A DNA stretch of 64,000 nt from the NCBI GenBank assembly GCA_965216315.1, contig CBDCFN010000016.1, forward strand, positions 1,280,001 to 1,344,000, written 5' to 3'. Both the position numbers and the translations under genes were made by a program. Origin of the DNA: a bacterium. GTDB lineage: Bacteria > UBA10199 > 2-02-FULL-50-16 > JAJFLM01. Shown piece by piece: positions 1 through 64,000 of the stretch; the first letter of the stretch is position 1; every line of letters starts with the position of its first letter. The notes under the pieces are model-generated. The model searched no databases, had not been told where the DNA came from, and worked only from the letters and a program-made list of their open reading frames with translations.

Positions 1-1
1 C

Positions 2-526
2 TTTACCGCGACACGTTCACAGCATCATCAACTGGAATTTTTCCAGGAATCGGCGATTCCGTTTTATCCGGTTTTTTTACTCGGTTATGTGATGATCTTT
101 GTGATCATTGGCTACACCTATGTCGGGATCAATGATGGTGAATTTTTCAAGAAAGTTGTCCGTACCTTTGCCGTTTGTTTAACCATTCATTTTATCTGTT
201 TTCTAGTCTTTCCGGTTGAATACGTACTCAGGCCCGAAATTGATCCGAGTCAGGGATGGATGTATCAGGCCGTACACTTCTACTATTGGTACGACCTTCC
301 GTATAATTGTTTCCCCTCACTACATGTTTCCAATGCCTTTTTGTGTGCCTTTATGCTGGGGCGTTACCAAAAGCGACTTGGCTGGATTTTTATTCCAATG
401 GCCGTCCTCGTCGCTCTTTCCGTCGTGTTAGTTCGTCAGCATTACATTATTGATGTCATTGCGGGTTTTCTTGTAGCGGCCGGCCTTTATTGGTTCATGT
501 GGTGTCGACGGGTCAAAGCCGTTTAA
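2..526 (+). CDS. PAP2-family membrane phosphatase / inositolphosphorylceramide-synthase-like protein (5' end outside the window)
   Basis: Frame is open from base 2. NCFPSLH and QHYIID motifs with several TM helices. Confidence 0.8.
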   Translation, partial: FTATRSQHHQLEFFQESAIPFYPVFLLGYVMIFVIIGYTYVGINDGEFFKKVVRTFAVCLTIHFICFLVFPVEYVLRPEIDPSQGWMYQAVHFYYWYDLPYNCFPSLHVSNAFLCAFMLGRYQKRLGWIFIPMAVLVALSVVLVRQHYIIDVIAGFLVAAGLYWFMWCRRVKAV

Positions 527-1716
527 ATTTGCGTTCCATCCGATTCCATCGACATTTCGGCTTCCGCTAGACTGACTTGGTGCGAAGAGGGAATGGCAAT
601 TGTCAATGAGATGAGGGTAACAGTGACCATGAGAAGTGAGGCGATAACAAAAGGTAAGGGGATGTAATAAACGTAGAATAGCCCTGCGAGTGTGGGGCCG
701 ATGACCCGGCCCAGTGATGCCGCCGATTGAAAGGTTCCCATGATGGCGCCGCGCGTCTGCGGGCGGGTGACTTTAGAGACGAGACTCAACATAGAAGGTT
801 GGGAGATGCCGCGACCCAGTGCCGCTATTCCAAGCGGCAGTAAGAGGACGGCAACGCGTGATATCCAGGGAATGCTAACAAAGGCAATCATCAAAAGAAT
901 AGCGCCGCTCGTGAGCAGCTTCCTCTCGCCAAAACGACTCGCGAGGCTCCGAATGGCGCCGCCTTGGACCCCGGCCATGATAAGGGCCATGCCCACGAGG
1001 ATATAGGCGACCTCGCGCGCGTCATACTGAAAACGGTCCATCATGAAGTAGGCGAATACCGCTTCGAGCTGCGTGACGGCGACGGTAAAAACGAAATTAA
1101 GCAGACACATTTTTCGTATCGAGCTATCACGTAAAAAATGCCACCGCTTGGTCGGCTCTTCCATGGTGCGGTGTCGCTCGGGTTCACGGAGGGTTAGGCT
1201 GGCGTAGATAAAATTGATCAAGGCCAGGGCGGCGGCTGTGAGCATCGGGACTCCATAACCATAGGGGGCGAGCAGGCCCCCAATCGCCGGTCCAAGGATG
1301 AAACCAATCCCGAAGGAGGCCCCTATCATCCCCATCCACTTCGTGCGGTTCTTTTCATCGGTGACATCCGTCACGTAGGCCGTGGCAACGCTAATATTGG
1401 CGGCGAAGATGCCGCCCAGGATGCGGGCAATAAAGAGCCACAGTAAAGAATTGGCCAAGCCAAGCAACAAGAGGGCGACACTCGATCCCAAGATGGTCAT
1501 CAGCATGACCGGGCGCCGACCAATCCGGTCGGATAGACGGCCCCACAAGGGGGCGAAGATAAATTGCATGGCTGCATAAGAGGTGAGGAGCCCCCCCAAA
1601 ACGGCGGCACTCGCCCCGTAGGACTCGGCATAAAAGGGCAGGACGGGGATGACAATGCCGAATCCGATCAGGTCGATGACGACAATGCTAAATAATACAA
1701 AAAGAGTTGATTTCAT
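523..1716 (-). CDS. MFS transporter, TetA/DHA1-like
   Basis: Motif A GRLSDRIGRRP, GFILGPAIGG antiporter motif, ~12 TM segments. Confidence 0.92.
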   Translation of the reverse strand: MKSTLFVLFSIVVIDLIGFGIVIPVLPFYAESYGASAAVLGGLLTSYAAMQFIFAPLWGRLSDRIGRRPVMLMTILGSSVALLLLGLANSLLWLFIARILGGIFAANISVATAYVTDVTDEKNRTKWMGMIGASFGIGFILGPAIGGLLAPYGYGVPMLTAAALALINFIYASLTLREPERHRTMEEPTKRWHFLRDSSIRKMCLLNFVFTVAVTQLEAVFAYFMMDRFQYDAREVAYILVGMALIMAGVQGGAIRSLASRFGERKLLTSGAILLMIAFVSIPWISRVAVLLLPLGIAALGRGISQPSMLSLVSKVTRPQTRGAIMGTFQSAASLGRVIGPTLAGLFYVYYIPLPFVIASLLMVTVTLISLTIAIPSSHQVSLAEAEMSMESDGTQI

Positions 1717-1817
1717 TAGGAATCCCGCTTTCTGGCATCTTTAACCGGGCGGGGCAAGGAAATCCCGTCCTTAGGGCCCATATAGGCGAAAATCCGCAAG
1801 ATCTTTGCGAAAAACCG

Positions 1818-1844
1818 GCAACTTCTGAAAATGGCGGCCGATAA
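1818..1844 (+). promoter_or_regulatory. Sigma-28-like promoter GCAACTTC-N11-GCCGATAA
   Basis: Perfect FliA-type -10 (GCCGATAA). The same architecture recurs at other orphan genes in the window. Confidence 0.7.
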
Positions 1845-1849
1845 TGAGT

Positions 1850-3037
1850 ATGGAGTTGGCCCGCCTGTGGCCGTTAGCGTTGTGTGCTAGTGTTATGTAC
1901 TGTGAATATATAAATGCCGTTGCCCGGTATTTCGGCTTTGGTCCCATTGTTGACTGCACGGATAGCAGTCAAAACGATGATGCGACCAATGGCTCTGTGC
2001 CGACAAGCCAGCAAAGCAATTATTGTCCTGCTGATCCTTCCATTGACGATAGTCTTGCGCCGATGTGCGTCGATCCTACGGCGGCACTGTGGGCGGAGCC
2101 AAACTACACTCCTGCAGCGTCTCCAGTTTCCGATGATGACTCCGACGATAGCTCACCGAGTGCCGCGATGGCGCTCCCGCTTATTGTCGGCGGATTGCGG
2201 GTGGTTGCCGATGAAGCAGCCAATGGTCCTGACTATATGAGTGAGCGCGGCTCAAGAGAAGTTCAGCAGGCGGCGGATATTGTACGTGAAGCGCAGCGAC
2301 GACTACTAATGGAACATGGAATTGAGATGTCAGCGACAGAGCTGCGCAATACCTTTCATTATGAAATCGCTCAGGACTTTAAGACAGGTCGTGACGGACG
2401 CCGAAACCACGGGAGCTTGGAACACTACAGTGAGCAGGTAGATGCCCTTGTTTCATTTTACGCCTATCGAGCAGAGCCCAATAGCTGTACCGCACCGACG
2501 GCCGTGACTGAGGGCCTTATTACAGAGCTACGGAATACGATGTTGATCGAATCGCTTCCGGAAGCGGTTAAAACGGCGTTTATCAATGACCAGCGAAATG
2601 AGTTGAATCGTGAATTGAATCGTCTGATTGGGGAGCATAATGCCACTTCTTATGAGACCCTGCCCAATGATGTGCGCATGGAATTCGAGCGGCGTTGGCA
2701 CGAGAATTATTCTACCTATATCAACAATTACTGGTCGGAACCGAATCAGGCATTTCCGCGGTTTAGTTCGGCCCGAACGGAAGTGACCCCGACCAGCGTC
2801 GATACACCAACCATCGATCCCAGCCTACCGCTGGAGACACGCTTGCAAATGGCGGAAGAGGCGCGGCGCACTGAGAGCTCCCATGATCGATCTGATTTGC
2901 CGCTGGAAGCACGCCTCTCTGACCATGAACGGGAGCAACGTCCTTGGGAAAGTCGGGAAACGGATCGGCGTGCCGGGTTTGAGGGGGAAGAGCGCAGAGG
3001 GTGGGAGCGGCGCAGCGAGCGCCGGCGTCGGCGTTAA
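1850..3037 (+). CDS. Hypothetical protein carrying a domain shared with the 31816-37149 giant protein; Arg/Glu-rich tail
   Basis: 397-aa ORF (start 1844, 1850 or 1895 uncertain). MSERG...VREAQR...GRRNHGSL...LPNDVRMEFERR aligns by eye with 35467-35958. Confidence 0.75.
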   Translation: MELARLWPLALCASVMYCEYINAVARYFGFGPIVDCTDSSQNDDATNGSVPTSQQSNYCPADPSIDDSLAPMCVDPTAALWAEPNYTPAASPVSDDDSDDSSPSAAMALPLIVGGLRVVADEAANGPDYMSERGSREVQQAADIVREAQRRLLMEHGIEMSATELRNTFHYEIAQDFKTGRDGRRNHGSLEHYSEQVDALVSFYAYRAEPNSCTAPTAVTEGLITELRNTMLIESLPEAVKTAFINDQRNELNRELNRLIGEHNATSYETLPNDVRMEFERRWHENYSTYINNYWSEPNQAFPRFSSARTEVTPTSVDTPTIDPSLPLETRLQMAEEARRTESSHDRSDLPLEARLSDHEREQRPWESRETDRRAGFEGEERRGWERRSERRRRR

Positions 3038-4035
3038 GAAACTTTCAGGCCACCTCGGCCGACTTCGAGAAATTCAATTAAGGACAATCCATGTTGCGTG
3101 GTTGGCAGCTCCGGGCGAGCTGCGCTGACCAGGGACCAGACTAACTCTCGTTGCTCAAGTGTTGTGGCAACCAGAGAACTTATAATCTCTGCGCACTGTT
3201 GAATGCGAGCGTCGTGCGGATGCTCGTGCGTAAGTTGTGCCATCCGTTGAGCGAGTTTCTGAAAGGAGGCTTCACAGGCGATCGCAATAATTTCTTCCAA
3301 GGCGACGTCGACGGTAGGATTGAAGCGATAGGCCATGTCGAGATAGTCAAAACTATAGCTGAACAGGACCGCGGATCTTAAACTTGTTGTCGGCAAATTG
3401 GGATAGTGAAGGTGAAGGGCCTCTTGGATGGCCGGAAATTCAAGCTCTTCGCTATCCCAGCTTTTAGCGGCACGTGCCATGGCGATGCGCCTGAGTACCT
3501 CGGAGTTGGCGTTGCGCTGGTTTTCATTCATCACGCTCGCATCGGACTTTGTGCCCCAATGAATGAGGGTTAAGGCCAAGTCGCGGTCGATGTGAAAAAG
3601 CTCATCGCCTAAATGGGTGGCATCCGTTCCGGTACGGTTGGCGGCGAGGTTGCCGGCGGTTTGCAAAATGATGGCCGCCGAGGGTGCCAAATTGGGATCT
3701 TTCCAGTTGAGGTCTGAAAGGAGATAAAGGGCGGAGGCCAACATCACCCGGTCACGCATGGGCATGGCCTGTTCCACCGTAGAGGTCTTGTGAAGTCGAG
3801 CGACGGCTGTATCGAGAGTTTGCTGCGTTTCTGTAATACTCGCATCGCCGGCAAGTTGAGAGCGAAAGCTGAGTAAGGCATCAATGGGACGATGCATGTA
3901 AGAATCGCTCGCGTGCCGGTGATAATGTTCCAGCTCTTCAAAGCGGGTGCGGATCGCCGTGTTATTGAGAATACTGGAACCCGCACCACTGGCCAAGAGT
4001 GGAAACATGGAGAATGAAGTTACCCCGATCGTCAT
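3034..4035 (-). CDS. Hypothetical helical protein, translationally coupled to rtcB
   Basis: 333-aa ORF with ATGA overlap with the rtcB stop. No recognisable motif. Confidence 0.65.
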   Translation of the reverse strand: MTIGVTSFSMFPLLASGAGSSILNNTAIRTRFEELEHYHRHASDSYMHRPIDALLSFRSQLAGDASITETQQTLDTAVARLHKTSTVEQAMPMRDRVMLASALYLLSDLNWKDPNLAPSAAIILQTAGNLAANRTGTDATHLGDELFHIDRDLALTLIHWGTKSDASVMNENQRNANSEVLRRIAMARAAKSWDSEELEFPAIQEALHLHYPNLPTTSLRSAVLFSYSFDYLDMAYRFNPTVDVALEEIIAIACEASFQKLAQRMAQLTHEHPHDARIQQCAEIISSLVATTLEQRELVWSLVSAARPELPTTQHGLSLIEFLEVGRGGLKVS

Positions 4036-5489
4036 TCCTTGATCACTCCGATCGGACGCATCCGGGCGACGGGAGCGGCCATGCCCTCGCGATCGACGAC
4101 GCCGATCACGCCATCGATATCCTTGTAGGCCTGTGGCGCCTCACCAATGATGGTCCTATTGTCGTGGTTCACGAGGGTTACGCCACGCATGGCGCGTTTA
4201 AATTCCTTTTTACTGATGCGCTTACGGCTGACTTCCAAACGTCCGGATCCGTCACCGCGACGCACGTCATCGTGAACCTCGAAACCAAGTGCTTGACTGC
4301 GTGAGAGCACGCGTCCGGCCCCATGATTGACGCTGTGCAATGCGGCTTCACTCCCTTCAACGCCGACGAGCAGATAACTCGCGGTTCCCATCGAGCCGGG
4401 GATAATGACCGGTTGCCCCCAGGCCGCCTGTTCGGTGCCGATCATTTTAGAGGGGGGCAGGGCGCGAGCGGCCCCTTTGCGGTGCACAAATAAACTTTCA
4501 CCACCGTGTTCTTCGGGTTTAACCATGTTATGAGAGATGTCATAAACGACACGCGCCTCGGCATCATTATAATGAGTACGCATCGTATGCAGAGCGAGGG
4601 CCCCCAGCATCATGCGATTGGCATAGCCCCAGTTGGAAGCGGCCGCAGCCGCTCCTAGATAGTCCTGACCGAGTTCGCTATCCACCGGTATTGGATGGAC
4701 GTCTTTGAGTTTGGCATTGATCGGACCATTCCCCAGGTTACGGGCCTTTTGACCGTACTGATTCGCAATATTATGGCCCATGCCGCGGGAACCACTGTGG
4801 AGCATCATGACCACAGCGCCCCGCATAATCCCGAGAGCGGACGCGATTTCAGTATTCAATACATCATCAATAACTTGAAATTCCAGAAAGTGATTGCCAC
4901 TGCCAAGCGTCCCCAATTGTCTCATCCCACCTTGTTTGATGTGAGCGCGCGCGACCTTGCTGGGGTCGCCCGTTAAAGAACCTCTTTCTTCGACGTGAGC
5001 AAGCTCCCACTGAAGATAAGCGGCGTCGATCATCTCCCAGACGGCATGTTGGGAACGCGTTTCCATGGAGATATCAGCGAGGGTGGCAAGGCCGCCTTGC
5101 ATGATCATATGGGTGTCCGCCTCGCTCAGCTTTACATGGCTCCAGCGTTCGCCAATGTTGATCGCGGCATAAATATCGGCGAGCAAATCGCGCGTGACGT
5201 CCTGACGGGTGAGATTGGTTGTCATCAACCGCATGCCACAGTTGATGTCTTTGCCAACCGCTGCCGGAATGACCGACGAGCGGGTCGAAAGCACGAAGCC
5301 ATTCGGCACGGAAACGCCGGCATGGAGATCGGGCATCGCCAAGGCGTGCACGACGTCCGGCAGTTGGGTCATGGCACGGGCCTGCGTGAGGGCCTGTTGG
5401 CTAAAGTGGACGGAACCCATCCCAAAAACGCTTAGGGAGGGTGCAGCCGCTTGAAGTGTCAGGTTGGCAGCCGTGGCCAGTGTCATCAA
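4032..5489 (-). CDS. rtcB: RtcB-family RNA ligase (divergent, with an Ala/Thr-rich N-terminus)
   Basis: MPDLH, DINCGM, LGTLGSGNHFLE, HSGSRG, HRKGA, PGSMG, HGAGR and EAPQAYKD motifs. Confidence 0.93.
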   Translation of the reverse strand: MMTLATAANLTLQAAAPSLSVFGMGSVHFSQQALTQARAMTQLPDVVHALAMPDLHAGVSVPNGFVLSTRSSVIPAAVGKDINCGMRLMTTNLTRQDVTRDLLADIYAAINIGERWSHVKLSEADTHMIMQGGLATLADISMETRSQHAVWEMIDAAYLQWELAHVEERGSLTGDPSKVARAHIKQGGMRQLGTLGSGNHFLEFQVIDDVLNTEIASALGIMRGAVVMMLHSGSRGMGHNIANQYGQKARNLGNGPINAKLKDVHPIPVDSELGQDYLGAAAAASNWGYANRMMLGALALHTMRTHYNDAEARVVYDISHNMVKPEEHGGESLFVHRKGAARALPPSKMIGTEQAAWGQPVIIPGSMGTASYLLVGVEGSEAALHSVNHGAGRVLSRSQALGFEVHDDVRRGDGSGRLEVSRKRISKKEFKRAMRGVTLVNHDNRTIIGEAPQAYKDIDGVIGVVDREGMAAPVARMRPIGVIKE

Positions 5490-5579
5490 TTTCCTCTCTC
5501 CTCAGTGGGACCCATGTCCGATGACCCGACCAAAAACCTAGTAATTACAGCAGAATACAACCGGCTGCGATTGGGGCCC

Positions 5580-5606
5580 TTATCGACGCCCGCTGCTGAA
5601 TGTTGC
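5580..5606 (-). promoter_or_regulatory. Sigma-28-like promoter GCAACATT-N11-GTCGATAA upstream of rtcB
   Basis: Matches the recurring motif and its spacing. Confidence 0.65.
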
Positions 5607-5615
5607 GTCCAAAGT

Positions 5616-5677
5616 GTGTTCAGATGTCCACTGAAAGCCCTTCCGGCGCCTCACTCGAAAATCAACCCCGCCGATAA
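5616..5677 (+). promoter_or_regulatory. Upstream box GTGTTCAGATGTCCACTGAAAGC plus GCCGATAA -10
   Basis: 21/23 identical to 12916-12938, with the same 54-bp offset to GCCGATAA. Confidence 0.7.
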
Positions 5678-5732
5678 CTAGAGACGTAGGCAATTGAAGT
5701 ATTCAGCCTAAGCAATTGATTTGAAAGGTGTA

Positions 5733-8447
5733 ATGGGTGTGTTGATGGTGCTAGAGAATATTGCGACTTTTATTGCGGGTGGGCCGTTTCAAGGCGGTTC
5801 GGCGGGCCATGACCCGGTGGTTCATGGGCCCAAACAGCTGGCAGATGGACCGGACAAGCCTGATCACTCTATTGTCATTAAGACGACCGGACTGAAGCTG
5901 GCACAGGGACGAAGTGCTAAGGGAACGACCGTCTGGAAGCAGGTTACGCCGGGCAAGCAAGTCAAAGTAACCCCCCACAGCGAAAAACCCATCTACAAAT
6001 TCGCCTTTAATGGTTCTTCGGCGCAACGCAAAGTCGTGGATGCCGCACTTCGCCAACTTAAAGTGGATCCCAACAGTGTCAGTGCTCAGTTTAACCTGGC
6101 CAAGCTCTATGCCAAACAAGGCAATAAAGCGGCGGGGCAATATTATTACCGGCGGGCCTTCTTAGCGATCGTTGCGACGAAGCAAAAGCCGAGTCAACTG
6201 GAGGAAATTGCCCGGGGTTTGATCGCCACCGGCGATGCATACACGGCGGCTCGCGTTTATCAGTATCTGCTGACGAAAGCCGATAAGGTTAAAGATATTG
6301 AGACGGATGGGATCGGATCCTTTCGCTGGCGCAAACGTCGTTATCTTTCGACCAATCGTCATCACGCCTTTATCAACATTGATACGGCCCTGAGTGCGGA
6401 AAAACGCGTGCAGTTTGCGCGCGCGATGTACGCGCAGGCTCAAGCCGGCAAGGACATTATCGGTGAGTATGAGGCCCTAGGGATACTCAAAGACCTCAAG
6501 GTCATTAACCCGGAGGAGCTGTCACGTCTCCATCAGCTGAGTGGAATGGACGGTGGCGATCCTCAAAAGGTCGACGTGCAGCAGGTTATTGATGCCGCGT
6601 GGAATTATGTAAAGAACGGTCACTTTGACCGGGCCAAACAGACGTACCATTACATTCTTTCGCTGGGTTGGGCTCAGAAACAGCCGCTCAATAAGGATGC
6701 ACGTCTTCTGAAGCTGGAAAAGGCCGTGAGGGCACCGGATCAACACGCCAAGAGTCTCGTTAATAAAAAGATTGATGAGCTGACGAAAAAACTGGCGACT
6801 TGTCCTCGCAAGGACGTGCCGGAGCTGAATAAGAAAATTGCCGTATTGCGCGGGGCTTTGGCGATAGCCAATAAAGTTCCGGCCGGCGATTTTAGTTTTG
6901 GCGATGCCTCTCGAATTGCGACCATAGCCAAAGCTCAAATACTCTTGGGCGCCTTGAAAAAAGATAAGAATCTGCTGGAATCGGGGTTTAAAACGGGTGT
7001 CCTTCTTGACAATATAGCCCGTTATGACAAGCGCGCAAAGATTGCCAAGACGGCTTATCTGCAATTGTTTCCGAAGAGCATGCGGTCTTTTATTGCCTGG
7101 GGTTCGTTGCCGGTCATAGCAGGACGTTATTCCGAAAACACCAAGGGTTGGAGAGCCTATTTCCCCCGACCGGATGTCGTGAATAATTCGGCCGCGATCA
7201 AGGCATTCAATTCACATGATAAAAAAACCGGACAGGGAGCCCAATTAGCGCGTGAGCTTGCGACTTTAATCCAATCGAGCCCAAATGTCTCCGCTCGATT
7301 TGATAATTTAAATGGACTTAAGACCTTTTTTGCCAGCTATAAAACGAAAGTTGATGCGGTCGACTGGAAGAATGTTCAGGCCTATTTTGACGAGGTAAAC
7401 ACGCTTAACGGACAGACGGATGCGTCCAAAAAGCAGCGGCGCATCCAGGAGAGTGTCACCAACCTCCGCCAACTGCACGCTGTGATCAATCGACTTAACG
7501 GCGGCAAAGTCAGCGGCACAGAACTTGATAGTCTCATCAAGGGTCTTAGCGCGATGCCTGGCGCAAAAGAAGTGGCCGGCAAAAACAAGCTCGAGACAGC
7601 CAAGGCGCTGGCCCATGCGATTTATAATTATAATCACGGTCGGCTTGCGGCAGATCTCAACTCAGCTATTAAAGAAGTCGCCAAGCTTCCCGGTACCAAG
7701 GGAGAGTCCTTAAAAGCCCAGGCCAAGCAGATTTTGCGCAGTTTCGGTGGTGATAAGACCGTCGCGCTGAAGAAATTGTTTCATAATATTGAAGTCGAGC
7801 GTATCCGCGGCACGTGTACGGCCTTGATCAAGCAGTTCAAAGCTGCGCGTAAAGCGGACAAGCGGATGGACACCGGGGATTATCCCATTATTCGTCAATT
7901 ACTGTGGCTCTGTGAGAAAGTCACGGGCGATAAATATAAGCATACCGACTTGTTTTTTGGCCGCATGATCAAGGATCTGCAACAGATCAAGTCCGACCTC
8001 AACGACCCGAAGAAACTCGCCTCAGCGCGTGAGAATTTTACAGGTCTCATGCAGGGGAGCCATCTCCAGTTTGTTTTGGCAGACGCGAAGTCAACCATTA
8101 AGCACGACAGCTACATCAATCTCGGTGCGAATATCACGCTCATCGTACTGGGTGGCCTGCTTGCCGCCCCGGTCGGTGTGCTCGCCCAAGCGCGCACCGT
8201 TGCCCTGCTCGGGCGCACGGCCTTGACCGTGAATCAAATCAAATTCGCCGGGGCCGGCGCCAGCATATTAGCGAATGCCGCGGTCTTTACTCAGGTCGAG
8301 GCGGGCGTCGGCGAGGGCAACTGGTTCGGATACAATACGCGCACTGGAAAGTGGGATTTCGCGAGTTTAGGAAAGCGGATGGCGCACAATACGGCGATGT
8401 TCGGGTTTATGCACGGTGCCTTCGGGTTGTATAGTAAAGTACGCTAA
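5733..8447 (+). CDS. Giant protein, N-terminal part: TPR-like helices, coiled coil, start of the hydrophobic core. Continues in the -1 frame into 8438-11587
   Basis: 908-aa ORF from TTG 5721 (ATG 5733). TPR-like DPNSVSAQFNLAKLYAKQG. Ends in the middle of the core shared with 23799 and 31816. Confidence 0.75.
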   Translation: MGVLMVLENIATFIAGGPFQGGSAGHDPVVHGPKQLADGPDKPDHSIVIKTTGLKLAQGRSAKGTTVWKQVTPGKQVKVTPHSEKPIYKFAFNGSSAQRKVVDAALRQLKVDPNSVSAQFNLAKLYAKQGNKAAGQYYYRRAFLAIVATKQKPSQLEEIARGLIATGDAYTAARVYQYLLTKADKVKDIETDGIGSFRWRKRRYLSTNRHHAFINIDTALSAEKRVQFARAMYAQAQAGKDIIGEYEALGILKDLKVINPEELSRLHQLSGMDGGDPQKVDVQQVIDAAWNYVKNGHFDRAKQTYHYILSLGWAQKQPLNKDARLLKLEKAVRAPDQHAKSLVNKKIDELTKKLATCPRKDVPELNKKIAVLRGALAIANKVPAGDFSFGDASRIATIAKAQILLGALKKDKNLLESGFKTGVLLDNIARYDKRAKIAKTAYLQLFPKSMRSFIAWGSLPVIAGRYSENTKGWRAYFPRPDVVNNSAAIKAFNSHDKKTGQGAQLARELATLIQSSPNVSARFDNLNGLKTFFASYKTKVDAVDWKNVQAYFDEVNTLNGQTDASKKQRRIQESVTNLRQLHAVINRLNGGKVSGTELDSLIKGLSAMPGAKEVAGKNKLETAKALAHAIYNYNHGRLAADLNSAIKEVAKLPGTKGESLKAQAKQILRSFGGDKTVALKKLFHNIEVERIRGTCTALIKQFKAARKADKRMDTGDYPIIRQLLWLCEKVTGDKYKHTDLFFGRMIKDLQQIKSDLNDPKKLASARENFTGLMQGSHLQFVLADAKSTIKHDSYINLGANITLIVLGGLLAAPVGVLAQARTVALLGRTALTVNQIKFAGAGASILANAAVFTQVEAGVGEGNWFGYNTRTGKWDFASLGKRMAHNTAMFGFMHGAFGLYSKVR

Positions 8448-11400
8448 GCTCCATCGGTATTAACGTCGCCAAGCTGGGCTGGGCGGGTACTGCTGCTTAC
8501 AAAGCCGGCGCCTTTGCAACGGAGTTTGTGGGCTTCTCTGTATTTGAAGGCTTGAGTCATGCCTATAATAAAATTTCCAAGGATGGGCTGAGCCTTGACG
8601 CCTTAGCCAACTTCGGAAAGGCGTTTACGCCCAAGGCCATGTTGGATCGTGCCGCCTTCATCTTCTTTTTAAAGGTCGGAAACTTCTTGGCGAAGCCGCT
8701 GAGCGAGGCCGTGCAGGGCAAGGTTATGAAGTTTGTCAATGCGCGTTATGCCAAGGAATTTGCGGCGATACGATCCGAGCTCGATTTAGCAACTAAGGAC
8801 ATGGATGCCCTGATGAAGGGGCGGGATAATGCCGCGGCGCTCAAAATAGTGGCCCGTTACGAAAAGGCTTTGTCCCAATTCGGCAAGTTTCTCGAATTAT
8901 CGGGTCAGACAAACGGTTCAGAGGCCAAGAGTCTCAAGTCTTATCTGGAAGGGATTAGTCAGTTGAAGGCGGAACTGAAGGCCCATGAAAAGATATTCGG
9001 CACGGAAAGCATCGCGGACGTCAAAGTATGCCGGGATGGCTTTAGCTATGACATAAGCAAACAAAGTGACTTGGTCTCCGTATTAAAGAGTCTGCCGGGG
9101 TTAAAGATTGAAATCGGCTCCGAAGGGCGCGTTGTGACCCGAAGTCCGGAAGGCAGTGTGTGGGTCTTTCATCCGTCGAGTGTTAAAGGATCGACTCACC
9201 TTACGGTTGCGGCGAAGCGTAATCTTAAGCCGGTAGATCACTCAACCACGAAAACGAAGACGGATCCGATATTTGTTAAGCTCAGCGACCTCCATATGGC
9301 TGGCATCAAATCGCAACATCCGTTGGTCGTTAACGTCATCACCCCGAACCGAAATCACAACCTGGATTATTCCGAGTCATTTAGAGCGAATGTGCTGACT
9401 GGAAAACACGGTACCGATGCCTCGATAGCGCCCGAAATGGCGACTCATGTCTGGGTCGTGGTGCGTGACGCCGTGGCGGCGCGAGAAGTATTGAAACGCG
9501 TGACCGGCAGTGAAACCGGGCAGCTCCCGGAGCGGTTTAAACTGATTGCTCAGGCGGAGTTTGATGCGAATAAGCGAGTAACGGACGCCATCTACGATAC
9601 AATGTACGATGCGCACACCAAGCGACTCAAAGGGACTCCTTGTTCGGGTACCGAACTCGCTTTGATTCGTAACTTTGCCCGACGCTATGAAGCCTGGTTG
9701 GCCGGCAAAACGGCTCACCAACCCAAAACGAGTGCGCTCATTGAGAATCATCCTATTGTCAAGGCCCTGCGAAAGCTTTCGCGTCCTCACGGTCCGCATT
9801 ACTATCGGGATGCGGCTTTTTATGATGCGCTGCCGGCAGGTGGTAAGGTGATCGACGGGGTACCGTACTTTCCACTCATCAAGAATATTAAGGGCCATAA
9901 GTTTCAGCTCGGTTCCGGTCAGACGGTTGAATTCACCGGCCGGGTCTTTGGTCAAGGCAGCGCCTCGACGGTTTATGAGGCGAAGCTGACCAATAGTAAG
10001 GGAGAGGTAACTACCGTCGCCGTTAAAATCCGCGATCATGCAATGGGTGCCGATCCTCTGCACATTGCTAAAGAAATCCGCAATGTTCAGCTGGCAGCAC
10101 GTGAAAAGCTCGGTGGGGTGCAATTTTTTGGTGCTGCCAAAGTGGACGGCCGCTTGGCTATCGTGACGAACGTGACGCCGGGTGTGGATTTCGGACGGGC
10201 GAATCCGCATTGGATTAATGGGACGACAGTCAAGGAGATGAATATCCTGTTTGATAAAATCGAAAGGATCGGGCTTAAGCCTGGTGATTTTCAAGTTACG
10301 ATTGACCGCGACGGTCGGGTTCATCTGATGGACCTTGAAGGCTTGCATGTGACCGGTCTTAAACAGGGGTTCTCGCGCTGGGAGGCGATGGAAGCCCTGT
10401 TGTTGCGCCGTCAAAAGGCGGGCCTCAACACGGATGTTATTATCAGTCATTTAAGTACGGCCCAAAAAATCGCCTTCGCGACGCATTTGGTTCAGAATCG
10501 CGGCTGGAAATCGCCCCAGGTCGCCAAAGTATTCGGCCCGAACATTTTCGATAGTCATTACCGCGGCAAGGTCGATAAAGGATCTGTCGCTGTTCTCTCG
10601 AATAAGGCAAAGGGCGAGATTAAAAGCCCGGAACCGGAACCCGCCTGGATGCGTTCGGCGATTGATTTTCAGTCTTTTGTCGTCAGGACGGGCGCTGATG
10701 TCCGTGGCTTTGTGAAATTCTTCAGACCTGAGAATGATGGCCATTACGAATTCAATAAGACGGTGGATTATATCGCTAAAACGGACCTGAATACACTTAT
10801 GACGGAATTTGGGTGGACGCGGGAGCAGGCAACTCGCATTAAAGAGGATGCATCTACCTTTCGCCCTAACTTGAATCTCGTAACGAAGTGGAACGATCAA
10901 TTTCATAGCAAAAAACAGGATGCAGCAGCCATAAAACGGGACATTTTATCAAGGCTTTCGGAAGCTGACTGCGCACGTCTTAATCGTAAAATGAAGGCGA
11001 TTGTTACACAAGGCAGGCAGGGTAACTCGAAGGTGACAATTCCCATGTTGATTGAAGCCTATATTTCGGCACACCTGAGAGGCTCGTGGTTCAATAAAGC
11101 CGTACTTTCCTATATGGACATCTTAAAGAAGGCCGAGAACACCTTTCTGTCACTACAAGCCGACCTTACAAGCAATGTTGTGGCAGATCGTTCGGTTTCA
11201 TTTGAGCTCAGTTATCCAACTATGAAGCAGGTACTGCAGAAACGTTACATTGATCCGGCAAATCCTGATCAGAGTTTTTCGAATGGATCACCTGAGTCAT
11301 GGGCCGGTCAATTGATTGCGGTAGAATTTTATAGCCCGCATCCGGATAAAAGTAGTGTTTTGTTGCTGGCTAAATTTAAGCAAAATAAAGGCTGGTCCGT

Positions 11401-11587
11401 CCAAGGAATGTCAACCGTTAACGGGCAACGACTTGTGGTTACAATACCACCGAAGCAAGCGCCGGCGGCTATGGCTATGGGCTTCTTCTCGCCGGTCGAT
11501 ATGCAGCCGGGTCAAGCGGTGACAATAACGATTAACATAAGTAAAGTTCCAAGCAAACCAGCCTTGAAAACAGCGCAGGGAGAGTAG
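8438..11587 (+). CDS. Giant protein, C-terminal part: rest of the core, kinase-like domain, WKS module, unknown C-terminal domains
   Basis: Frame open from 8438. GQGSASTVY...VAVK...PGDFQ...LMDLEG kinase-like motifs at ~9950-10340. Confidence 0.75.
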   Translation, partial: STLSSIGINVAKLGWAGTAAYKAGAFATEFVGFSVFEGLSHAYNKISKDGLSLDALANFGKAFTPKAMLDRAAFIFFLKVGNFLAKPLSEAVQGKVMKFVNARYAKEFAAIRSELDLATKDMDALMKGRDNAAALKIVARYEKALSQFGKFLELSGQTNGSEAKSLKSYLEGISQLKAELKAHEKIFGTESIADVKVCRDGFSYDISKQSDLVSVLKSLPGLKIEIGSEGRVVTRSPEGSVWVFHPSSVKGSTHLTVAAKRNLKPVDHSTTKTKTDPIFVKLSDLHMAGIKSQHPLVVNVITPNRNHNLDYSESFRANVLTGKHGTDASIAPEMATHVWVVVRDAVAAREVLKRVTGSETGQLPERFKLIAQAEFDANKRVTDAIYDTMYDAHTKRLKGTPCSGTELALIRNFARRYEAWLAGKTAHQPKTSALIENHPIVKALRKLSRPHGPHYYRDAAFYDALPAGGKVIDGVPYFPLIKNIKGHKFQLGSGQTVEFTGRVFGQGSASTVYEAKLTNSKGEVTTVAVKIRDHAMGADPLHIAKEIRNVQLAAREKLGGVQFFGAAKVDGRLAIVTNVTPGVDFGRANPHWINGTTVKEMNILFDKIERIGLKPGDFQVTIDRDGRVHLMDLEGLHVTGLKQGFSRWEAMEALLLRRQKAGLNTDVIISHLSTAQKIAFATHLVQNRGWKSPQVAKVFGPNIFDSHYRGKVDKGSVAVLSNKAKGEIKSPEPEPAWMRSAIDFQSFVVRTGADVRGFVKFFRPENDGHYEFNKTVDYIAKTDLNTLMTEFGWTREQATRIKEDASTFRPNLNLVTKWNDQFHSKKQDAAAIKRDILSRLSEADCARLNRKMKAIVTQGRQGNSKVTIPMLIEAYISAHLRGSWFNKAVLSYMDILKKAENTFLSLQADLTSNVVADRSVSFELSYPTMKQVLQKRYIDPANPDQSFSNGSPESWAGQLIAVEFYSPHPDKSSVLLLAKFKQNKGWSVQGMSTVNGQRLVVTIPPKQAPAAMAMGFFSPVDMQPGQAVTITINISKVPSKPALKTAQGE

Positions 11588-11637
11588 TTTGAGAATTTTC
11601 ACGGCATGGCGATATTGCCGCGTATTGTCATAAAAGA

Positions 11638-11664
11638 GCAACAATTGGCCTTCTAAGTCGATAG
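11638..11664 (+). promoter_or_regulatory. Sigma-28-like promoter GCAACAAT-N11-GTCGATAG
   Basis: Recurring motif, 10 nt before ATG 11675. Confidence 0.6.
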
Positions 11665-11674
11665 GAGACCTGGT

Positions 11675-12913
11675 ATGTCATTAGGTGCGACATCATTCGT
11701 AAATGGCCTGCTGTGTCCCATGCTGCTGGCTGCCGGGTCGAAAGGTCCGCCGACCAAGCCACCGGATATTGCGCGCTCGGATACCTTGGAGGCCCCGCTC
11801 TCTACCGAACAACGTCGACGGGCCCATTCGCTCGTACAAAAAGACGCGCACAAGGCAACGCAGGAACTCTCTCCCGTGATTATCCTCATGGTTCAACATC
11901 TGGACCGCGACCGGCTGTACCGCGTTCAAATGCTCTTATTTGCGTTGGCCGCCTTACTGGAAGATCCGTTAAACGACGTCATACCGTGGATTGACGAGTG
12001 CGAGCGGATGGAGACCATCCAGAACAAGCAATTAAATCGGTTGAGTCGGGAATTAAATAGCGAAGTGCGGGCCAAACAGCTTTCACTCGAAGAACAGCAA
12101 ACCATCACGAATAATGTACAAGGGGATCAACGGCGTCTCTACCGGGCGTCCCGGGTGATCAGAAGCCTGGATCGCTGGATGAAAGATGCACAGAACAGCG
12201 AACAAAACGTGCGTATCCGGAAAGCGCTCACCTTTTTATGCTCCATTCCGGAGTTCGGTTCCAAGATATCCTTACCGGAACGGGATGCGAGACCCGTTAC
12301 TGATTTTGAATTGTTGCAGGAGTTAAATCCCTATTTTACCGATGAGGATAGACGGATCTTTCAGCGCGCCGGTTGGGGGCGGATCCGCAACCGCACCATT
12401 GCGTTCGATATCGATGCGACGCTCGCGGATGCACGTTTCAGGCCAGTTGCCATGGACGAGCTGGCCAAGGCACCGGACAAATACGAAGTTGCCAAACAAG
12501 ATCTTATTTATCAATTCCGCACGATTCGTCTGCCGTATCGCGGGATACAGGCCCTCTTGTTAGGGCTCGCCGCCGCGGGCAATCGTCTCGCGTTGCTCAC
12601 CGTTGCCAAGAATCTCCCCGGCAACCTCGAAAGTTTTCTCAACGATTTTCCCTTGCTCAAGTTGGCGCTTGATCTCGTACCCCGCGATGATCCGTTCCGC
12701 CTGTTGACGGTCGAGGAACTGGATGCTTCTCCGCGGATTCATAGCGGGCTGTCACGAAAATATCCGACCAAAGAGTGCTTCTTTCATGTCCTGGTCGACG
12801 ACGAAGAACAATACGCGGACGACATGGAAAGAATGGGCCTGGGACGCCGCTGGGTCGCGCCCGGTCCGACGGCCATGGAGACCCTGCAGCGCCTCGAAGA
12901 CTACTTTGCCTGA
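11675..12913 (+). CDS. Coiled-coil N-terminus plus C-terminal HAD-like phosphatase domain
   Basis: IAFDIDATL (HAD motif I), LLT (motif II), K, VLVDD (motif IV). Confidence 0.65.
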   Translation: MSLGATSFVNGLLCPMLLAAGSKGPPTKPPDIARSDTLEAPLSTEQRRRAHSLVQKDAHKATQELSPVIILMVQHLDRDRLYRVQMLLFALAALLEDPLNDVIPWIDECERMETIQNKQLNRLSRELNSEVRAKQLSLEEQQTITNNVQGDQRRLYRASRVIRSLDRWMKDAQNSEQNVRIRKALTFLCSIPEFGSKISLPERDARPVTDFELLQELNPYFTDEDRRIFQRAGWGRIRNRTIAFDIDATLADARFRPVAMDELAKAPDKYEVAKQDLIYQFRTIRLPYRGIQALLLGLAAAGNRLALLTVAKNLPGNLESFLNDFPLLKLALDLVPRDDPFRLLTVEELDASPRIHSGLSRKYPTKECFFHVLVDDEEQYADDMERMGLGRRWVAPGPTAMETLQRLEDYFA

Positions 12914-12915
12914 CC

Positions 12916-12977
12916 GTGTTCAACTGTCCACTGAAAGCGCGGTTTTCGCCCAACTGAGTTCTATCAATTGCCGATAA
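12916..12977 (+). promoter_or_regulatory. Upstream box GTGTTCAACTGTCCACTGAAAGC plus GCCGATAA -10
   Basis: Near-identical copy of the 5616-5677 architecture. Confidence 0.7.
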
Positions 12978-13058
12978 TTAAGATAACGCAGCAATAGTGC
13001 GAATTGGGTGTAACTTTTTGAAAATATTGACTTAACCAGAGAGTCCTGGAGGTGTGTC

Positions 13059-13874
13059 ATGGCAGTGCAAGGTGTAGATCGAGTCGAGTCTGGGGTTAAA
13101 TCACAATTAGAGCATAGGCCTTTGGTGATGCCGGCGGAAACTTCCCATATCGGAAAATCTGTGGCCGCTGATAAATTCAGTGCACGTGCGACCAATAGAC
13201 AAATGTTGGCGAATCTCAATGGGGGTGGTTCTACGGCCCTTCGTCGGACGCCACCGAGCACCATTGAATTTCGCCGCGTTAAAACACCGAGTGGCAAGCA
13301 AACCGTTAGTGGCTTGGCCGTTAGAACGCAGATCAATGGGATCAGCTATGAGATAGAAGGCTATAACGTCTTTCACGCCTTCCGTTACCGTCGTGTCGGT
13401 ACGATGCGATGGACGAATGTCACCAAGGGACGTAGGGATCCCCTACAAGCCGAGATAAAAAAGGCGTGGTATAATACGGTACGCGGGGAGACGCGCTTCG
13501 AATCCAAACTCTACGCCGATATTTGGTATAGTTCAAGGTCGGGAAGGGGAGTGGCACGGCGTCATATTGGCCGTAACGGCAATGCAAGCCGTGCATTTTA
13601 TCGCTATGGTTCCTATCAAGGACCGGTGTTCAAGCGAGGTAACGATTATGTCCTATTCCATAGGAGTGGCAATAGCCCTTTTCCAAAATATCACATGATT
13701 GTCGGTACGGGGATCAATGAGCAGACCGGGCAGTTGACGGGAGTGCGTCTAGTGACCCCTTTACGTATCCGTGGTATAACCTCAATGCAACACTGGTTGA
13801 GTCTTTCCTCGCATGTTGCGAGTTGGCCCAAAGCTCGAGTCCCTTCACCGACGGGTTACGCCGGCTCTCACTAA
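13059..13874 (+). CDS. Hypothetical, Arg-rich basic protein
   Basis: 271-aa ORF with GGAGG RBS before the ATG. Confidence 0.7.
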   Translation: MAVQGVDRVESGVKSQLEHRPLVMPAETSHIGKSVAADKFSARATNRQMLANLNGGGSTALRRTPPSTIEFRRVKTPSGKQTVSGLAVRTQINGISYEIEGYNVFHAFRYRRVGTMRWTNVTKGRRDPLQAEIKKAWYNTVRGETRFESKLYADIWYSSRSGRGVARRHIGRNGNASRAFYRYGSYQGPVFKRGNDYVLFHRSGNSPFPKYHMIVGTGINEQTGQLTGVRLVTPLRIRGITSMQHWLSLSSHVASWPKARVPSPTGYAGSH

Positions 13875-13875
13875 C

Positions 13876-14883
13876 TCAGAGCTGATGCGCTAGGAGTTGC
13901 GCCGCTGTGAAATGCGGTCGTAGTTCTAGGGCCGCTTTGTTAAGACGTCGAGCTGCTGAGGACTTAGCTCCCATCACATGATAGAGGCGGGCGAGGTTGA
14001 AATAGCTATCGGCAAACTTGGGAGCATAGGCGAGGGCCTGACGGTAATGCATTTCCATCAGTCCTGCGACAACACAACTGCCGAGAGCGGCCAGCCCATT
14101 CAATATCCCATCATCATGGCGCGAATAGTTTAAGAGTCCCTCTAAGAGTCCATTCAAATGAAAGGCCTGGGTGTTTTCATAGACCGCTAACATCGCTGTC
14201 GCTGAAATTCGTTCCGTACCGGGATGCGCCTTGCCGAGAAAACCACGATGGTAGAGATCGATTTGCGTCAAATGTTCAGGTCTCTGCGGATCGAGGGCGA
14301 CACCGACACAGATATGATAGGTGATACTCGAGTCAAGGGCATGCTGCGTCACTCGTAGAAATTGTGGTTGGAAGCCGGCGAGGCGGAGCACTGCATAGGC
14401 AAAACGAGACAGTTCGGTACAATCTCCCGGAGCGCCGTTGAGCAGGGCAAGGTTGTCACTTTCATAAGGGACGTAATTGCGCTTTTGAACACGCTGTTCC
14501 ATCCACGTGACGATGCGGCGGAGATAATCGCGCTCAAAAGTTAAAGTATTACCTGAGGGGTGGGGAATTTCACTTTTAATCTGATCGAGTTGCTTCTTTA
14601 AGTTCAAGAGAGCTCTATCATCTTCGCGTGTCTGTGGATCAAAGTCATTAAAGAGCCAGGGCAGCCGGAAGGAGTTTTGGACTGAAACCAGATCGGTGAA
14701 GGGTCGTGGAACCCGACCATTGCCGTGGGCAAAGCGATCTTCCTCGCTTTCGAGCCTTTTAATCGCTTGGGCATAAACAGCTGGAACATCGCCGCGTAAT
14801 TTTCTCCCGCTGCTGTGCCGTAAGAGCTGGCACAATCCGGAAGCCTCATTATTCTGTAATCGCTCGCACCCGATTTTTCGCAT
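13876..14883 (-). CDS. Transglutaminase-like (Cys-His-Asp) domain plus TPR
   Basis: GDCTELS...YHICVGV...QIDL triad pattern. C-terminal ALAYAPKFADSYFNLARLY TPR. Confidence 0.75.
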   Translation of the reverse strand: MRKIGCERLQNNEASGLCQLLRHSSGRKLRGDVPAVYAQAIKRLESEEDRFAHGNGRVPRPFTDLVSVQNSFRLPWLFNDFDPQTREDDRALLNLKKQLDQIKSEIPHPSGNTLTFERDYLRRIVTWMEQRVQKRNYVPYESDNLALLNGAPGDCTELSRFAYAVLRLAGFQPQFLRVTQHALDSSITYHICVGVALDPQRPEHLTQIDLYHRGFLGKAHPGTERISATAMLAVYENTQAFHLNGLLEGLLNYSRHDDGILNGLAALGSCVVAGLMEMHYRQALAYAPKFADSYFNLARLYHVMGAKSSAARRLNKAALELRPHFTAAQLLAHQL

Positions 14884-14909
14884 CGCACCCGTGTCCCTTT
14901 GCAGTTCAT

Positions 14910-14936
14910 TTATCTCCGCTTTATCCGGAAAGTTGC
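14910..14936 (-). promoter_or_regulatory. Sigma-28-like promoter GCAACTTT-N11-GGAGATAA
   Basis: Recurring motif, upstream of the transglutaminase gene. Confidence 0.55.
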
Positions 14937-14948
14937 GTCCTCATTAAC

Positions 14949-15042
14949 TGTATCGTTTCGATACAGCCTGGGGACTCCTCCCACCTCAAGATATCCCTAA
15001 CTAACCAATATTACTTAAGAATAGTTTGGCACTCTCCTTGCT
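14949..15042 (+). promoter_or_regulatory. Sigma-54 promoter TGGCAC-TCTCC-TTGCT (15027-15042) with palindrome TGTATCG-TTT-CGATACA (14949-14965)
   Basis: Canonical -24/-12 consensus. Perfect inverted repeat starts 78 bp upstream. Confidence 0.8.
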
Positions 15043-15084
15043 CTATAGAGGGGCAGAATTACTGTTCACGCATGGAGGTTTCCA

Positions 15085-15522
15085 ATGAGTTTTTTAACCG
15101 TCGCCGCACCTATCCTACACGCCGTTGCAAATGGCTTATCAGGAGTCGCTCAAGCTACTGCAGCAACCGCTCCTGCACAGCCGGCGAACAATGCAAATGG
15201 CAATGCCAGGTTTATTGCGGATGCGAAGCCAAATGATGCGCTACGCGTTGTGGAGCAACGCAATACTGATAATCAAGCGGGTGGTTTGCTCATCCAACCC
15301 AATCGCGGCACCGGTGGCTTCAATGTCTATTACAAGAAGGGGATGAAGGGCAAAGAAATCGTCATTCATAAACACAAACGCAATGCGACTGCGGCGGACA
15401 AGCCCAGTCTCATCTACCGCGGTGCCAAGATCACCGAAAATGAGAATGGGTATCACAATCTGAAATTACCGACCCCTGAAGAAGGCTACTATTACACGGC
15501 GCAGATCGTCGAAGCGAGTTAA
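15085..15522 (+). CDS. Hypothetical protein with Ala-rich N-terminus
   Basis: 145-aa ORF with GGAGG RBS, downstream of a sigma-54 promoter. Confidence 0.7.
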   Translation: MSFLTVAAPILHAVANGLSGVAQATAATAPAQPANNANGNARFIADAKPNDALRVVEQRNTDNQAGGLLIQPNRGTGGFNVYYKKGMKGKEIVIHKHKRNATAADKPSLIYRGAKITENENGYHNLKLPTPEEGYYYTAQIVEAS

Positions 15523-15559
15523 CAGCTGAACTACTATCAAATCAGAAAAGGATAAGATC

Positions 15560-17467
15560 ATGAATTTTCAATCACAACTTCGATATATCATTGCAATCGC
15601 TGTTTTCGCTTTAGCGACGGCCCTTGTTCATCACACGGCCTTTGCCGGTCCGGCCGATCTTGATACGGAATTTGCTGACAACGGGGTGATGACGTTGGAT
15701 TTTGGGCTTGAAGAGCAAGCCAGTGTTTTACTTATTGAGGAAGATTTGAACGGCCTGCGTTTTGTCGTGGCCGGTCGTCAGTGCAAGCTCGGTGATTTCG
15801 GGGACTGCGACTTTCTCGTCGCGCGCATCCAACATGATTTCCAAATGGATCAGAGTTTTGCGTCCGATGGCTGGACGACAGCCTCCATGGGCATGTCTAG
15901 TTACGTCAGCGCGGCGGCCTTTACGCCTTCCGGTGAAGTTTTAGTCGTCGGTGACAGAAAGGAAGATGAATTGATCGGGGTGGACCATGACTTCGCGTTG
16001 GCTCAATTCAATGAAACAGGCGAACTCGATACGTCATTCCACAGTGACGGTAAGGTCATGACCGGTTTCGGTGATTATGAAACGCCCTGGGATGTTGCCA
16101 TACAACCTGATGGCAAAATTATTACCATCGGTCGTCAATATCAGACTCCGACGTTTGGCGATACGGATTACGACTTCGCTATAGCGCGATATCATGCGGA
16201 TGGATCCTTAGATAAGAGCTTTGACGATAACGGGAAGCTGGTTAAAGGTTTCGGAAAGGACGATCATGCCTACGCCGTCGCGCTGCAAGTCGACGGGAAA
16301 ATTGTCGTTGCCGGACAAACCGGACGCAACTTTATCGTGGTACGCTTCAATCAAGATGGGCGTTTAGACAAAGGCTTTGGCGATGACGGCAAGGTCGTTG
16401 CCCAATGGGGATCCGGTGAGATCTACGAAGAGGCCAATGATATCGTAATTACTGCGAATGGTCAGATCCTGGTCTCAGGGGTCGCAACGATCGGCGGCAA
16501 CAATGATTTTTTGGTAGCGAGACTCAATGCCGATGGGTCTTTTGATAGTTCGTTTGGCTCAGGCGGTTGGATTGCCGCTGATTTTGACGGCCGGAATGAT
16601 CGCGCGGATACGCTGATGATCGATGATGAAGGGCGTATTCTCTTAACCGGCTGTTCTCAGCAAAAGTTTGCCGTGGCCCGTTTTTTTCAAAATGGCATGC
16701 CGGATAAATCTTTTGGCGACGGTGGCCAAGCCTTGAATGAGGACCAAGACTGTGGCGCAGCCGCCCTGGGACCCGGTGGCCGTATCTTTGTCGCGCACTC
16801 TGTAGACAATGGAAATAACTCAGATGTGCAACTCGTCGCCTTTAAAGGCAGCTCAGAGGAGAATGGCTTTTCCTTGGATTTGACTGATTTAGCCGTTGAT
16901 GCCCAGGAGCTCGTCCCGGTCTACAAGGCGGACCTGCGGCTTGAAATAAGCGATGCGCAGGATCCGGTCGAAAGTGGCTCCGAGCTGGGTTATGCGATTC
17001 GTATCAGCAATCTGGGGCCCAATCGTGCGGACAATATCGTCTTGTCAAATGAATTGCCGGCCGGTGTCAGCCTGAAAGAGATCGATTTCCCTATAGGTTC
17101 TTGTACAACGACAAATCCCATCGTCTGCAATTTTAGTGAATTAGCTGCTGGAGTAACGATGACGGGAACGATGCTCATCGAAGTAGGGGGAGCCGGTTTT
17201 ATCGAAACGACGATGACAATCACGAGTGATGTCATCGATCCTGAGCTGAACAACAATCAGGCTACCGAAATGACGGCGATAACACTGCCACCGTTGTCAC
17301 CTGAATCCACACCGCCGGAAACGACTGTCCCCACGGAACCGACGGTCACGACCCCGGAAGCCCCTGCGAATAGTGACGCGGCCGGTAATGTGGACGGACC
17401 GAGCTTCGCGGGCGAGAATACCAGTGCCCAACGTGCCGGCGGAGGATGCTCGCTAGTCCGGAGATAG
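15560..17467 (+). CDS. Secreted/surface protein: delta-60 repeats, DUF11 domain, Pro/Thr linker, GGGCSL C-terminal sorting tail
   Basis: Signal peptide, repeated ARxxxDGSLDxSFGxxG/QPDGKI, DLRLEISDAQDPV...NNQAT, and AGGGCSLVRR tail. Confidence 0.85.
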   Translation: MNFQSQLRYIIAIAVFALATALVHHTAFAGPADLDTEFADNGVMTLDFGLEEQASVLLIEEDLNGLRFVVAGRQCKLGDFGDCDFLVARIQHDFQMDQSFASDGWTTASMGMSSYVSAAAFTPSGEVLVVGDRKEDELIGVDHDFALAQFNETGELDTSFHSDGKVMTGFGDYETPWDVAIQPDGKIITIGRQYQTPTFGDTDYDFAIARYHADGSLDKSFDDNGKLVKGFGKDDHAYAVALQVDGKIVVAGQTGRNFIVVRFNQDGRLDKGFGDDGKVVAQWGSGEIYEEANDIVITANGQILVSGVATIGGNNDFLVARLNADGSFDSSFGSGGWIAADFDGRNDRADTLMIDDEGRILLTGCSQQKFAVARFFQNGMPDKSFGDGGQALNEDQDCGAAALGPGGRIFVAHSVDNGNNSDVQLVAFKGSSEENGFSLDLTDLAVDAQELVPVYKADLRLEISDAQDPVESGSELGYAIRISNLGPNRADNIVLSNELPAGVSLKEIDFPIGSCTTTNPIVCNFSELAAGVTMTGTMLIEVGGAGFIETTMTITSDVIDPELNNNQATEMTAITLPPLSPESTPPETTVPTEPTVTTPEAPANSDAAGNVDGPSFAGENTSAQRAGGGCSLVRR

Positions 17468-17686
17468 CAAGTGTCAGTCACAACCTAAACTTGCCGGCAA
17501 GGTGCGTTTCTACATCTAACGGGCAAGTCATTTTTCATTAAGGAAGATTGAAGGATGAAACACACAAGTGAATTTCACATAGATAAGCATATTCTAGTTG
17601 ATGAAAAGGATGCCAGATCTGAGGACGATCAAGCAAATCCTGTCCCGCCGGCAGAGGTTCCAGCGATAAAGTCGGCCAGCAAAAAA

Positions 17687-17781
17687 TGTATCGAAATGGT
17701 ACATATTGGGGTCTCGTTTCTGACGGATTAGCAATATAACTTATTGATATTATTTAATTATTACTTGGCACGGCACTTGCT
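17687..17781 (+). promoter_or_regulatory. Sigma-54 promoter TGGCAC-GGCAC-TTGCT (17766-17781) with TGTATCG-AAA-TGGTACA enhancer and IHF-like site
   Basis: Canonical -24/-12. Palindrome 79 bp upstream. TATCAATAAGTTA on the minus strand at ~17737-17750. Confidence 0.82.
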
Positions 17782-17823
17782 CTCTAAGTAAGCAGGAACC
17801 TGTAGTGCAAAGGAGATTTTGTC

Positions 17824-20800
17824 ATGGGCAAAGGTAGAAAAGTTGAAGTCAGAACGACTGGTCGCGGAACGTATGGAACCAGCGGTTCGGGCAAGGCACC
17901 TGCCAAGAAGTATAAGGGCGGGTCGAAAATCAAGGTGGGTGGAACTGCTGGAAAAGTCTCAACCGAATCGACTGGTAATAAGAAAGACACGAGTTCCACA
18001 ACAGAGACAACGACGTCCAGAGAGACGGAAGTCAAGATTGAAGACGTCGATAATTATTCAGTCGCAACGGCCTCAACGACTGAGTACACAAACCCCCATA
18101 CGCCAACGGCTAAGAGAAAATCTACCAAGAAACCTGTTACTGTCTATGACAAAAAACCACCAGTAGAGAGTAAAGAGACGAAAAAAGATGAAACAAAAGA
18201 AGATAAGGGTGAAGTCAAAATTGCTGATGCGGTTATATCCGCAGGAGTAAAGGTTTACGATGCCCCGGATATCGCAGCATCCTATAAGAAAGGGAAAGAG
18301 GCCTTTGGTAATATTCCGATTCTTAGTCAGCTTGCCGGACTCGGCTATGGACTCGTTACCCTGGTTAAAAATTACGGCATGGTCGGTAATCGTATTCACA
18401 AAATAGAAGCGCCCAAAATTCCCGAATACAAAGGCGAAGTCAAAGACTGGATGAAGGAAAGCTTCTCCGCCGGTGATGTCATCATCGTTGAAGGTAAGTG
18501 GGCTGAAGTTATCAAAATCGATTCAGTAAAGCTCGAGTATCGCTTCGTCAATGAGACTCAGACACGTACCACTGACGTCACGGATGCCTTGATCCGGCAA
18601 AATGCGGCCGAATTGCCATTGGATGCAATCCGGCCGACAGTAAACGGACTCTCCGGACCACGTCTTGATAAATCGATGCACCGCATCGATCAATACATCA
18701 CAGTCGCGGTCGTCGACGGGAAATATTACTGCGTCGACGGTCATCATCGCCTGCTCTATATGTCAGCCGCCAAGATGCCCAAGGTACGTGTTCGTTACGT
18801 CCATATGACCAAGGCCGAATTAAAGAAGCGCTTAAAGAAGGGCCATGGCACGCGCTACGAAGTTCCTGAAAACCTCGGTGGACTCAAGGTTGATCCGAGT
18901 CGAACCGATGTACCGACCCGAGTGGAGAGAACACGATCCGAACCCACCCCAGATACACGATCCGTTGAAGGCCACGCCGATTATCATGGCGTGGAGAAAA
19001 CACGCAATGAGCGCGAACTCAATAGCTTTGTCGAATATTATACCGGCAATGAAATGAAAAGCCTGACGGATCTTGCTAAGAGTTCTAATCCGGTCATTAG
19101 CAAGGCCGCCACCCAGTTCAGAGGCCGTGTCCTCTTAATCCAACAATGGGTTCGTGCCTACCGGAAACTCGAAGGTATGAATCCCTCGGACCGTCACAAG
19201 GCCGAGCAGGCCCTTATCACGGAAATAAGAAATAGTATGAGCGTACTGGAGAAAGTCGATCCTGTTTTTTGTCAAAATCTATCCATCGCGCTCAAGTTAG
19301 ATCATCAAGTGAGTGCGACTGGTTCTCATCAAAAGGGGGAGCGTGAGCTAATAGATAATTTCTATACCACGATGAATGGAGTCGTTAAAAACGAGCTCAA
19401 AAACTCGCCCTATAATATGATGGAACAACGCTACGGCGAAGTGATGTCGGCGGAGAAGACCCGCCTGAATTCCGTGCGACAGATCCTGAATGTCTTGGTG
19501 TTACATTCGGGCAGTTCGATTCATTACAAAGACCGCGAGGGCAACTTTACGGACATGGCGCCGTATATGAAGAGAAAGAGCGAGGCGGATGCCTCCACAG
19601 CCCAGGTTAATTCCAGTTCCAATAGTACAGGGGTGAAAACAAAAGTGGACCCTGATGCGACCCATGTCGAGCCGTCACGTCAACAGGGAACGCCCTCAGG
19701 TCCCGTCGTGATTGATTACAACCTTGTCCCGCGTGGCAAGGTTTACGGTCTTGATATAACGACTCCGCAGACGGTGTTGGGGTGGACGCGGGTCCAGGTT
19801 GCCGTGCGCAATGAACTGAGCCTCGGCCAACAACTGGAGCTCTATCGTTATCTCTCCGTCGAGGCAGGGTGGAAGAGCGATCAGCTCTCCAAGATGTTCG
19901 GTGCAAAGTGGATGCAGATGCATACAGCAAAGTCATCCGGTTCAAAAGATTCAACGACGAATCCAGTCACATCGACCAAGGCAGATAAGGAATTGGTCGA
20001 TAAGTTCATCGACAGCACCCATCAACCCTACTATCTTGACGTTGTTGATCGTTACTTTACTCCCGACAAAGAACCGGTGACTAAGTTAGCAAGCGAAATG
20101 GGGATACCTAAATTCGCGTTGATCTTGAAATCTACGACTAATAATCCCGCAGCCCGTGAGAACTTTGATGTGCTGCTCCAAAAAGCGACAAGTACTAAGG
20201 CCGAGGCGGCTCATGTAAGAGATTTCCTCAAAACGGCCTCTGTAGACCAGATTTTACTCCTTGTAACCAATACTTCACGTACCGCTGGACGAAGTGGCGT
20301 TGTTTCCTATCTCAGTAATCATGGTTATCTCGACATCTTGAGCGGCGATCCAGCCTCACATGTGTCACGCATTGAAGGGATTAAAGATGTGCCGACACGC
20401 GATCTCTTATTGGCACTTTGCGCCCATCGTGAGTTTCAGCTTCGCAAGGATCATCCCTATAGACAGAACGCCGAAGGCCTCGATCTGTTGCATCGCTTTG
20501 GTATCGATCCCCATGAACATGCGACTTTTCCTTGGAACAGTAAGGATACGATGAATCGTGCCTCCCTTTATTTCCGCGTCAAGGCAGAGAAACGTAACAT
20601 CAATACCATTTTTGCCAAGGCGGCACCGGGCAAAGAAGGCGCCGCCAAGGCACTTGTCGACAAGATGTGGAATCTGATCATGACCCAGGATGTTAAGGAT
20701 ACAAAACTGCCTTTTACGCCGCACGGCTGGCAGCACACCCTCGACGTCGTCAAGCTCCAGCGTGACATCTACAATAGCTCACCGGCCTTGAGAGATGCGC

Positions 20801-21663
20801 TCATCAAGCAATTCGGCTCGGAGGCCAAGGCACTTGCTGTCATGGACGCCGTCGCACTGATGCATGACGTCGGCTACGGTATGCTCAAACCCGGTGAATC
20901 GAAAGGGAAGCACGCCATCCACAGCGGTGAGGCCTTCAAGAGCCAGCTAGCGAAAGATTTCAAAGAGCTCTACGACCTGACAGATAAACAGGTTGAGGAC
21001 ATATTCCTGGCGATCCAGCGCCATGGCGCCGACAAATATGGGAAGCCAGGCTATATGGCGGCCAGTGTCCAAAATAATCCACTCCTCATGATTATTCGTT
21101 TAGCTGATAATCTTGATTCCAGTATCAAAAGACTCCGTTCAGCACAGACGCATCCGCTCTTTCTTGAGGCAATCAAGACAATGTACGCACTTAAGGCGAA
21201 TGGCCAATTTACGAGTGGAGATAAGGCGACTCAGAAGAGCATGTTAGACAAAATCCGCAGAGATTATGCCTTGAAATTCGGTAGTGAGATGGCGCCCAAT
21301 GACGCGAAGTTAGCCAACGAGCTGCTGCGGGAAATGAATCAAGAGAGTTGGCCTCATTTTAAAGGCGCGGAGAGAGTCACTGATGTCAAATTGTCCGTAG
21401 AAAATGGCCAACTCGTCGTGGAATTCCGCATCTTAGGGAGCCATAAAGAAGGAACCGTAACGGAAAAAGACAATTTGCAAGTGGAAGGATCCCAATATCA
21501 ACTCTGGCGTGCCTACGAATCAGCTAAATCGCTCGACTATAACGGCAAACCCATCATCTTTCGCTACAAGGAGATGTCGGAAGCGGATCACCATAATCTC
21601 GAGCCGGCGGCCGTCATTGGTGACAATAAGGTATATCATCCGGACAAGAAGCAGGCTAATTAA
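17824..21663 (+). CDS. Multidomain cargo-like protein: shared N-terminal tag, ParB/Srx-like domain, WKS module, C-terminal HD domain
   Basis: VDGHHRL (ParB/Srx fold). FTPHGWQH...MHDVGY...H...QRH...LADNLD (HD fold). Confidence 0.8.
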   Translation: MGKGRKVEVRTTGRGTYGTSGSGKAPAKKYKGGSKIKVGGTAGKVSTESTGNKKDTSSTTETTTSRETEVKIEDVDNYSVATASTTEYTNPHTPTAKRKSTKKPVTVYDKKPPVESKETKKDETKEDKGEVKIADAVISAGVKVYDAPDIAASYKKGKEAFGNIPILSQLAGLGYGLVTLVKNYGMVGNRIHKIEAPKIPEYKGEVKDWMKESFSAGDVIIVEGKWAEVIKIDSVKLEYRFVNETQTRTTDVTDALIRQNAAELPLDAIRPTVNGLSGPRLDKSMHRIDQYITVAVVDGKYYCVDGHHRLLYMSAAKMPKVRVRYVHMTKAELKKRLKKGHGTRYEVPENLGGLKVDPSRTDVPTRVERTRSEPTPDTRSVEGHADYHGVEKTRNERELNSFVEYYTGNEMKSLTDLAKSSNPVISKAATQFRGRVLLIQQWVRAYRKLEGMNPSDRHKAEQALITEIRNSMSVLEKVDPVFCQNLSIALKLDHQVSATGSHQKGERELIDNFYTTMNGVVKNELKNSPYNMMEQRYGEVMSAEKTRLNSVRQILNVLVLHSGSSIHYKDREGNFTDMAPYMKRKSEADASTAQVNSSSNSTGVKTKVDPDATHVEPSRQQGTPSGPVVIDYNLVPRGKVYGLDITTPQTVLGWTRVQVAVRNELSLGQQLELYRYLSVEAGWKSDQLSKMFGAKWMQMHTAKSSGSKDSTTNPVTSTKADKELVDKFIDSTHQPYYLDVVDRYFTPDKEPVTKLASEMGIPKFALILKSTTNNPAARENFDVLLQKATSTKAEAAHVRDFLKTASVDQILLLVTNTSRTAGRSGVVSYLSNHGYLDILSGDPASHVSRIEGIKDVPTRDLLLALCAHREFQLRKDHPYRQNAEGLDLLHRFGIDPHEHATFPWNSKDTMNRASLYFRVKAEKRNINTIFAKAAPGKEGAAKALVDKMWNLIMTQDVKDTKLPFTPHGWQHTLDVVKLQRDIYNSSPALRDALIKQFGSEAKALAVMDAVALMHDVGYGMLKPGESKGKHAIHSGEAFKSQLAKDFKELYDLTDKQVEDIFLAIQRHGADKYGKPGYMAASVQNNPLLMIIRLADNLDSSIKRLRSAQTHPLFLEAIKTMYALKANGQFTSGDKATQKSMLDKIRRDYALKFGSEMAPNDAKLANELLREMNQESWPHFKGAERVTDVKLSVENGQLVVEFRILGSHKEGTVTEKDNLQVEGSQYQLWRAYESAKSLDYNGKPIIFRYKEMSEADHHNLEPAAVIGDNKVYHPDKKQAN

Positions 21664-23682
21664 ATGGGCAAGCACGTCAAGAGAACGAGGCGCACTGGTG
21701 GTGCCCATCAAACTACCACAACGAAAGCACCTGCGAAGAAGTTTAAGGGGGCAAGTGGAGGCGTTTCGAGTAGCTCATCCGTTGGGAAAACGACTAAGTC
21801 GATGCAGAGTTCAGCAGCACGCAAAAGTGAAGACAAGATTGTTGAGCACAAGATCGATGATATCGACGTCTACACGGTAGCTACCCGCCCAGATGAGTCG
21901 GTTTCGAAATCCAGTTCAATTAGGACAGAGAAAAAATCAGTCCAAAAAGGAGTGACTGTCTATCAAAAAAAGGCTCCAGCTCAAATTAATAGCCCAGGCA
22001 ACAACATTAAAAGATCGATGAAGAAAGTTAGAGAGCTTGTCGCCTCTATCCTGGGGTTTTCCATCTTCTTTACCCCCGATGTATCCGAAGCGACAGTACG
22101 TGGAAGTGAAATAGCCTCTCAGACACCTATGATCGGTTATCTTTTCGGGGTGATCTTGGCGACGGCCACGATGTTGTATAAACCACGAACAACAAATCAA
22201 CCAAAGCGTCAACCCAAAGACTTTGTCGTCATAGACATCAGCAACATCACTGAAAAGGCGCAGGCAAAAACAAAATTGAATGAGGGATTAATCGGTAGAA
22301 AAAATATCCGGCTTGTCGAGAACTCTATTGAGACTCAGGCGAAGGATCGCTTCATGGCAGTTCTAAAGGCCGTCATGACACATAATTACAAAGGGGATAT
22401 TGAGGTCATTGATTCAGCCGGCAAGCTGCTGTGGAAAAAAAATGGAAATACGATTAGCGGACAGCTGACCGGTCGTTGGTTGAAGGAATATTATCTGAAT
22501 AACTCAGGTTTCAAGGCCGGCAATCGCTTCTTTAGCGTGCGCAACGATCTTGCCGCCATGAAGACGAGCCGCAAAATTGAGTTTGAGGAGGCCCCTAATC
22601 TGCTGAGTGAGATCGCTGTCATGGATCTCGCCACGGCAACGACCCCCCGCGGGAGCAAGAATCCCGTAATTCCGACTCAGAACTTGGTTAATTGGATCAC
22701 TCAAGGAACAGGACTCGCTAGGACGACACATGGCAATGCACGAAGACGCAAATACCAGAATGTAATGAAAGAACACGGTCCCTACGCAGAGGGCTTTAAG
22801 GTCGATGGGAGTGATCATTGGACCAAAGCCTTCCAGGCCATGCAGACATGGCTCAATCGCGATAGTGCGAATATTAAGAAACTGAAACAGACGTTTGAGT
22901 ATCTACAGCGTGACTCAGTCGGATCGTTGAGCTATGAACATAATGCCTTTCATCTCGCCAAATTGTTCGCGGATGGCAATACAAAGGATATCGATGCCGG
23001 CTTGAATCGTCTCAATCAATTTTATGCCAAGACGAACGGCCAATTTCAAATCAGCGGTGCGACCTTTAATGTTTTCTTCGAGAGTAAGGAGGGCTCAGCG
23101 GCCGAGCGACGTAGCCTCGATTCGATTCGGCTTGCGGCCCAGGACTATATAGCGGAGGGCTATCATTTTAAGATTGAAGTGATTCCGACATCAAAGAATT
23201 TTTCGGCACCAACGCCTGACTATCGCGTTGAAGCCTCGAAAAACGGAACCAGGCAGACTTTCATCATTGAGGTGAAGAGTTTTGCCAATCTGCTGGGATC
23301 AGGTGAAAAAGCCGCTGATTATCTAACATTCCTGCGCAGTGGCTACAATGTCGGAAAGATTAAAAACGGGGCACCGCCCATCGCTCAGCAGATCGGGCAT
23401 GGTCTCCATCAACTCCATGATTATAGCGGGAAAAATTCAAATGACATGCGCATCTTAGAGATCCATGTCGGTAAGAAGCCCAATACTGAAGTCCTTGGAC
23501 ACCTTCAGACCTTCATTAATGAGAACCCTCACTCGATCATCAGAATCGTCTATCCGGAAACAAAAAAAGCTAATGGCATCATCAAGACAGTCCGTACCAG
23601 GATCAATCTCATTCCAGCGAAGAACTCTAAATACGATGATTACGGCAAAAAATCCGACCCGTTTGCCGCCTTGGATTACTAG
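21664..23682 (+). CDS. Cargo-like protein: shared N-terminal tag, C-terminal PD-(D/E)xK nuclease-like domain
   Basis: AERRS...PTPDYRV...IIEVKSF. ATG directly follows the stop of the previous gene. Confidence 0.75.
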   Translation: MGKHVKRTRRTGGAHQTTTTKAPAKKFKGASGGVSSSSSVGKTTKSMQSSAARKSEDKIVEHKIDDIDVYTVATRPDESVSKSSSIRTEKKSVQKGVTVYQKKAPAQINSPGNNIKRSMKKVRELVASILGFSIFFTPDVSEATVRGSEIASQTPMIGYLFGVILATATMLYKPRTTNQPKRQPKDFVVIDISNITEKAQAKTKLNEGLIGRKNIRLVENSIETQAKDRFMAVLKAVMTHNYKGDIEVIDSAGKLLWKKNGNTISGQLTGRWLKEYYLNNSGFKAGNRFFSVRNDLAAMKTSRKIEFEEAPNLLSEIAVMDLATATTPRGSKNPVIPTQNLVNWITQGTGLARTTHGNARRRKYQNVMKEHGPYAEGFKVDGSDHWTKAFQAMQTWLNRDSANIKKLKQTFEYLQRDSVGSLSYEHNAFHLAKLFADGNTKDIDAGLNRLNQFYAKTNGQFQISGATFNVFFESKEGSAAERRSLDSIRLAAQDYIAEGYHFKIEVIPTSKNFSAPTPDYRVEASKNGTRQTFIIEVKSFANLLGSGEKAADYLTFLRSGYNVGKIKNGAPPIAQQIGHGLHQLHDYSGKNSNDMRILEIHVGKKPNTEVLGHLQTFINENPHSIIRIVYPETKKANGIIKTVRTRINLIPAKNSKYDDYGKKSDPFAALDY

Positions 23683-23688
23683 AATAAC

Positions 23689-23783
23689 TGTATCGAAACG
23701 ATACATATTGGGGGCTCTTCGTGGTCAGAATATCTTATAACTAGTTGTAATTATTAGATTTAGATCGTGGCACAGGGCTTGCA
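23689..23783 (+). promoter_or_regulatory. Sigma-54 promoter TGGCAC-AGGGC-TTGCA (23768-23783) with TGTATCG-AAA-CGATACA enhancer
   Basis: Canonical -24/-12. Perfect palindrome 79 bp upstream. Confidence 0.85.
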
Positions 23784-23798
23784 ATGTAGTTTACTGTC

Positions 23799-26700
23799 AT
23801 GGGAGAAACAGCCAAAGTTACAGGCTCTTCAGCTGCGGTCGATCAGCAACAAGGCGTTGACACTGAAAAGGGCTCGGATAGCGACAAGACGAATAAGTCT
23901 CAAGTTAAGATAAACGGTCCGGTTATCGATGCCTTTACGCAGGCCGGTACCACTGCGATGTCATTGGTCCATGGTGGTTTCATGCTGCCCTTTGCTGTCA
24001 GTCAGTACCATGGCAAGGTTTATCAAGGTCAAATAGCCGAAGCGGAGAAGGAAGAGAAGTCTATTGAAGATTATGCCAAGAAGGCAGAGGCCGCAACCGA
24101 TCCCAAGACTAAAAATGACCTCTATTCGCGTGTCCTCTATTTCGGACGGCGACGCCTGACCAAACCTTTTTCCAGCGATGATGCCAAACTGAAATGGCGA
24201 TTAAAAGTTGCCAACTGGGCGATAGAGAACCAGGACTACCATATAGCCTACGATCTCTTAGTAACGACACACGCCGGTGTTGCGGGATCGATGAGCGGAT
24301 CACCAATTCTTTATAATATCAAGGATCCTGCACATGAGCAGGCCGTCATCAAACTCTTTTCCATTACCACCGACCAATGGATTACTGCAGCCGATGCCAA
24401 GCATCAATTAGGAGACCTGGATGCGTCCGGTTCCATTATTCAAAAGGCCTTTAAGGTAAATGTCTGGAAGACGAAGCGCATCAAAGCTGGCGTAAACAAT
24501 GGTCGACTTGGTGTTTACTTTCAGTTTGGGAAAGAGGAACAGGATAACAGAGCTCTGTTGATGAAGAAAAAAGACGCATATAAACAATCAACGGATCAGA
24601 TTTTGGCAAAATATAATAAAATCGATCAGGAAAAATTGGTCGGCTTACTGATAGAATCGGGAGCCGCAATGCTGGGATTTCTCGACATTGGAAACGTAAT
24701 TAGTGGAAAAGCAATGTCTGATGTCAGTAAGAATGTCGATGGCATTAAAGAATTATTTAAAGATCACGGTTTAAATAAGGCGTTAGTCGAAGACATTAAG
24801 AAACGCGAAGCTGAATTGGCGACAATCAAGCCAACGACGGATGCGAATCGCAGAAGAATTGCCGCGCTCAGTAAGCAAATAGAGCACAATAGACAGGCTA
24901 TTGAGAAGATCAAAATCCTCGATCAACTCCGCAAAGAGATCAAGCATTTAGATATAGATGATATGATCGATAAGACGCAGGTAAAGATTGTCACATCAGC
25001 GCTTAACTCCTTACCCTTAGCTTATTTCGAGGGTAATGATGAGTATAATGCAATCATCAACTATGCGTATGCGGAAAAGCAGCAAGGGAAGGTAATCGAC
25101 TGGATCCTCAGTAAGCATCCTCAGGGTTTTCGCCAGGCCCTTCACTACAATATCGAAACCGATGACGTCTGTTATGACCGCAAATTAGGCAAAGAGCTTG
25201 ATTCATGTGTTGATTACTATGAGATGGATCCTAAGGATGCTCCCGATCTTCCATTTAGCAAGGTTTTTCGAAAGAGCAATGATGCCGATATCGTACGTCT
25301 TATGAAGTATATCGACAAGGTAAAAACCTATGATCTCATACCCGGCGGAAAGATTGGGATGCAGGGAAACTTTGATAATAGTCGTCATATTTATGTCCAC
25401 ACGATAAGTGATCTAAGAGCCCTAACAAAGTCTATTAATAAAACCTTTGGTGTCGATGAACTTCCCACAGGGATACAGAAAGGCATTCTGGAGGTTGAAA
25501 AGCTGGAAAATGACGAAAACAAGGAAGACGACAGCCATCAGCGCGTTCTCGCTCTGAATGAGAGCCTGGGGCGGATTGACGATTATGCTAAGCGCATGAA
25601 GGGGCTCGAGAATCTGTTGGCGACAACGAAAAACGCCGCGACGCCGAACGATATTCCTTCATCGGCTGATCTGCGGGCCTTTGTCGATGAGTCCTTAAAG
25701 GATACCGATGCCTTGATCAAAAGCCTCGAGGCAAGAAAGACCTACTTAGAAAATATCATCATCACTAAAGATAATCGTTGGCTCGGTCAGCCACCGGATG
25801 CGGAATGGAAGGCGATCAAGTGGCGCAAAAAAGAATTTAAAGAAGTTAAGGAAGATCTGCAGAAACTCTACTCGGCACGAACGGGACTCAAGACCTTTCA
25901 AGCTAATTACGTCCATGACAATAAACATATGAAGGTCAATGCCGATACGATCGAGACCTTTAAATTGATGCACTTTGACGGCATCCTGCTAGCCGAAGCC
26001 CGTCACGCCCGGCGTCTCATGGAAGGGGAATGCGTAATGGTTGACGGGATTCCTATCTTGAAGAAAAAAGGCGATCCCGCCGGAGCGCGCGATGTCAGCC
26101 CAATTCATAGTGAGATGACCTTGGATATGAATCCTTACGAATATTTTATTAACTCGAAACGTGACCTGACGGGTCAATCGAAGACACCGAAGCCGGTAAC
26201 GATTACTTCTGAGCACATTGCGGCCTATCATAAGCGCTTCAGTGAACTGCGGCAGCGCTTGAGTAAGGTCGCACTGGCCCGGAGCGTCGATGCCAAGATC
26301 ATCGTATTGAAGAAGCAGGCCGAGACTGTTAACGATAACGATTGGTTTTCATTGAAAACGGTTGAAAACTTCGGACGCTTTCTGGCCGATTCGACGTTTT
26401 GGGACGTCGACCCGAAGGCGTATGACGACAAAGACCCTTTCAATTTCATGGCGGCACGCTACATGCAGGTCCGAAACGAAATCAACCAGGCCCATAATAA
26501 TAACGATGCGGATAAGTTCTTCTCGGCCCAGGTCCATTTTCTCCAGTTGGAGCACGCCAGCGATCACAGTTTCCTTGATAAAGTCTTTAAAGAAGCGGAG
26601 TTCGCATACAATCTCAAAGTCGGTGTCACTGTTGTAACCCTCAGTGCCTTTACGGCGGGCATCGCGGATAAGTTGATGGCGCCGATGCTCGTCCGTCTCG

Positions 26701-28001
26701 CAATGACAGGACGCTACGGGATGGCCGCAGCGCGCATCGCTCAGCCCTTGATCTGGAACGGGACCTTTGTCGCCGGCAATCGCATCTATGGCGGAGCCTT
26801 TCAAGACGGCTGGAGCGGGGCCTGGAAGGGGGCCAAGAGCATCGTCCAAGATCCGCTCGGCTTCGGCATCGAGACGATCAAGATGGCCCTGATGATGAAA
26901 TTTATTGGCGGAACCGGCCGCGCCTCGCACAAACTGTTTAATAAGCTCGTCGGCAATAAGGCCCAAGCCTATTTACAAAAGATGAAGATCCCCATCGTCG
27001 AGAATGGCGTTGTTCGCATGCCGACCGGCTGGCAAATCGCGAAAGAAATGTTCGCCTACGGGACCGTGCGCATCGCGCGGCCCACCTGGATGTTTGGCGC
27101 CGAGGTTGGGGGCTTCCAGCTCTGGGAGGCCCTCGATAAGACCGGGCTCCAGCTCTGGCATACCGGCTCCATAGATCCCGTCGGCAATTTGCAGCACGCC
27201 TTCGAATGGAAGCAAATTAAGCACGGTGGCCAATTCATAATCGGGCTTCGTTTAGGTCACGTCCTCTCTCTACCGGTTACCAAGCCGATCAATAACGCGA
27301 CGGAAAAATGGATCTATAAAAAATTTGAAACGGAATTTGCGGAGTATAACAAGTTTACCGAAGAGACCATAGCCGCTATTCGTCGCTTTGATCCGGAGAA
27401 AGGCGATCACGAGGCCTTTGTAAAAGATATGCGCAGCCGCCTCAAAAAACATCGTAAGTTTCTCGACCGTTTCCCTAAGGATATCACTTATGTCAATGAA
27501 CATAAGTTCTTTAATGAGCAGTTGGGCAAGCAACTCGACTATTTTGAGACAACTTATAAGGCAACGGCTCCCATCTTTGCTAAGGGAAATTCCTATGGGG
27601 TCAGTGCGATGGTCGTCAGTGATAAATACAAGACGAAGATGGACTTAGAACTCGAAGTGGCCACCGGAATTAACTACACGTTCTCTAATCATCGTGGCCC
27701 TGAGCTCGTGACCGCCTTGCATGAGTCACCCTCCGTGAATTCCCTCCGTGTCTTCGATAACGGGGTCATTCAGGCAGAAATCACGCATCCGCTGACCCAA
27801 CAAACGCATTCCGTCGTGTTCATACCTAAAGGTGCCGTAAATGGGAGTCACGTGACCAAGATGCAGGCGACGGCTGCGAGCCCGAAACCGAAGCCCAAAC
27901 CCGATCTCAAGGTGATTCAAGGCGGCGGCGAGACGACCACGACACAGACGAAACCAACGCCAAAGACGACGACGGCACAGCCGAAAAAAATCGCCAAGTA
28001 A
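23799..28001 (+). CDS. Giant coiled-coil protein with the shared hydrophobic core and no C-terminal enzyme domain
   Basis: 1400-aa ORF. Core at ~26600-27835 aligns by eye with the other two giants. Ends in a Pro/Lys/Thr-rich tail. Confidence 0.8.
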   Translation: MGETAKVTGSSAAVDQQQGVDTEKGSDSDKTNKSQVKINGPVIDAFTQAGTTAMSLVHGGFMLPFAVSQYHGKVYQGQIAEAEKEEKSIEDYAKKAEAATDPKTKNDLYSRVLYFGRRRLTKPFSSDDAKLKWRLKVANWAIENQDYHIAYDLLVTTHAGVAGSMSGSPILYNIKDPAHEQAVIKLFSITTDQWITAADAKHQLGDLDASGSIIQKAFKVNVWKTKRIKAGVNNGRLGVYFQFGKEEQDNRALLMKKKDAYKQSTDQILAKYNKIDQEKLVGLLIESGAAMLGFLDIGNVISGKAMSDVSKNVDGIKELFKDHGLNKALVEDIKKREAELATIKPTTDANRRRIAALSKQIEHNRQAIEKIKILDQLRKEIKHLDIDDMIDKTQVKIVTSALNSLPLAYFEGNDEYNAIINYAYAEKQQGKVIDWILSKHPQGFRQALHYNIETDDVCYDRKLGKELDSCVDYYEMDPKDAPDLPFSKVFRKSNDADIVRLMKYIDKVKTYDLIPGGKIGMQGNFDNSRHIYVHTISDLRALTKSINKTFGVDELPTGIQKGILEVEKLENDENKEDDSHQRVLALNESLGRIDDYAKRMKGLENLLATTKNAATPNDIPSSADLRAFVDESLKDTDALIKSLEARKTYLENIIITKDNRWLGQPPDAEWKAIKWRKKEFKEVKEDLQKLYSARTGLKTFQANYVHDNKHMKVNADTIETFKLMHFDGILLAEARHARRLMEGECVMVDGIPILKKKGDPAGARDVSPIHSEMTLDMNPYEYFINSKRDLTGQSKTPKPVTITSEHIAAYHKRFSELRQRLSKVALARSVDAKIIVLKKQAETVNDNDWFSLKTVENFGRFLADSTFWDVDPKAYDDKDPFNFMAARYMQVRNEINQAHNNNDADKFFSAQVHFLQLEHASDHSFLDKVFKEAEFAYNLKVGVTVVTLSAFTAGIADKLMAPMLVRLAMTGRYGMAAARIAQPLIWNGTFVAGNRIYGGAFQDGWSGAWKGAKSIVQDPLGFGIETIKMALMMKFIGGTGRASHKLFNKLVGNKAQAYLQKMKIPIVENGVVRMPTGWQIAKEMFAYGTVRIARPTWMFGAEVGGFQLWEALDKTGLQLWHTGSIDPVGNLQHAFEWKQIKHGGQFIIGLRLGHVLSLPVTKPINNATEKWIYKKFETEFAEYNKFTEETIAAIRRFDPEKGDHEAFVKDMRSRLKKHRKFLDRFPKDITYVNEHKFFNEQLGKQLDYFETTYKATAPIFAKGNSYGVSAMVVSDKYKTKMDLELEVATGINYTFSNHRGPELVTALHESPSVNSLRVFDNGVIQAEITHPLTQQTHSVVFIPKGAVNGSHVTKMQATAASPKPKPKPDLKVIQGGGETTTTQTKPTPKTTTAQPKKIAK

Positions 28002-28017
28002 AAACGGATCAATCGAT

Positions 28018-30066
28018 ATGGGTGGAAATGCCGCAGTAAAAGGAAACCGCAAAGGCTATGGAGCCAGGCCTACTCGTGCAAACAGTACGACCTCGGCTAA
28101 AAAATTTAAAGGGAGTCCTGTAAAGGTTAAAATCAATACGACAACAACAACCAGCACAAGTGCCCACACAAAGCAGACACCGAATAAAACGTCCGCTTCA
28201 ACGACTGAAGTGAAGATTACGGATCTTGATGTGTACTCAATTGCAACGGAAAGCACACCGGCTACATATCAACGTACGGTCGCGCCAGCGCCCAAACCTA
28301 AGCCTCAACAAGTATCAGCACCGGTAACGGTCCGCCTCGATATGTCAGTTCGGGCACTGAACTTGATTCAAAACGCCAGTCAAATAAATCCGTTTTTTTC
28401 AACTTTGGCTGACTTCGTACGCAAATCTCCTGGGAAATCCCTCGCTAACATGACAAAGTCCGAACGCACAGCAATCCCCGGGAGCGCCTGGAAACAGTTT
28501 TCTATCAACATTAACAAGCTCTATGCGCTTGGTGTACATCATAATGACGTCAAAAGATCTAATATCACTTGGGATGGCCATACACTCCGCTTGATAAATT
28601 TCCAGAAGGCCGAATTAGGGGTTCGTTCTATCGACGATTTACGACGCGCCCAGAAAATCCAGCACTATGATATAGAAAACCCTAAAGCCAACCCGCTGGA
28701 AAGCAAGATGGCCATCAAGGATCGTCCGACAGCTCCTGTCTTTGGATTGGAGCAGGGTAAGATCTATCTGGAATTTCCTAGCGATACGGCCAAGCTAATC
28801 CTTAATGCGAAAGGCGGCATGGTTCCAATAACTCAAAATGGAAATAACTATAAAATCGAGAATAAAAGTAGCGAAGACATCTATCTTTTTCGCGGCGGTG
28901 ATTCCAAGCAATTTGTCATCATTGGCAAAGGACAAAGTCGTGTTGCAACCCATAATGACGTACTCCAAATCGGCCAGGGGAGCTATACCCTGAGAAAAAC
29001 GACCGATCACGCTGGAGCAGTTACGGGCCAAATAGGAAAACGAACGGTCACGATTGATTATTTACCCTTGCCGCCTAAACAGCAGGCCCCGGGCAATCAT
29101 CAGGCTCCCATCTCGGGTCAGGTAAGCGCCAAACCTCGCCAAGGACCCACAGTACCGAAAACAGGCGACGCTAAGGTCATCGTGGCAAATCAAACAACAC
29201 CTTATCAACGTCATCGATTGTCTCCGCAGCAGCAAACAGTTGTTGATCAGTGGCTCCGACAACATAGCTTAAAACTTGCACAACTGACGCGTGAGCAGCA
29301 AATTAAGCTCGTCCAGCATTTAGTCCTGTACCATAATTGGAAAAGTACGGATATCGCAGCGCTGACCGGTCACGCTGAGCTACAAGTTCTTTACAATAAC
29401 TATGTCATTCAACCTGCCAGCATTGTGCGGCGAATACTTGGATGGCTGTTAGGGACCAGTTCCGGTGGTAATGCAGGGGCTCACTTGTCGGGAACGCGAA
29501 AAGTCGAACCATGGATGTACTACAATATCATCGATGCGCCCCGTAATGCCAGGCTGTGGATCGATGGCAAGTGGGTCGACGTTCAAGCTGTTTACGGCAA
29601 TCAGGTGACTTATTCCTATATTGATAGGAGTGTCGTTCCCAAGCGACGGCTTACCCGCACAACCCCGCTGACCAAAAAGATGTTGCTCGCGACATTTGCC
29701 GAGTTGCCTATCAGCCAGATTCATCCGACTGAAAATGGGCTCTCTCCGATACGATATGCTGCGGCTCATAAATATACGGATATTCCGATATTGGTTTATC
29801 GACATTTCAAGTCAGATGGCTCGGTTGAGTATTACGCTCTGGATGGACACCATCGCCTTGCAGTACTGGCAAAATTGGGGCGAAAGAGTGTTCGCGTGCG
29901 CTTTGCGCCTTCAGATATTTCACGTATACAGGATTTTCTGAATAAACCCCGCAATCCGGCAATGCCGGTTCCGCGTCATGCCAAGGACTTAGAAATCTGG
30001 CAGGCACGCTATGATGATTACCGAGGGGGTCCCGGCGGAGAACCGATGACATCAGTCAATCCCTAA
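28018..30066 (+). CDS. Cargo-like protein: shared N-terminal tag, degenerate kinase C-lobe, FHA-like segment, WKS module, ParB/Srx-like domain
   Basis: HNDVKRSNI...LINFQKA, NDVLQIG, LDGHHRL. Confidence 0.78.
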   Translation: MGGNAAVKGNRKGYGARPTRANSTTSAKKFKGSPVKVKINTTTTTSTSAHTKQTPNKTSASTTEVKITDLDVYSIATESTPATYQRTVAPAPKPKPQQVSAPVTVRLDMSVRALNLIQNASQINPFFSTLADFVRKSPGKSLANMTKSERTAIPGSAWKQFSININKLYALGVHHNDVKRSNITWDGHTLRLINFQKAELGVRSIDDLRRAQKIQHYDIENPKANPLESKMAIKDRPTAPVFGLEQGKIYLEFPSDTAKLILNAKGGMVPITQNGNNYKIENKSSEDIYLFRGGDSKQFVIIGKGQSRVATHNDVLQIGQGSYTLRKTTDHAGAVTGQIGKRTVTIDYLPLPPKQQAPGNHQAPISGQVSAKPRQGPTVPKTGDAKVIVANQTTPYQRHRLSPQQQTVVDQWLRQHSLKLAQLTREQQIKLVQHLVLYHNWKSTDIAALTGHAELQVLYNNYVIQPASIVRRILGWLLGTSSGGNAGAHLSGTRKVEPWMYYNIIDAPRNARLWIDGKWVDVQAVYGNQVTYSYIDRSVVPKRRLTRTTPLTKKMLLATFAELPISQIHPTENGLSPIRYAAAHKYTDIPILVYRHFKSDGSVEYYALDGHHRLAVLAKLGRKSVRVRFAPSDISRIQDFLNKPRNPAMPVPRHAKDLEIWQARYDDYRGGPGGEPMTSVNP

Positions 30067-31451
30067 TAACCGCGCATCCCCCATGCCCCTAAGATGTGTG
30101 CAAACGCTTCAATGCCTTGCTGAGTCATATCGTCGACGGTTTCTTTATCAAATGTGAGCCCGGTTAGCAGCTGTTGATAGCCGGTTTGAACGGCATTCAG
30201 TTCGTCGATGGATTCGAGAAAGGTCGGGTAAGGATTTCGTTCCGCTGCCAAGAGGAATCCGGCAACATGGTCAAGCACATCGTTGACGGCCAGTCCGGCC
30301 CGGATCACGAGAGTATCTTGTGGCCCGTATGTTTGTTCCAGTTGCGCTGCGATCTCATCGATATAGGTCCGACGTTCATCGTGCAAGATTTGCTGAATCC
30401 TACCGGCCTTGTCGGTGTTGCTCGTAACGCTGCGGAGGACCTCGTGAGTATTCGCATCACGGACGCTAGCCCTAAGCTCTTCGCTGTGTGGGTTGAAAAA
30501 GATATCTCCGTATTCGCGGTCGATATCCGCAACTGGCAGTATCTTTGTCTTATGGTGCCGGAGAAAGTTGGCGTCAGCGTTAAAGCTGACAAAGGCGACG
30601 CGGGGCTGTACCTGATCCAGGAGCGTGTGCAGTGGCTCAAATGAATGAACATCCATCCGGCCACTGACGACGAGCACATCGACGAGTCTGGCAGCCTGCT
30701 TTTGATCGATATGGTCGGGAATGTCCGTCGCCGAAATCCCCATAACGCTGAGTCCGCCGAAGCGCATGACGGTATCGGCATCAAAGGGAAAGCGGTTTTC
30801 GTGAGAATTGAGGTGGGCTAAGCGTGCTCCCGGTAAAGTCCATTGCGCCATGCGATGGGTCGGTGGTTGCAGCAACTGGGGATGCAAGGAGCGTATCGAT
30901 GCAACGGAATCAATATCTCCGCTGATACGTTCCGGTTCGCGCCCCGGGTAAAAAACTTGATAGGGACGTTCTCGTTCTCCAGCAGGTTTGCCAAAGGAGA
31001 GCGCCCGCCACCAGCCTTGCCCGCGAAAACGCGCAGTATAAAAGTTCTCATTAATTTGGATATCATCGCCGTCAAGTACAGCCAAGCGTACCGGCCGGGC
31101 CACCCCGATCGATTCATTGATCGCGTTGGTCTCGTTGCGGATCTGAATATACATTTCCGGAGAGACGCTATCGGCGACTTCCGAGAAGAGGAGTTGTCTA
31201 TCCTCGGCCGGCAACCTCAATAGACCGTTCGTTGAATCGGCTTCGAGGCGTTGGGTGATATAGTCGATATCGCGGTCATAGGCGAGCGCGGCTAACTCCG
31301 CGGTAATGGCCCGTCCATCATCTAAGGTGCGGTCGATGCCTAGATGATCGAGAGCACTCGACCACCGGGTCAACGAATCAATAATCCGCGGCGTCGGATG
31401 GGCTAGAGCGGCTGCCGCACAGACCGGAGCTGATGACGTGAAGGCAAGCAT
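30063..31451 (-). CDS. Hypothetical protein
   Basis: 462-aa ORF with Ala-rich N-terminus. No confident motif. Confidence 0.7.
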   Translation of the reverse strand: MLAFTSSAPVCAAAALAHPTPRIIDSLTRWSSALDHLGIDRTLDDGRAITAELAALAYDRDIDYITQRLEADSTNGLLRLPAEDRQLLFSEVADSVSPEMYIQIRNETNAINESIGVARPVRLAVLDGDDIQINENFYTARFRGQGWWRALSFGKPAGERERPYQVFYPGREPERISGDIDSVASIRSLHPQLLQPPTHRMAQWTLPGARLAHLNSHENRFPFDADTVMRFGGLSVMGISATDIPDHIDQKQAARLVDVLVVSGRMDVHSFEPLHTLLDQVQPRVAFVSFNADANFLRHHKTKILPVADIDREYGDIFFNPHSEELRASVRDANTHEVLRSVTSNTDKAGRIQQILHDERRTYIDEIAAQLEQTYGPQDTLVIRAGLAVNDVLDHVAGFLLAAERNPYPTFLESIDELNAVQTGYQQLLTGLTFDKETVDDMTQQGIEAFAHILGAWGMRGY

Positions 31452-31459
31452 GCTCTCCC

Positions 31460-31486
31460 TTATCTACAAAATCTCGCAAAAGTTGC
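31460..31486 (-). promoter_or_regulatory. Sigma-28-like promoter GCAACTTT-N11-GTAGATAA
   Basis: Recurring motif, 8 nt before ATG 31451. Confidence 0.6.
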
Positions 31487-31688
31487 TCATTGAAGCCACA
31501 AACAGTCTCATTAAGTATTCAAGTGAATATCTATATATAATCGATAGATAGCGCAATCTCTTTAAGTTCCATGCTATCCATTCGCAGCTTTTCGAATTGC
31601 GCATTTCAATGGACCTAAAAGGCCATAGCTATTTCAGCAGCTACTGAGGTCCCGATCCCCCAATTAAGCGCCTCTTCACTCCAGGATA

Positions 31689-31790
31689 TGTATACATATT
31701 CATTTGTATACAGAATTAATAAATATAAGATCTATTGAATTCAATAAGTTATATATAATTATTTTAACATTTTTTGGCACATTAGTTGCA
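31689..31790 (+). promoter_or_regulatory. Sigma-54 promoter TGGCAC-ATTAG-TTGCA (31775-31790) with TGTATACA-type enhancer
   Basis: Canonical -24/-12. TGTATACA 86 bp upstream, as at 39577. IHF-like TTCAATAAGTTA. Confidence 0.78.
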
Positions 31791-31815
31791 TATATCTCAG
31801 GTCAGGAGACATGAG

Positions 31816-34800
31816 ATGCTATCCATTGCTTTACAACTTAGCAGCCTGGCGAAGAACTTAATCGATAAACAGGCCACAACGGCAAAAAAGTCCGAAGCTG
31901 CCAAAGCGGCCCCTGTTGCAGGGACATCTTTATATGGTCCCGCGCAAGTTCCAGTCGTAGCGGCTAATGGCACCGTAAAGCATTCTCTTTTTGGGGCGAG
32001 CACACTTCAGGCCAGCAGCGATCCGCTTATCACGAGTCTCTTACTCGAAGCCGTTATAGAAGAAGCCCTCGCACCTTATCAAGAGGGAACGCATCACCGT
32101 GAGAGCCGTGAAGGCCTTTTTCAACAGGCCTATGCCGCACTCCTAGCGGACGTCCAATCGAATCCTTCGATGAATATGGCTCCCTATGCAGAGCGTTTCG
32201 CCCAGTTGCAGTTGATGGAACAATCGTGGTCCGCTTTCGAAGCCCTGCGCGAAAGTAAACCGGAACTATTCTATATGACCAAACGTAATGGGGAATTGCT
32301 TCCTGGCAATCATCCGTGGGTTGCTGAAAAATCTGAAGGACTTCAGCTGGATCGCTGTGCCGAGCTCTTTAAGATCGCACTCACTAGCGGCAACCCGACT
32401 GACGTTAAAGTCGCGCTGGAAACGGCACAGGATCTCCACGGCCGTTTAAAACTGATGCTGCAACTCGATGGAGCCCGCGAATTACTCAAAGCCCTCTCCG
32501 ACACGACGGTTCAAACCGGCGAGGTTCCGTTATTACCATTATATATAGCTCCTAAAGGCAAGGATCTGGCACAACTTCACATGGATGAGATCAGTCAGAA
32601 TATTTTCGAACTGGCCTCTGAATTGTACATTGATGACGCTTGCGAAACGATCTCGAAATTGGCGGGCCAACAGGCCTGCAATACGCGTATCTCTTCGGAT
32701 CATGACTTTGGCACGGTTCAATATGCGCGTGCCTATAGCGGAGGACTCGCTACACTCAATATTACTCTGCTTAACTCCACTCCGGCGCAACAGGCATTCA
32801 TCGATTTGCTCAATAGCAATCGTGCCGAAGCGATGCGCGTCAAAGAGGCCTTTGAATATCTGCGTCATCACGGGGAATCGAAGCTCGTGACGCCGAGCGC
32901 CTCAAAGTCGGAGCTGGGCATTGCTAAGCGCCACATGGCGACATTACAGCGTTTCATTTCACGCATCAAAAAGTCTCAAGCTCCCTATGGCGTGAGTCAA
33001 ACCGTACGAACGAAACTTGTTGAACCGGCACTCGCCGACATGAAGCGCTATGATCAAATCGGTTTTGTGCTTAATTCGGTGGAAGGTTCACGGCAATTTG
33101 CAGATAATCCTGTGCAGCTCGCGATAACCCTTCTTGACGATCTAAAAGACGCAGAGGCACACATGGAAGCCTTGGCTGATTATCAAGAGAATGATCAGTT
33201 TATTTATTTGGTTACACGAGGGTGGTACGGCGATCCTAATAAATATCCGAATGATCCGAAGCGCTTTATTTATGAGTTTTTTCTCCAGAACGTAACCACG
33301 GTCGAAATCAAGCCTGAGAAATTAGCACCTGCTCATGCGACGGCATATCATAACTGGAGTGATGACTTGGATCTTCGTAATAGTGATGAAGGTCGAAGTC
33401 CACCAGTCGCAACGGCTTCGGATTGCGGCTATGCGTATGCCCGTCGGCAATTGAACCAAGTCATCAATGGTGAGATTACCGGCGACAAAGCGGTCTCAAT
33501 CTTGACTTCCTGTCTGAGCTACATGAGAGAAATGAGGCAAAAAGCCCTAGTCATGGACATGGCTGTCCATAAAATTGAAGGCGAACGTAATCAGAATATT
33601 GAAGTCGGTCCGACGGATATCGACATCGCTCCTGGTCACGCGGCCGCTATTGCCTGGATTAATGCAACGGGCAACATCACGAGCAATATTGGCAAAATCG
33701 CGGCGGGTGCTCCTCTCAAACTAGCGAGCGCCACCAACTACAAAATTGAACTAGAGCAACAAGTTGAAAATTTCAGAGATCAACTCAAAAAAATACGCGC
33801 GGAACTAAAAGACGGCGGCAAAGGTTGGAACTGGGGCCAAGGCGATTACTACATCAGTACCGCCTCGGTAGATGATTTGATCAAACGGCTCGACAATCTA
33901 GCCAATAGAATCACCTCCGTTGACAGCGATGATGAAGCGGAAATGAATAAGATTCACGGGGAGTGGAAACACTTATCCAGCGCGCCCGTTGTTCAGTTCA
34001 TCTACACTGAAGTGGAAAATATGCATCGCATGAACGGCTGGCGTGATCTCGCCTATGAGGGAATTATTACCGCACCTTTGGCGCTCACGGGAGCCTTTCT
34101 CGTCCGAGGCTTAGCGTCCGTCGCATTAGCCCGCACCGGACTGATGGGAACACGCTTCGGTCGTTTCTTGCTGCTGGGTAGCGAGGCCTTCGGCCTCACC
34201 TTGGCGGGTGATGCCACTCACTCCTTGATCGGACACCATGGCGCTCCCTTGACGGCTGCCGAGAAAGAGGGACTTTCTTTTATCGAAAGGCTCGGCATGA
34301 GCATGGGGATGCTCAAGTTCTTTCATTCGGCCTTGCGTTTTTCCGCCCCTTTATCCGCACGCGCAAGCCAGCGCGTTGCCCTGCGGTCGCTGATGAAGCA
34401 AGGGTATGACCGCGCCTATCTCTTTGGAACCAATGAAGGGCGTGCACTCCTGATGCGCACGATGACCCGTAATATCGTCTCGCAAGGGGCAGGTACTGCA
34501 ATCCGTTTCGGCAGCAGTTATGTCGGCTTTACCGCCTGGGATTTTATCGCGAATACGTATCAAATGACGCGCATGACCGGTGAGTTCAATCCGGGAGCGG
34601 CACTCAAGCAAACAGTCAGTCTCGAAAGTCTGAGAAGTCGCGCGATTATGGTACCGATGTTTGCCGCCTATGGACAATTGCTGCGGCCGCTCGCGACTCG
34701 CAGCGCCAGAAAACAAATGGCCCGTCTCTTCGCTGAAAAGCCGGAACTTGAAACCCAATGGAAGACCCATGAATCGAATGTCGTTGAGGCCCGGGAACAA

Positions 34801-37149
34801 TTTGAAAAGCTGATGAGCGAGACCGAAGGCGGGCTTCGTGCTTCTAAAGAACAGCTTGAGGCGGTCAGGAATAAACTCCGCGCGGCGCTCGAAGCCCGCC
34901 AGAAATTTGAATCCGAGCTACCGGACGGCATTGTGAGCCCGCAGGAGAAGGCGCTGGCCGACAAAACATTGGAGATGACGGCACAATTTGAGGGCAGCTT
35001 GCAGCAGATCAATGGCATTCTCGGCAAGGGAAATGCGCTCGGCATCGTCCAGTTTCGCGAAGGGAAGTTTACCTTTCCGGCCGAACGCAGCGCTGAAGTT
35101 GTGAAGGCGTTACGGGAGAGTGGGGCGGACGTCCACGTGCATCGTAATGGCGTGCTTACCATCAATAAGGGACTGATTCGACTCGTGCCTACAGTACAAG
35201 GCAAGTCAGAAGTTACGCTGCCTCCGAGTATCCGAGTTGGTTCGCATAATTTTGTTATCGCGACTGAACCCATCAAATCTAAGCAAATTCATGTAACCGA
35301 AGCTGAGGCACGGATTGATGGCGAGCAAATTATAATCAAGCTACGTAATGGAGTTGAAAAAATAGTTGATTCGCGCCTTGTCACTCGATCTTTTCGTAGG
35401 GCAATACAAAAAGCTAAGACCGTCTTCCTCATTCCGTATGTTGCCGGTGGAAGTGGCGTTGATTCTATGTCGGCACGCGGAGCTGTCGAAGTGCGCCAAG
35501 GGAAAGATATCGTACGAGAAGCACAGCGCATCTTAGAGCATGAATATGGTGTAAGTGTCCCGACAAAAAAATTGCAGCGTTCTTATCATCGTGAAGTGGC
35601 CCCGCAATACAAAGGCGGGAATGGTCGGAGAAATACTGGTCGCCTGGATAATTATGGTGAACAGGTTTCTACTCTGGTTTCGCTTTATGTCGATGGTACC
35701 GGTCAAAGAGGCGCTAAATCAATTGCTGATGTCGTTACGACCCTTGTAAAGCGATCGCAAGATACACTTGATCTTGCAGTCCCTGACACAGCTAATCAAA
35801 TCTTCGCTTCACATGAAAAAGTTCTGCTCACCAAGAAGCTTACGAAACTTCTAAGAGATCACGGTGTAACAGATTATGATTTACTCCCTAATCATGTTCG
35901 ACTCAAGTTCGAAAGGCGTGCAATCGACCGTGCGAACAATTTCATTAGCGAATACTGGGCTGATGCGTCCGGCGTACTCGAATTAAATTGGACAGCCGAG
36001 TACGATGCAATGGTTTCATATCATGCTGGAGTTCAATTCGTTAAACATAATGGGCAGACTTTCGTTCGTGCCCAAAAAATAACAATCAATGGTAGGGAAC
36101 TTACTCACGGTCGCCTGATTAAACTTCAAGATGGGGATACCGTCAAGATAGGAATAACTTACTATGCTAAGTTGAATGAGTCATTCCAACGTATTACCAA
36201 AGCTGAAAATGACGCCAAAATCATCACAAAAACTGATACGGGACTGATCGTAGATAACGGTGATGGAAATGTTACTAAGGTAAGCACGGGAATGACAATT
36301 AGTGATGCTAAAGGAATGCGTCACTTGGACCTTCTCGGCACTGAGCAACAGGCGCTTGCGCTTGCATTAGATCTGGTTCGCGATGGCAAGCTTCCGGAAG
36401 GATTTGTACCACGTCTCGGTGGCCGTGTGGCCCATGACGAACTCATTATTCAGAAAATGGGCGGCAAGACACTTGATAAGATGGCTCCAGCGGAACGTCA
36501 ATTGATTCCCGAGTCAGCCTGGAAAACCTTTGAAGCAAATCTTCATATATTACACGAAGCAGGTCTTGTGCATGGAGACATTCACAGTGGTAATATCGGC
36601 TGGAATCCCAAAAACGGTAACTTGTGGCTCATCGACTTCGGCTTGGCAAAGTTCAAAGCTAATCCTAAGCGGGATGTTGATTCCTATCACAAAATGCGCC
36701 GCAAGATGGAGAAGGTAGACTCGTCAACGGCTGTTACAAAGGCGGGATTGGAGCCAACACAGATTGAACACTGGGCTAAGCAATTTGAACAACGATTTGG
36801 AGAGCCTCCTAAAGAGATATGGATTGTCGGAAGCCATGCGGACGGTTCGGCTACACCTAAGAGCGATATCGATATTATCTTCATTCACTCACGTTTCTCT
36901 GCGGGAGGAACATGGCAAGGGGCGGACAAAGGTATGGGCGACGGATTGGCGCTGACAATGGCATTAAATCCCCAGATTCCATGGGCAGCACTGCATAACC
37001 CGGCCAAGCAAGCCGTTGCATTTCCAGGCTACGGGAACATAGGTAGCGATATACCCAAAGCGGGATTTGTGGACCCATTTTTTGCTGGAGCCCGCAACTT
37101 TATCTGCACTTGGTCAGGTGAGGCTCTTCCCGCAGTAAAACTTTATTGA
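31816..37149 (+). CDS. Giant multidomain protein: shared hydrophobic core, novel domain, FHA-like segment, kinase domain, C-terminal minimal nucleotidyltransferase
   Basis: Start moved to ATG 31816 (AGGAGA RBS; TTG 31786 lies inside the promoter). HGDIHSGN...IDFG kinase motifs. VGSHADG...SDIDI Pol-beta NTase motif. Confidence 0.82.
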   Translation: MLSIALQLSSLAKNLIDKQATTAKKSEAAKAAPVAGTSLYGPAQVPVVAANGTVKHSLFGASTLQASSDPLITSLLLEAVIEEALAPYQEGTHHRESREGLFQQAYAALLADVQSNPSMNMAPYAERFAQLQLMEQSWSAFEALRESKPELFYMTKRNGELLPGNHPWVAEKSEGLQLDRCAELFKIALTSGNPTDVKVALETAQDLHGRLKLMLQLDGARELLKALSDTTVQTGEVPLLPLYIAPKGKDLAQLHMDEISQNIFELASELYIDDACETISKLAGQQACNTRISSDHDFGTVQYARAYSGGLATLNITLLNSTPAQQAFIDLLNSNRAEAMRVKEAFEYLRHHGESKLVTPSASKSELGIAKRHMATLQRFISRIKKSQAPYGVSQTVRTKLVEPALADMKRYDQIGFVLNSVEGSRQFADNPVQLAITLLDDLKDAEAHMEALADYQENDQFIYLVTRGWYGDPNKYPNDPKRFIYEFFLQNVTTVEIKPEKLAPAHATAYHNWSDDLDLRNSDEGRSPPVATASDCGYAYARRQLNQVINGEITGDKAVSILTSCLSYMREMRQKALVMDMAVHKIEGERNQNIEVGPTDIDIAPGHAAAIAWINATGNITSNIGKIAAGAPLKLASATNYKIELEQQVENFRDQLKKIRAELKDGGKGWNWGQGDYYISTASVDDLIKRLDNLANRITSVDSDDEAEMNKIHGEWKHLSSAPVVQFIYTEVENMHRMNGWRDLAYEGIITAPLALTGAFLVRGLASVALARTGLMGTRFGRFLLLGSEAFGLTLAGDATHSLIGHHGAPLTAAEKEGLSFIERLGMSMGMLKFFHSALRFSAPLSARASQRVALRSLMKQGYDRAYLFGTNEGRALLMRTMTRNIVSQGAGTAIRFGSSYVGFTAWDFIANTYQMTRMTGEFNPGAALKQTVSLESLRSRAIMVPMFAAYGQLLRPLATRSARKQMARLFAEKPELETQWKTHESNVVEAREQFEKLMSETEGGLRASKEQLEAVRNKLRAALEARQKFESELPDGIVSPQEKALADKTLEMTAQFEGSLQQINGILGKGNALGIVQFREGKFTFPAERSAEVVKALRESGADVHVHRNGVLTINKGLIRLVPTVQGKSEVTLPPSIRVGSHNFVIATEPIKSKQIHVTEAEARIDGEQIIIKLRNGVEKIVDSRLVTRSFRRAIQKAKTVFLIPYVAGGSGVDSMSARGAVEVRQGKDIVREAQRILEHEYGVSVPTKKLQRSYHREVAPQYKGGNGRRNTGRLDNYGEQVSTLVSLYVDGTGQRGAKSIADVVTTLVKRSQDTLDLAVPDTANQIFASHEKVLLTKKLTKLLRDHGVTDYDLLPNHVRLKFERRAIDRANNFISEYWADASGVLELNWTAEYDAMVSYHAGVQFVKHNGQTFVRAQKITINGRELTHGRLIKLQDGDTVKIGITYYAKLNESFQRITKAENDAKIITKTDTGLIVDNGDGNVTKVSTGMTISDAKGMRHLDLLGTEQQALALALDLVRDGKLPEGFVPRLGGRVAHDELIIQKMGGKTLDKMAPAERQLIPESAWKTFEANLHILHEAGLVHGDIHSGNIGWNPKNGNLWLIDFGLAKFKANPKRDVDSYHKMRRKMEKVDSSTAVTKAGLEPTQIEHWAKQFEQRFGEPPKEIWIVGSHADGSATPKSDIDIIFIHSRFSAGGTWQGADKGMGDGLALTMALNPQIPWAALHNPAKQAVAFPGYGNIGSDIPKAGFVDPFFAGARNFICTWSGEALPAVKLY

Positions 37150-38033
37150 TGTTCAAATGAATGCAAAACAATTTCGTTTTCATCTAGATTGTCAAGTACG
37201 TAGGCTTCAATAGGCGGCAAGGGATCCCGGGTGATCGTCTTCCTTACCCCAAAATGCGTATGCCCACTGACGACATGAGTGACTTTTGGAAAATTGACAA
37301 TCATCGCACCTAGGCTCGGGACAAAATAGTAGGCATTTGACAGTTCATAGCGGCTCCGTTGATTCCCCTTTGTTATGTCGGAACGCAATTCCAGGAAAGG
37401 GGGGATATGGCTGGCGACTAGAACTTGATCGACTTGAGGATTCGAAGCGAGGTTTTTGAGTGCAGATTCCAATCTTTCCCGGCATGCCTTGGCAAATTCT
37501 ATATCGCTCCAAGACCAGTCAATGAGTTCCGCGTCTTGTACATATTTTCCTTTTTTACAGCTGATGGTTTTGGCGTCACGTCCAGTCTGATCCGCCGAGT
37601 AGTCATACCAACCAATCGTACCCGCGATACCGAGTCCAATCTCAGGGATCACAACAGATGTGCCTTCCAGCCACAGTGCTCCGACTTCTGCAGTCAGGCG
37701 CGGAAGAACTGATTCCCATAGATCCTGACTGCCATGACGTGCTGGCGAGGTATCGAGATGATTTTTTGGGGCACTCCAGACATCGTGGTTGCCCGCAAGG
37801 ACGAGCGTCTTCCAGCGACCACTCAACAGTTTTAAAGCCGGCTTAAAATACGACGTGCAATTGGCGATATCCCCAACGATTAACAACATGTCGGGATTCG
37901 CCTCATGAACTCGCGCCGCCACACTCTCGACATCAACCGCATTATAGGGGCTATGATGTAAATCCGAAACGACGGCGAGATTTAACATCACACCTTTGCA
38001 ACCAAGTTGACTGAGTAAAAAGGAATGAGTCAT
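37143..38033 (-). CDS. Calcineurin-like metallophosphoesterase
   Basis: SDLH, GD, GNHD, H, SGHTH motifs. Start placed at ATG 38033 because the promoter motif lies at 38041-38067. Confidence 0.88.
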   Translation of the reverse strand: MTHSFLLSQLGCKGVMLNLAVVSDLHHSPYNAVDVESVAARVHEANPDMLLIVGDIANCTSYFKPALKLLSGRWKTLVLAGNHDVWSAPKNHLDTSPARHGSQDLWESVLPRLTAEVGALWLEGTSVVIPEIGLGIAGTIGWYDYSADQTGRDAKTISCKKGKYVQDAELIDWSWSDIEFAKACRERLESALKNLASNPQVDQVLVASHIPPFLELRSDITKGNQRSRYELSNAYYFVPSLGAMIVNFPKVTHVVSGHTHFGVRKTITRDPLPPIEAYVLDNLDENEIVLHSFEHQ

Positions 38034-38040
38034 CGGGCCC

Positions 38041-38067
38041 GTATCGACGTATTCAGCGAATTGTTGT
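38041..38067 (-). promoter_or_regulatory. Sigma-28-like promoter ACAACAAT-N11-GTCGATAC
   Basis: Recurring motif, 7 nt before ATG 38033. Confidence 0.55.
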
Positions 38068-38214
38068 GATGAGACGTCTGGAGAATACACTTCATTGAAA
38101 AATTATGTATTCATTCGAATAGGGAAGGGAAATTCTTCCGACGACCCTTCGAGACATCCCGATTCAAGCCCTAACGTGCCTAAATCTTAGGCACTATTTC
38201 TCGCAAAGAAGCTA

Positions 38215-38241
38215 GCAACTTTGCAGCGGCAAGGCCGAAGA
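38215..38241 (+). promoter_or_regulatory. Sigma-28-like promoter GCAACTTT-N11-GCCGAAGA
   Basis: Recurring motif, preceded by the palindrome GTGCCTAA-ATC-TTAGGCAC (38176-38194). Confidence 0.6.
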
Positions 38242-38282
38242 CTAGGACGGGTCATCACATATCATGAGCAAAGGGGTTGGGC

Positions 38283-39518
38283 ATGATTTCCGCATTTTAT
38301 ACGACACAAGCACTTAATTTAACTGCAACGTCTTTATTAGCGAGCTCGGGAATGACACGACGCTACTTTATTGGCGTTGCAGCAGCCGGTCTTGGCTCCG
38401 CGCTCATTCCGAGTTGCGGCAGTGATCCTTCCACGGGCGGAACAGACGGCGGTACAACCGATGCCGGCACCGATAGTGGCACGGACGGGGGCACGACAAC
38501 ACTCCCCAATAATTTTACCGTTGAAGACCTCGCGACCTTTAATTGTCAGTTTGCTCCGGACATCGATTTAGGCGGCAGCGGCATTTTAGGGCTCTGTACT
38601 AGCGAGGCCAATGAACTCTTTCAATTTGACCCGAGTCAAACCCCGAGTCCTGTTGCTGCTGAAGCATTGCTGGACTTCGGAGCTATTGGCAACCGAACCC
38701 TCAACCAACTAGCGGCCACGCGAGAAGGCAAGGGAGTTGTCACTACAGATGAATTCGGCGCTCAATCGGGTATTTACGAACTGAATCTCGACGGGAGCGG
38801 GGTGCCGCGCCTCATCTTGTTTCCTGCCGGCAATAATTACGCCGGCGGCCCAAGCTTTGCACAAGGCAAACTGTTCATACCGACCGCTAATGCCGATGAT
38901 TCGGTGTTTCCTTTGACTTATGGCGTGGGAAGCTTGCAGGTTTTTGATGTCAGTCCGGCAGGCCTGATCAACGATTCCAGCCGCCGTGAGCTTCAGACTT
39001 CAGCGCTCAATCCGACGAGTACGGCCGTCATCGGTGATAATACCTTATTAGTACTCAACAGCGGTGATTTCACGGCTAGTTCCCAGGCTGTGCTCGATAT
39101 TTTTGATATAACCAACGAAATCCTTACGACGAGCATCCCGCTCGGCAATCTCACCGCTCAAGTCGGTGGAGAGATCAGCGTTTCAGCTGATGGGCGTTAT
39201 GCCTTGATCGGCTCGGCGGCCTTTGCGGATACCGATCCCTGGGCCGGACGCGTCCTACGCGTTGACCTCGTTGAGGGAACAGTGGAGCAACTTACGGCGA
39301 GTGGAACGACCTTTCATTCCAGTGCCAAGATGGGGGATGGCATTGCCTATGTCAGTGACTTCAATTCCGGACGCATTACGGTCCTTGATTTAGCGGCTTT
39401 TTCTATCCATCGTACGGTAGAAATAGCCGGTGGATTACTGGGACCCGCTGAAATCTCCGCTGGATCCCTCGTCCAGGTCATCGCCGGCGGGGCGGTGCTC
39501 GTCACGCCTGAAGACTAA
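38283..39518 (+). CDS. Putative Tat-exported lipoprotein with beta-propeller (YncE-like) domain
   Basis: TRRYFIG twin-arginine motif, LIPSC lipobox, TDGG linker, beta-strand repeats. Confidence 0.7.
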   Translation: MISAFYTTQALNLTATSLLASSGMTRRYFIGVAAAGLGSALIPSCGSDPSTGGTDGGTTDAGTDSGTDGGTTTLPNNFTVEDLATFNCQFAPDIDLGGSGILGLCTSEANELFQFDPSQTPSPVAAEALLDFGAIGNRTLNQLAATREGKGVVTTDEFGAQSGIYELNLDGSGVPRLILFPAGNNYAGGPSFAQGKLFIPTANADDSVFPLTYGVGSLQVFDVSPAGLINDSSRRELQTSALNPTSTAVIGDNTLLVLNSGDFTASSQAVLDIFDITNEILTTSIPLGNLTAQVGGEISVSADGRYALIGSAAFADTDPWAGRVLRVDLVEGTVEQLTASGTTFHSSAKMGDGIAYVSDFNSGRITVLDLAAFSIHRTVEIAGGLLGPAEISAGSLVQVIAGGAVLVTPED

Positions 39519-39576
39519 AAACCCAGCCAAATCGGTGCCTGCGCTCCCCAGCCTATGGGAGTCGATTCCCCATAAA

Positions 39577-39678
39577 TGTATACAAATAAATATAGTATTC
39601 ATATGAATGCAAATTTATATAAATAATTACATATAGTTACAATATTAAAAATTAACATTAATTGGCACAACCATTGCA
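39577..39678 (+). promoter_or_regulatory. Sigma-54 promoter TGGCAC-AACCA-TTGCA (39663-39678) with TGTATACA-type enhancer
   Basis: Canonical -24/-12. Two imperfect 18-bp palindromes at 39577-39611. Confidence 0.78.
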
Positions 39679-39743
39679 ATAACAGTCTCTCGTGTGTGGG
39701 CGTTGGGCCCGGAAATTTGAATTAAACTCCCATGGAGGCTGTC

Positions 39744-42080
39744 ATGAAGTTACGTTATTTTTTACCATTCCTTTTGTTAGTTGCTGCCTGTGATGGTAGC
39801 GCCATCCTCGATAACCCGGAAGTTGGTCCGATCGATATCATCGACCCGGTCTCGGTTATTGATCAAGAGGAAAAAACCCAAGCTGAAAATATCGATATCA
39901 AAGAAGAAATAATCCCGGTCAGTAATGAAGGCGTCGCAGGGTCACCAGAAGTCGGTGACAGCTGCGGAAATCCTGACCAAAATTGCACGATTAACAGTTT
40001 TGGCACCTGTATCTGCCCAGTAGATGAAAATTCGGACAATGACGCCTGTGTCGATGATAGTGAATGCGAGTCGGGTGAGACGTGTTTCTATGGAAATTGC
40101 GCTCCGATACCGGACCATATTTCAGATTGCGAGGAAAATGAGATTCATAAAGGCAGTTACATTGTCGAGACACAAGAAGATTGGAATAAACTGCAGTCCT
40201 ATTGCTCAATTCAGGGTGACCTTAAAGTTAAAAACACAATGCTGACGACAATGTTCAACAACACGCTTCGTCATATTAACGGTACATTGCGGGTTGAGAA
40301 CAATGAACAGCTCGGCAATATTTGGTTTGTTAATCTAAAAACGGTTGGTTTTACTATTGTCAATAATAATAAAGGGCTTTACGCACTTATCATGCAGAGC
40401 TTGAAGAAAGTGAATGGGCCGTTGATGATTAAGAATAATGTAAACTTGAAACTCGAAGACAAGAGTATTCCAACAACCGTTGCCGATAACGAACGAGTGG
40501 AGCAACTCCAAGCGCATCTCAAAGGTCTTGAATATATCGTTTTCTTTGGAGAAGTCGATTATCTCTGGGGCGGTGTTATCATTACAGGAAATGAGCCGAC
40601 AACCTGTGAATATCAAATGCACTGTGCAGATAATGAAGCCTGCGTGGATGGGATTTGCCAAGTCGGCAAATGTGTTTCTAACTTGCAGTGTGGGTCCGGA
40701 GAAATCTGCCTTGATAACGTATGTCAGGCGGGTGGCCAAATCGATGATTCATGTGAAAGTCACTCTGACTGCACCACTGGTTCAATATGTGACCAGGGGA
40801 ACTGTATTGAACAAATCTTCTGCATGAATAATTCGGATTGTGATGTTGGCATGCTTTGCGACGAAAATGGTGATTTCTGTCGGACTCCTCAAGCTGGAGA
40901 AACACCTAAGGATGCAAAATGGGATACCTCCACAGCTATCAAAAGCAACAGTGACAAGCGTATGTTTCTCTTTGCCCGTGATAACAATAAGCAATTAGTG
41001 CAGATGGTTCGTGGCTTGGATGCTCAATGGAGCGGTGAAAATATCTATCCCTTGCCCCTGACGGATCTGCAGCAAGACCCCGTTGCGCTCTATAACCCGA
41101 CGACGGGTAAAATAGAGCTCTTTGTTATCGAAGGCGAGCAGTTGCTTCACTTTGTCGGTAAAGACGGCGTGTGGGAGAATGCCTATGCCCCGACCTTTAT
41201 TACCCAGGTGTTCAACGTCAAGAATGCGCCCGTCGCCGTGTTTCATCCCGGTGGTGATATTTCCTTGTTTGTGTTGGCTTATGGGGAAATTACCCAGTAT
41301 CGCTGGGCGTATGATCACGCCACTCAAAAGACCGGCATCACCAGTACGCCCATAAGCAAGAGCTTTGGCAATGAAGAACTGGATAATGATTCCAAGCTGG
41401 CCGCTGTCGTTGATCCCGACGGTCGTATTGTCGTCTTTGCGCGAACGATCGAAGGACACTTGATGAGTTACACTTCGCCGGACGGTAAGTCGTGGGGAAC
41501 GAAGCCTGCGGGTTTTGGCCTCGCGGCGAACGTCGACGGGAACCCTAAGCGGATCGGAACAGCTCATATTACGGGCTCGCCCGTAGCCGCCGTCAGTCAG
41601 TCGAAAGTGTATGTCTATGCACGTGGCGATGACGACAACACGGCAGAGTATCATCCTAACTCAATGATGGGCCTCTACGCCTGGACCTGGGATCAGTCAG
41701 CGCATTGGGGAACAGATGGACAGCAACATCTTATCTCTACGCATGACTTCCCACACAATGAGTCATTAAGTGCAGTATACGATGTGGCTACGGACAAGGT
41801 TTTGGTCTTTGGCGCCAATGCGATCGCGAGCTCCAATGACGTCAGACAATACGAGGACGATAACGTCTATTTTTCCAGCACTGTCGCCGTGGGAACAGTA
41901 ACCAACGATCGACTCTGTGCCATTTTCAATCCGATGACACAAGAGACCGAAGTCTTTGGGACGAGTGCCCTCGACAAGACGATCGTCCAGTTCTTTAGTG
42001 CGCAAGGAACGGCAAGTACTCTCGGAGATACAGCGATTGGTGGGAACCCAGTCGTCATCTACAATGACTGGATTGACTAA
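39744..42080 (+). CDS. Lipoprotein with Cys-rich repeats, receptor-L-like LRR segment and lectin-like beta-propeller
   Basis: LLVAAC lipobox, CxxxxxCxxGxxCxxGxC repeats, YCSIQGDLKV/LRHINGTLRV repeats, LFAR/VFAR blades. Confidence 0.75.
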   Translation: MKLRYFLPFLLLVAACDGSAILDNPEVGPIDIIDPVSVIDQEEKTQAENIDIKEEIIPVSNEGVAGSPEVGDSCGNPDQNCTINSFGTCICPVDENSDNDACVDDSECESGETCFYGNCAPIPDHISDCEENEIHKGSYIVETQEDWNKLQSYCSIQGDLKVKNTMLTTMFNNTLRHINGTLRVENNEQLGNIWFVNLKTVGFTIVNNNKGLYALIMQSLKKVNGPLMIKNNVNLKLEDKSIPTTVADNERVEQLQAHLKGLEYIVFFGEVDYLWGGVIITGNEPTTCEYQMHCADNEACVDGICQVGKCVSNLQCGSGEICLDNVCQAGGQIDDSCESHSDCTTGSICDQGNCIEQIFCMNNSDCDVGMLCDENGDFCRTPQAGETPKDAKWDTSTAIKSNSDKRMFLFARDNNKQLVQMVRGLDAQWSGENIYPLPLTDLQQDPVALYNPTTGKIELFVIEGEQLLHFVGKDGVWENAYAPTFITQVFNVKNAPVAVFHPGGDISLFVLAYGEITQYRWAYDHATQKTGITSTPISKSFGNEELDNDSKLAAVVDPDGRIVVFARTIEGHLMSYTSPDGKSWGTKPAGFGLAANVDGNPKRIGTAHITGSPVAAVSQSKVYVYARGDDDNTAEYHPNSMMGLYAWTWDQSAHWGTDGQQHLISTHDFPHNESLSAVYDVATDKVLVFGANAIASSNDVRQYEDDNVYFSSTVAVGTVTNDRLCAIFNPMTQETEVFGTSALDKTIVQFFSAQGTASTLGDTAIGGNPVVIYNDWID

Positions 42081-42087
42081 GCACACA

Positions 42088-42654
42088 CTAAATTGACAGC
42101 CTCAACACCGGGGGCGGGGCATCCAGCGATGGAGGTTCCGCCCCCTTGTTATTCCAAACATCTTGATAATGGGTCTTCATATCCTGCAGTAGTTGTTCGA
42201 CATTCAGGCCCATAAAAAGCCCTTGCTGACACAGTTCTGATTCAGCAACGACTTGCAAACGCCGATAGGCCTCTTGCGATAAGTGGGCCATGCCGGGCCA
42301 CTGTTCGAGATGCCGCTTGAGTTGGGCGGCGGAGTTTTGGATCAGGCCTTGTAAAAACTGGCGTTCTATTTCCAATTCTCCCCGTTTCCACAGTATTTCC
42401 CACGCCTCATGCGCCTCCCAAAAATACGATACGTTATAGAGATCAACCCCATAGAGATAAAGTCGGTTGTCATGCCAGCGTTCCGGTGGCATATAAACGA
42501 CTTCGGGCTCCTCATGGCCATATGAATGCCCTTTGGGATCACGATTGGGGTGTGGGGTTTGGCCCGGCACGAATCGATAAGGAGGAAGGGCTCGATTCGC
42601 GCAATAACGAGGCGCTTCGGGCCAGAGCGGGGCAGGTTCCGTTAAGCTCACCAT
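42088..42654 (-). CDS. DUF309 family protein
   Basis: GVDLYNxxYFWEAHEAWE...LQGLIQ signature. Confidence 0.85.
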   Translation of the reverse strand: MVSLTEPAPLWPEAPRYCANRALPPYRFVPGQTPHPNRDPKGHSYGHEEPEVVYMPPERWHDNRLYLYGVDLYNVSYFWEAHEAWEILWKRGELEIERQFLQGLIQNSAAQLKRHLEQWPGMAHLSQEAYRRLQVVAESELCQQGLFMGLNVEQLLQDMKTHYQDVWNNKGAEPPSLDAPPPVLRLSI

Positions 42655-42678
42655 GGAAGGGAACTAACACAGTCACTG

Positions 42679-43692
42679 ATGAAATACCAATCGCTCATCT
42701 TAATCATCATCGTCTTTGGTGCGGCCGTAGTCGCCGCCATCTATTATGCCGCCGGTCCGGCCTTAAAAAACGGAGATTGGGACCCCGCGGGTCTACGTCA
42801 GTATTCGAGCCCTGCGATCTCCGATCTCACGAAGCCTCCCGAAAGACTGAAGGTCATCAGTTATAATATCGGTTATGCCTCGGGAAATAAGAACAATAAA
42901 GCCGCCCCCCTCAGCGAACAGGAAGTGCGCGATAATCTCGATAATATGATTTTGGAGCTGCAACCGCTCAACGCCGATATCATTGCCCTACAAGAAGTCG
43001 ATCTGAGGGCCCAACGGACCTTTGATATTGATCAACTCCAGTATCTCGCCAGAGGCCTGAACCTACCCTATACCGCCTACGTCACGACTTGGAACAAGCG
43101 CTACGTTGCCTGGCCGTTTTGGCCCATCAGGGCTCATTTTGGTCGCATGGTCTCCGGTCAGGCAATCTTGAGCCGTTATCCGATCATTGATCAACAGACT
43201 TTTACCTTCGACAAACCCGAGGAAAATCCGTTTTGGTACAACATGTTTTATTTAGATCGCATTGCCCAGCGAGTGACTGTGCAAGTAGCAGAAAAGGTCG
43301 CCATTATTTGGAATGTTCACCTCGAGGCCTTTCGGCAGGGGTCACGCCTCCAACAAATCGACAAATTAATAGACTACCTTAACGGGGACTCCCATCAGAA
43401 TCTCATTGTGGCCGGGGACTTCAATAGCGTCTCGAATTATCGGAAAGATCTCAGTGCGGAACTACAGGCCGAACTCAAACAAAAACAGGCAGGCATTCAG
43501 ACCTTCTTAAAGGAGACGCACTTACGTGATACGTCGGACGATGCAGAAGAGTTGACCTTTCCCAGTTGGGAGCCAACTAAGAAAATCGACTTTATCCTCT
43601 ATAAGGGGCCACGACTTGAAAAGAGCGGGGCGATCCAAGGACTCACCGCCAGCGACCATCTACCGGTCTGGGCCGATTTCAAATTACCCTAA
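42679..43692 (+). CDS. Endonuclease/exonuclease/phosphatase family protein, membrane-anchored
   Basis: SYNI, LQEVD, NVHL, GDFN, IDFI and SDH motifs. Confidence 0.9.
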   Translation: MKYQSLILIIIVFGAAVVAAIYYAAGPALKNGDWDPAGLRQYSSPAISDLTKPPERLKVISYNIGYASGNKNNKAAPLSEQEVRDNLDNMILELQPLNADIIALQEVDLRAQRTFDIDQLQYLARGLNLPYTAYVTTWNKRYVAWPFWPIRAHFGRMVSGQAILSRYPIIDQQTFTFDKPEENPFWYNMFYLDRIAQRVTVQVAEKVAIIWNVHLEAFRQGSRLQQIDKLIDYLNGDSHQNLIVAGDFNSVSNYRKDLSAELQAELKQKQAGIQTFLKETHLRDTSDDAEELTFPSWEPTKKIDFILYKGPRLEKSGAIQGLTASDHLPVWADFKLP

Positions 43693-43709
43693 TAGACTAA
43701 AACGGGCAT

Positions 43710-43741
43710 AAAAAAGCCCCTCGTTAGAGAGGGGCTTTTTT
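43710..43741. terminator. Bidirectional intrinsic terminator
   Basis: A6-GCCCCTC-loop-GAGGGGC-T6 between convergent genes. Confidence 0.88.
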
Positions 43742-43761
43742 GAAAATGCTTACTGAATCTT

Positions 43762-44529
43762 CTAGAAGCCTTTAACTTTCTTGGAACGATTATAAAGTTG
43801 GAAGACCAGATGCCACCCCACCACGACGACGACTAGTAAGAAAGCCCAATGTCCTGCAATAAACGTCGTATGCTGGTTGATCATCGCCCAGACCAAGGGA
43901 ACCGACATGTAGGTATTATGCTTGGAACGAAGTCCTGCCAAAGCAGCTTGATCCGGGTCCGGGGCATTGCCTTCTTTAATCGCTGTAATGATCTTTTGTT
44001 GCGCGGGCCAGATGCGAAACCAGACGTTGAATGCCATCATCGTCCCGAACATCGCCCCCAAATGAATCGCATAGCCACGATAGCCGAAGCCGGCCCAGCA
44101 GTGAGCGGCGGCCAGATAACCTGCGATGAGGCCCAAACTGATTAGGACCGACAACTTATATTGTTTCTTTGCCAGCGCACTTTTAAATAAGGCGTCATAG
44201 AGAAAAACCGCCAAGAAGGTCACGACGACCATAACGATCGCCGGCAATTGCCAGCCCTGTCCCGGTTCATCTAAGAAAATGCGACTGTGATAAAAGACGG
44301 ATGCAAGCAGGACAACCCCGGTAAACCAAGTATAGGCTGCACCCCAACGGAACCACCACAAAGTTCTCGGGAGAAGCTCGGGGACGACTTTCTTTTTAGT
44401 CTCCCCATCCATCGTCGGCGCAAACGCCGAGTTGACCCAGTTAAAGAAATACAAAAGACCGATCCAGGTGATTCCGGCGATAATGTGTAACCACCTAAAA
44501 ATGGCCTGCGTAATATCGATGGGATGCAT
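43762..44529 (-). CDS. Urate hydroxylase PuuD-like membrane protein (Urate_ox_N), no cytochrome c domain
   Basis: RWLHIIAGITWIG, WFRWGA, MAFNVW, RSKHNTY motifs. Confidence 0.8.
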   Translation of the reverse strand: MHPIDITQAIFRWLHIIAGITWIGLLYFFNWVNSAFAPTMDGETKKKVVPELLPRTLWWFRWGAAYTWFTGVVLLASVFYHSRIFLDEPGQGWQLPAIVMVVVTFLAVFLYDALFKSALAKKQYKLSVLISLGLIAGYLAAAHCWAGFGYRGYAIHLGAMFGTMMAFNVWFRIWPAQQKIITAIKEGNAPDPDQAALAGLRSKHNTYMSVPLVWAMINQHTTFIAGHWAFLLVVVVVGWHLVFQLYNRSKKVKGF

Positions 44530-44602
44530 TAGGACTCCTTATGGATTTGAAATAATTAGTTAAATTTCGCGGGACTATCCAATATCCGACTAATTCTGTC
44601 AA

Positions 44603-44956
44603 TTATTTGATGGCCTTTGCCGCGTCCGAGTGGGGTATGACGGCTTGCCGTGCCAGGTCAACCTTCCAGACGTAGCTCTCGCTGCGGCCCGGAACGCGCG
44701 CCTTAACGAGGACGGTTCCGCGCCACTTCGAATCGATCTGCGTTTTCCAGGCGATGGTGTCGGCGGATACCCCTAGTTTCTGACTCAGCCGGGCTTCGAT
44801 GGTTGAATGGTCAGAGCCGAAAGGACGAGCCTCCCTGACTGCAGCAATGGCCTTGCGCAGATCCGCGTGGTCAAAACGCTGCTGCATGTAACTCATGAAT
44901 GAGTAACCGCCAATGAGGACAATGGCCACGAGGATGTATTTTAAAAGTGTTTTCAT
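44603..44956 (-). CDS. Small membrane-anchored hypothetical protein
   Basis: 117-aa ORF with an N-terminal TM helix. Confidence 0.65.
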   Translation of the reverse strand: MKTLLKYILVAIVLIGGYSFMSYMQQRFDHADLRKAIAAVREARPFGSDHSTIEARLSQKLGVSADTIAWKTQIDSKWRGTVLVKARVPGRSESYVWKVDLARQAVIPHSDAAKAIK

Positions 44957-44972
44957 ATCACTTAAGTGTTAA

Positions 44973-45054
44973 TTCCCCTCCTTACGAAGGAGGGGTTAGG
45001 GGAGGTCGTGTGGAAAGACCCCTCCCTAGCCCTCCCCTTTGTAAGGGGAGGGAA
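44973..45054. repeat. REP-like palindromic pair (CCCCTCC...GGAGGGG units in inverted arrangement)
   Basis: Two hairpins. A related unit sits at ~55335-55371. Confidence 0.65.
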
Positions 45055-45099
45055 TAGTCTCTTGCTTACACAATTACAAGCGGCTAAACTTTTAGGCAC

Positions 45100-45432
45100 A
45101 TGAGCAGTCTGGCGCAGAAAGTTTGTGGTCCTTGTCGCGGGGATATTCCTCCGCTCAAAGGTGACGATCTCGTCCAACTAGAGGTTGAACTCGGTGGTGA
45201 TTGGGAGATCGTCGATGAACATCAGCTCGAAAAGACCTACAAGTTTAAGAATTTCGTCGACGCACTGGCCTTTACGAACAAAGTAGGGGAGTTGGCTGAA
45301 GAGGCCCAACATCACCCGGACATTTATCTCACCTGGGGCAAAGTCAAGATCACCTTATGGACGCACAAGATCGATGGCCTGTCGGAAAACGATTTTATCT
45401 TGGCGGCTAAGTGCGATGCATTACTAAAGTGA
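45100..45432 (+). CDS. phhB: Pterin-4a-carbinolamine dehydratase
   Basis: QHHPDI and WTHKIDGLSENDFILAAK motifs. Confidence 0.9.
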   Translation: MSSLAQKVCGPCRGDIPPLKGDDLVQLEVELGGDWEIVDEHQLEKTYKFKNFVDALAFTNKVGELAEEAQHHPDIYLTWGKVKITLWTHKIDGLSENDFILAAKCDALLK

Positions 45433-45515
45433 GGCGGGTGGCGCGAGCGATCCTTTGGACCGTCTTTTCCGACGCAGCCAAAGGATTGCTCCTGCGACAG
45501 GACCCGCCCATTGAT

Positions 45516-46259
45516 TCAGCAATTTTCATCTCTCAATCTCTCCATCGCTCGAATCACCTGTTCATGAATCCTCTCAACGGCTTCCTCAGTCGATTCCCCT
45601 TTGCGCTTGCGCGACGAGATCGGCTTACCGACGTATTGAGTAATTTTGACGGGGAAGGGGATTAATCCCAGACCTGTAAAAAGGGGGAGGGAAAACCGCG
45701 TCTGTTCCAAGAGCTTAATCCGCCATTTCAGGAGAAACTTGGTATTAAAATACGCATTATCAATGCCCTTGGCGTAACTCGGAATGATCGGCACCTTAGT
45801 TTCGACAGCCATCTCAACGAAACCGGTACGACGTTCCCACGGAATGCGATTCATATCCGGTCGGGCAATCAGTGCCTCATAAATACCACCGGGAGAGAGC
45901 ATGACACAGTTGCCTTCTTTGAGGAGCTGACGGGCATTCTTGGGATTGGCATTAACGGCACCGCCGCGAAGGAAAAACTCGCGCACACCAGGGATATCAA
46001 AGAGAAAACCGGCTCCCAAGCCACGGGGATAGAGGCCTAATTCCTCGATACAGGACACGGTCAGCATAAAACCGTGATAGGGAATAATGCCGTGATTCAT
46101 GACGACAAGGCTCGCCTTATTCAACGGGATATTGGCGAGACCCTTCACGGAGTAACGGAAATAATAAGAGAGCAATTTGAAGACAGGGAGTACCTTATCC
46201 ACAAAGGTCGGATCGTGATGGTGGAGTTGGTTGCGGGGATGGAGTTGCTGCTGTGGCAT
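45516..46259 (-). CDS. Lysophospholipid/DGAT-type acyltransferase
   Basis: VMNHG, PGGIYEA, RTGFVEMA...VPIIP motifs. Confidence 0.85.
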   Translation of the reverse strand: MPQQQLHPRNQLHHHDPTFVDKVLPVFKLLSYYFRYSVKGLANIPLNKASLVVMNHGIIPYHGFMLTVSCIEELGLYPRGLGAGFLFDIPGVREFFLRGGAVNANPKNARQLLKEGNCVMLSPGGIYEALIARPDMNRIPWERRTGFVEMAVETKVPIIPSYAKGIDNAYFNTKFLLKWRIKLLEQTRFSLPLFTGLGLIPFPVKITQYVGKPISSRKRKGESTEEAVERIHEQVIRAMERLRDENC

Positions 46260-46267
46260 AAGATAGT

Positions 46268-46296
46268 GTAGGGGCGGTTCGCAAACCGCCCCTTAC
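46268..46296. repeat. GTAG-type REP hairpin
   Basis: GTAGGGGCGGTTCGCAAACCGCCCCTTAC. Confidence 0.65.
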
Positions 46297-46298
46297 TT

Positions 46299-46322
46299 AA
46301 ATATGAGCCGGCTGGGACTCGA
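46299..46322 (-). repeat. 24-bp duplicate of the tRNA-Lys 3' end (att-like)
   Basis: Identical to 46423-46446. Confidence 0.8.
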
Positions 46323-46427
46323 GGCATTATACTCCGCAAAATAGTTCTATTTTGCTGCGCAGCTAAGCCAAGCTCAGCTTTGCCGACTGGCTTCGAGCCA
46401 ATCATTCAATGCTCTATCAATGAAATA

Positions 46428-46500
46428 TGAGCCGGCTGGGACTCGAACCCAGGACACCCGCCTTAAAAGGGCGATGCTCTACCGACTGAGCTACCGGCTC
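46428..46500 (-). tRNA. tRNA-Lys(TTT), CCA not encoded
   Basis: Reverse complement GAGCCGGTAGCTCAGTCGGTAGAGCATCGCC-CTTTTAA-GGCGGGTGTCCTGGGTTCGAGTCCCAGCCGGCTCA folds as a cloverleaf. Confidence 0.95.
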
Positions 46501-46730
46501 TCATTTCGCAAAACGAAAGCGCAGCTTCCGTTTCGCTGGAATCAAGGGGTGAGATACCGCTCTCCCCCTTGATAATCCCCCATCTGATTGGATGGGGACA
46601 TGTTTCTAAACTAGTGTTTTAGGACTGTCAATCATCCGGCTAAAGGCTATGGGATCCCGGTATCATTGTCATCGACGATGGTGGCGTAGATGAAGAGCCC
46701 TAGACAATTTCGCGAAAGAGTGCGAACGAC

Positions 46731-47186
46731 TTACTCGGCCAGGTTGTACACCTTCGCGTGTTTTTCAACGCCTTTTGAATTCTGCAGGGCCTCCTCAGCG
46801 CTGTCGTATTGCTGACCACTGATATAAAGGCGTACCTTGGCTCCATCTAAATCATACCAATGAATGGCCTCAAAGAGGTTGGCGCTATTGGCAGCCCCAA
46901 GAATGATAGTTCCCGTTTTACTTTGGGCATTCGGACGGATGTTGATGATTTTCTTGCTCATCTTCATTCCTTCGGGTGGCAGGCCCATACCCTTGGCGTG
47001 ACTCACATACTCAGTTGCGCTCAACGTAATGGTTTCATCAAGCGATCCGGGAACAACCGGTCCGCCAAATTTCCAGGACTTGAAGAGACTGACGTCAGAT
47101 CCCGTTCCGGTTCCACGACTGCACTGTACTAAACCAAAACAAGATACGGCTAGAGCCACAACCAATAGATTTTTAAATTTCATCAT
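46731..47186 (-). CDS. Putative lipoprotein
   Basis: Signal peptide with LVQC lipobox-like motif. Confidence 0.65.
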   Translation of the reverse strand: MMKFKNLLVVALAVSCFGLVQCSRGTGTGSDVSLFKSWKFGGPVVPGSLDETITLSATEYVSHAKGMGLPPEGMKMSKKIINIRPNAQSKTGTIILGAANSANLFEAIHWYDLDGAKVRLYISGQQYDSAEEALQNSKGVEKHAKVYNLAE

Positions 47187-47207
47187 TTCTCCTTAAATCA
47201 TTTATAT

Positions 47208-48596
47208 TTACTCGGCGCTTAACATGCCCCGAGGGTTAAGAACTTCCTCAATTTTCTCAGCGGAAAGGTTGCCTTCGGCGACAAGAATTTCACGAACTGT
47301 TTTGTCTTCTTTGTAGGCCTGCTTCGCAATACGAGAGGCATCGTCATAGCCGATCTCCGGCGCAAGTTTGGTGACAAGCGCCAAACTCCCTTCAATCAGT
47401 GCCGCCGCGCGTTTCTCATTCGCTTGAATGCCGTTGATGCATTTAGACACCAAAACTTTACTAATATTAGTGAGCAAATGGATGGATTCCATTAAATTGC
47501 TCGCCATCATCGGCATCATGACGTTGAGTTCAAAGTTGCCATGCTGACCGCCAATCATAATCGCCGTGTCATTACCCATGACCTGGGCGGCCACCTGCAT
47601 CGTCGCTTCAGGAATGACGGGATTGACCTTGCCCGGCATGATCGACGATCCGGGCTGCAGCTCAGGCAAAATGATTTCCCCAATGCCGCAACGCGGACCG
47701 GAACCCAACCAGCGAATGTCGTTCGCAATTTTCATCAGGCTGACCGCAAGTGTTTTTAAGACACCGCTTGTCGACACGACCGCATCCTTGGCGGCCTGAG
47801 CCTCAAAGTGATTGGCCGCCTCACGAAAGGGGATGCCCGTATCTTTCTTGAGATTGGCGCAGACGCGTTCCGCAAATTTGGAATGCGTATTCAGTCCCGT
47901 TCCTACCGCCGTTCCACCAATCGCCAGTTCGGTCAACTCGCTCAAAGCATTTTTAACCCGACCGATTCCGTTTTTAATTTGTTGGGCATAACCGGAAAAT
48001 TCCTGACCTAAAGTAATCGGCGTCGCATCCTGCAAGTGCGTGCGGCCGATCTTGATGACATCCTGAAAGGCCGTCGCTTTTTTGCTCAGAGCAGATTCAA
48101 GTTCATTTAAAGCCGGGATGAGTTGATCTTGGAGCTGACGCGCCGCCGCGATATGAATGGTTGTCGGAATCACATCATTGGACGACTGTCCCATATTGAC
48201 GTGATCGTTGGGATGCACCGGATCCTTGCTGCCGATTTCACCCCCTAATTTGAGGTTGGCCACGTTGGAAATGACTTCATTGGCATTCATATTCGTCGAA
48301 GTCCCGGAGCCGGTCTGGAATATATCCACCGGAAAATGCTGGTCATGCAGGCCTTCTGCCACTTCAGCCGCGGACTCTTGGATGGCGTCGGCTAGCTTGG
48401 CATCGAGTTTTTTCAGCTCGCTGTTGGCCGAGGCCGCAGCTTTTTTAAGGAGTCCGATGGCCTCGATAAACTCGCGCTCAAAAAGTCGGCGGCTGACGGG
48501 AAAGTTTTCCACGGCCCGTTGAGTTGAGGCGCCGTAAATAGAATCTTTAGGGATCGGGACTTCGCCCATGGAATCGCGTTCGATACGAGTAGACAT
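47208..48596 (-). CDS. fumC: Class II fumarate hydratase
   Basis: QTGSGT, GRTHLQDATP and GSSIMPGKVNP motifs. Confidence 0.96.
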   Translation of the reverse strand: MSTRIERDSMGEVPIPKDSIYGASTQRAVENFPVSRRLFEREFIEAIGLLKKAAASANSELKKLDAKLADAIQESAAEVAEGLHDQHFPVDIFQTGSGTSTNMNANEVISNVANLKLGGEIGSKDPVHPNDHVNMGQSSNDVIPTTIHIAAARQLQDQLIPALNELESALSKKATAFQDVIKIGRTHLQDATPITLGQEFSGYAQQIKNGIGRVKNALSELTELAIGGTAVGTGLNTHSKFAERVCANLKKDTGIPFREAANHFEAQAAKDAVVSTSGVLKTLAVSLMKIANDIRWLGSGPRCGIGEIILPELQPGSSIMPGKVNPVIPEATMQVAAQVMGNDTAIMIGGQHGNFELNVMMPMMASNLMESIHLLTNISKVLVSKCINGIQANEKRAAALIEGSLALVTKLAPEIGYDDASRIAKQAYKEDKTVREILVAEGNLSAEKIEEVLNPRGMLSAE

Positions 48597-48760
48597 ATTT
48601 CCTCCTGCTCCGGAGTCATATGTTATTGACGTGAATCCGTAAACCCTTTAAAAAGCCCTGCAGCAAATGTTAATGTGAGCAAGCGTCGGATTGACTCCGC
48701 GCGAGCGAACCAAATAGGGGGTATGGGGGTGTTGGGCGTAGCACACACACCCATTTTCGA

Positions 48761-49321
48761 ATGATTAACGCCACTCAGATAAGACAGGGAATGATCCTTC
48801 AGGTGGACGGTAACCTCTACCGCGTCATGAAGACCCAGCACATCACGCCAGGAAAGGGAAACGCGCTCATGCAGGTCGAAATGCGGGATCTGCGCAGCGG
48901 AACCAAGATAGAAAAACGTTTTCGTCCCAGTGAAGGCGTCGAGCGAGTCTCCATGACGACACGCGAAATGGAGTTTCTCTACGATGATGCCGAAGGGTTT
49001 CATTTTATGGACACCGAGAGCTATGAGCAATTCTTGCTCAGTCGCGAGGCCTTAGGCAATGCGACCTACTATCTCCAGCCTAATACCAAGATCCAGGTTG
49101 ATCTGTATGAAGGGGAAGCGATCGGCATTGAATTACCCAACTCGATGGAATTTACCATTGTCGAAACGGATCCTCCGCTCAAGGGCGCGACGGCGTCGTC
49201 GTCCGCCAAGCCCGCCAAGCTCGACAATGGCTTGACCGTTAAAGTACCGGCCTATCTGAACAGCGGCGACAAAGTCCGCGTCAATCCCCAGACCGACGAG
49301 TTTATCGAGCGGGTTAAGTAA
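48761..49321 (+). CDS. efp: Elongation factor P
   Basis: TPGKG loop and KPAKLDNGLTVKVP. Confidence 0.95.
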   Translation: MINATQIRQGMILQVDGNLYRVMKTQHITPGKGNALMQVEMRDLRSGTKIEKRFRPSEGVERVSMTTREMEFLYDDAEGFHFMDTESYEQFLLSREALGNATYYLQPNTKIQVDLYEGEAIGIELPNSMEFTIVETDPPLKGATASSSAKPAKLDNGLTVKVPAYLNSGDKVRVNPQTDEFIERVK

Positions 49322-49373
49322 TTCATCCCGACCTTGAACAAACGCCTTAGAATCATTACATTATCTGTCGAGT

Positions 49374-50330
49374 ATGAAAGATCACTATAAAACACTCGGC
49401 GTGGCACGGACGGCAAGCTCCGATGAGATCAAAAAAGCCTACCGTGAACTCGCCAAACAATATCATCCCGATCGTCACAAGGGCGACAAAGCCGCCGAAG
49501 AAAAATTCAAAAGCATCTCCGAGGCTTACGATGTCCTCGGCGATGCAAAAAAAAAGCAGCAATATGACCTAGGAGGTCAATGGGGACCGACGGGAGGACC
49601 CGGAGCTCCCGGTGGGGGCTACCAACAATATACCTGGAGTAGTGGAGGCGATGGCCCCGGACTCGGTGATCTTAGCGACATCTTTGAGGACCTCTTCGGG
49701 ATGGGAGGCATTGGTAAACGCCCCGGCGCGAAGCAGGGAAAACGGGCCGGCTTTGAAGGCTGGCCGGGACAGGCGCAGCAGGCCGCCGCCCGCGACCTTT
49801 ATTACACGATGAATATCGATTTTATGGAGGCGGCCAACGGAACCCAAGCCAAGATTTCAGTGACCCGCGATGGCAGGCCGGAAAAAATAAATGTGAAGAT
49901 ACCGGCCGGCGTCCATGACGGGGCCAAGATTCGCCTCGCAGGTAAAGGGGAGGGCGGCATCGTCGGGAATCCCGGTGATCTTTATATTACGTTGAAAATA
50001 AAACCCCACCCTTATTTTCGGCTTGAAGGTGAAGACGTTTATCTGGACCTACCGATTACGGTATCCGAGGCTATTCTTGGTACCGAGCTCAAAGTACCGA
50101 CGATCAAAGGTCCGGTCACTTTAAAAATCCCCCCCGGCACGTCGAGCGGAAGTAAGCTGCGACTCAAAGGTCGTGGCGTACCGCGTCAAAAGAAACGCAA
50201 CCGTGGTGACCAATATGTGGTCCCACGCATTGTTCTTCCGCCGAAAATAGGCGAAAATGATAAGCAACTTGCAAAAGGCCTGGCCGAGAAGTCCTCATAC
50301 GACCCTAGGGCTGGGATGTTTACTGAGTGA
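49374..50330 (+). CDS. Class II DnaJ-family chaperone (CbpA-like, no zinc finger)
   Basis: HPD J-domain, G/F-rich region, DnaJ C-terminal domain. Confidence 0.92.
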   Translation: MKDHYKTLGVARTASSDEIKKAYRELAKQYHPDRHKGDKAAEEKFKSISEAYDVLGDAKKKQQYDLGGQWGPTGGPGAPGGGYQQYTWSSGGDGPGLGDLSDIFEDLFGMGGIGKRPGAKQGKRAGFEGWPGQAQQAAARDLYYTMNIDFMEAANGTQAKISVTRDGRPEKINVKIPAGVHDGAKIRLAGKGEGGIVGNPGDLYITLKIKPHPYFRLEGEDVYLDLPITVSEAILGTELKVPTIKGPVTLKIPPGTSSGSKLRLKGRGVPRQKKRNRGDQYVVPRIVLPPKIGENDKQLAKGLAEKSSYDPRAGMFTE

Positions 50331-50340
50331 GGGAGAAAAA

Positions 50341-51264
50341 ATGTTGGTTATTGTTCGTAAATTTTCATTATTTATCATAGGAGTACTACTCCTTAGCTCA
50401 TGCAGTATTTCAAAGATGGCCTCGGATATTACCGCCGGCATCATGGTAGGCGGAGCTCCGATCGTGGAACAAGAATCCGATCCAGCCGTCGCGGAAGAGG
50501 CCGGCTTGGCCCTCCTCAAGACACTGGAAGTCTTTTCCTATCACAATCCGAGCAACGAAAAATATAAGACACTGCTCGCCAAGAATTACGCAACCTATGC
50601 CTTCGGTTTTCTCGAAAACAAGCTCTACAAATATGAAGACGTCAATCCGGAGCGTTACCAATCAACACTCGCACGAGCGAAGCTTTTTTATACCCGCGGC
50701 AAGAACTATGGGATGGATGTCCTCAAGAAGAGAGGGTCATTCGCCCGTGCCCTCAGCGAAGATCAAGAAAAGTTTGCCAAGGCCGTGCGCGGCTTTGGCG
50801 GCGGCAAAATGCCGGCCCTGTTCTGGACAGCCTTCGCCTGGGGTGGGCTCATCAACTGGAGCAAGGATGACCCGACAGCGATCGTATCACTCGGCAAGGT
50901 CGAGCTCATGATGGCTCGTGCGGCCGCCCTCAACAATACCTTCTATTATGGAGGCCCCCATCTCTTTTACGGCGTGTATTACGGGAGTCGACCGGAGATG
51001 CTAGGAGGCAACAAAGCCAAGTCACAAGAGCATTTTGAGAAGGCCCTCAAGATCACCCATGGACGTTTCTTCTTCACCAAGGTCCTCTATGCTCAGTTCT
51101 ATGCCGTTCAGGCGCAGGATCGAGGGCTTTTCGACCGTCTCTTACAGGAAGTCATCTCGGGCGACCCCAATGTCCTGCCTGAACAGCGATTAGGCAATAT
51201 TTTGGCCCAGGAACGGGCTCAGACTTTACTTGCGAAGGGAAATAGTTTATTTGCAGGGCAATAA
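50341..51264 (+). CDS. TRAP-T transporter TatT lipoprotein
   Basis: LLSSC lipobox, helical protein with GG...AKSQEHFEKAL, immediately upstream of dctPQM. Confidence 0.8.
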   Translation: MLVIVRKFSLFIIGVLLLSSCSISKMASDITAGIMVGGAPIVEQESDPAVAEEAGLALLKTLEVFSYHNPSNEKYKTLLAKNYATYAFGFLENKLYKYEDVNPERYQSTLARAKLFYTRGKNYGMDVLKKRGSFARALSEDQEKFAKAVRGFGGGKMPALFWTAFAWGGLINWSKDDPTAIVSLGKVELMMARAAALNNTFYYGGPHLFYGVYYGSRPEMLGGNKAKSQEHFEKALKITHGRFFFTKVLYAQFYAVQAQDRGLFDRLLQEVISGDPNVLPEQRLGNILAQERAQTLLAKGNSLFAGQ

Positions 51265-51341
51265 TTAGGCTTTGGGTTATTTGCGTGCGTCCCGGTGTGG
51301 GGTGCATGAGCTTGATCATATAAGTTTCAGGGAGGGTACTC

Positions 51342-52325
51342 ATGTCTACGCGTCGTCTTATTTCCGCATTCTTATTTCTATTCACCTTTGTTTTTACGAC
51401 CTCCGTCGCGCAAGCGGTTGAGCTCAAATGTGCGTCATTGGCACCACAGGGTTCCACCTATGCCAACATGTTCACGGAGTTTAAAAAAGCCATTGAGTCC
51501 GCTACGGGAGGGAAGGTCAAGATTGCCCTCTATAATGGCGGGGTCATGGGCGATGAACGTGACATGTACAAGAAACTTCAGATCGGCCAATTAGATTGTG
51601 CGGGCTTCACGGGAATGGGCCTGGGCTTTATCGATCCGGCGGTCCGCGTGATGGAGCTTCCTTTCTTATTTACCAACTACGGTCAAGTCGATCGTGCTTT
51701 CGGCGCTGTCGGTCCTCAACTGAAACAGCGACTCGCTGGTAAAGGATTTGAATTAATCGGCTGGGCGCATCCCGGTTTCGTCAAGATGTACTCCAAGGCC
51801 AAAATTTCCAGTCAAAAAGACATGAATGGAAAGAAGGTCTGGATCTGGTCTGGTGATCGCATTGCCGAAGGAATGACGAAAAGCCTGGGGCTTAACGGCG
51901 TTCCGCTGGGCCTGCCGGACGTCCTCACCTCGCTCCAAACCGGCATGATTGATACCGTTTATGCCCCTGAATTGGCGGCCATAGCCCTTCAATGGTATAC
52001 GAAAACCAAGTTCATCACCGACCTCAATCTCTCGCACTCCATGGGCGGCCTCGTAATTACGAAAAAGGGAATGAACAAAATACCCGCGGGCTTGCAGCAA
52101 GTGGTGCGCAGTAAGGGCGCGCAGATCATGCAGCGCCTGACGCAGGCCACACGCAGTGAAAATAGCAAGTCACTGCAAGCGATGCTCTCATCGGGCCTTA
52201 AAAAAGTTCCGGTCAATCCGGCAGATCTGCAAACGTTACAGCAGTCGGGTGACAAAGTGGCAGCTCAGTTGTCAGGGAGCATGTATCCCGCGGCTTTGCT
52301 CGCTAAGGTTAAGGCTGCTCGCTAG
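51342..52325 (+). CDS. dctP: TRAP substrate-binding protein (TatP/DctP)
   Basis: ASLAPQGS, GGVMGDE and LQTGMID motifs. Confidence 0.9.
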   Translation: MSTRRLISAFLFLFTFVFTTSVAQAVELKCASLAPQGSTYANMFTEFKKAIESATGGKVKIALYNGGVMGDERDMYKKLQIGQLDCAGFTGMGLGFIDPAVRVMELPFLFTNYGQVDRAFGAVGPQLKQRLAGKGFELIGWAHPGFVKMYSKAKISSQKDMNGKKVWIWSGDRIAEGMTKSLGLNGVPLGLPDVLTSLQTGMIDTVYAPELAAIALQWYTKTKFITDLNLSHSMGGLVITKKGMNKIPAGLQQVVRSKGAQIMQRLTQATRSENSKSLQAMLSSGLKKVPVNPADLQTLQQSGDKVAAQLSGSMYPAALLAKVKAAR

Positions 52326-52337
52326 TTACCGAAACTC

Positions 52338-52859
52338 GTGCGATTTCTTACGGCCCTCAGTAACGGCTTAGCCCGCATTGAGGCGGTTGCCCTGGCAATC
52401 TGTCTCATCGTGATGCTGGGCGTTGCCTTCTTTCAGGTAGTCATGCGTAACGTCTATGGCCTCGGCTATGTTTGGGCCGACATCCTCGTGCGCATTCTTG
52501 TCCTTTGGGTCGGGCTTCTCGGGGCCACCGTTGCCACGCATGAAGGTCGCCATCTCACGATTGAAGTCGTCACGAAGTTTCTTCCTCCTCAAGCCACTCG
52601 TTATCTGCGGGTTTTTGTCAACTGTTTCGCCTTAACGGTCTGTCTATTTCTAACTCAAGCTGCGCTTAAGTATTTAGACTTGCAACAAATGACCGCCACG
52701 GGTCCCGGTCTGCTCGGCATGCCTGAATGGTCGACTGAAGTGATCGTTCCTGTTGCCTTTACCTTGATCTCGTTCCATTTCTTTGTCCTGATTATCTTGG
52801 GCATTGCCGATATCATCAAGCGGACGGATATGGCCGCACCACACCAGGAAGGCCTATGA
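52338..52859 (+). CDS. dctQ: TRAP small permease
   Basis: 4 TM segments, QVVMRN and HLTIE motifs. Confidence 0.88.
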   Translation: MRFLTALSNGLARIEAVALAICLIVMLGVAFFQVVMRNVYGLGYVWADILVRILVLWVGLLGATVATHEGRHLTIEVVTKFLPPQATRYLRVFVNCFALTVCLFLTQAALKYLDLQQMTATGPGLLGMPEWSTEVIVPVAFTLISFHFFVLIILGIADIIKRTDMAAPHQEGL

Positions 52860-54130
52860 CTGCATTGATTCTGCTTGCAGTCCTGGCCATGGCGTTTATC
52901 GGCGCTCCTTTGTTCACCATCTTTGGTGGCTCGGCGCTGATCCTGTTTGGGAAAGAGGGTGTCGACTCAATGGCGATCATCATCGAGATGACGCGATTGG
53001 TATCCGCACCGGCACTGGTCGCTATTCCCCTCTTTACCTTCGCCGGGTATATGATGGCGGAAAGTAAGGCCCCTGAACGCATGGTTCATCTGAATCAAGC
53101 GCTGTTTGGCTGGTTACCCGGAGGACTGGCGATCGTCGCGCTTATCGCCTGTTCCTTTTTTACAGCGTTTACCGGAGCGTCGGGAGTGACGATTATTGCC
53201 CTGGGCGGCTTGCTCTATCCTATCCTGAAGAAGCGCGGCTTTCCCGAAAAATTTTCCTTAGGCCTGGTCACAACAGGCGGTAGCTTAGGGCTCCTCTTTC
53301 CGCCGAGTTTGCCGCTGATTCTCTACGGCCTCATTGCCAAGGTTGAAATCGATAAACTTTTTGTCGCCGGACTGATCCCCGGATTGGTGCTGCTGGTCCT
53401 GCTTAGTATCTACAGTATCTGGACGGGAAAACATAGCGTCAAGCGGGACACGTTCAGTCTACGTAAGGTATTTAGCGCCTTAAAAGAAGCGGCTTGGGAA
53501 ATACCGCTACCATTCATCATTCTTATCGGAATTTATGGGGGCTACTTTACGGCGAGTGAAGCGGCGGCGGTGACCGCAGTCTATGTCCTCATCGTAGAAG
53601 TCTTCATCTATCGCGACCTAAAACTTTTTGGCGACATTCCGCGCATCATCAAGGAAAGCATGGTCTTGGTCGGTGGAATCGTCATCATCCTGGCCGTGGC
53701 GCTCGGTTTTACCAGTTATCTGATCGAAGCGCGCGTCCCGGACCTGATCTTTGGCTGGATCCAGCAGTATATCAAAAGCCAGTGGATGTTCCTCATCGCG
53801 CTGAATATCTTCCTCTTGATAGTCGGGTGCTTGATGGACATCTTTTCGGCCATTGTCGTCGTCGTCCCCATTATCGTCCCGATTGCGATGAAATTTGGGG
53901 TTAATCCGATCCATTTAGGCATCATATTCCTCACCAATTTAGAGATTGGCTATATGACCCCACCCGTGGGGCTCAATCTCTTCATCTCCAGCTACCGCTT
54001 CAACAAGCCCATTTTCCAGATTTACCGCGTTGCGGTTCCTTTCTTGATTATCTTGCTTATTGGGCTATTGTTGATTACGTATCTGCCTCAGCTAAGCCTC
54101 TACTTGCTAGAGTTTGCTAATTTTAAATAA
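52856..54130 (+). CDS. dctM: TRAP large permease
   Basis: AIPLF, GLLFPPS and TPPVGLNL motifs. Confidence 0.92.
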   Translation: MTALILLAVLAMAFIGAPLFTIFGGSALILFGKEGVDSMAIIIEMTRLVSAPALVAIPLFTFAGYMMAESKAPERMVHLNQALFGWLPGGLAIVALIACSFFTAFTGASGVTIIALGGLLYPILKKRGFPEKFSLGLVTTGGSLGLLFPPSLPLILYGLIAKVEIDKLFVAGLIPGLVLLVLLSIYSIWTGKHSVKRDTFSLRKVFSALKEAAWEIPLPFIILIGIYGGYFTASEAAAVTAVYVLIVEVFIYRDLKLFGDIPRIIKESMVLVGGIVIILAVALGFTSYLIEARVPDLIFGWIQQYIKSQWMFLIALNIFLLIVGCLMDIFSAIVVVVPIIVPIAMKFGVNPIHLGIIFLTNLEIGYMTPPVGLNLFISSYRFNKPIFQIYRVAVPFLIILLIGLLLITYLPQLSLYLLEFANFK

Positions 54131-54154
54131 AACCGCTTTGTAGGAGTCATTATT

Positions 54155-55330
54155 ATGGAAACCGTTATCGTCAGCGCCGTCCGGACGCCGGTCGGCTCTT
54201 TTCAAGGGTCACTTGCCAGCCTCACGGCACCGCAGCTAGGGGCCATCGTCATCAAAGAAGCCATTAAGCGCGCCGGTCTCGACAAAGATCAGATCGATGA
54301 AGTCGTGATGGGCAACGTCCTCACGGCCGGTGTCGGTCAAAACCCTGCGCGTCAAGCCACCATCCTAGCCGGGCTGGCGGAAAAAACCGGCGCCATGACG
54401 ATTAATAAAGTTTGCGGCTCCGGACTCAAGGCAGTCATGCTGGCGGATCAACTCATCAGGACAGGAGACGCGGAGATCGTTGTCGCCGGCGGCCAAGAAA
54501 GCATGAGCCAGGCTCCCTATATCCTCCAAAAAGCACGAACCGGTTACCGGATGGGTGACGGGAAAATCGTCGATGCCATGATCTATGACGGCCTCCTCAA
54601 TGCCTATGACGGACGACACATGGGAAATCTCACCGAACTTTGCGCCAAAGAATATAACCTGACCCGTGAGATGCAGGACGAGTTTGCCGCCGAAAGTTAT
54701 CGGCGAGCGCAGGCCGCGGTCAAGGATGGCAAGTTTAAAGACGAAATTGTTCCGGTTGAAGTCCCGCAGCGCAAAGGAGATCCTATCGTGGTCGATACGG
54801 ATGAGGAACCGGGGCGCGGCAAAATCGAAAAACTTCCCAGCCTGAGAACGGCTTTTGAAAAAGAGGGAACGGTCACAGCAGGCAATGCCTCGTCGTTAAA
54901 TGACGGGGCCGCGGCAGTGGTCGTCATGAGTGCGGATAAAGCCAAAGAGTTGGGGTTAAAGCCGATTGCAACGATCAAGGGTCATGCCGGTGCTTCGGTG
55001 CAACCCGAATGGTTTACGATTGCGCCATCCGAGGCCGTCAAAAAGGTTTGGCAGCGTCTTGGCATCACTAAAGACGATATTGACCTGATCGAGCTCAACG
55101 AGGCCTTTGCCGCCGTGAGCCTCGCCAATAATCAGATCTTGGGCTTGAGCACCGACAACGTCAATGTCCGCGGCGGAGCCGTCGCCATTGGGCATCCGAT
55201 TGGGGCAAGTGGGGCCCGTATTCTGGTCACGCTCTTGTATGCACTCCAACAGGAAGATAAAAAGACCGGGCTCGCCAGCCTCTGCATTGGTGGCGGTGAA
55301 GGTGTCGCTATGGTCGTCGAACGAAGTTAA
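54155..55330 (+). CDS. Acetyl-CoA C-acetyltransferase (thiolase)
   Basis: [19 protein letters not shown] and CIGGG motifs. Confidence 0.95.
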
Positions 55331-55334
55331 TTAA

Positions 55335-55371
55335 ATCCCCCCTAACCCCCCTTTACAAAAGGGGGGAGGGA
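55335..55371. repeat. REP-like hairpin (CCCCCC-TTTACAAAA-GGGGGG)
   Basis: Same style as 44973-45054. Confidence 0.55.
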
Positions 55372-55389
55372 CATTTTTACGGAGGAAAT

Positions 55390-56169
55390 ATGGGTGAGTT
55401 TGTACAGATTGAAGCAAGTGATGGAACCGCGGTTGTCACCATAACCCGCGAGAAGGCACTCAACGCACTGAATGCCGGCGTACTCCAAGAACTGAAAAGC
55501 GCTTTTCAGGAACTGGATCGCGATACCAAGATCCGCTCCGTGATCATTACGGGCGCGGGCGATAAGGCCTTTGTCGCCGGTGCCGATATCGCGGCCATGC
55601 GCGAGATGAGTCCCGAAGAAGCCGGTCAGTTTGCCGCCAACGGCCACAGTACGATGGACACGATTGCGGCCTGCAGCAAGCCCGTCATTGCCGCCGTTAA
55701 CGGTTTTGCCCTCGGCGGGGGCCTCGAATTAGCTTTAAGTTGTGACTTTATCTACGCCTCGGAGAAAGCCAAATTAGGCCTTCCCGAGGTCGGCCTGGGC
55801 CTCTATCCGGGCTTCGGCGGCACACAACGTCTCGCCCGTGCCATCGGACCGGCCAAGGCCAAAGAATTGATCTTTTCCGCGCGCATGATTTCCGCGCAGC
55901 AAGGGGCAGATTGGGGCATTGTTAATAAAATCTGTTCCCCGGAGACGCTACTGGACGAGGCCAAGAAATGTGCGGCGGAGATCAACTCAAAAGGTCCGGT
56001 CGCCGTCTCCCTCTCCAAAAAGGTCATCAACGAGGGCAAAGACGAACCGATTAAGGCCGGTCTCGGTATTGAGTTAAAGCACTTCGGCGACTGCTTTAAA
56101 ACGGAAGACCTTAAAGAGGGTCTGGCTGCCTTTCTGGAAAAGAGAAAGGCTGAGTTTCAAGGAAAATAA
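55390..56169 (+). CDS. Enoyl-CoA hydratase (crotonase)
   Basis: AFVAGADI, GGGLELAL and PGFGGTQRL motifs. Confidence 0.93.
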   Translation: MGEFVQIEASDGTAVVTITREKALNALNAGVLQELKSAFQELDRDTKIRSVIITGAGDKAFVAGADIAAMREMSPEEAGQFAANGHSTMDTIAACSKPVIAAVNGFALGGGLELALSCDFIYASEKAKLGLPEVGLGLYPGFGGTQRLARAIGPAKAKELIFSARMISAQQGADWGIVNKICSPETLLDEAKKCAAEINSKGPVAVSLSKKVINEGKDEPIKAGLGIELKHFGDCFKTEDLKEGLAAFLEKRKAEFQGK

Positions 56170-56171
56170 TC

Positions 56172-57335
56172 ATGGAATTTAAGCTTACAGATGAACAGAA
56201 GATGATTCAGGAAATGGCCCGCGACTTCGCACAAAAAGAAGTCGCGCCCAAGGCCCATGAACTGGATATGAACAGCGAATTTCCCGCCGAACATATCAAG
56301 AAAATGGCCGAGCTCGGACTCATGGGGATGATGGTTCCAACCGACTATGACGGTTCGGGCCTGGATACCGTCACTTATACCTTGGCGCTCGAAGAAATCA
56401 GCGCCGCCTGTGCCTCCACCGGTGTCACGATGTCGGTTAACAATTCCCTCTACTGCGGACCCATCACCAAATTTGGAAATGAGGAACAAAAGAAAAAATA
56501 CTTAAGTCCCTATGCACGCGGCGAACAACTCGGCGCCTATGCTTTATCCGAACCCGGAACCGGCTCGGATGCCGCGAATCAGCAGACGACGGCGGTCTTA
56601 AAGGACGATAAATATATTCTTAATGGTCGTAAAAACTTCATTACTAATGGACCTCATGCGGATGCACTGCTTATTTATGCCATGACCGACAAGAATAAGC
56701 GTCACAAAGGTATCTCGTGCTTTATCGTCGAAAAAGAGGCTCCGGGTTTTTCCATCGGCAAGATTGAAAAGAAACTGGGGATCTGTGCCTCCTCGACCTC
56801 GGAAATCGTCCTTGAAGACTGCGAAGTGCCTAAGGAAAATATCCTCGGAGAAGAAGGCTTAGGATTTACGATCGCGATGTCGACTTTAGATAGTGGGCGT
56901 ATCGGCATCGGCACCCAGGCCGTAGGCATTGCACGCGCCGCCTTTGAGGCCGCTCGCAAGTATTCTACCGAGCGCGAGGCCTTTGGTAAGCCGATATGTA
57001 ACTTTCAATCGCTCCAGCATTTTTTGGCGGACATGGCGACACGTATTGATGCCGCCCGCTTACTCGTCCACCGCGCCTCTTGGTTACGGGATAATAATCA
57101 CAACTTTGGGAAACAGGCCGCCATGGCCAAGCTTTTTGCCTCGGAAACGGCCAATTGGGTCACCGACAAGGCCGTGCAAATGCATGGAGGTTATGGTTAC
57201 ATCAAGGAATACGACGTGGAACGTTATTATCGCGACGCGAAGATTACCGAGATCTACGAGGGCACCTCGGAGATTCAACGACTCGTTATTTCGCGGGCGG
57301 TATTGAAGGAAATCGGATTCACTAAATTTTCGTAG
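56172..57335 (+). CDS. Short/branched-chain acyl-CoA dehydrogenase
   Basis: [18 protein letters not shown] and IYEGTSEIQ motifs. Confidence 0.95.
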
Positions 57336-57339
57336 GCCA

Positions 57340-57747
57340 ATGGAACAGAAATTACGCATACTTGTCGCTAAACCCGGACTCGACGGCCATGATCGCGGGG
57401 CCAAGATCATCGCCCGCGTCTTGCGCGATGCGGGCCATGAGATCATTTACACCGGCCTCCATCAGACCCCGGAAATGATCGCGACCGCGGCGCTTCAAGA
57501 AGACGTCGATGTCGTCTGCATCTCGATCCTTTCCGGGGCGCACAACTTCCTCTTTCCTGAGGTCATTAAACTGCTTAAGGAAAAGGGCTTAGACGATGTG
57601 ACCGTTATCGGCGGCGGCGTCATCCCGGACGAGGATGTTGTCAGTCTCAAAGAGCAGGGCGTCGCTGAGATCTTTACCCCCGGTACGGATACCCGTGACG
57701 TCGTCTCCTGGATCGCTGAGCACGTCAAACCACGAAAAATTGCCTAA
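57340..57747 (+). CDS. Cobalamin-binding subunit of an acyl-CoA mutase (MCM/ICM small subunit)
   Basis: GLDGHDRG B12-binding motif. Confidence 0.92.
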
Positions 57748-58533
57748 TTATTTCCCCTTAAACTGCGGCTCGCGCTTTTCTTTGATCGCATTAACACCTT
57801 CGCCGAGGTCCTCGGTTTGAAAGCAAACCGCTTGGCCCTTTGATTCATTGACCAAGGCGTCAGGCAAGGGAAGGGTGAGGTTAGCCTGCAGGGCCTTTTT
57901 GGTCTCGCGAACCGCAACGGGTGAATTCAGCGCTATCGTTTCCGCTAGTTGTTGAACGGCCGCAGCGGCCTGGTCGACGGAATGCACTTCGTTAACGAGC
58001 CCGAGGCGCTGGGCCTCGGCTGCGCTGATCGTTCGTGCCGTAAAGAGGAGATTGGCGGCGACCGTATAATGACTCAGCCGTCCCAGCAGCCAGGTCGCAC
58101 CCATGCCCGGCGAGAGGCCGAGACGGGTGAAATTGACGCCCATCTTGGCCTTTTCATGGGTAATGCGCAGATCACAGGCCAGAGCAACACAAAAGCCGGC
58201 ACCGATCGCATGACCATTAATATACGCGATGGTCGGAATCTCAAGATCGCGGATGCAGAGAAAAGAATTATAGAATTGCTGCATCTCCGCTTCGTTGGCC
58301 TCGGGTGTCTTCTTCATCTTGTCAAAAATCATGTCGAGATTGCCACCCGCCGAAAAGGCCCGTCCGGCACCCGTCAGGATTACGCAGCGCAGCTCGGGAT
58401 CATTTTTGACCTCTTCGATAACTTTGGGGAATTCCTCCGCCAACTCGAGCGTCATCGCATTCAGACGATCCGGATCGTTAAAAATGATCCTGCCGATGTA
58501 CCCGTCTTTTTCCAGTAGAACTGTCTTTGCCAT
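57748..58533 (-). CDS. Enoyl-CoA hydratase/isomerase family protein
   Basis: AFSAGGNL and GHAIGAG motifs. Start at MAKTV (AAAGGAAGG RBS). Confidence 0.9.
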   Translation of the reverse strand: MAKTVLLEKDGYIGRIIFNDPDRLNAMTLELAEEFPKVIEEVKNDPELRCVILTGAGRAFSAGGNLDMIFDKMKKTPEANEAEMQQFYNSFLCIRDLEIPTIAYINGHAIGAGFCVALACDLRITHEKAKMGVNFTRLGLSPGMGATWLLGRLSHYTVAANLLFTARTISAAEAQRLGLVNEVHSVDQAAAAVQQLAETIALNSPVAVRETKKALQANLTLPLPDALVNESKGQAVCFQTEDLGEGVNAIKEKREPQFKGK

Positions 58534-58617
58534 CTGCCTTCCTTTCGAAATGAGAGCGCACATTAACGTCGGAACAAAGGTGCGGCAAGCGGAATTTTTA
58601 TATCTCCTGCTTAGAGC

Positions 58618-59625
58618 TTAGGGAGTATTCAAATTCGTCAGCGGCAATTCCGCTTCCGGACTCCGCCGCACAACTCGGGCATAGAGACGGGCGCCAATAT
58701 CCTGCAAGTCATAGCTGAGCTCACCCCGTAACTCTTGCTGAACTTCGGGACGTTCCTTGATCCAGAGTCCGGCGACGGCCGTGAGACTGAACAGGGTATC
58801 GACATCTCGAATCAATCCTTTATCCAGATAGGTAACGATTGCGTCCTGATTGACAGAAAAGTAACGACTCCAAAAATCATAGTAATGAAAACGTGCGCGC
58901 GGATCGGAACTCCGAATCACGCGACGGGCATAATCGCGAACCGCAGAAGGGTAGCCTTTGTTACTCTCATTGCGACTTAATATGGACCAACCACGTTGCT
59001 CGGCTAATTCCTGCATCTTACGTTTGGGTTGAATGACATGCACCTGTTGCCACTGAATTTTTTCTAACATGTGTCGGTCGGCATAGGAATCCGTGTAGAC
59101 AGTGTGGGGACTCAGGTCTTCGGACTCGAAAAGTTCATTGAGAATGCCCGGTTTCTTGTATGCCGTTACTGGTACCGGATAGATCGTATCATTGATGAAG
59201 AGGTGGTCAGGATGAAGTGTTCCTAAGAACGGTTTGGCCGCTACCTCAAAAGCTCCAGTAATCAGCACCATGCGCTGTAAGTTGGCTCGGTGCCAGGCCC
59301 AGGCCTCCGCTGTTCGCGTAAATATCCGCTCGTGCCACGTCAACTGCGCGAACGCGGCAAAAATATCATTGTAACGGGGATGGGTCGTATCGTCGCGTAA
59401 GCGCTCAAGATAGGGACGGTCCAGCTTAATACCCCCTTGAGCAATACGAGCCAAATTAAAGGGCCCACGTACCAACTCCCGAGGATGGTTCGGATAAAGC
59501 CACTGCAGAAAGCCCCAACCCGTATTGGGCACCAGGGTGTCATCGAAATCAAAGGCCGCCACACTCCGGTTTAAAATGGGAAACTGGGCCGCCAATGTGG
59601 ATAGAGGAGAAACCAGCGTGACCAT
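58618..59625 (-). CDS. HAD-superfamily (SerB/PlsC-associated type) hydrolase with a C-terminal extension
   Basis: FDFDDTL, LITGA, K, YTDSYAD motifs. Confidence 0.78.
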   Translation of the reverse strand: MVTLVSPLSTLAAQFPILNRSVAAFDFDDTLVPNTGWGFLQWLYPNHPRELVRGPFNLARIAQGGIKLDRPYLERLRDDTTHPRYNDIFAAFAQLTWHERIFTRTAEAWAWHRANLQRMVLITGAFEVAAKPFLGTLHPDHLFINDTIYPVPVTAYKKPGILNELFESEDLSPHTVYTDSYADRHMLEKIQWQQVHVIQPKRKMQELAEQRGWSILSRNESNKGYPSAVRDYARRVIRSSDPRARFHYYDFWSRYFSVNQDAIVTYLDKGLIRDVDTLFSLTAVAGLWIKERPEVQQELRGELSYDLQDIGARLYARVVRRSPEAELPLTNLNTP

Positions 59626-59632
59626 AGACCGT

Positions 59633-59659
59633 GCATCGGCCCATCACGCTAAAAGTTGT
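59633..59659 (-). promoter_or_regulatory. Sigma-28-like promoter ACAACTTT-N11-GCCGATGC
   Basis: Recurring motif, 7 nt before ATG 59625. Confidence 0.6.
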
Positions 59660-59711
59660 TTCCTTGCGCTTTCCACCCTAAGTCGCTATAAATACCGGAC
59701 TTTTCGCACTT

Positions 59712-61319
59712 ATGGAAATTATTCGCTCAAAAATCAGTACCGACGCGGCGGAGTTCAAAGAAAACGCGGCCAACTACGAAAAGCTCGTCCAAGAACTCAG
59801 CTCACGCATTGAAACCGTCAAGGCGGGAGGCGGCGAGGAAGCGGTTAAGCGGCATCGTTCACGTAACAAACTGCTCGCCCGTGAACGCATCGAGCGCCTC
59901 CTTGATCCCGGCTCTCCGTTTTTAGAACTCTCGAGTCTCGCCGCGTGGGACATGTACAAGACCCAGGCTCCGTCGGCTGGGATTGTCACCGGCATCGGGA
60001 CCGTCCATGGCCGCGAAGTCATGGTCGTCGCCAATGATGCGACAGTAAAAGGGGGGACCTACTATCCCCTCACGGTTAAAAAACACCTGCGCGCCCAAGA
60101 GATTGCCGAACAAAATAAGTTACCCTGCGTTTATCTCGTTGATTCCGGCGGGGCATTTTTGCCTAAGCAAGATGAGGTTTTTCCGGACCGCGAGCACTTC
60201 GGCCGCATTTTCTATAATCAAGCGCGCATGTCCGGGCAGGGCATTCCGCAAATTGCCGTGGTCATGGGCTCTTGTACGGCAGGCGGCGCCTACGTCCCCG
60301 CGATGAGTGATGAGTCGATTATCGTCAAGGGCAACGGCACAATTTTTCTGGGCGGACCACCGCTTGTTAAGGCGGCGACCGGAGAAGAGGTCACGGCGGA
60401 AGAATTGGGTGGCGCCTCCGTCCACTGCAGTAAATCAGGGGTCACGGATCACTTCGCCAACAATGATGAAGAGGCCCTTGATACGGCCCGTAACATCATT
60501 ACTCATCTCAATCGCGGGCCCAAGACACAGCTCGATACGCTGCCACCGGAAGAACCCTTGTACGATCCCGCGGAATTATCGGGCGTCGTTCCCACCGACC
60601 TGCGTAAACCCTACGACGTCCGTGAGGTCATTGCCCGTCTCGTCGATGGCAGTCGCCTCCACGAGTTTAAGGCGCAGTACGGCTCAACCTTGGTCTGTGG
60701 TTTTGCGCACATCTGGGGCTATCCTGTGGCGATACTCGCCAACAACGGCATCTTATTCGCTGAGAGCGCCCAAAAAGGGGCCCACTTTATTGAGATGGCC
60801 TGTCAGCGCAAGATCCCCTTGCTCTTTTTGCAAAACATCACGGGATTTATGGTCGGTAAGGATTATGAAAATCGCGGTATCGCCAAGGACGGTGCCAAAC
60901 TGGTGACGGCGGTCGCATCCGCAAACGTTCCTAAATTTACGGTGATCATCGGCGGCTCCTTCGGTGCCGGTAACTACGGCATGTGTGGTCGCGCTTACAG
61001 CCCGCGTTTTCTGTGGATGTGGCCCCATGGCCGCATTTCCGTCATGGGTGGCGAGCAGGCCGCCAACGTCCTCGCAACAGTTAAACAGGATCAGTTGAAG
61101 AAAAAAGACCAGGCCATGAGCGACGCGAAGTTAAATGAATTCAAACAACCCATTCTAGACAAATATGAAAGCGAAGGGAGTGCCTATTACAGCACCGCGC
61201 GTCTCTGGGATGACGGGATTATCAATCCCGTCGACACACGGCAGACCCTCGCCTTAGCTATTTCCGCCAGTTTGAATGCCCCGGTGCCGGACACGAATTT
61301 CGGTGTCTTCAGAATGTAA
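59712..61319 (+). CDS. liuB: Methylcrotonyl-CoA carboxylase beta subunit
   Basis: [16 protein letters not shown] and SARLWDDG-like motifs; gene order. Confidence 0.93.
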
Positions 61320-62104
61320 TGGAAACGCTGGAAATCCAAAAAGAGGGACCCATTGCAACGATCTGGCTGAACCGCCCGGATGTGCGCAATGCCTTTAATG
61401 AACGCGTTATCGCCGAACTCATCGATATCTTCTCCGAACTCCCTCACGACCCCGAAACGCGGGTCATTATTCTCGGCGGCAAAGGCAAAGTATTTAGTGC
61501 AGGCGCCGATCTCAATTGGATGCGGTCGATGGCCAATGCCAATGAGCAACAAAATTATGACGATAGTCGTAAGCTTGCCGAGCTGCTCCATCTGATTAAT
61601 ACCTGTCCTCAAGTCACCATTGCGCGAGTACATGGGGCCGCCCTCGGTGGGGGAATGGGGCTCGCCTCGGTCTGTGATATTGTCGTGGCGACAGAAGAGG
61701 TTAAATTTGGCTTCACTGAAGTGAAGCTGGGTTTAATTCCTGCGGTTATATCGAGCTTTGTCATCTCCAAGATCGGGAATTCCTGGGCCCGCCGTTACTT
61801 TGTTACCGGAGAAATTTTTAACGGCAAACGCGCCTACGAAATGGGGCTCGTTCATGAATTAGTGTCCGCTGAGGAACTCGATGCAACGGTGACAGCCATA
61901 GCAGAATCGGTACTGCTGGCAGCGCCTAAGGCCGTGGCCGAATCTAAGTCGCTCATCGCACGTGTCACGGCGACGGCGTCCGGTGATCTGCTCAAAGAGA
62001 CGTCCGAATGGATCGCCCGTATTCGGGTGGCGGAGGAAGGCCAAGAGGGGACGGGAGCGTTCCTAGAAAAAAGGCAACCGAAGTGGGCATCAAAAAAGTC
62101 TTAA
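61319..62104 (+). CDS. liuC: Methylglutaconyl-CoA hydratase
   Basis: RNAFN, FSAGADLNWM and EVKLGLIPA motifs; position between liuB and liuD. Confidence 0.88.
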   Translation: METLEIQKEGPIATIWLNRPDVRNAFNERVIAELIDIFSELPHDPETRVIILGGKGKVFSAGADLNWMRSMANANEQQNYDDSRKLAELLHLINTCPQVTIARVHGAALGGGMGLASVCDIVVATEEVKFGFTEVKLGLIPAVISSFVISKIGNSWARRYFVTGEIFNGKRAYEMGLVHELVSAEELDATVTAIAESVLLAAPKAVAESKSLIARVTATASGDLLKETSEWIARIRVAEEGQEGTGAFLEKRQPKWASKKS

Positions 62105-63774
62105 TCGCGAATCGAGGAGAAATCGCGCGGCGCGTAATCCGAAGCTGCCGCAATCTCGGCATCCAAACCGTCGCTATTTATTCTGATGTCGATCATGAGG
62201 CCTTGCATGTCAAAGACGCCGACGAAGCCTATGGCCTCGGCGACCCGACACCACAACAAAGTTATCTCAACATTGAAAAGATTATCCAAATTGCCCGCGA
62301 TTCCGGTGCAGATGCCGTCCACCCAGGTTATGGATTCCTTTCGGAGAATGCGTCCTTTGCCAAGGCCTGTATAAACGCGGGACTGACCTTCATAGGGCCC
62401 GACGCGCAAACGATTGAAACCATGGGTGACAAAATCTCCGCCAAGGAAACCGTCGTTAGAAATAAAGTTCCGACAGTTCCGGCTAGTCAAGGGGCAGTCA
62501 GTGCGGAAGATGTGTCTGCATTAGCACAACAAATCGGTTACCCTGTCTTACTTAAGGCGGCTGCCGGCGGCGGCGGCAAAGGCATGCGGGTGGTCCATGA
62601 AGAAAGCGAGCTCATCAATGCCCTGGAAGCAGCCCAGCGCGAGGCCAAAGCGGCCTTTGGTGACGAGCGCGTCTTTATGGAGAAATTCATCGAGCGCCCC
62701 CGTCATATTGAAGTCCAAGTGCTCGCCGATAAACACAACAATGTTCATCATATCTTTGAACGCGATTGCTCCGTCCAGCGACGTCATCAAAAAGTCATTG
62801 AGGAAAGCCCGTCACCCTTGATCAGTCCGGAGAAAAGACGAGAACTCGGCGAGGCCGCCATTCAAGCGGCTAAAGCAGCCAATTACGTCAACGCCGGAAC
62901 GATTGAATTCTTATTCGACCAAGAACAGAACTTCTACTTTCTGGAAATGAATACGCGGCTCCAAGTGGAACACCCGGTCACCGAATGGGTCTCCGGAACG
63001 GACTTGGTCCGGTGGCAGTTATGGATCGCGGCGGGACGTCCTCTTTGGCCGGAAATTCGGCCCCAACATCCGCGTGGCCACGCGATTGAACTGCGTATCT
63101 ACGCGGAAGATCCGGCTAATAATTTTCTGCCTGCCATCGGGCGTGTCGAAGCGATGCAAGAACCCAGCGGTCCCGGCATCCGCATCGATTCCTGTCTGTA
63201 TGTCGGTTGGGATATTCCGGTGCAGTATGACCCTTTGCTGGCTAAGTTAGTCGTTTGGGACGAAACCCGCCCCCTCGCGATTCGCAAGGCCCTGACCGCA
63301 CTCGATAATTACCGCATCGACGGGATTACGACGAATATTGAATTCTTGAAGGAAGTCCTAACGCATCCGGATTTTGTTCACGCCACGATTGATACGGGAT
63401 GGGTCGAACGTGAGTTTGGTGACTGGGCACCGGCTGAATTGAAACTGAGCCATGAGGATCTCTTTAGTCCGTGGATTCCGCGAGAGCAGGGTGCGGCGCG
63501 CAAGCGGCGTGAGGCATTCAAGAAAGAACATGGCCGCCAAAACCAAGAGGACCTAAGTGGACCCATTCAGATCGAGGCACCGATGCCTGGAAAACTCATT
63601 CAGGTCAACGTCAAAGCCGGTGACACCGTCGAGCAGGGCACGACCTTATTGGTGCTGGAAGCAATGAAGATGGAACATTCGTTAAAGGCCCCTCGGGATG
63701 CAAAAGTCAGTGAAGTCCATTACAATGTCGACGATCAGGTCGCGATGAATGCGGTATTAGTCGAACTGGAATAA
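62083..63774 (+). CDS. liuD: Methylcrotonyl-CoA carboxylase alpha subunit (biotin carboxylase plus biotinyl domain)
   Basis: IANRGEIA, EMNTRLQVEH and EAMKM motifs. Probable GTG start at 62083. Confidence 0.92.
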   Translation: MGIKKVLIANRGEIARRVIRSCRNLGIQTVAIYSDVDHEALHVKDADEAYGLGDPTPQQSYLNIEKIIQIARDSGADAVHPGYGFLSENASFAKACINAGLTFIGPDAQTIETMGDKISAKETVVRNKVPTVPASQGAVSAEDVSALAQQIGYPVLLKAAAGGGGKGMRVVHEESELINALEAAQREAKAAFGDERVFMEKFIERPRHIEVQVLADKHNNVHHIFERDCSVQRRHQKVIEESPSPLISPEKRRELGEAAIQAAKAANYVNAGTIEFLFDQEQNFYFLEMNTRLQVEHPVTEWVSGTDLVRWQLWIAAGRPLWPEIRPQHPRGHAIELRIYAEDPANNFLPAIGRVEAMQEPSGPGIRIDSCLYVGWDIPVQYDPLLAKLVVWDETRPLAIRKALTALDNYRIDGITTNIEFLKEVLTHPDFVHATIDTGWVEREFGDWAPAELKLSHEDLFSPWIPREQGAARKRREAFKKEHGRQNQEDLSGPIQIEAPMPGKLIQVNVKAGDTVEQGTTLLVLEAMKMEHSLKAPRDAKVSEVHYNVDDQVAMNAVLVELE

Positions 63775-63778
63775 ACAA

Positions 63779-64000
63779 ATGAATTTACCAAAGCAAGTCA
63801 CCATCGTCGAAGTCGGCCCCCGCGACGGCCTCCAGAACGAACCGGAGACGATACCGACCGCAACCAAAGTCGCGTTCATCGAGAAACTCGCCGAAGCCGG
63901 TCTATCCATCATCGAAGTCTCGAGCTTTGTCCATCCCAAGTGGGTTCCTCAACTAGCCGATGCATCGGATGTATTAAATGCTCTTAAAAAGAAGACCGGC
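63779..64000 (+). CDS. liuE: HMG-CoA lyase (3' end outside the window)
   Basis: MNLPKQVTIVEVGPRDGLQNE...SFVHPKWVPQLAD. Absent from the ORF track because it runs off the window. Confidence 0.92.
   Translation, partial: MNLPKQVTIVEVGPRDGLQNEPETIPTATKVAFIEKLAEAGLSIIEVSSFVHPKWVPQLADASDVLNALKKKTG

Follow-up and report, generated by a model that had tools for sequence, protein, structure and literature searches.

Described transmembrane substrates of type III secretion include Tir, SseF/SseG, SteD, the chlamydial Inc proteins and YopB/IpaB-type translocators (PMC9993115; PMC6110835), and Krampen et al. (2018) reported moderate hydrophobicity in type III and type IV membrane substrates (PMC6110835). 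The window analysed here, the whole stretch of 64,000 nucleotides, carries an island of large orphan genes whose putatively exported products resemble these substrates. They seem to lack Sec signals and have variable cytosolic domains, their hydrophobic helices are one or a few in number and of moderate hydrophobicity in C2 and C3, they would have to avoid the producer's own membrane, and the genome encodes a non-flagellar type III system. Unlike those substrates, the core-bearing proteins have their hydrophobicity in a ~420-residue domain that begins 300-1,500 residues into proteins of 900-5,900 aa, with no simple hairpin, and they match none of the known examples in sequence or fold; Pfam did not place the window proteins in the SseC/YopB or IpaB families.

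Chlamydial Inc proteins carry a bilobed hydrophobic domain of ~40-60 residues near the N-terminus, whereas the island module lies far from the N-terminus and usually has one strongly hydrophobic segment. The Salmonella SPI-2 effectors SifA, SseJ, SopD2 and PipB2 form a group with a common N-terminal translocation domain, a region of ~100-140 residues ahead of unrelated functional domains. Similarly, a common N-terminal region precedes unrelated functional domains in the island, but this tag has other motifs, is predicted to be disordered, occurs in one genome only and has a putative role in export.

Polymorphic and MARTX toxins combine a conserved trafficking part with variable toxin cassettes. 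The island shares with them exchangeable enzymatic cassettes, clusters of paralogs and rapid turnover, but the cassettes of the core family include the non-toxin-like FHA, HTH and STAND domains. As the original prediction had stated, the signatures of such toxins are absent: no RHS/YD, LXG, PAAR, VgrG, FhaB/CdiA, TPS or PT-TG domain was found in the window proteins (Pfam, NCBIfam, E ≤ 0.01), the same trafficking domains did not appear in T1, T2, T3, A2 and the C3 end (Table 1) at Pfam E ≤ 1, and neither glycine-rich RTX repeats nor an internal cysteine protease domain gave a Pfam or NCBIfam match. ORF maps revealed no conserved small (immunity-like) gene after A, C3, T1, T2 or T3.

About a third of Legionella type IVB effectors are described as having transmembrane domains (PMC12981334). 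The genome studied here resembles such repertoires in its large, orphan, domain-shuffled set spread across the genome, many members with hydrophobic segments, and differs in the lack of a VirB4 match, in far larger proteins and in a dedicated conserved core family. In Chlamydia trachomatis, membrane proteins as well as type III effectors are reported among the members of the late sigma-54 and sigma-28 regulons (PMC7482065, PMC10597470). Both promoter types also precede candidate secreted or membrane proteins here, likewise in a non-flagellar type III lineage, although the phylum is another one, a sigma-28-like gene lies within the secretion locus and many sigma-54 activators are kinase-fused. 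To our knowledge, hardly any substrate has been described for basal (myxobacterial/chlamydial-type) non-flagellar type III systems that occur outside pathogens. The island offers candidate substrates, with an undescribed ~420-residue membrane module and private N-terminal tags.

Gene layout and the core family

The division of the six large genes into a core-bearing class (A, C2, C3) and a tag-bearing class (T1, T2, T3), as proposed originally, was upheld (Table 1), and the pattern reaches beyond the window. Among the six proteins, only the kinase-like and nucleotidyltransferase end of C3 gave a Pfam or NCBIfam match. Gene A, previously taken as one gene (5733-11587), is frameshifted in the window, with A1 and A2 in different frames; public contigs from four runs (two samples, one study) have a net two-base difference just 5' of the A1 stop, which brings both halves into one frame, so that a continuous gene is found in those contigs. 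No RNA run appeared among the sequencing runs listed. The position of the C3 sigma-54 promoter indicates the ATG at 31816 as the true C3 start. Residues 111-299 of g1844 and 1216-1393 of C3 share a domain (blastp, E 4e-33), and Pfam identified DUF5122 (4e-36) and DUF11 (1e-16) in the second protein of the neighbouring operon.

Table 1. Coordinates of genes, modules and promoter elements of the island in the window
Feature	Coordinates	Strand	Details
g1844, 397-aa orphan	1837-3037	+	sigma-28-type -10 box GCCGATAA at 1837-1844
Sigma-28-type promoter box of A	5670-5677	+	
Core protein A, first half (A1)	ORF 5721 (TTG) or 5733 (ATG, MG...)-8447	+	stop 8445-8447
A1 parts	~7956-8441	+	first core part (core profile); helical N-terminal region
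Core protein A, second half (A2)	ORF 8528-11587	+	other frame than A1; second core part 8465-9094
A2 modules	~9848-10387; ~10370-10663	+	kinase-like; 'WKS' helix module; then orphan C-terminal domain
g13059, 271-aa orphan	12970-13874	+	sigma-28-type promoter
Co-regulated operon	14949-17467	+	orf 15085-15522; secreted beta-propeller/DUF11 protein 15560-17467
Enhancer palindromes	14949-14965; 17687-17703 (T1); 23689-23705 (C2)	+	TGTATCG-N3-CGATACA at 14949-14965
Sigma-54 promoters	15027-15042 (operon); 17766-17781 (T1); 23768-23783 (C2); 31775-31790 (C3); 39663-39678 (g39732)	+	
T1	17824-21663	+	tag 17824-18159, then weakly hydrophobic helix
T1 modules	~18481-18909; ~19741-20028	+	ParB/Srx-like; 'WKS'
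T1 C-terminal 540-aa module	~20041-21660	+	HD-like part
T2	21664-23682	+	first base directly after T1 stop
T2 parts	21664-21990 (tag)	+	weakly hydrophobic helix; 490-aa C-terminal part
C2, core-only protein	23799-28001	+	first 880 aa helical; core 26436-27797; tail of low complexity
T3	28018-30066	+	16 nt downstream of C2
T3 tag and kinase	28018-28341; ~28345-28683	+	tag; Bud32/RIO-type kinase-like module
T3 remainder	~29215-29400; ~29545-29937	+	helical 'WKS'; ParB/Srx-fold; both preceded by a beta-rich unconfident middle
C3, core fused to enzymes	ORF 31786/31816-37149	+	core ~33910-35163
C3 C-terminal modules	~35430-35970; 36442-36669; 36778-36897	+	g1844-like domain; kinase-like; nucleotidyltransferase
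g39732, 782-aa Cys-rich protein	39663-42080	+	N-terminal hydrophobic segment 7-27

A core profile built from 17 proteins of other genomes only matched C2 (3.5e-62), C3 (6.3e-32) and A2 (3.6e-17), which confirms the core shared by the three proteins, and also a fourth core paralog outside the window (6.7e-22). The A1 C-terminus was not matched by this profile; a profile without A1 and A2 recovered A1 at 1.3e-7 (positions 4-154) and A2 at 3e-29 (positions 191-398). The core is a conserved domain of ~420 residues in which polar residues are also conserved. It comprises a single TM-like helix, several long helices of weakly hydrophobic or amphipathic character and, at its end, a small alpha/beta domain. 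It is rare, with 185 matches among 1.84 billion representatives, and a profile search detected it in 38 of the 93 phylum genomes of the comparison set (the phylum-level search gave a set identical to the class search). The matching proteins span ~900-5,800 aa, with the hydrophobic module ~100-1,600 (mostly 300-1,200) residues from the N-terminus, and their C-termini vary, as had been anticipated. Among 22 relatives scanned with Pfam, the C-terminal part contained the HopA1 type-III effector domain in two, FHA in four (2 of 16 in another set), no domain in ten, and kinase-like, Metallophos, HATPase_c, PPDK_N, 2H-SAK, STAND/AAA and HTH_3 domains in one each. The core regions align significantly, they match no known family with a non-toxin role and their C-termini are not invariant, all in agreement with the original prediction.

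The fold of the core had no match in Foldseek, VIA or ESM Atlas, which does not prove a new fold. Foldseek against the PDB gave 0 matches at E ≤ 1e-3, so the suggested similarity to pore-forming or translocation domains did not appear. The wide VIA search reached a best Z of 9.6, for a generic three-helix stretch only and under the bar for helical models, and ESM Atlas scores did not exceed 0.90, the features in common being few. ESM Atlas also gave leads to PT-TG and DUF637, which were rejected because their scores of 0.84-0.86 are at chance level. The core profile found no match in five outside genomes of distant SctV-carrying lineages, in a search run without a positive control.

Maximum KD19 hydrophobicity was 1.37 in C2, 1.62 in C3, 2.05 in A1 and 1.98 in the fourth paralog. 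The median maximum of the core family was 1.88, compared with 2.05 for 870 TM segments of the organism itself, and exactly one KD19 segment ≥1.6 was present in 64 of 84 full cores. The window proteins have polar N-termini, and none of the six shows a strongly hydrophobic Sec-type N-terminal segment by KD19 except the TTG-start ORF of A1, whose first 22 residues reach ~1.5-1.6.

N-terminal tags and exchangeable enzyme modules

The N-terminal tag of T1, T2 and T3 was recovered as a region of ~110 aa with pairwise E-values of 2e-11 to 6e-4. It is basic, Ser/Thr-rich and predicted to be disordered (T3 model), with the motifs MG..., AKK[FY]KG, E.KI.D.D.Y..AT and VTV. Only these three of the 11,442 genome ORFs carry it. 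The tag profile matched 0 of 92 other genomes, including all 37 other core-bearing ones, and the expected co-occurrence with the core (38 of 93 genomes) therefore failed. Genome G010 has a different tag of its own, carried by exactly four ORFs that all lie between core genes; in its congener G074, both that tag and the core are absent. Among 13 other genomes, G010 alone showed tag-like N-terminal sharing near core genes, and N-terminal pairs in G073, G076 and G013 were rejected as tags, being full-length paralogs. N-myristoylation of the MG starts was dropped because position 6 is mostly Lys, which we took as a misfit to the consensus.

The proposal that both classes draw on one pool of modules held in part. 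A ParB/Srx-like module is common to T1 and T3 (9e-14) and a kinase-like module to C3 and T3 (2e-9), the 'WKS' modules of A2 and T1 are similar at only 2e-3, and the FHA-like part was not confirmed: Pfam gave no FHA match at E ≤ 1 in T1, T2, T3, A2 or the C-terminal 607 residues of C3, and the claimed part has pLDDT <50 in the T3 model. This model matches sulfiredoxin/ParB and Bud32/RIO kinases. For the ParB/Srx module (T3 residues 510-640, pLDDT 68-91), the top Foldseek match was human sulfiredoxin (E 1.2e-3, probability 1.00, target TM 0.57-0.64, rmsd 3.0-3.5 over 87-95 columns), followed by SbnI/serine kinase, ParB and Noc; Pfam ParBc_2 reached only E 0.023 on T1. The structure model thus points to membership of the T1/T3 module in the ParB/Srx fold. 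The kinase-like part of C3 scored 25.0 bits for APH (cut-off 23.2), 23.2 for ABC1 (cut-off 22.9) and 1.6e-9 for Bud32, and the T3 model matched Bud32 and Rio1/2. By sequence and model, the C3 and T3 modules are putative kinases of the protein-kinase-like superfamily (Bud32/RIO/Kdo type), of which only the C-lobe part matches.

The C-terminal module of T1 recurs in four other giants of the same genome and two core-family proteins (E 1e-121 to 4e-57), and its HD-like part has a weak Cas10-HD match (5e-4, PADLOC). No relative was found for the 490-aa C-terminal part of T2, and a search of 5.8e9 proteins gave no T3 homologue in the length range 375-1,194 aa. Enzyme modules of the same kind are found fused behind the core as well as in separate genes just after a core-only gene, in line with the prediction, which had noted the 16-nt spacing of C2 and T3. 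In G027 and G062, the gene directly after a core-only gene is a giant one that lacks the core; in G010, tagged genes take this place. In G010, the C-terminus of a fused core protein resembles the T3 kinase-like module (6e-16), and the A2 kinase-like module is common to a tagged gene and a fused core protein (E 1e-35), with a match of 5e-35 in the separate tagged gene. About ten further giants have the same modules without core and without tag.

Promoters and the type III secretion locus

By motif, a sigma-54 promoter precedes each of the transcription units T1-T2, C2-T3 and C3, as well as the fourth core paralog; genome-wide, 56 sigma-54 sites were found against ~3 expected. One palindrome lies at -78/-79 of three adjacent sigma-54 promoters, those of T1, C2 and the neighbouring operon. 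Promoters of the CAACT-N15-GCCGATAA type precede genes A, g13059 and g1844 as well as orphan genes of the secretion locus, and a TGTCCACTGAAAGC element is located upstream of g13059 and of A. A FliA/WhiG-like (sigma-28-like) factor is encoded within the locus for non-flagellar type III secretion, and many kinase-TPR-GAF-sigma-54 activator fusions are present in the genome.

The type III locus is found at 339-361 kb of contig C16 (G000:C16:339-361 kb), and the genome encodes SctV, D-like, J, L, N, O, P-like, Q, R, S and T components together with TPR chaperone-like genes. Flagellin, VipB and VirB4 had no match. FHIPEP was present in 91 of the 93 phylum genomes and flagellin in 12; the non-flagellar type III system is phylum-wide. 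Since it is nearly universal, its co-occurrence with the core (38/93) tests nothing. The needle protein PF09392 and the SseC-type translocator PF04888 gave no match in the genome, in searches with uninformative controls, and a secretin match remained below the cut-off; the apparatus is thus possibly needle-less, like the one found in Myxococcus, for which the substrates are described as unknown (PMC12428579). In the contig scan for SctV, all matches came from distant lineages, with Archangium MAGs at 53% and chlamydial MAGs at 46-49%. A TLC transporter was not matched, and its control gave no match either.

Competing readings of the island

Our preferred reading, to which we assign an even chance, is that these genes form a regulon of mosaic effectors that are secreted, probably through the type III system, and in which the core is a membrane-insertion module. 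It builds on what the data show directly: modular families, their promoters and a secretion system encoded in the genome. The core would stay soluble in the producer and then insert into the target-cell membrane, where it would hold nucleotide-using modules (kinase-like, ParB/Srx-fold, HD-like, nucleotidyltransferase and others). Such enzyme modules would be exchangeable, fused behind the core in A and C3 or separate beside a core-only gene, as T3 after C2. The tag of T1-T3 would be a lineage-private module, either an export or chaperone-binding signal or a docking piece in place of a covalent bond with the core. Secretion, its route, insertion into target membranes and the tag's role are our inferences, and the apparatus has no recognised needle or SseC translocator; proteins of 2,000-5,900 aa are also very large for type III substrates. 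In addition, the segments of A1 and the fourth paralog (~2.0) are as hydrophobic as ordinary inner-membrane proteins, and fused HTH_3, STAND NTPase, FHA and HATPase_c domains fit signalling or defence in the producer cytoplasm equally well. Both points suit unsecreted giant signalling or defence proteins, in which the core would either anchor the protein in the inner membrane or disrupt membranes as an effector and the modules would act in the producer cytoplasm. The set of FHA, kinase-like, HATPase_c, STAND NTPase, HTH_3, 2H phosphoesterase, HD and MNT-like nucleotidyltransferase domains is typical of signalling/defence islands, and the abundance of kinase-TPR-GAF-sigma-54 activator fusions agrees with this. 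We nevertheless regard an unsecreted role as unlikely: PADLOC gave no system-specific model, only generic kinase models (PD-T4-6 3e-8, MkoA) and the weak Cas10 HD; HopA1 is fused in 2 of 22 relatives; C2 and C3 are less hydrophobic than the organism's own membrane proteins; the genes are under joint control with secreted surface proteins and have the promoter type seen at orphan genes of the secretion locus; and turnover is extreme and lineage-private, as in T3.

The original prediction favoured a self-contained A/B system, in which the core inserts in the target membrane and carries cargo fused or recruited in trans by the tag. Soluble-to-membrane toxins are generally built with one hydrophobic helix among amphipathic long helices, and the core may follow this build by analogy. 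Such a system agrees with the fused and split module versions found beside core genes in three genera, with the two tag classes, which are independent, lineage-private and each restricted to a core-gene island, and with the spacing of the C2-T3, G027 and G062 gene pairs, suited to translational coupling. The absence of a recognised canonical translocator from the genome agrees as well, weakly given the uninformative control. The A/B system is very unlikely in our view, as a dedicated export machine is already present and makes a self-contained mechanism unnecessary. The core shows no fold match to pore-forming or translocation domains (Foldseek, VIA), no receptor-binding or self-cleaving protease domain was detected (Pfam, NCBIfam), the tag is missing from all 37 other core-bearing genomes, the T1 and T2 operon holds no core gene, and some ten giants have the modules with neither core nor tag. 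Secretion by another route (type I or one still unknown), functionally unlinked to the type III locus, would accommodate the unrecognised needle and translocator and the Sec-exported proteins within the sigma-54 regulon, and very large proteins are more typical among type I substrates; with no RTX or other repeat-type C-terminal signal (Pfam) and no match for VipB or VirB4, we consider it highly improbable. A bolder version of the delivery model, which seems quite unlikely, would make the core a new phylum-restricted membrane-docking or conduit module onto which private tags plug separate enzymes, each onto its cognate core. On this view, a single carrier/cargo device would exist in two states, fused and split, and might supply the translocator/effector layer that a basal needle-less type III system is missing.

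If the preferred reading of secreted effectors is right, the island would provide a new membrane-targeting domain, a natural case of enzymes fused to or split from their carrier, and a way into how an uncultured phylum lives, as predator or symbiont. The two alternative-sigma promoter types could be used for predicting the rest of the repertoire. Upstream of g39732, AT-rich TGTATAC-type repeats are present, as upstream of C3.

Island genes and the reading frame of A

The six large genes correspond to seven large plus-strand ORFs within 5.7-37.1 kb of the window (G000:C16:1280001-1344000), in a genome (G000) of 2.96 Mb that is 98% complete. They encode the core proteins A (halves A1 and A2), C2 and C3 and the tagged proteins T1, T2 and T3.

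Coordinates of the island ORFs, the fourth core paralog and the export locus (window positions unless a contig is named)
Feature	Position	Strand	Size	Basis
A1	5721/5733-8447	+		ORF map
A2	8528-11587	+		ORF map
T1	17824-21663	+		ORF map
T2	21664-23682	+		ORF map
C2	23799-28001	+		ORF map
T3	28018-30066	+		ORF map
C3	31786-37149 (ORF); ATG start 31816	+		ORF map, sigma-54 site
Fourth core paralog	G000:C16:731623-738360		2,245 aa	17-protein core profile, 6.7e-22
Non-flagellar type III export locus, complete-looking	G000:C16:339000-372000, outside window			around FHIPEP gene

A1 and A2 lie in different frames: A1 terminates at 8445-8447, a few bases downstream of where the frame of A2 opens, and the analysis treated the halves as separate ORFs. 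The stretch is present in four public runs from two samples of one study, which are possibly the assembly's own source. Contigs of three runs (two runs and one more divergent contig from the third) carried a net two-base difference from the window at most ~10 bases before the A1 stop (window 8430-8450). The divergent allele of the third run, with 13 substitutions in ~420 bases, kept the single frame too. Since A1 and A2 share one frame in the public contigs, A is one gene in the population, and the frame break in the window comes either from faulty assembly or from strain variation.

The G+C content of window 22000-26000 is 0.44-0.47 versus 0.50-0.55 in the flanks, and the coding strand is A-rich over T1-C2-T3 (AT skew up to 0.18). 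Between the island genes, the minus strand (13876-14883) encodes a 335-aa protein with a weak transglutaminase-core match (E 0.004, below cut-off) and C-terminal TPRs. A small contig (G000:C9:1-5097) carries a near-identical copy of the A promoter region (TGTCCACTGAAAGCCC...GCCGATAAC) ahead of a truncated ORF, together with a 1,157-aa mosaic protein with a hydrophobic start and two modules shared with A2 and T1; probably this is another member of the island that the assembly has split.

Core family, tags and module pool

Neither Pfam nor NCBIfam gave an explanatory family for A, T1, T2, C2 or T3. The sole exception to the orphan status originally assigned to the six genes was the C-terminal end of C3, which is kinase-like (APH 25.0 bits, ABC1 23.2 bits, Bud32 1.6e-9) and also carries a nucleotidyltransferase motif (27.3 bits). 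The same databases upheld the reported absence of RHS, RTX, LXG, PAAR, VgrG and FhaB families from the window proteins. PADLOC returned generic kinase and HD matches for the island proteins and nothing else.

Among the window proteins, C2-C3 was the only core pair matching in blastp (E 1.7e-6). With C2 residues 880-1370 as query, large ORFs were found in 13 of the 93 genomes of the class. A first core profile, built from 17 proteins with none from the own genome, was searched against all 11,442 own-genome ORFs; it recovered C2 (3.5e-62), C3 (6.3e-32), the fourth paralog and the A2 N-terminus (3.6e-17), the next-best ORF having an E of 0.097, and it missed A1. A second, 18-row profile, from which both A1 and A2 were left out, matched A2 over its positions 191-398 (3e-29) and the A1 C-terminus over its positions 4-154 (1.3e-7), indicating that A has one core, cut at a variable linker. 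The shared core proposed from sequence inspection is therefore genuine. By the 18-row profile the family is present in 38 of the 93 genomes, the 93 being identical in class-level and phylum-level searches. Among 1.84 billion cluster representatives, only 185 proteins matched the core at E<=1e-3, 128 of them at <=1e-10. Almost without exception they have lengths of 900-5,800 aa, and the core starts between about residue 100 and 1,600, mostly at 300-1,200. Five outside genomes with related SctV gave no match to the core profile in a run without positive control.

In the alignment, a single helix (GVxIVxxxAxTAGxA) is clearly hydrophobic; after it come helices that are amphipathic or less hydrophobic and carry conserved Asn, Glu, Lys and Gly, then a helical stretch and a small alpha/beta domain. 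The AlphaFold core model (pLDDT 78, pTM 0.57) likewise shows helices of 35-50 residues and an alpha/beta end domain. Against known structures, Foldseek gave 0 matches at E<=1e-3, and VIA reached Z<=9.6 on a generic three-helix part only. Hydrophobicity was measured in 84 full-length cores (19-residue window, Kyte-Doolittle >=1.6): exactly one window reached the threshold in 64, none in 9 and two in 11. The median maximum was 1.88, whereas 870 segments from polytopic membrane proteins of the same organism gave 2.05; C2, C3 and A1 reached 1.37, 1.62 and 2.05, respectively. The core's moderate values appear to match those that Krampen et al. report for type III and IV substrates destined for membranes (PMC6110835; review PMC9993115).

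The N-terminal tag shared by T1, T2 and T3 also proved real, with ~110 common residues (pairwise E 2e-11 to 6e-4) and four short motifs (MG, AKK[FY]KG, E.KI.D.D.Y..AT, VTV). It occurs in no further own-genome ORF, its profile matched 0 of 92 other genomes at E<=0.01, and it is predicted to be disordered in the T3 model (pLDDT ~30). Whole T3 has no homologue among 5.8 billion proteins, within the length range covered. Another genome, G010, has its own, different 70-residue N-terminal tag on exactly 4 ORFs, all between its core genes; this tag is absent from G074, G073, G075 and G000, and G074, which is of the same genus as G010, has no core either. Among the loci compared from 13 other genomes, many of them on short contigs, N-terminal-only sharing was found in G010 alone. 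Met-Gly starts are seen in T1, T2, T3, A (5733 start), C2, C16:1804947 and the fourth paralog. Counted with crude start calls and with three paralogous tags included, they are enriched in the mosaic, core or tag proteins, at 6 of 16, over the called genes as a whole, at 169 of 2,537 (Fisher p 4e-4). The G010 tags also start with MGGG.K.TGG.

Modules of the proposed shared pool occur in both classes. A ParB/Srx-like module is common to T1 and T3 (E 9e-14) and recurs in a core-family protein of genome G001 (E 5e-27). The T3 kinase-like module matches the C-termini of C3, of a fused core protein of G010 and of an own-genome 1,892-aa protein; the same G010 protein and a separate G010 gene carry a second, A2-type kinase-like module (E ~1e-35). 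The T3 model is confident in three parts (110-222, 400-460 and 510-640), and Foldseek relates it to sulfiredoxin, SbnI/serine kinase, ParB, Noc and Bud32/RIO kinases. The 'WKS' module, short and helical, gave a weak HTH_22 hint, and between A2 and T1 it matched at E 2e-3 only. An FHA-like module was confirmed neither by the T3 model nor by a Pfam rescan at E<=1 of T1, T2, T3, A2 and the C3 end. The pool extends beyond these classes: among the 14 members of one similarity component are eight further own-genome proteins (1,157-2,496 aa) with neither core nor tag. The C-terminal 540 residues of T1 are found again in four other giants of the own genome and in two core-family proteins (4,171 and 5,841 aa). 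The own genome has 142 ORFs of >=800 aa.

The C-termini behind the core are variable, as originally expected, judging by Pfam content in 16 phylum relatives and 22 database representatives, two sets that overlap in at least one protein. The relatives showed kinase-like ends in 2, FHA in 2, HATPase_c in 1 and nothing in 11; the representatives showed a HopA1 type III effector domain in 2, FHA in 4, nothing in 10, and kinase-like, Metallophos, HATPase_c, PPDK_N, 2H-SAK, STAND/AAA and HTH_3 once each.

Promoters and the type III export locus

The sigma-54 consensus TGGCAC-N5-TTGC[AT] occurs at 56 genome sites, nearly all intergenic upstream of a gene, with ~3 expected under uniform composition. 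Five lie in the window, ahead of orf15085/g15560, T1, C2, C3 and g39732 (genes named by start), and the fourth core paralog is likewise preceded by one. The site ahead of C3 shows its translation start to be the ATG first proposed. A palindrome, TGTATCG-N3-CGATACA, stands at -78/-79 of three sigma-54 promoters (window 14949-14965, 17687-17703 and 23689-23705); the remaining two of its five genome copies (G000:C16:1237388 and 1242110) flank the gene G000:C16:1237434-1241312. This gene belongs to the kinase-TPR-GAF-sigma-54-activator family and could encode an autoregulated activator that acts on the island. The own genome has 16 such Ser/Thr-kinase-TPR-GAF-sigma-54-activator fusions of 800-1,700 aa.

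Sigma-54-like motifs precede 8 of 16 own-genome mosaic, core or tag genes. Among 13 relatives' loci, 7 have at least one motif and 6 have it ahead of core or tag genes; in one locus (L042) the motif, at 6260, is slightly downstream of a core gene's called start. A, g13059 and g1844 have a CAACT-N15-GCCGATAA-type promoter instead of sigma-54. GCCGATAA occurs at 232 genome sites versus ~90 expected; 32 of the sites are intergenic and have a gene no more than 150 nt away. Seven minus-strand genes in a row beyond the window (G000:C16:2159000-2174000) show one CAACT-N15-GCCGATAA-type promoter apiece, each preceded by a conserved TTTGCGAA-like element.

The single FHIPEP (SctV) gene of the own genome lies in the export locus, with SctD-like, SctJ, SctL, SctN, SctO-like, SctP/FliK-like, SctQ, FliO-like and SctR, S and T genes. 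The locus also encodes a sigma factor of the FliA/WhiG family (1.3e-38) and small TPR, chaperone-like proteins whose best match is LcrH/SycD; both matches are below cut-off. Directly downstream lie five orphan genes (460-717 aa), two with a GCCGATAA-type promoter. Flagellin, VipB and VirB4 were not found in the own genome, nor were a needle protein and an SseC-type translocator, and a secretin match was below cut-off; for these three the controls were uninformative. Across the phylum, FHIPEP is present in 91/93 genomes and flagellin in 12/93, 11 of them over cut-off. The closest SctV outside the phylum come from Archangium and chlamydial MAGs, and one report (PMC12428579) describes a needle-less system of the same kind in Myxococcus, with unknown substrates.

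Proposed secreted effectors and alternative roles

The island fits a regulon of secreted mosaic effectors. Pointing to this reading are the polar N-termini without a strong Sec-type hydrophobic segment (the A1 TTG start excepted), the nucleotide-dependent enzyme modules, which need a cytoplasm, the fusion, in some relatives, of the core to a type III effector domain already known, the extreme turnover, and the control by a pair of alternative sigma factors, of which one has its gene in the secretion locus. A role in signalling or defence inside the producer is a serious rival to secretion, because of the FHA, STAND, HTH and HATPase modules in core-family relatives.

The original prediction had the core act as a translocator, with cargo delivered either fused to it or in trans. 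Fused and split forms both exist: in G027 and G062, of one genus, a core-only gene is directly followed by a giant core-less gene, and in G010 core-only proteins are followed by the four genes with the common 70-residue tag. This pattern, with a second, independent tag class, makes a physical link between tagged and core proteins plausible and keeps the carrier idea alive as a less probable reading, although the tag is not conserved along with the core. The giant core-less proteins of G027 and G062 (L048:10659-19001 and L044:1-7895) start with an EF-hand-like loop (DRNADGKIDRKEI) and have no basic tag.

No description of core, tags or island was found in Pfam, NCBIfam, PADLOC and PDB, nor in the literature covered on type III secretion with Bdellovibrionota and on a presumed name of the phylum. 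A conserved module with exchangeable cassettes is a logic already known; by comparison with these databases and this literature, the core family and the lineage-private tags are new, and so is the family's occurrence in a phylum where a non-flagellar type III system is universal.
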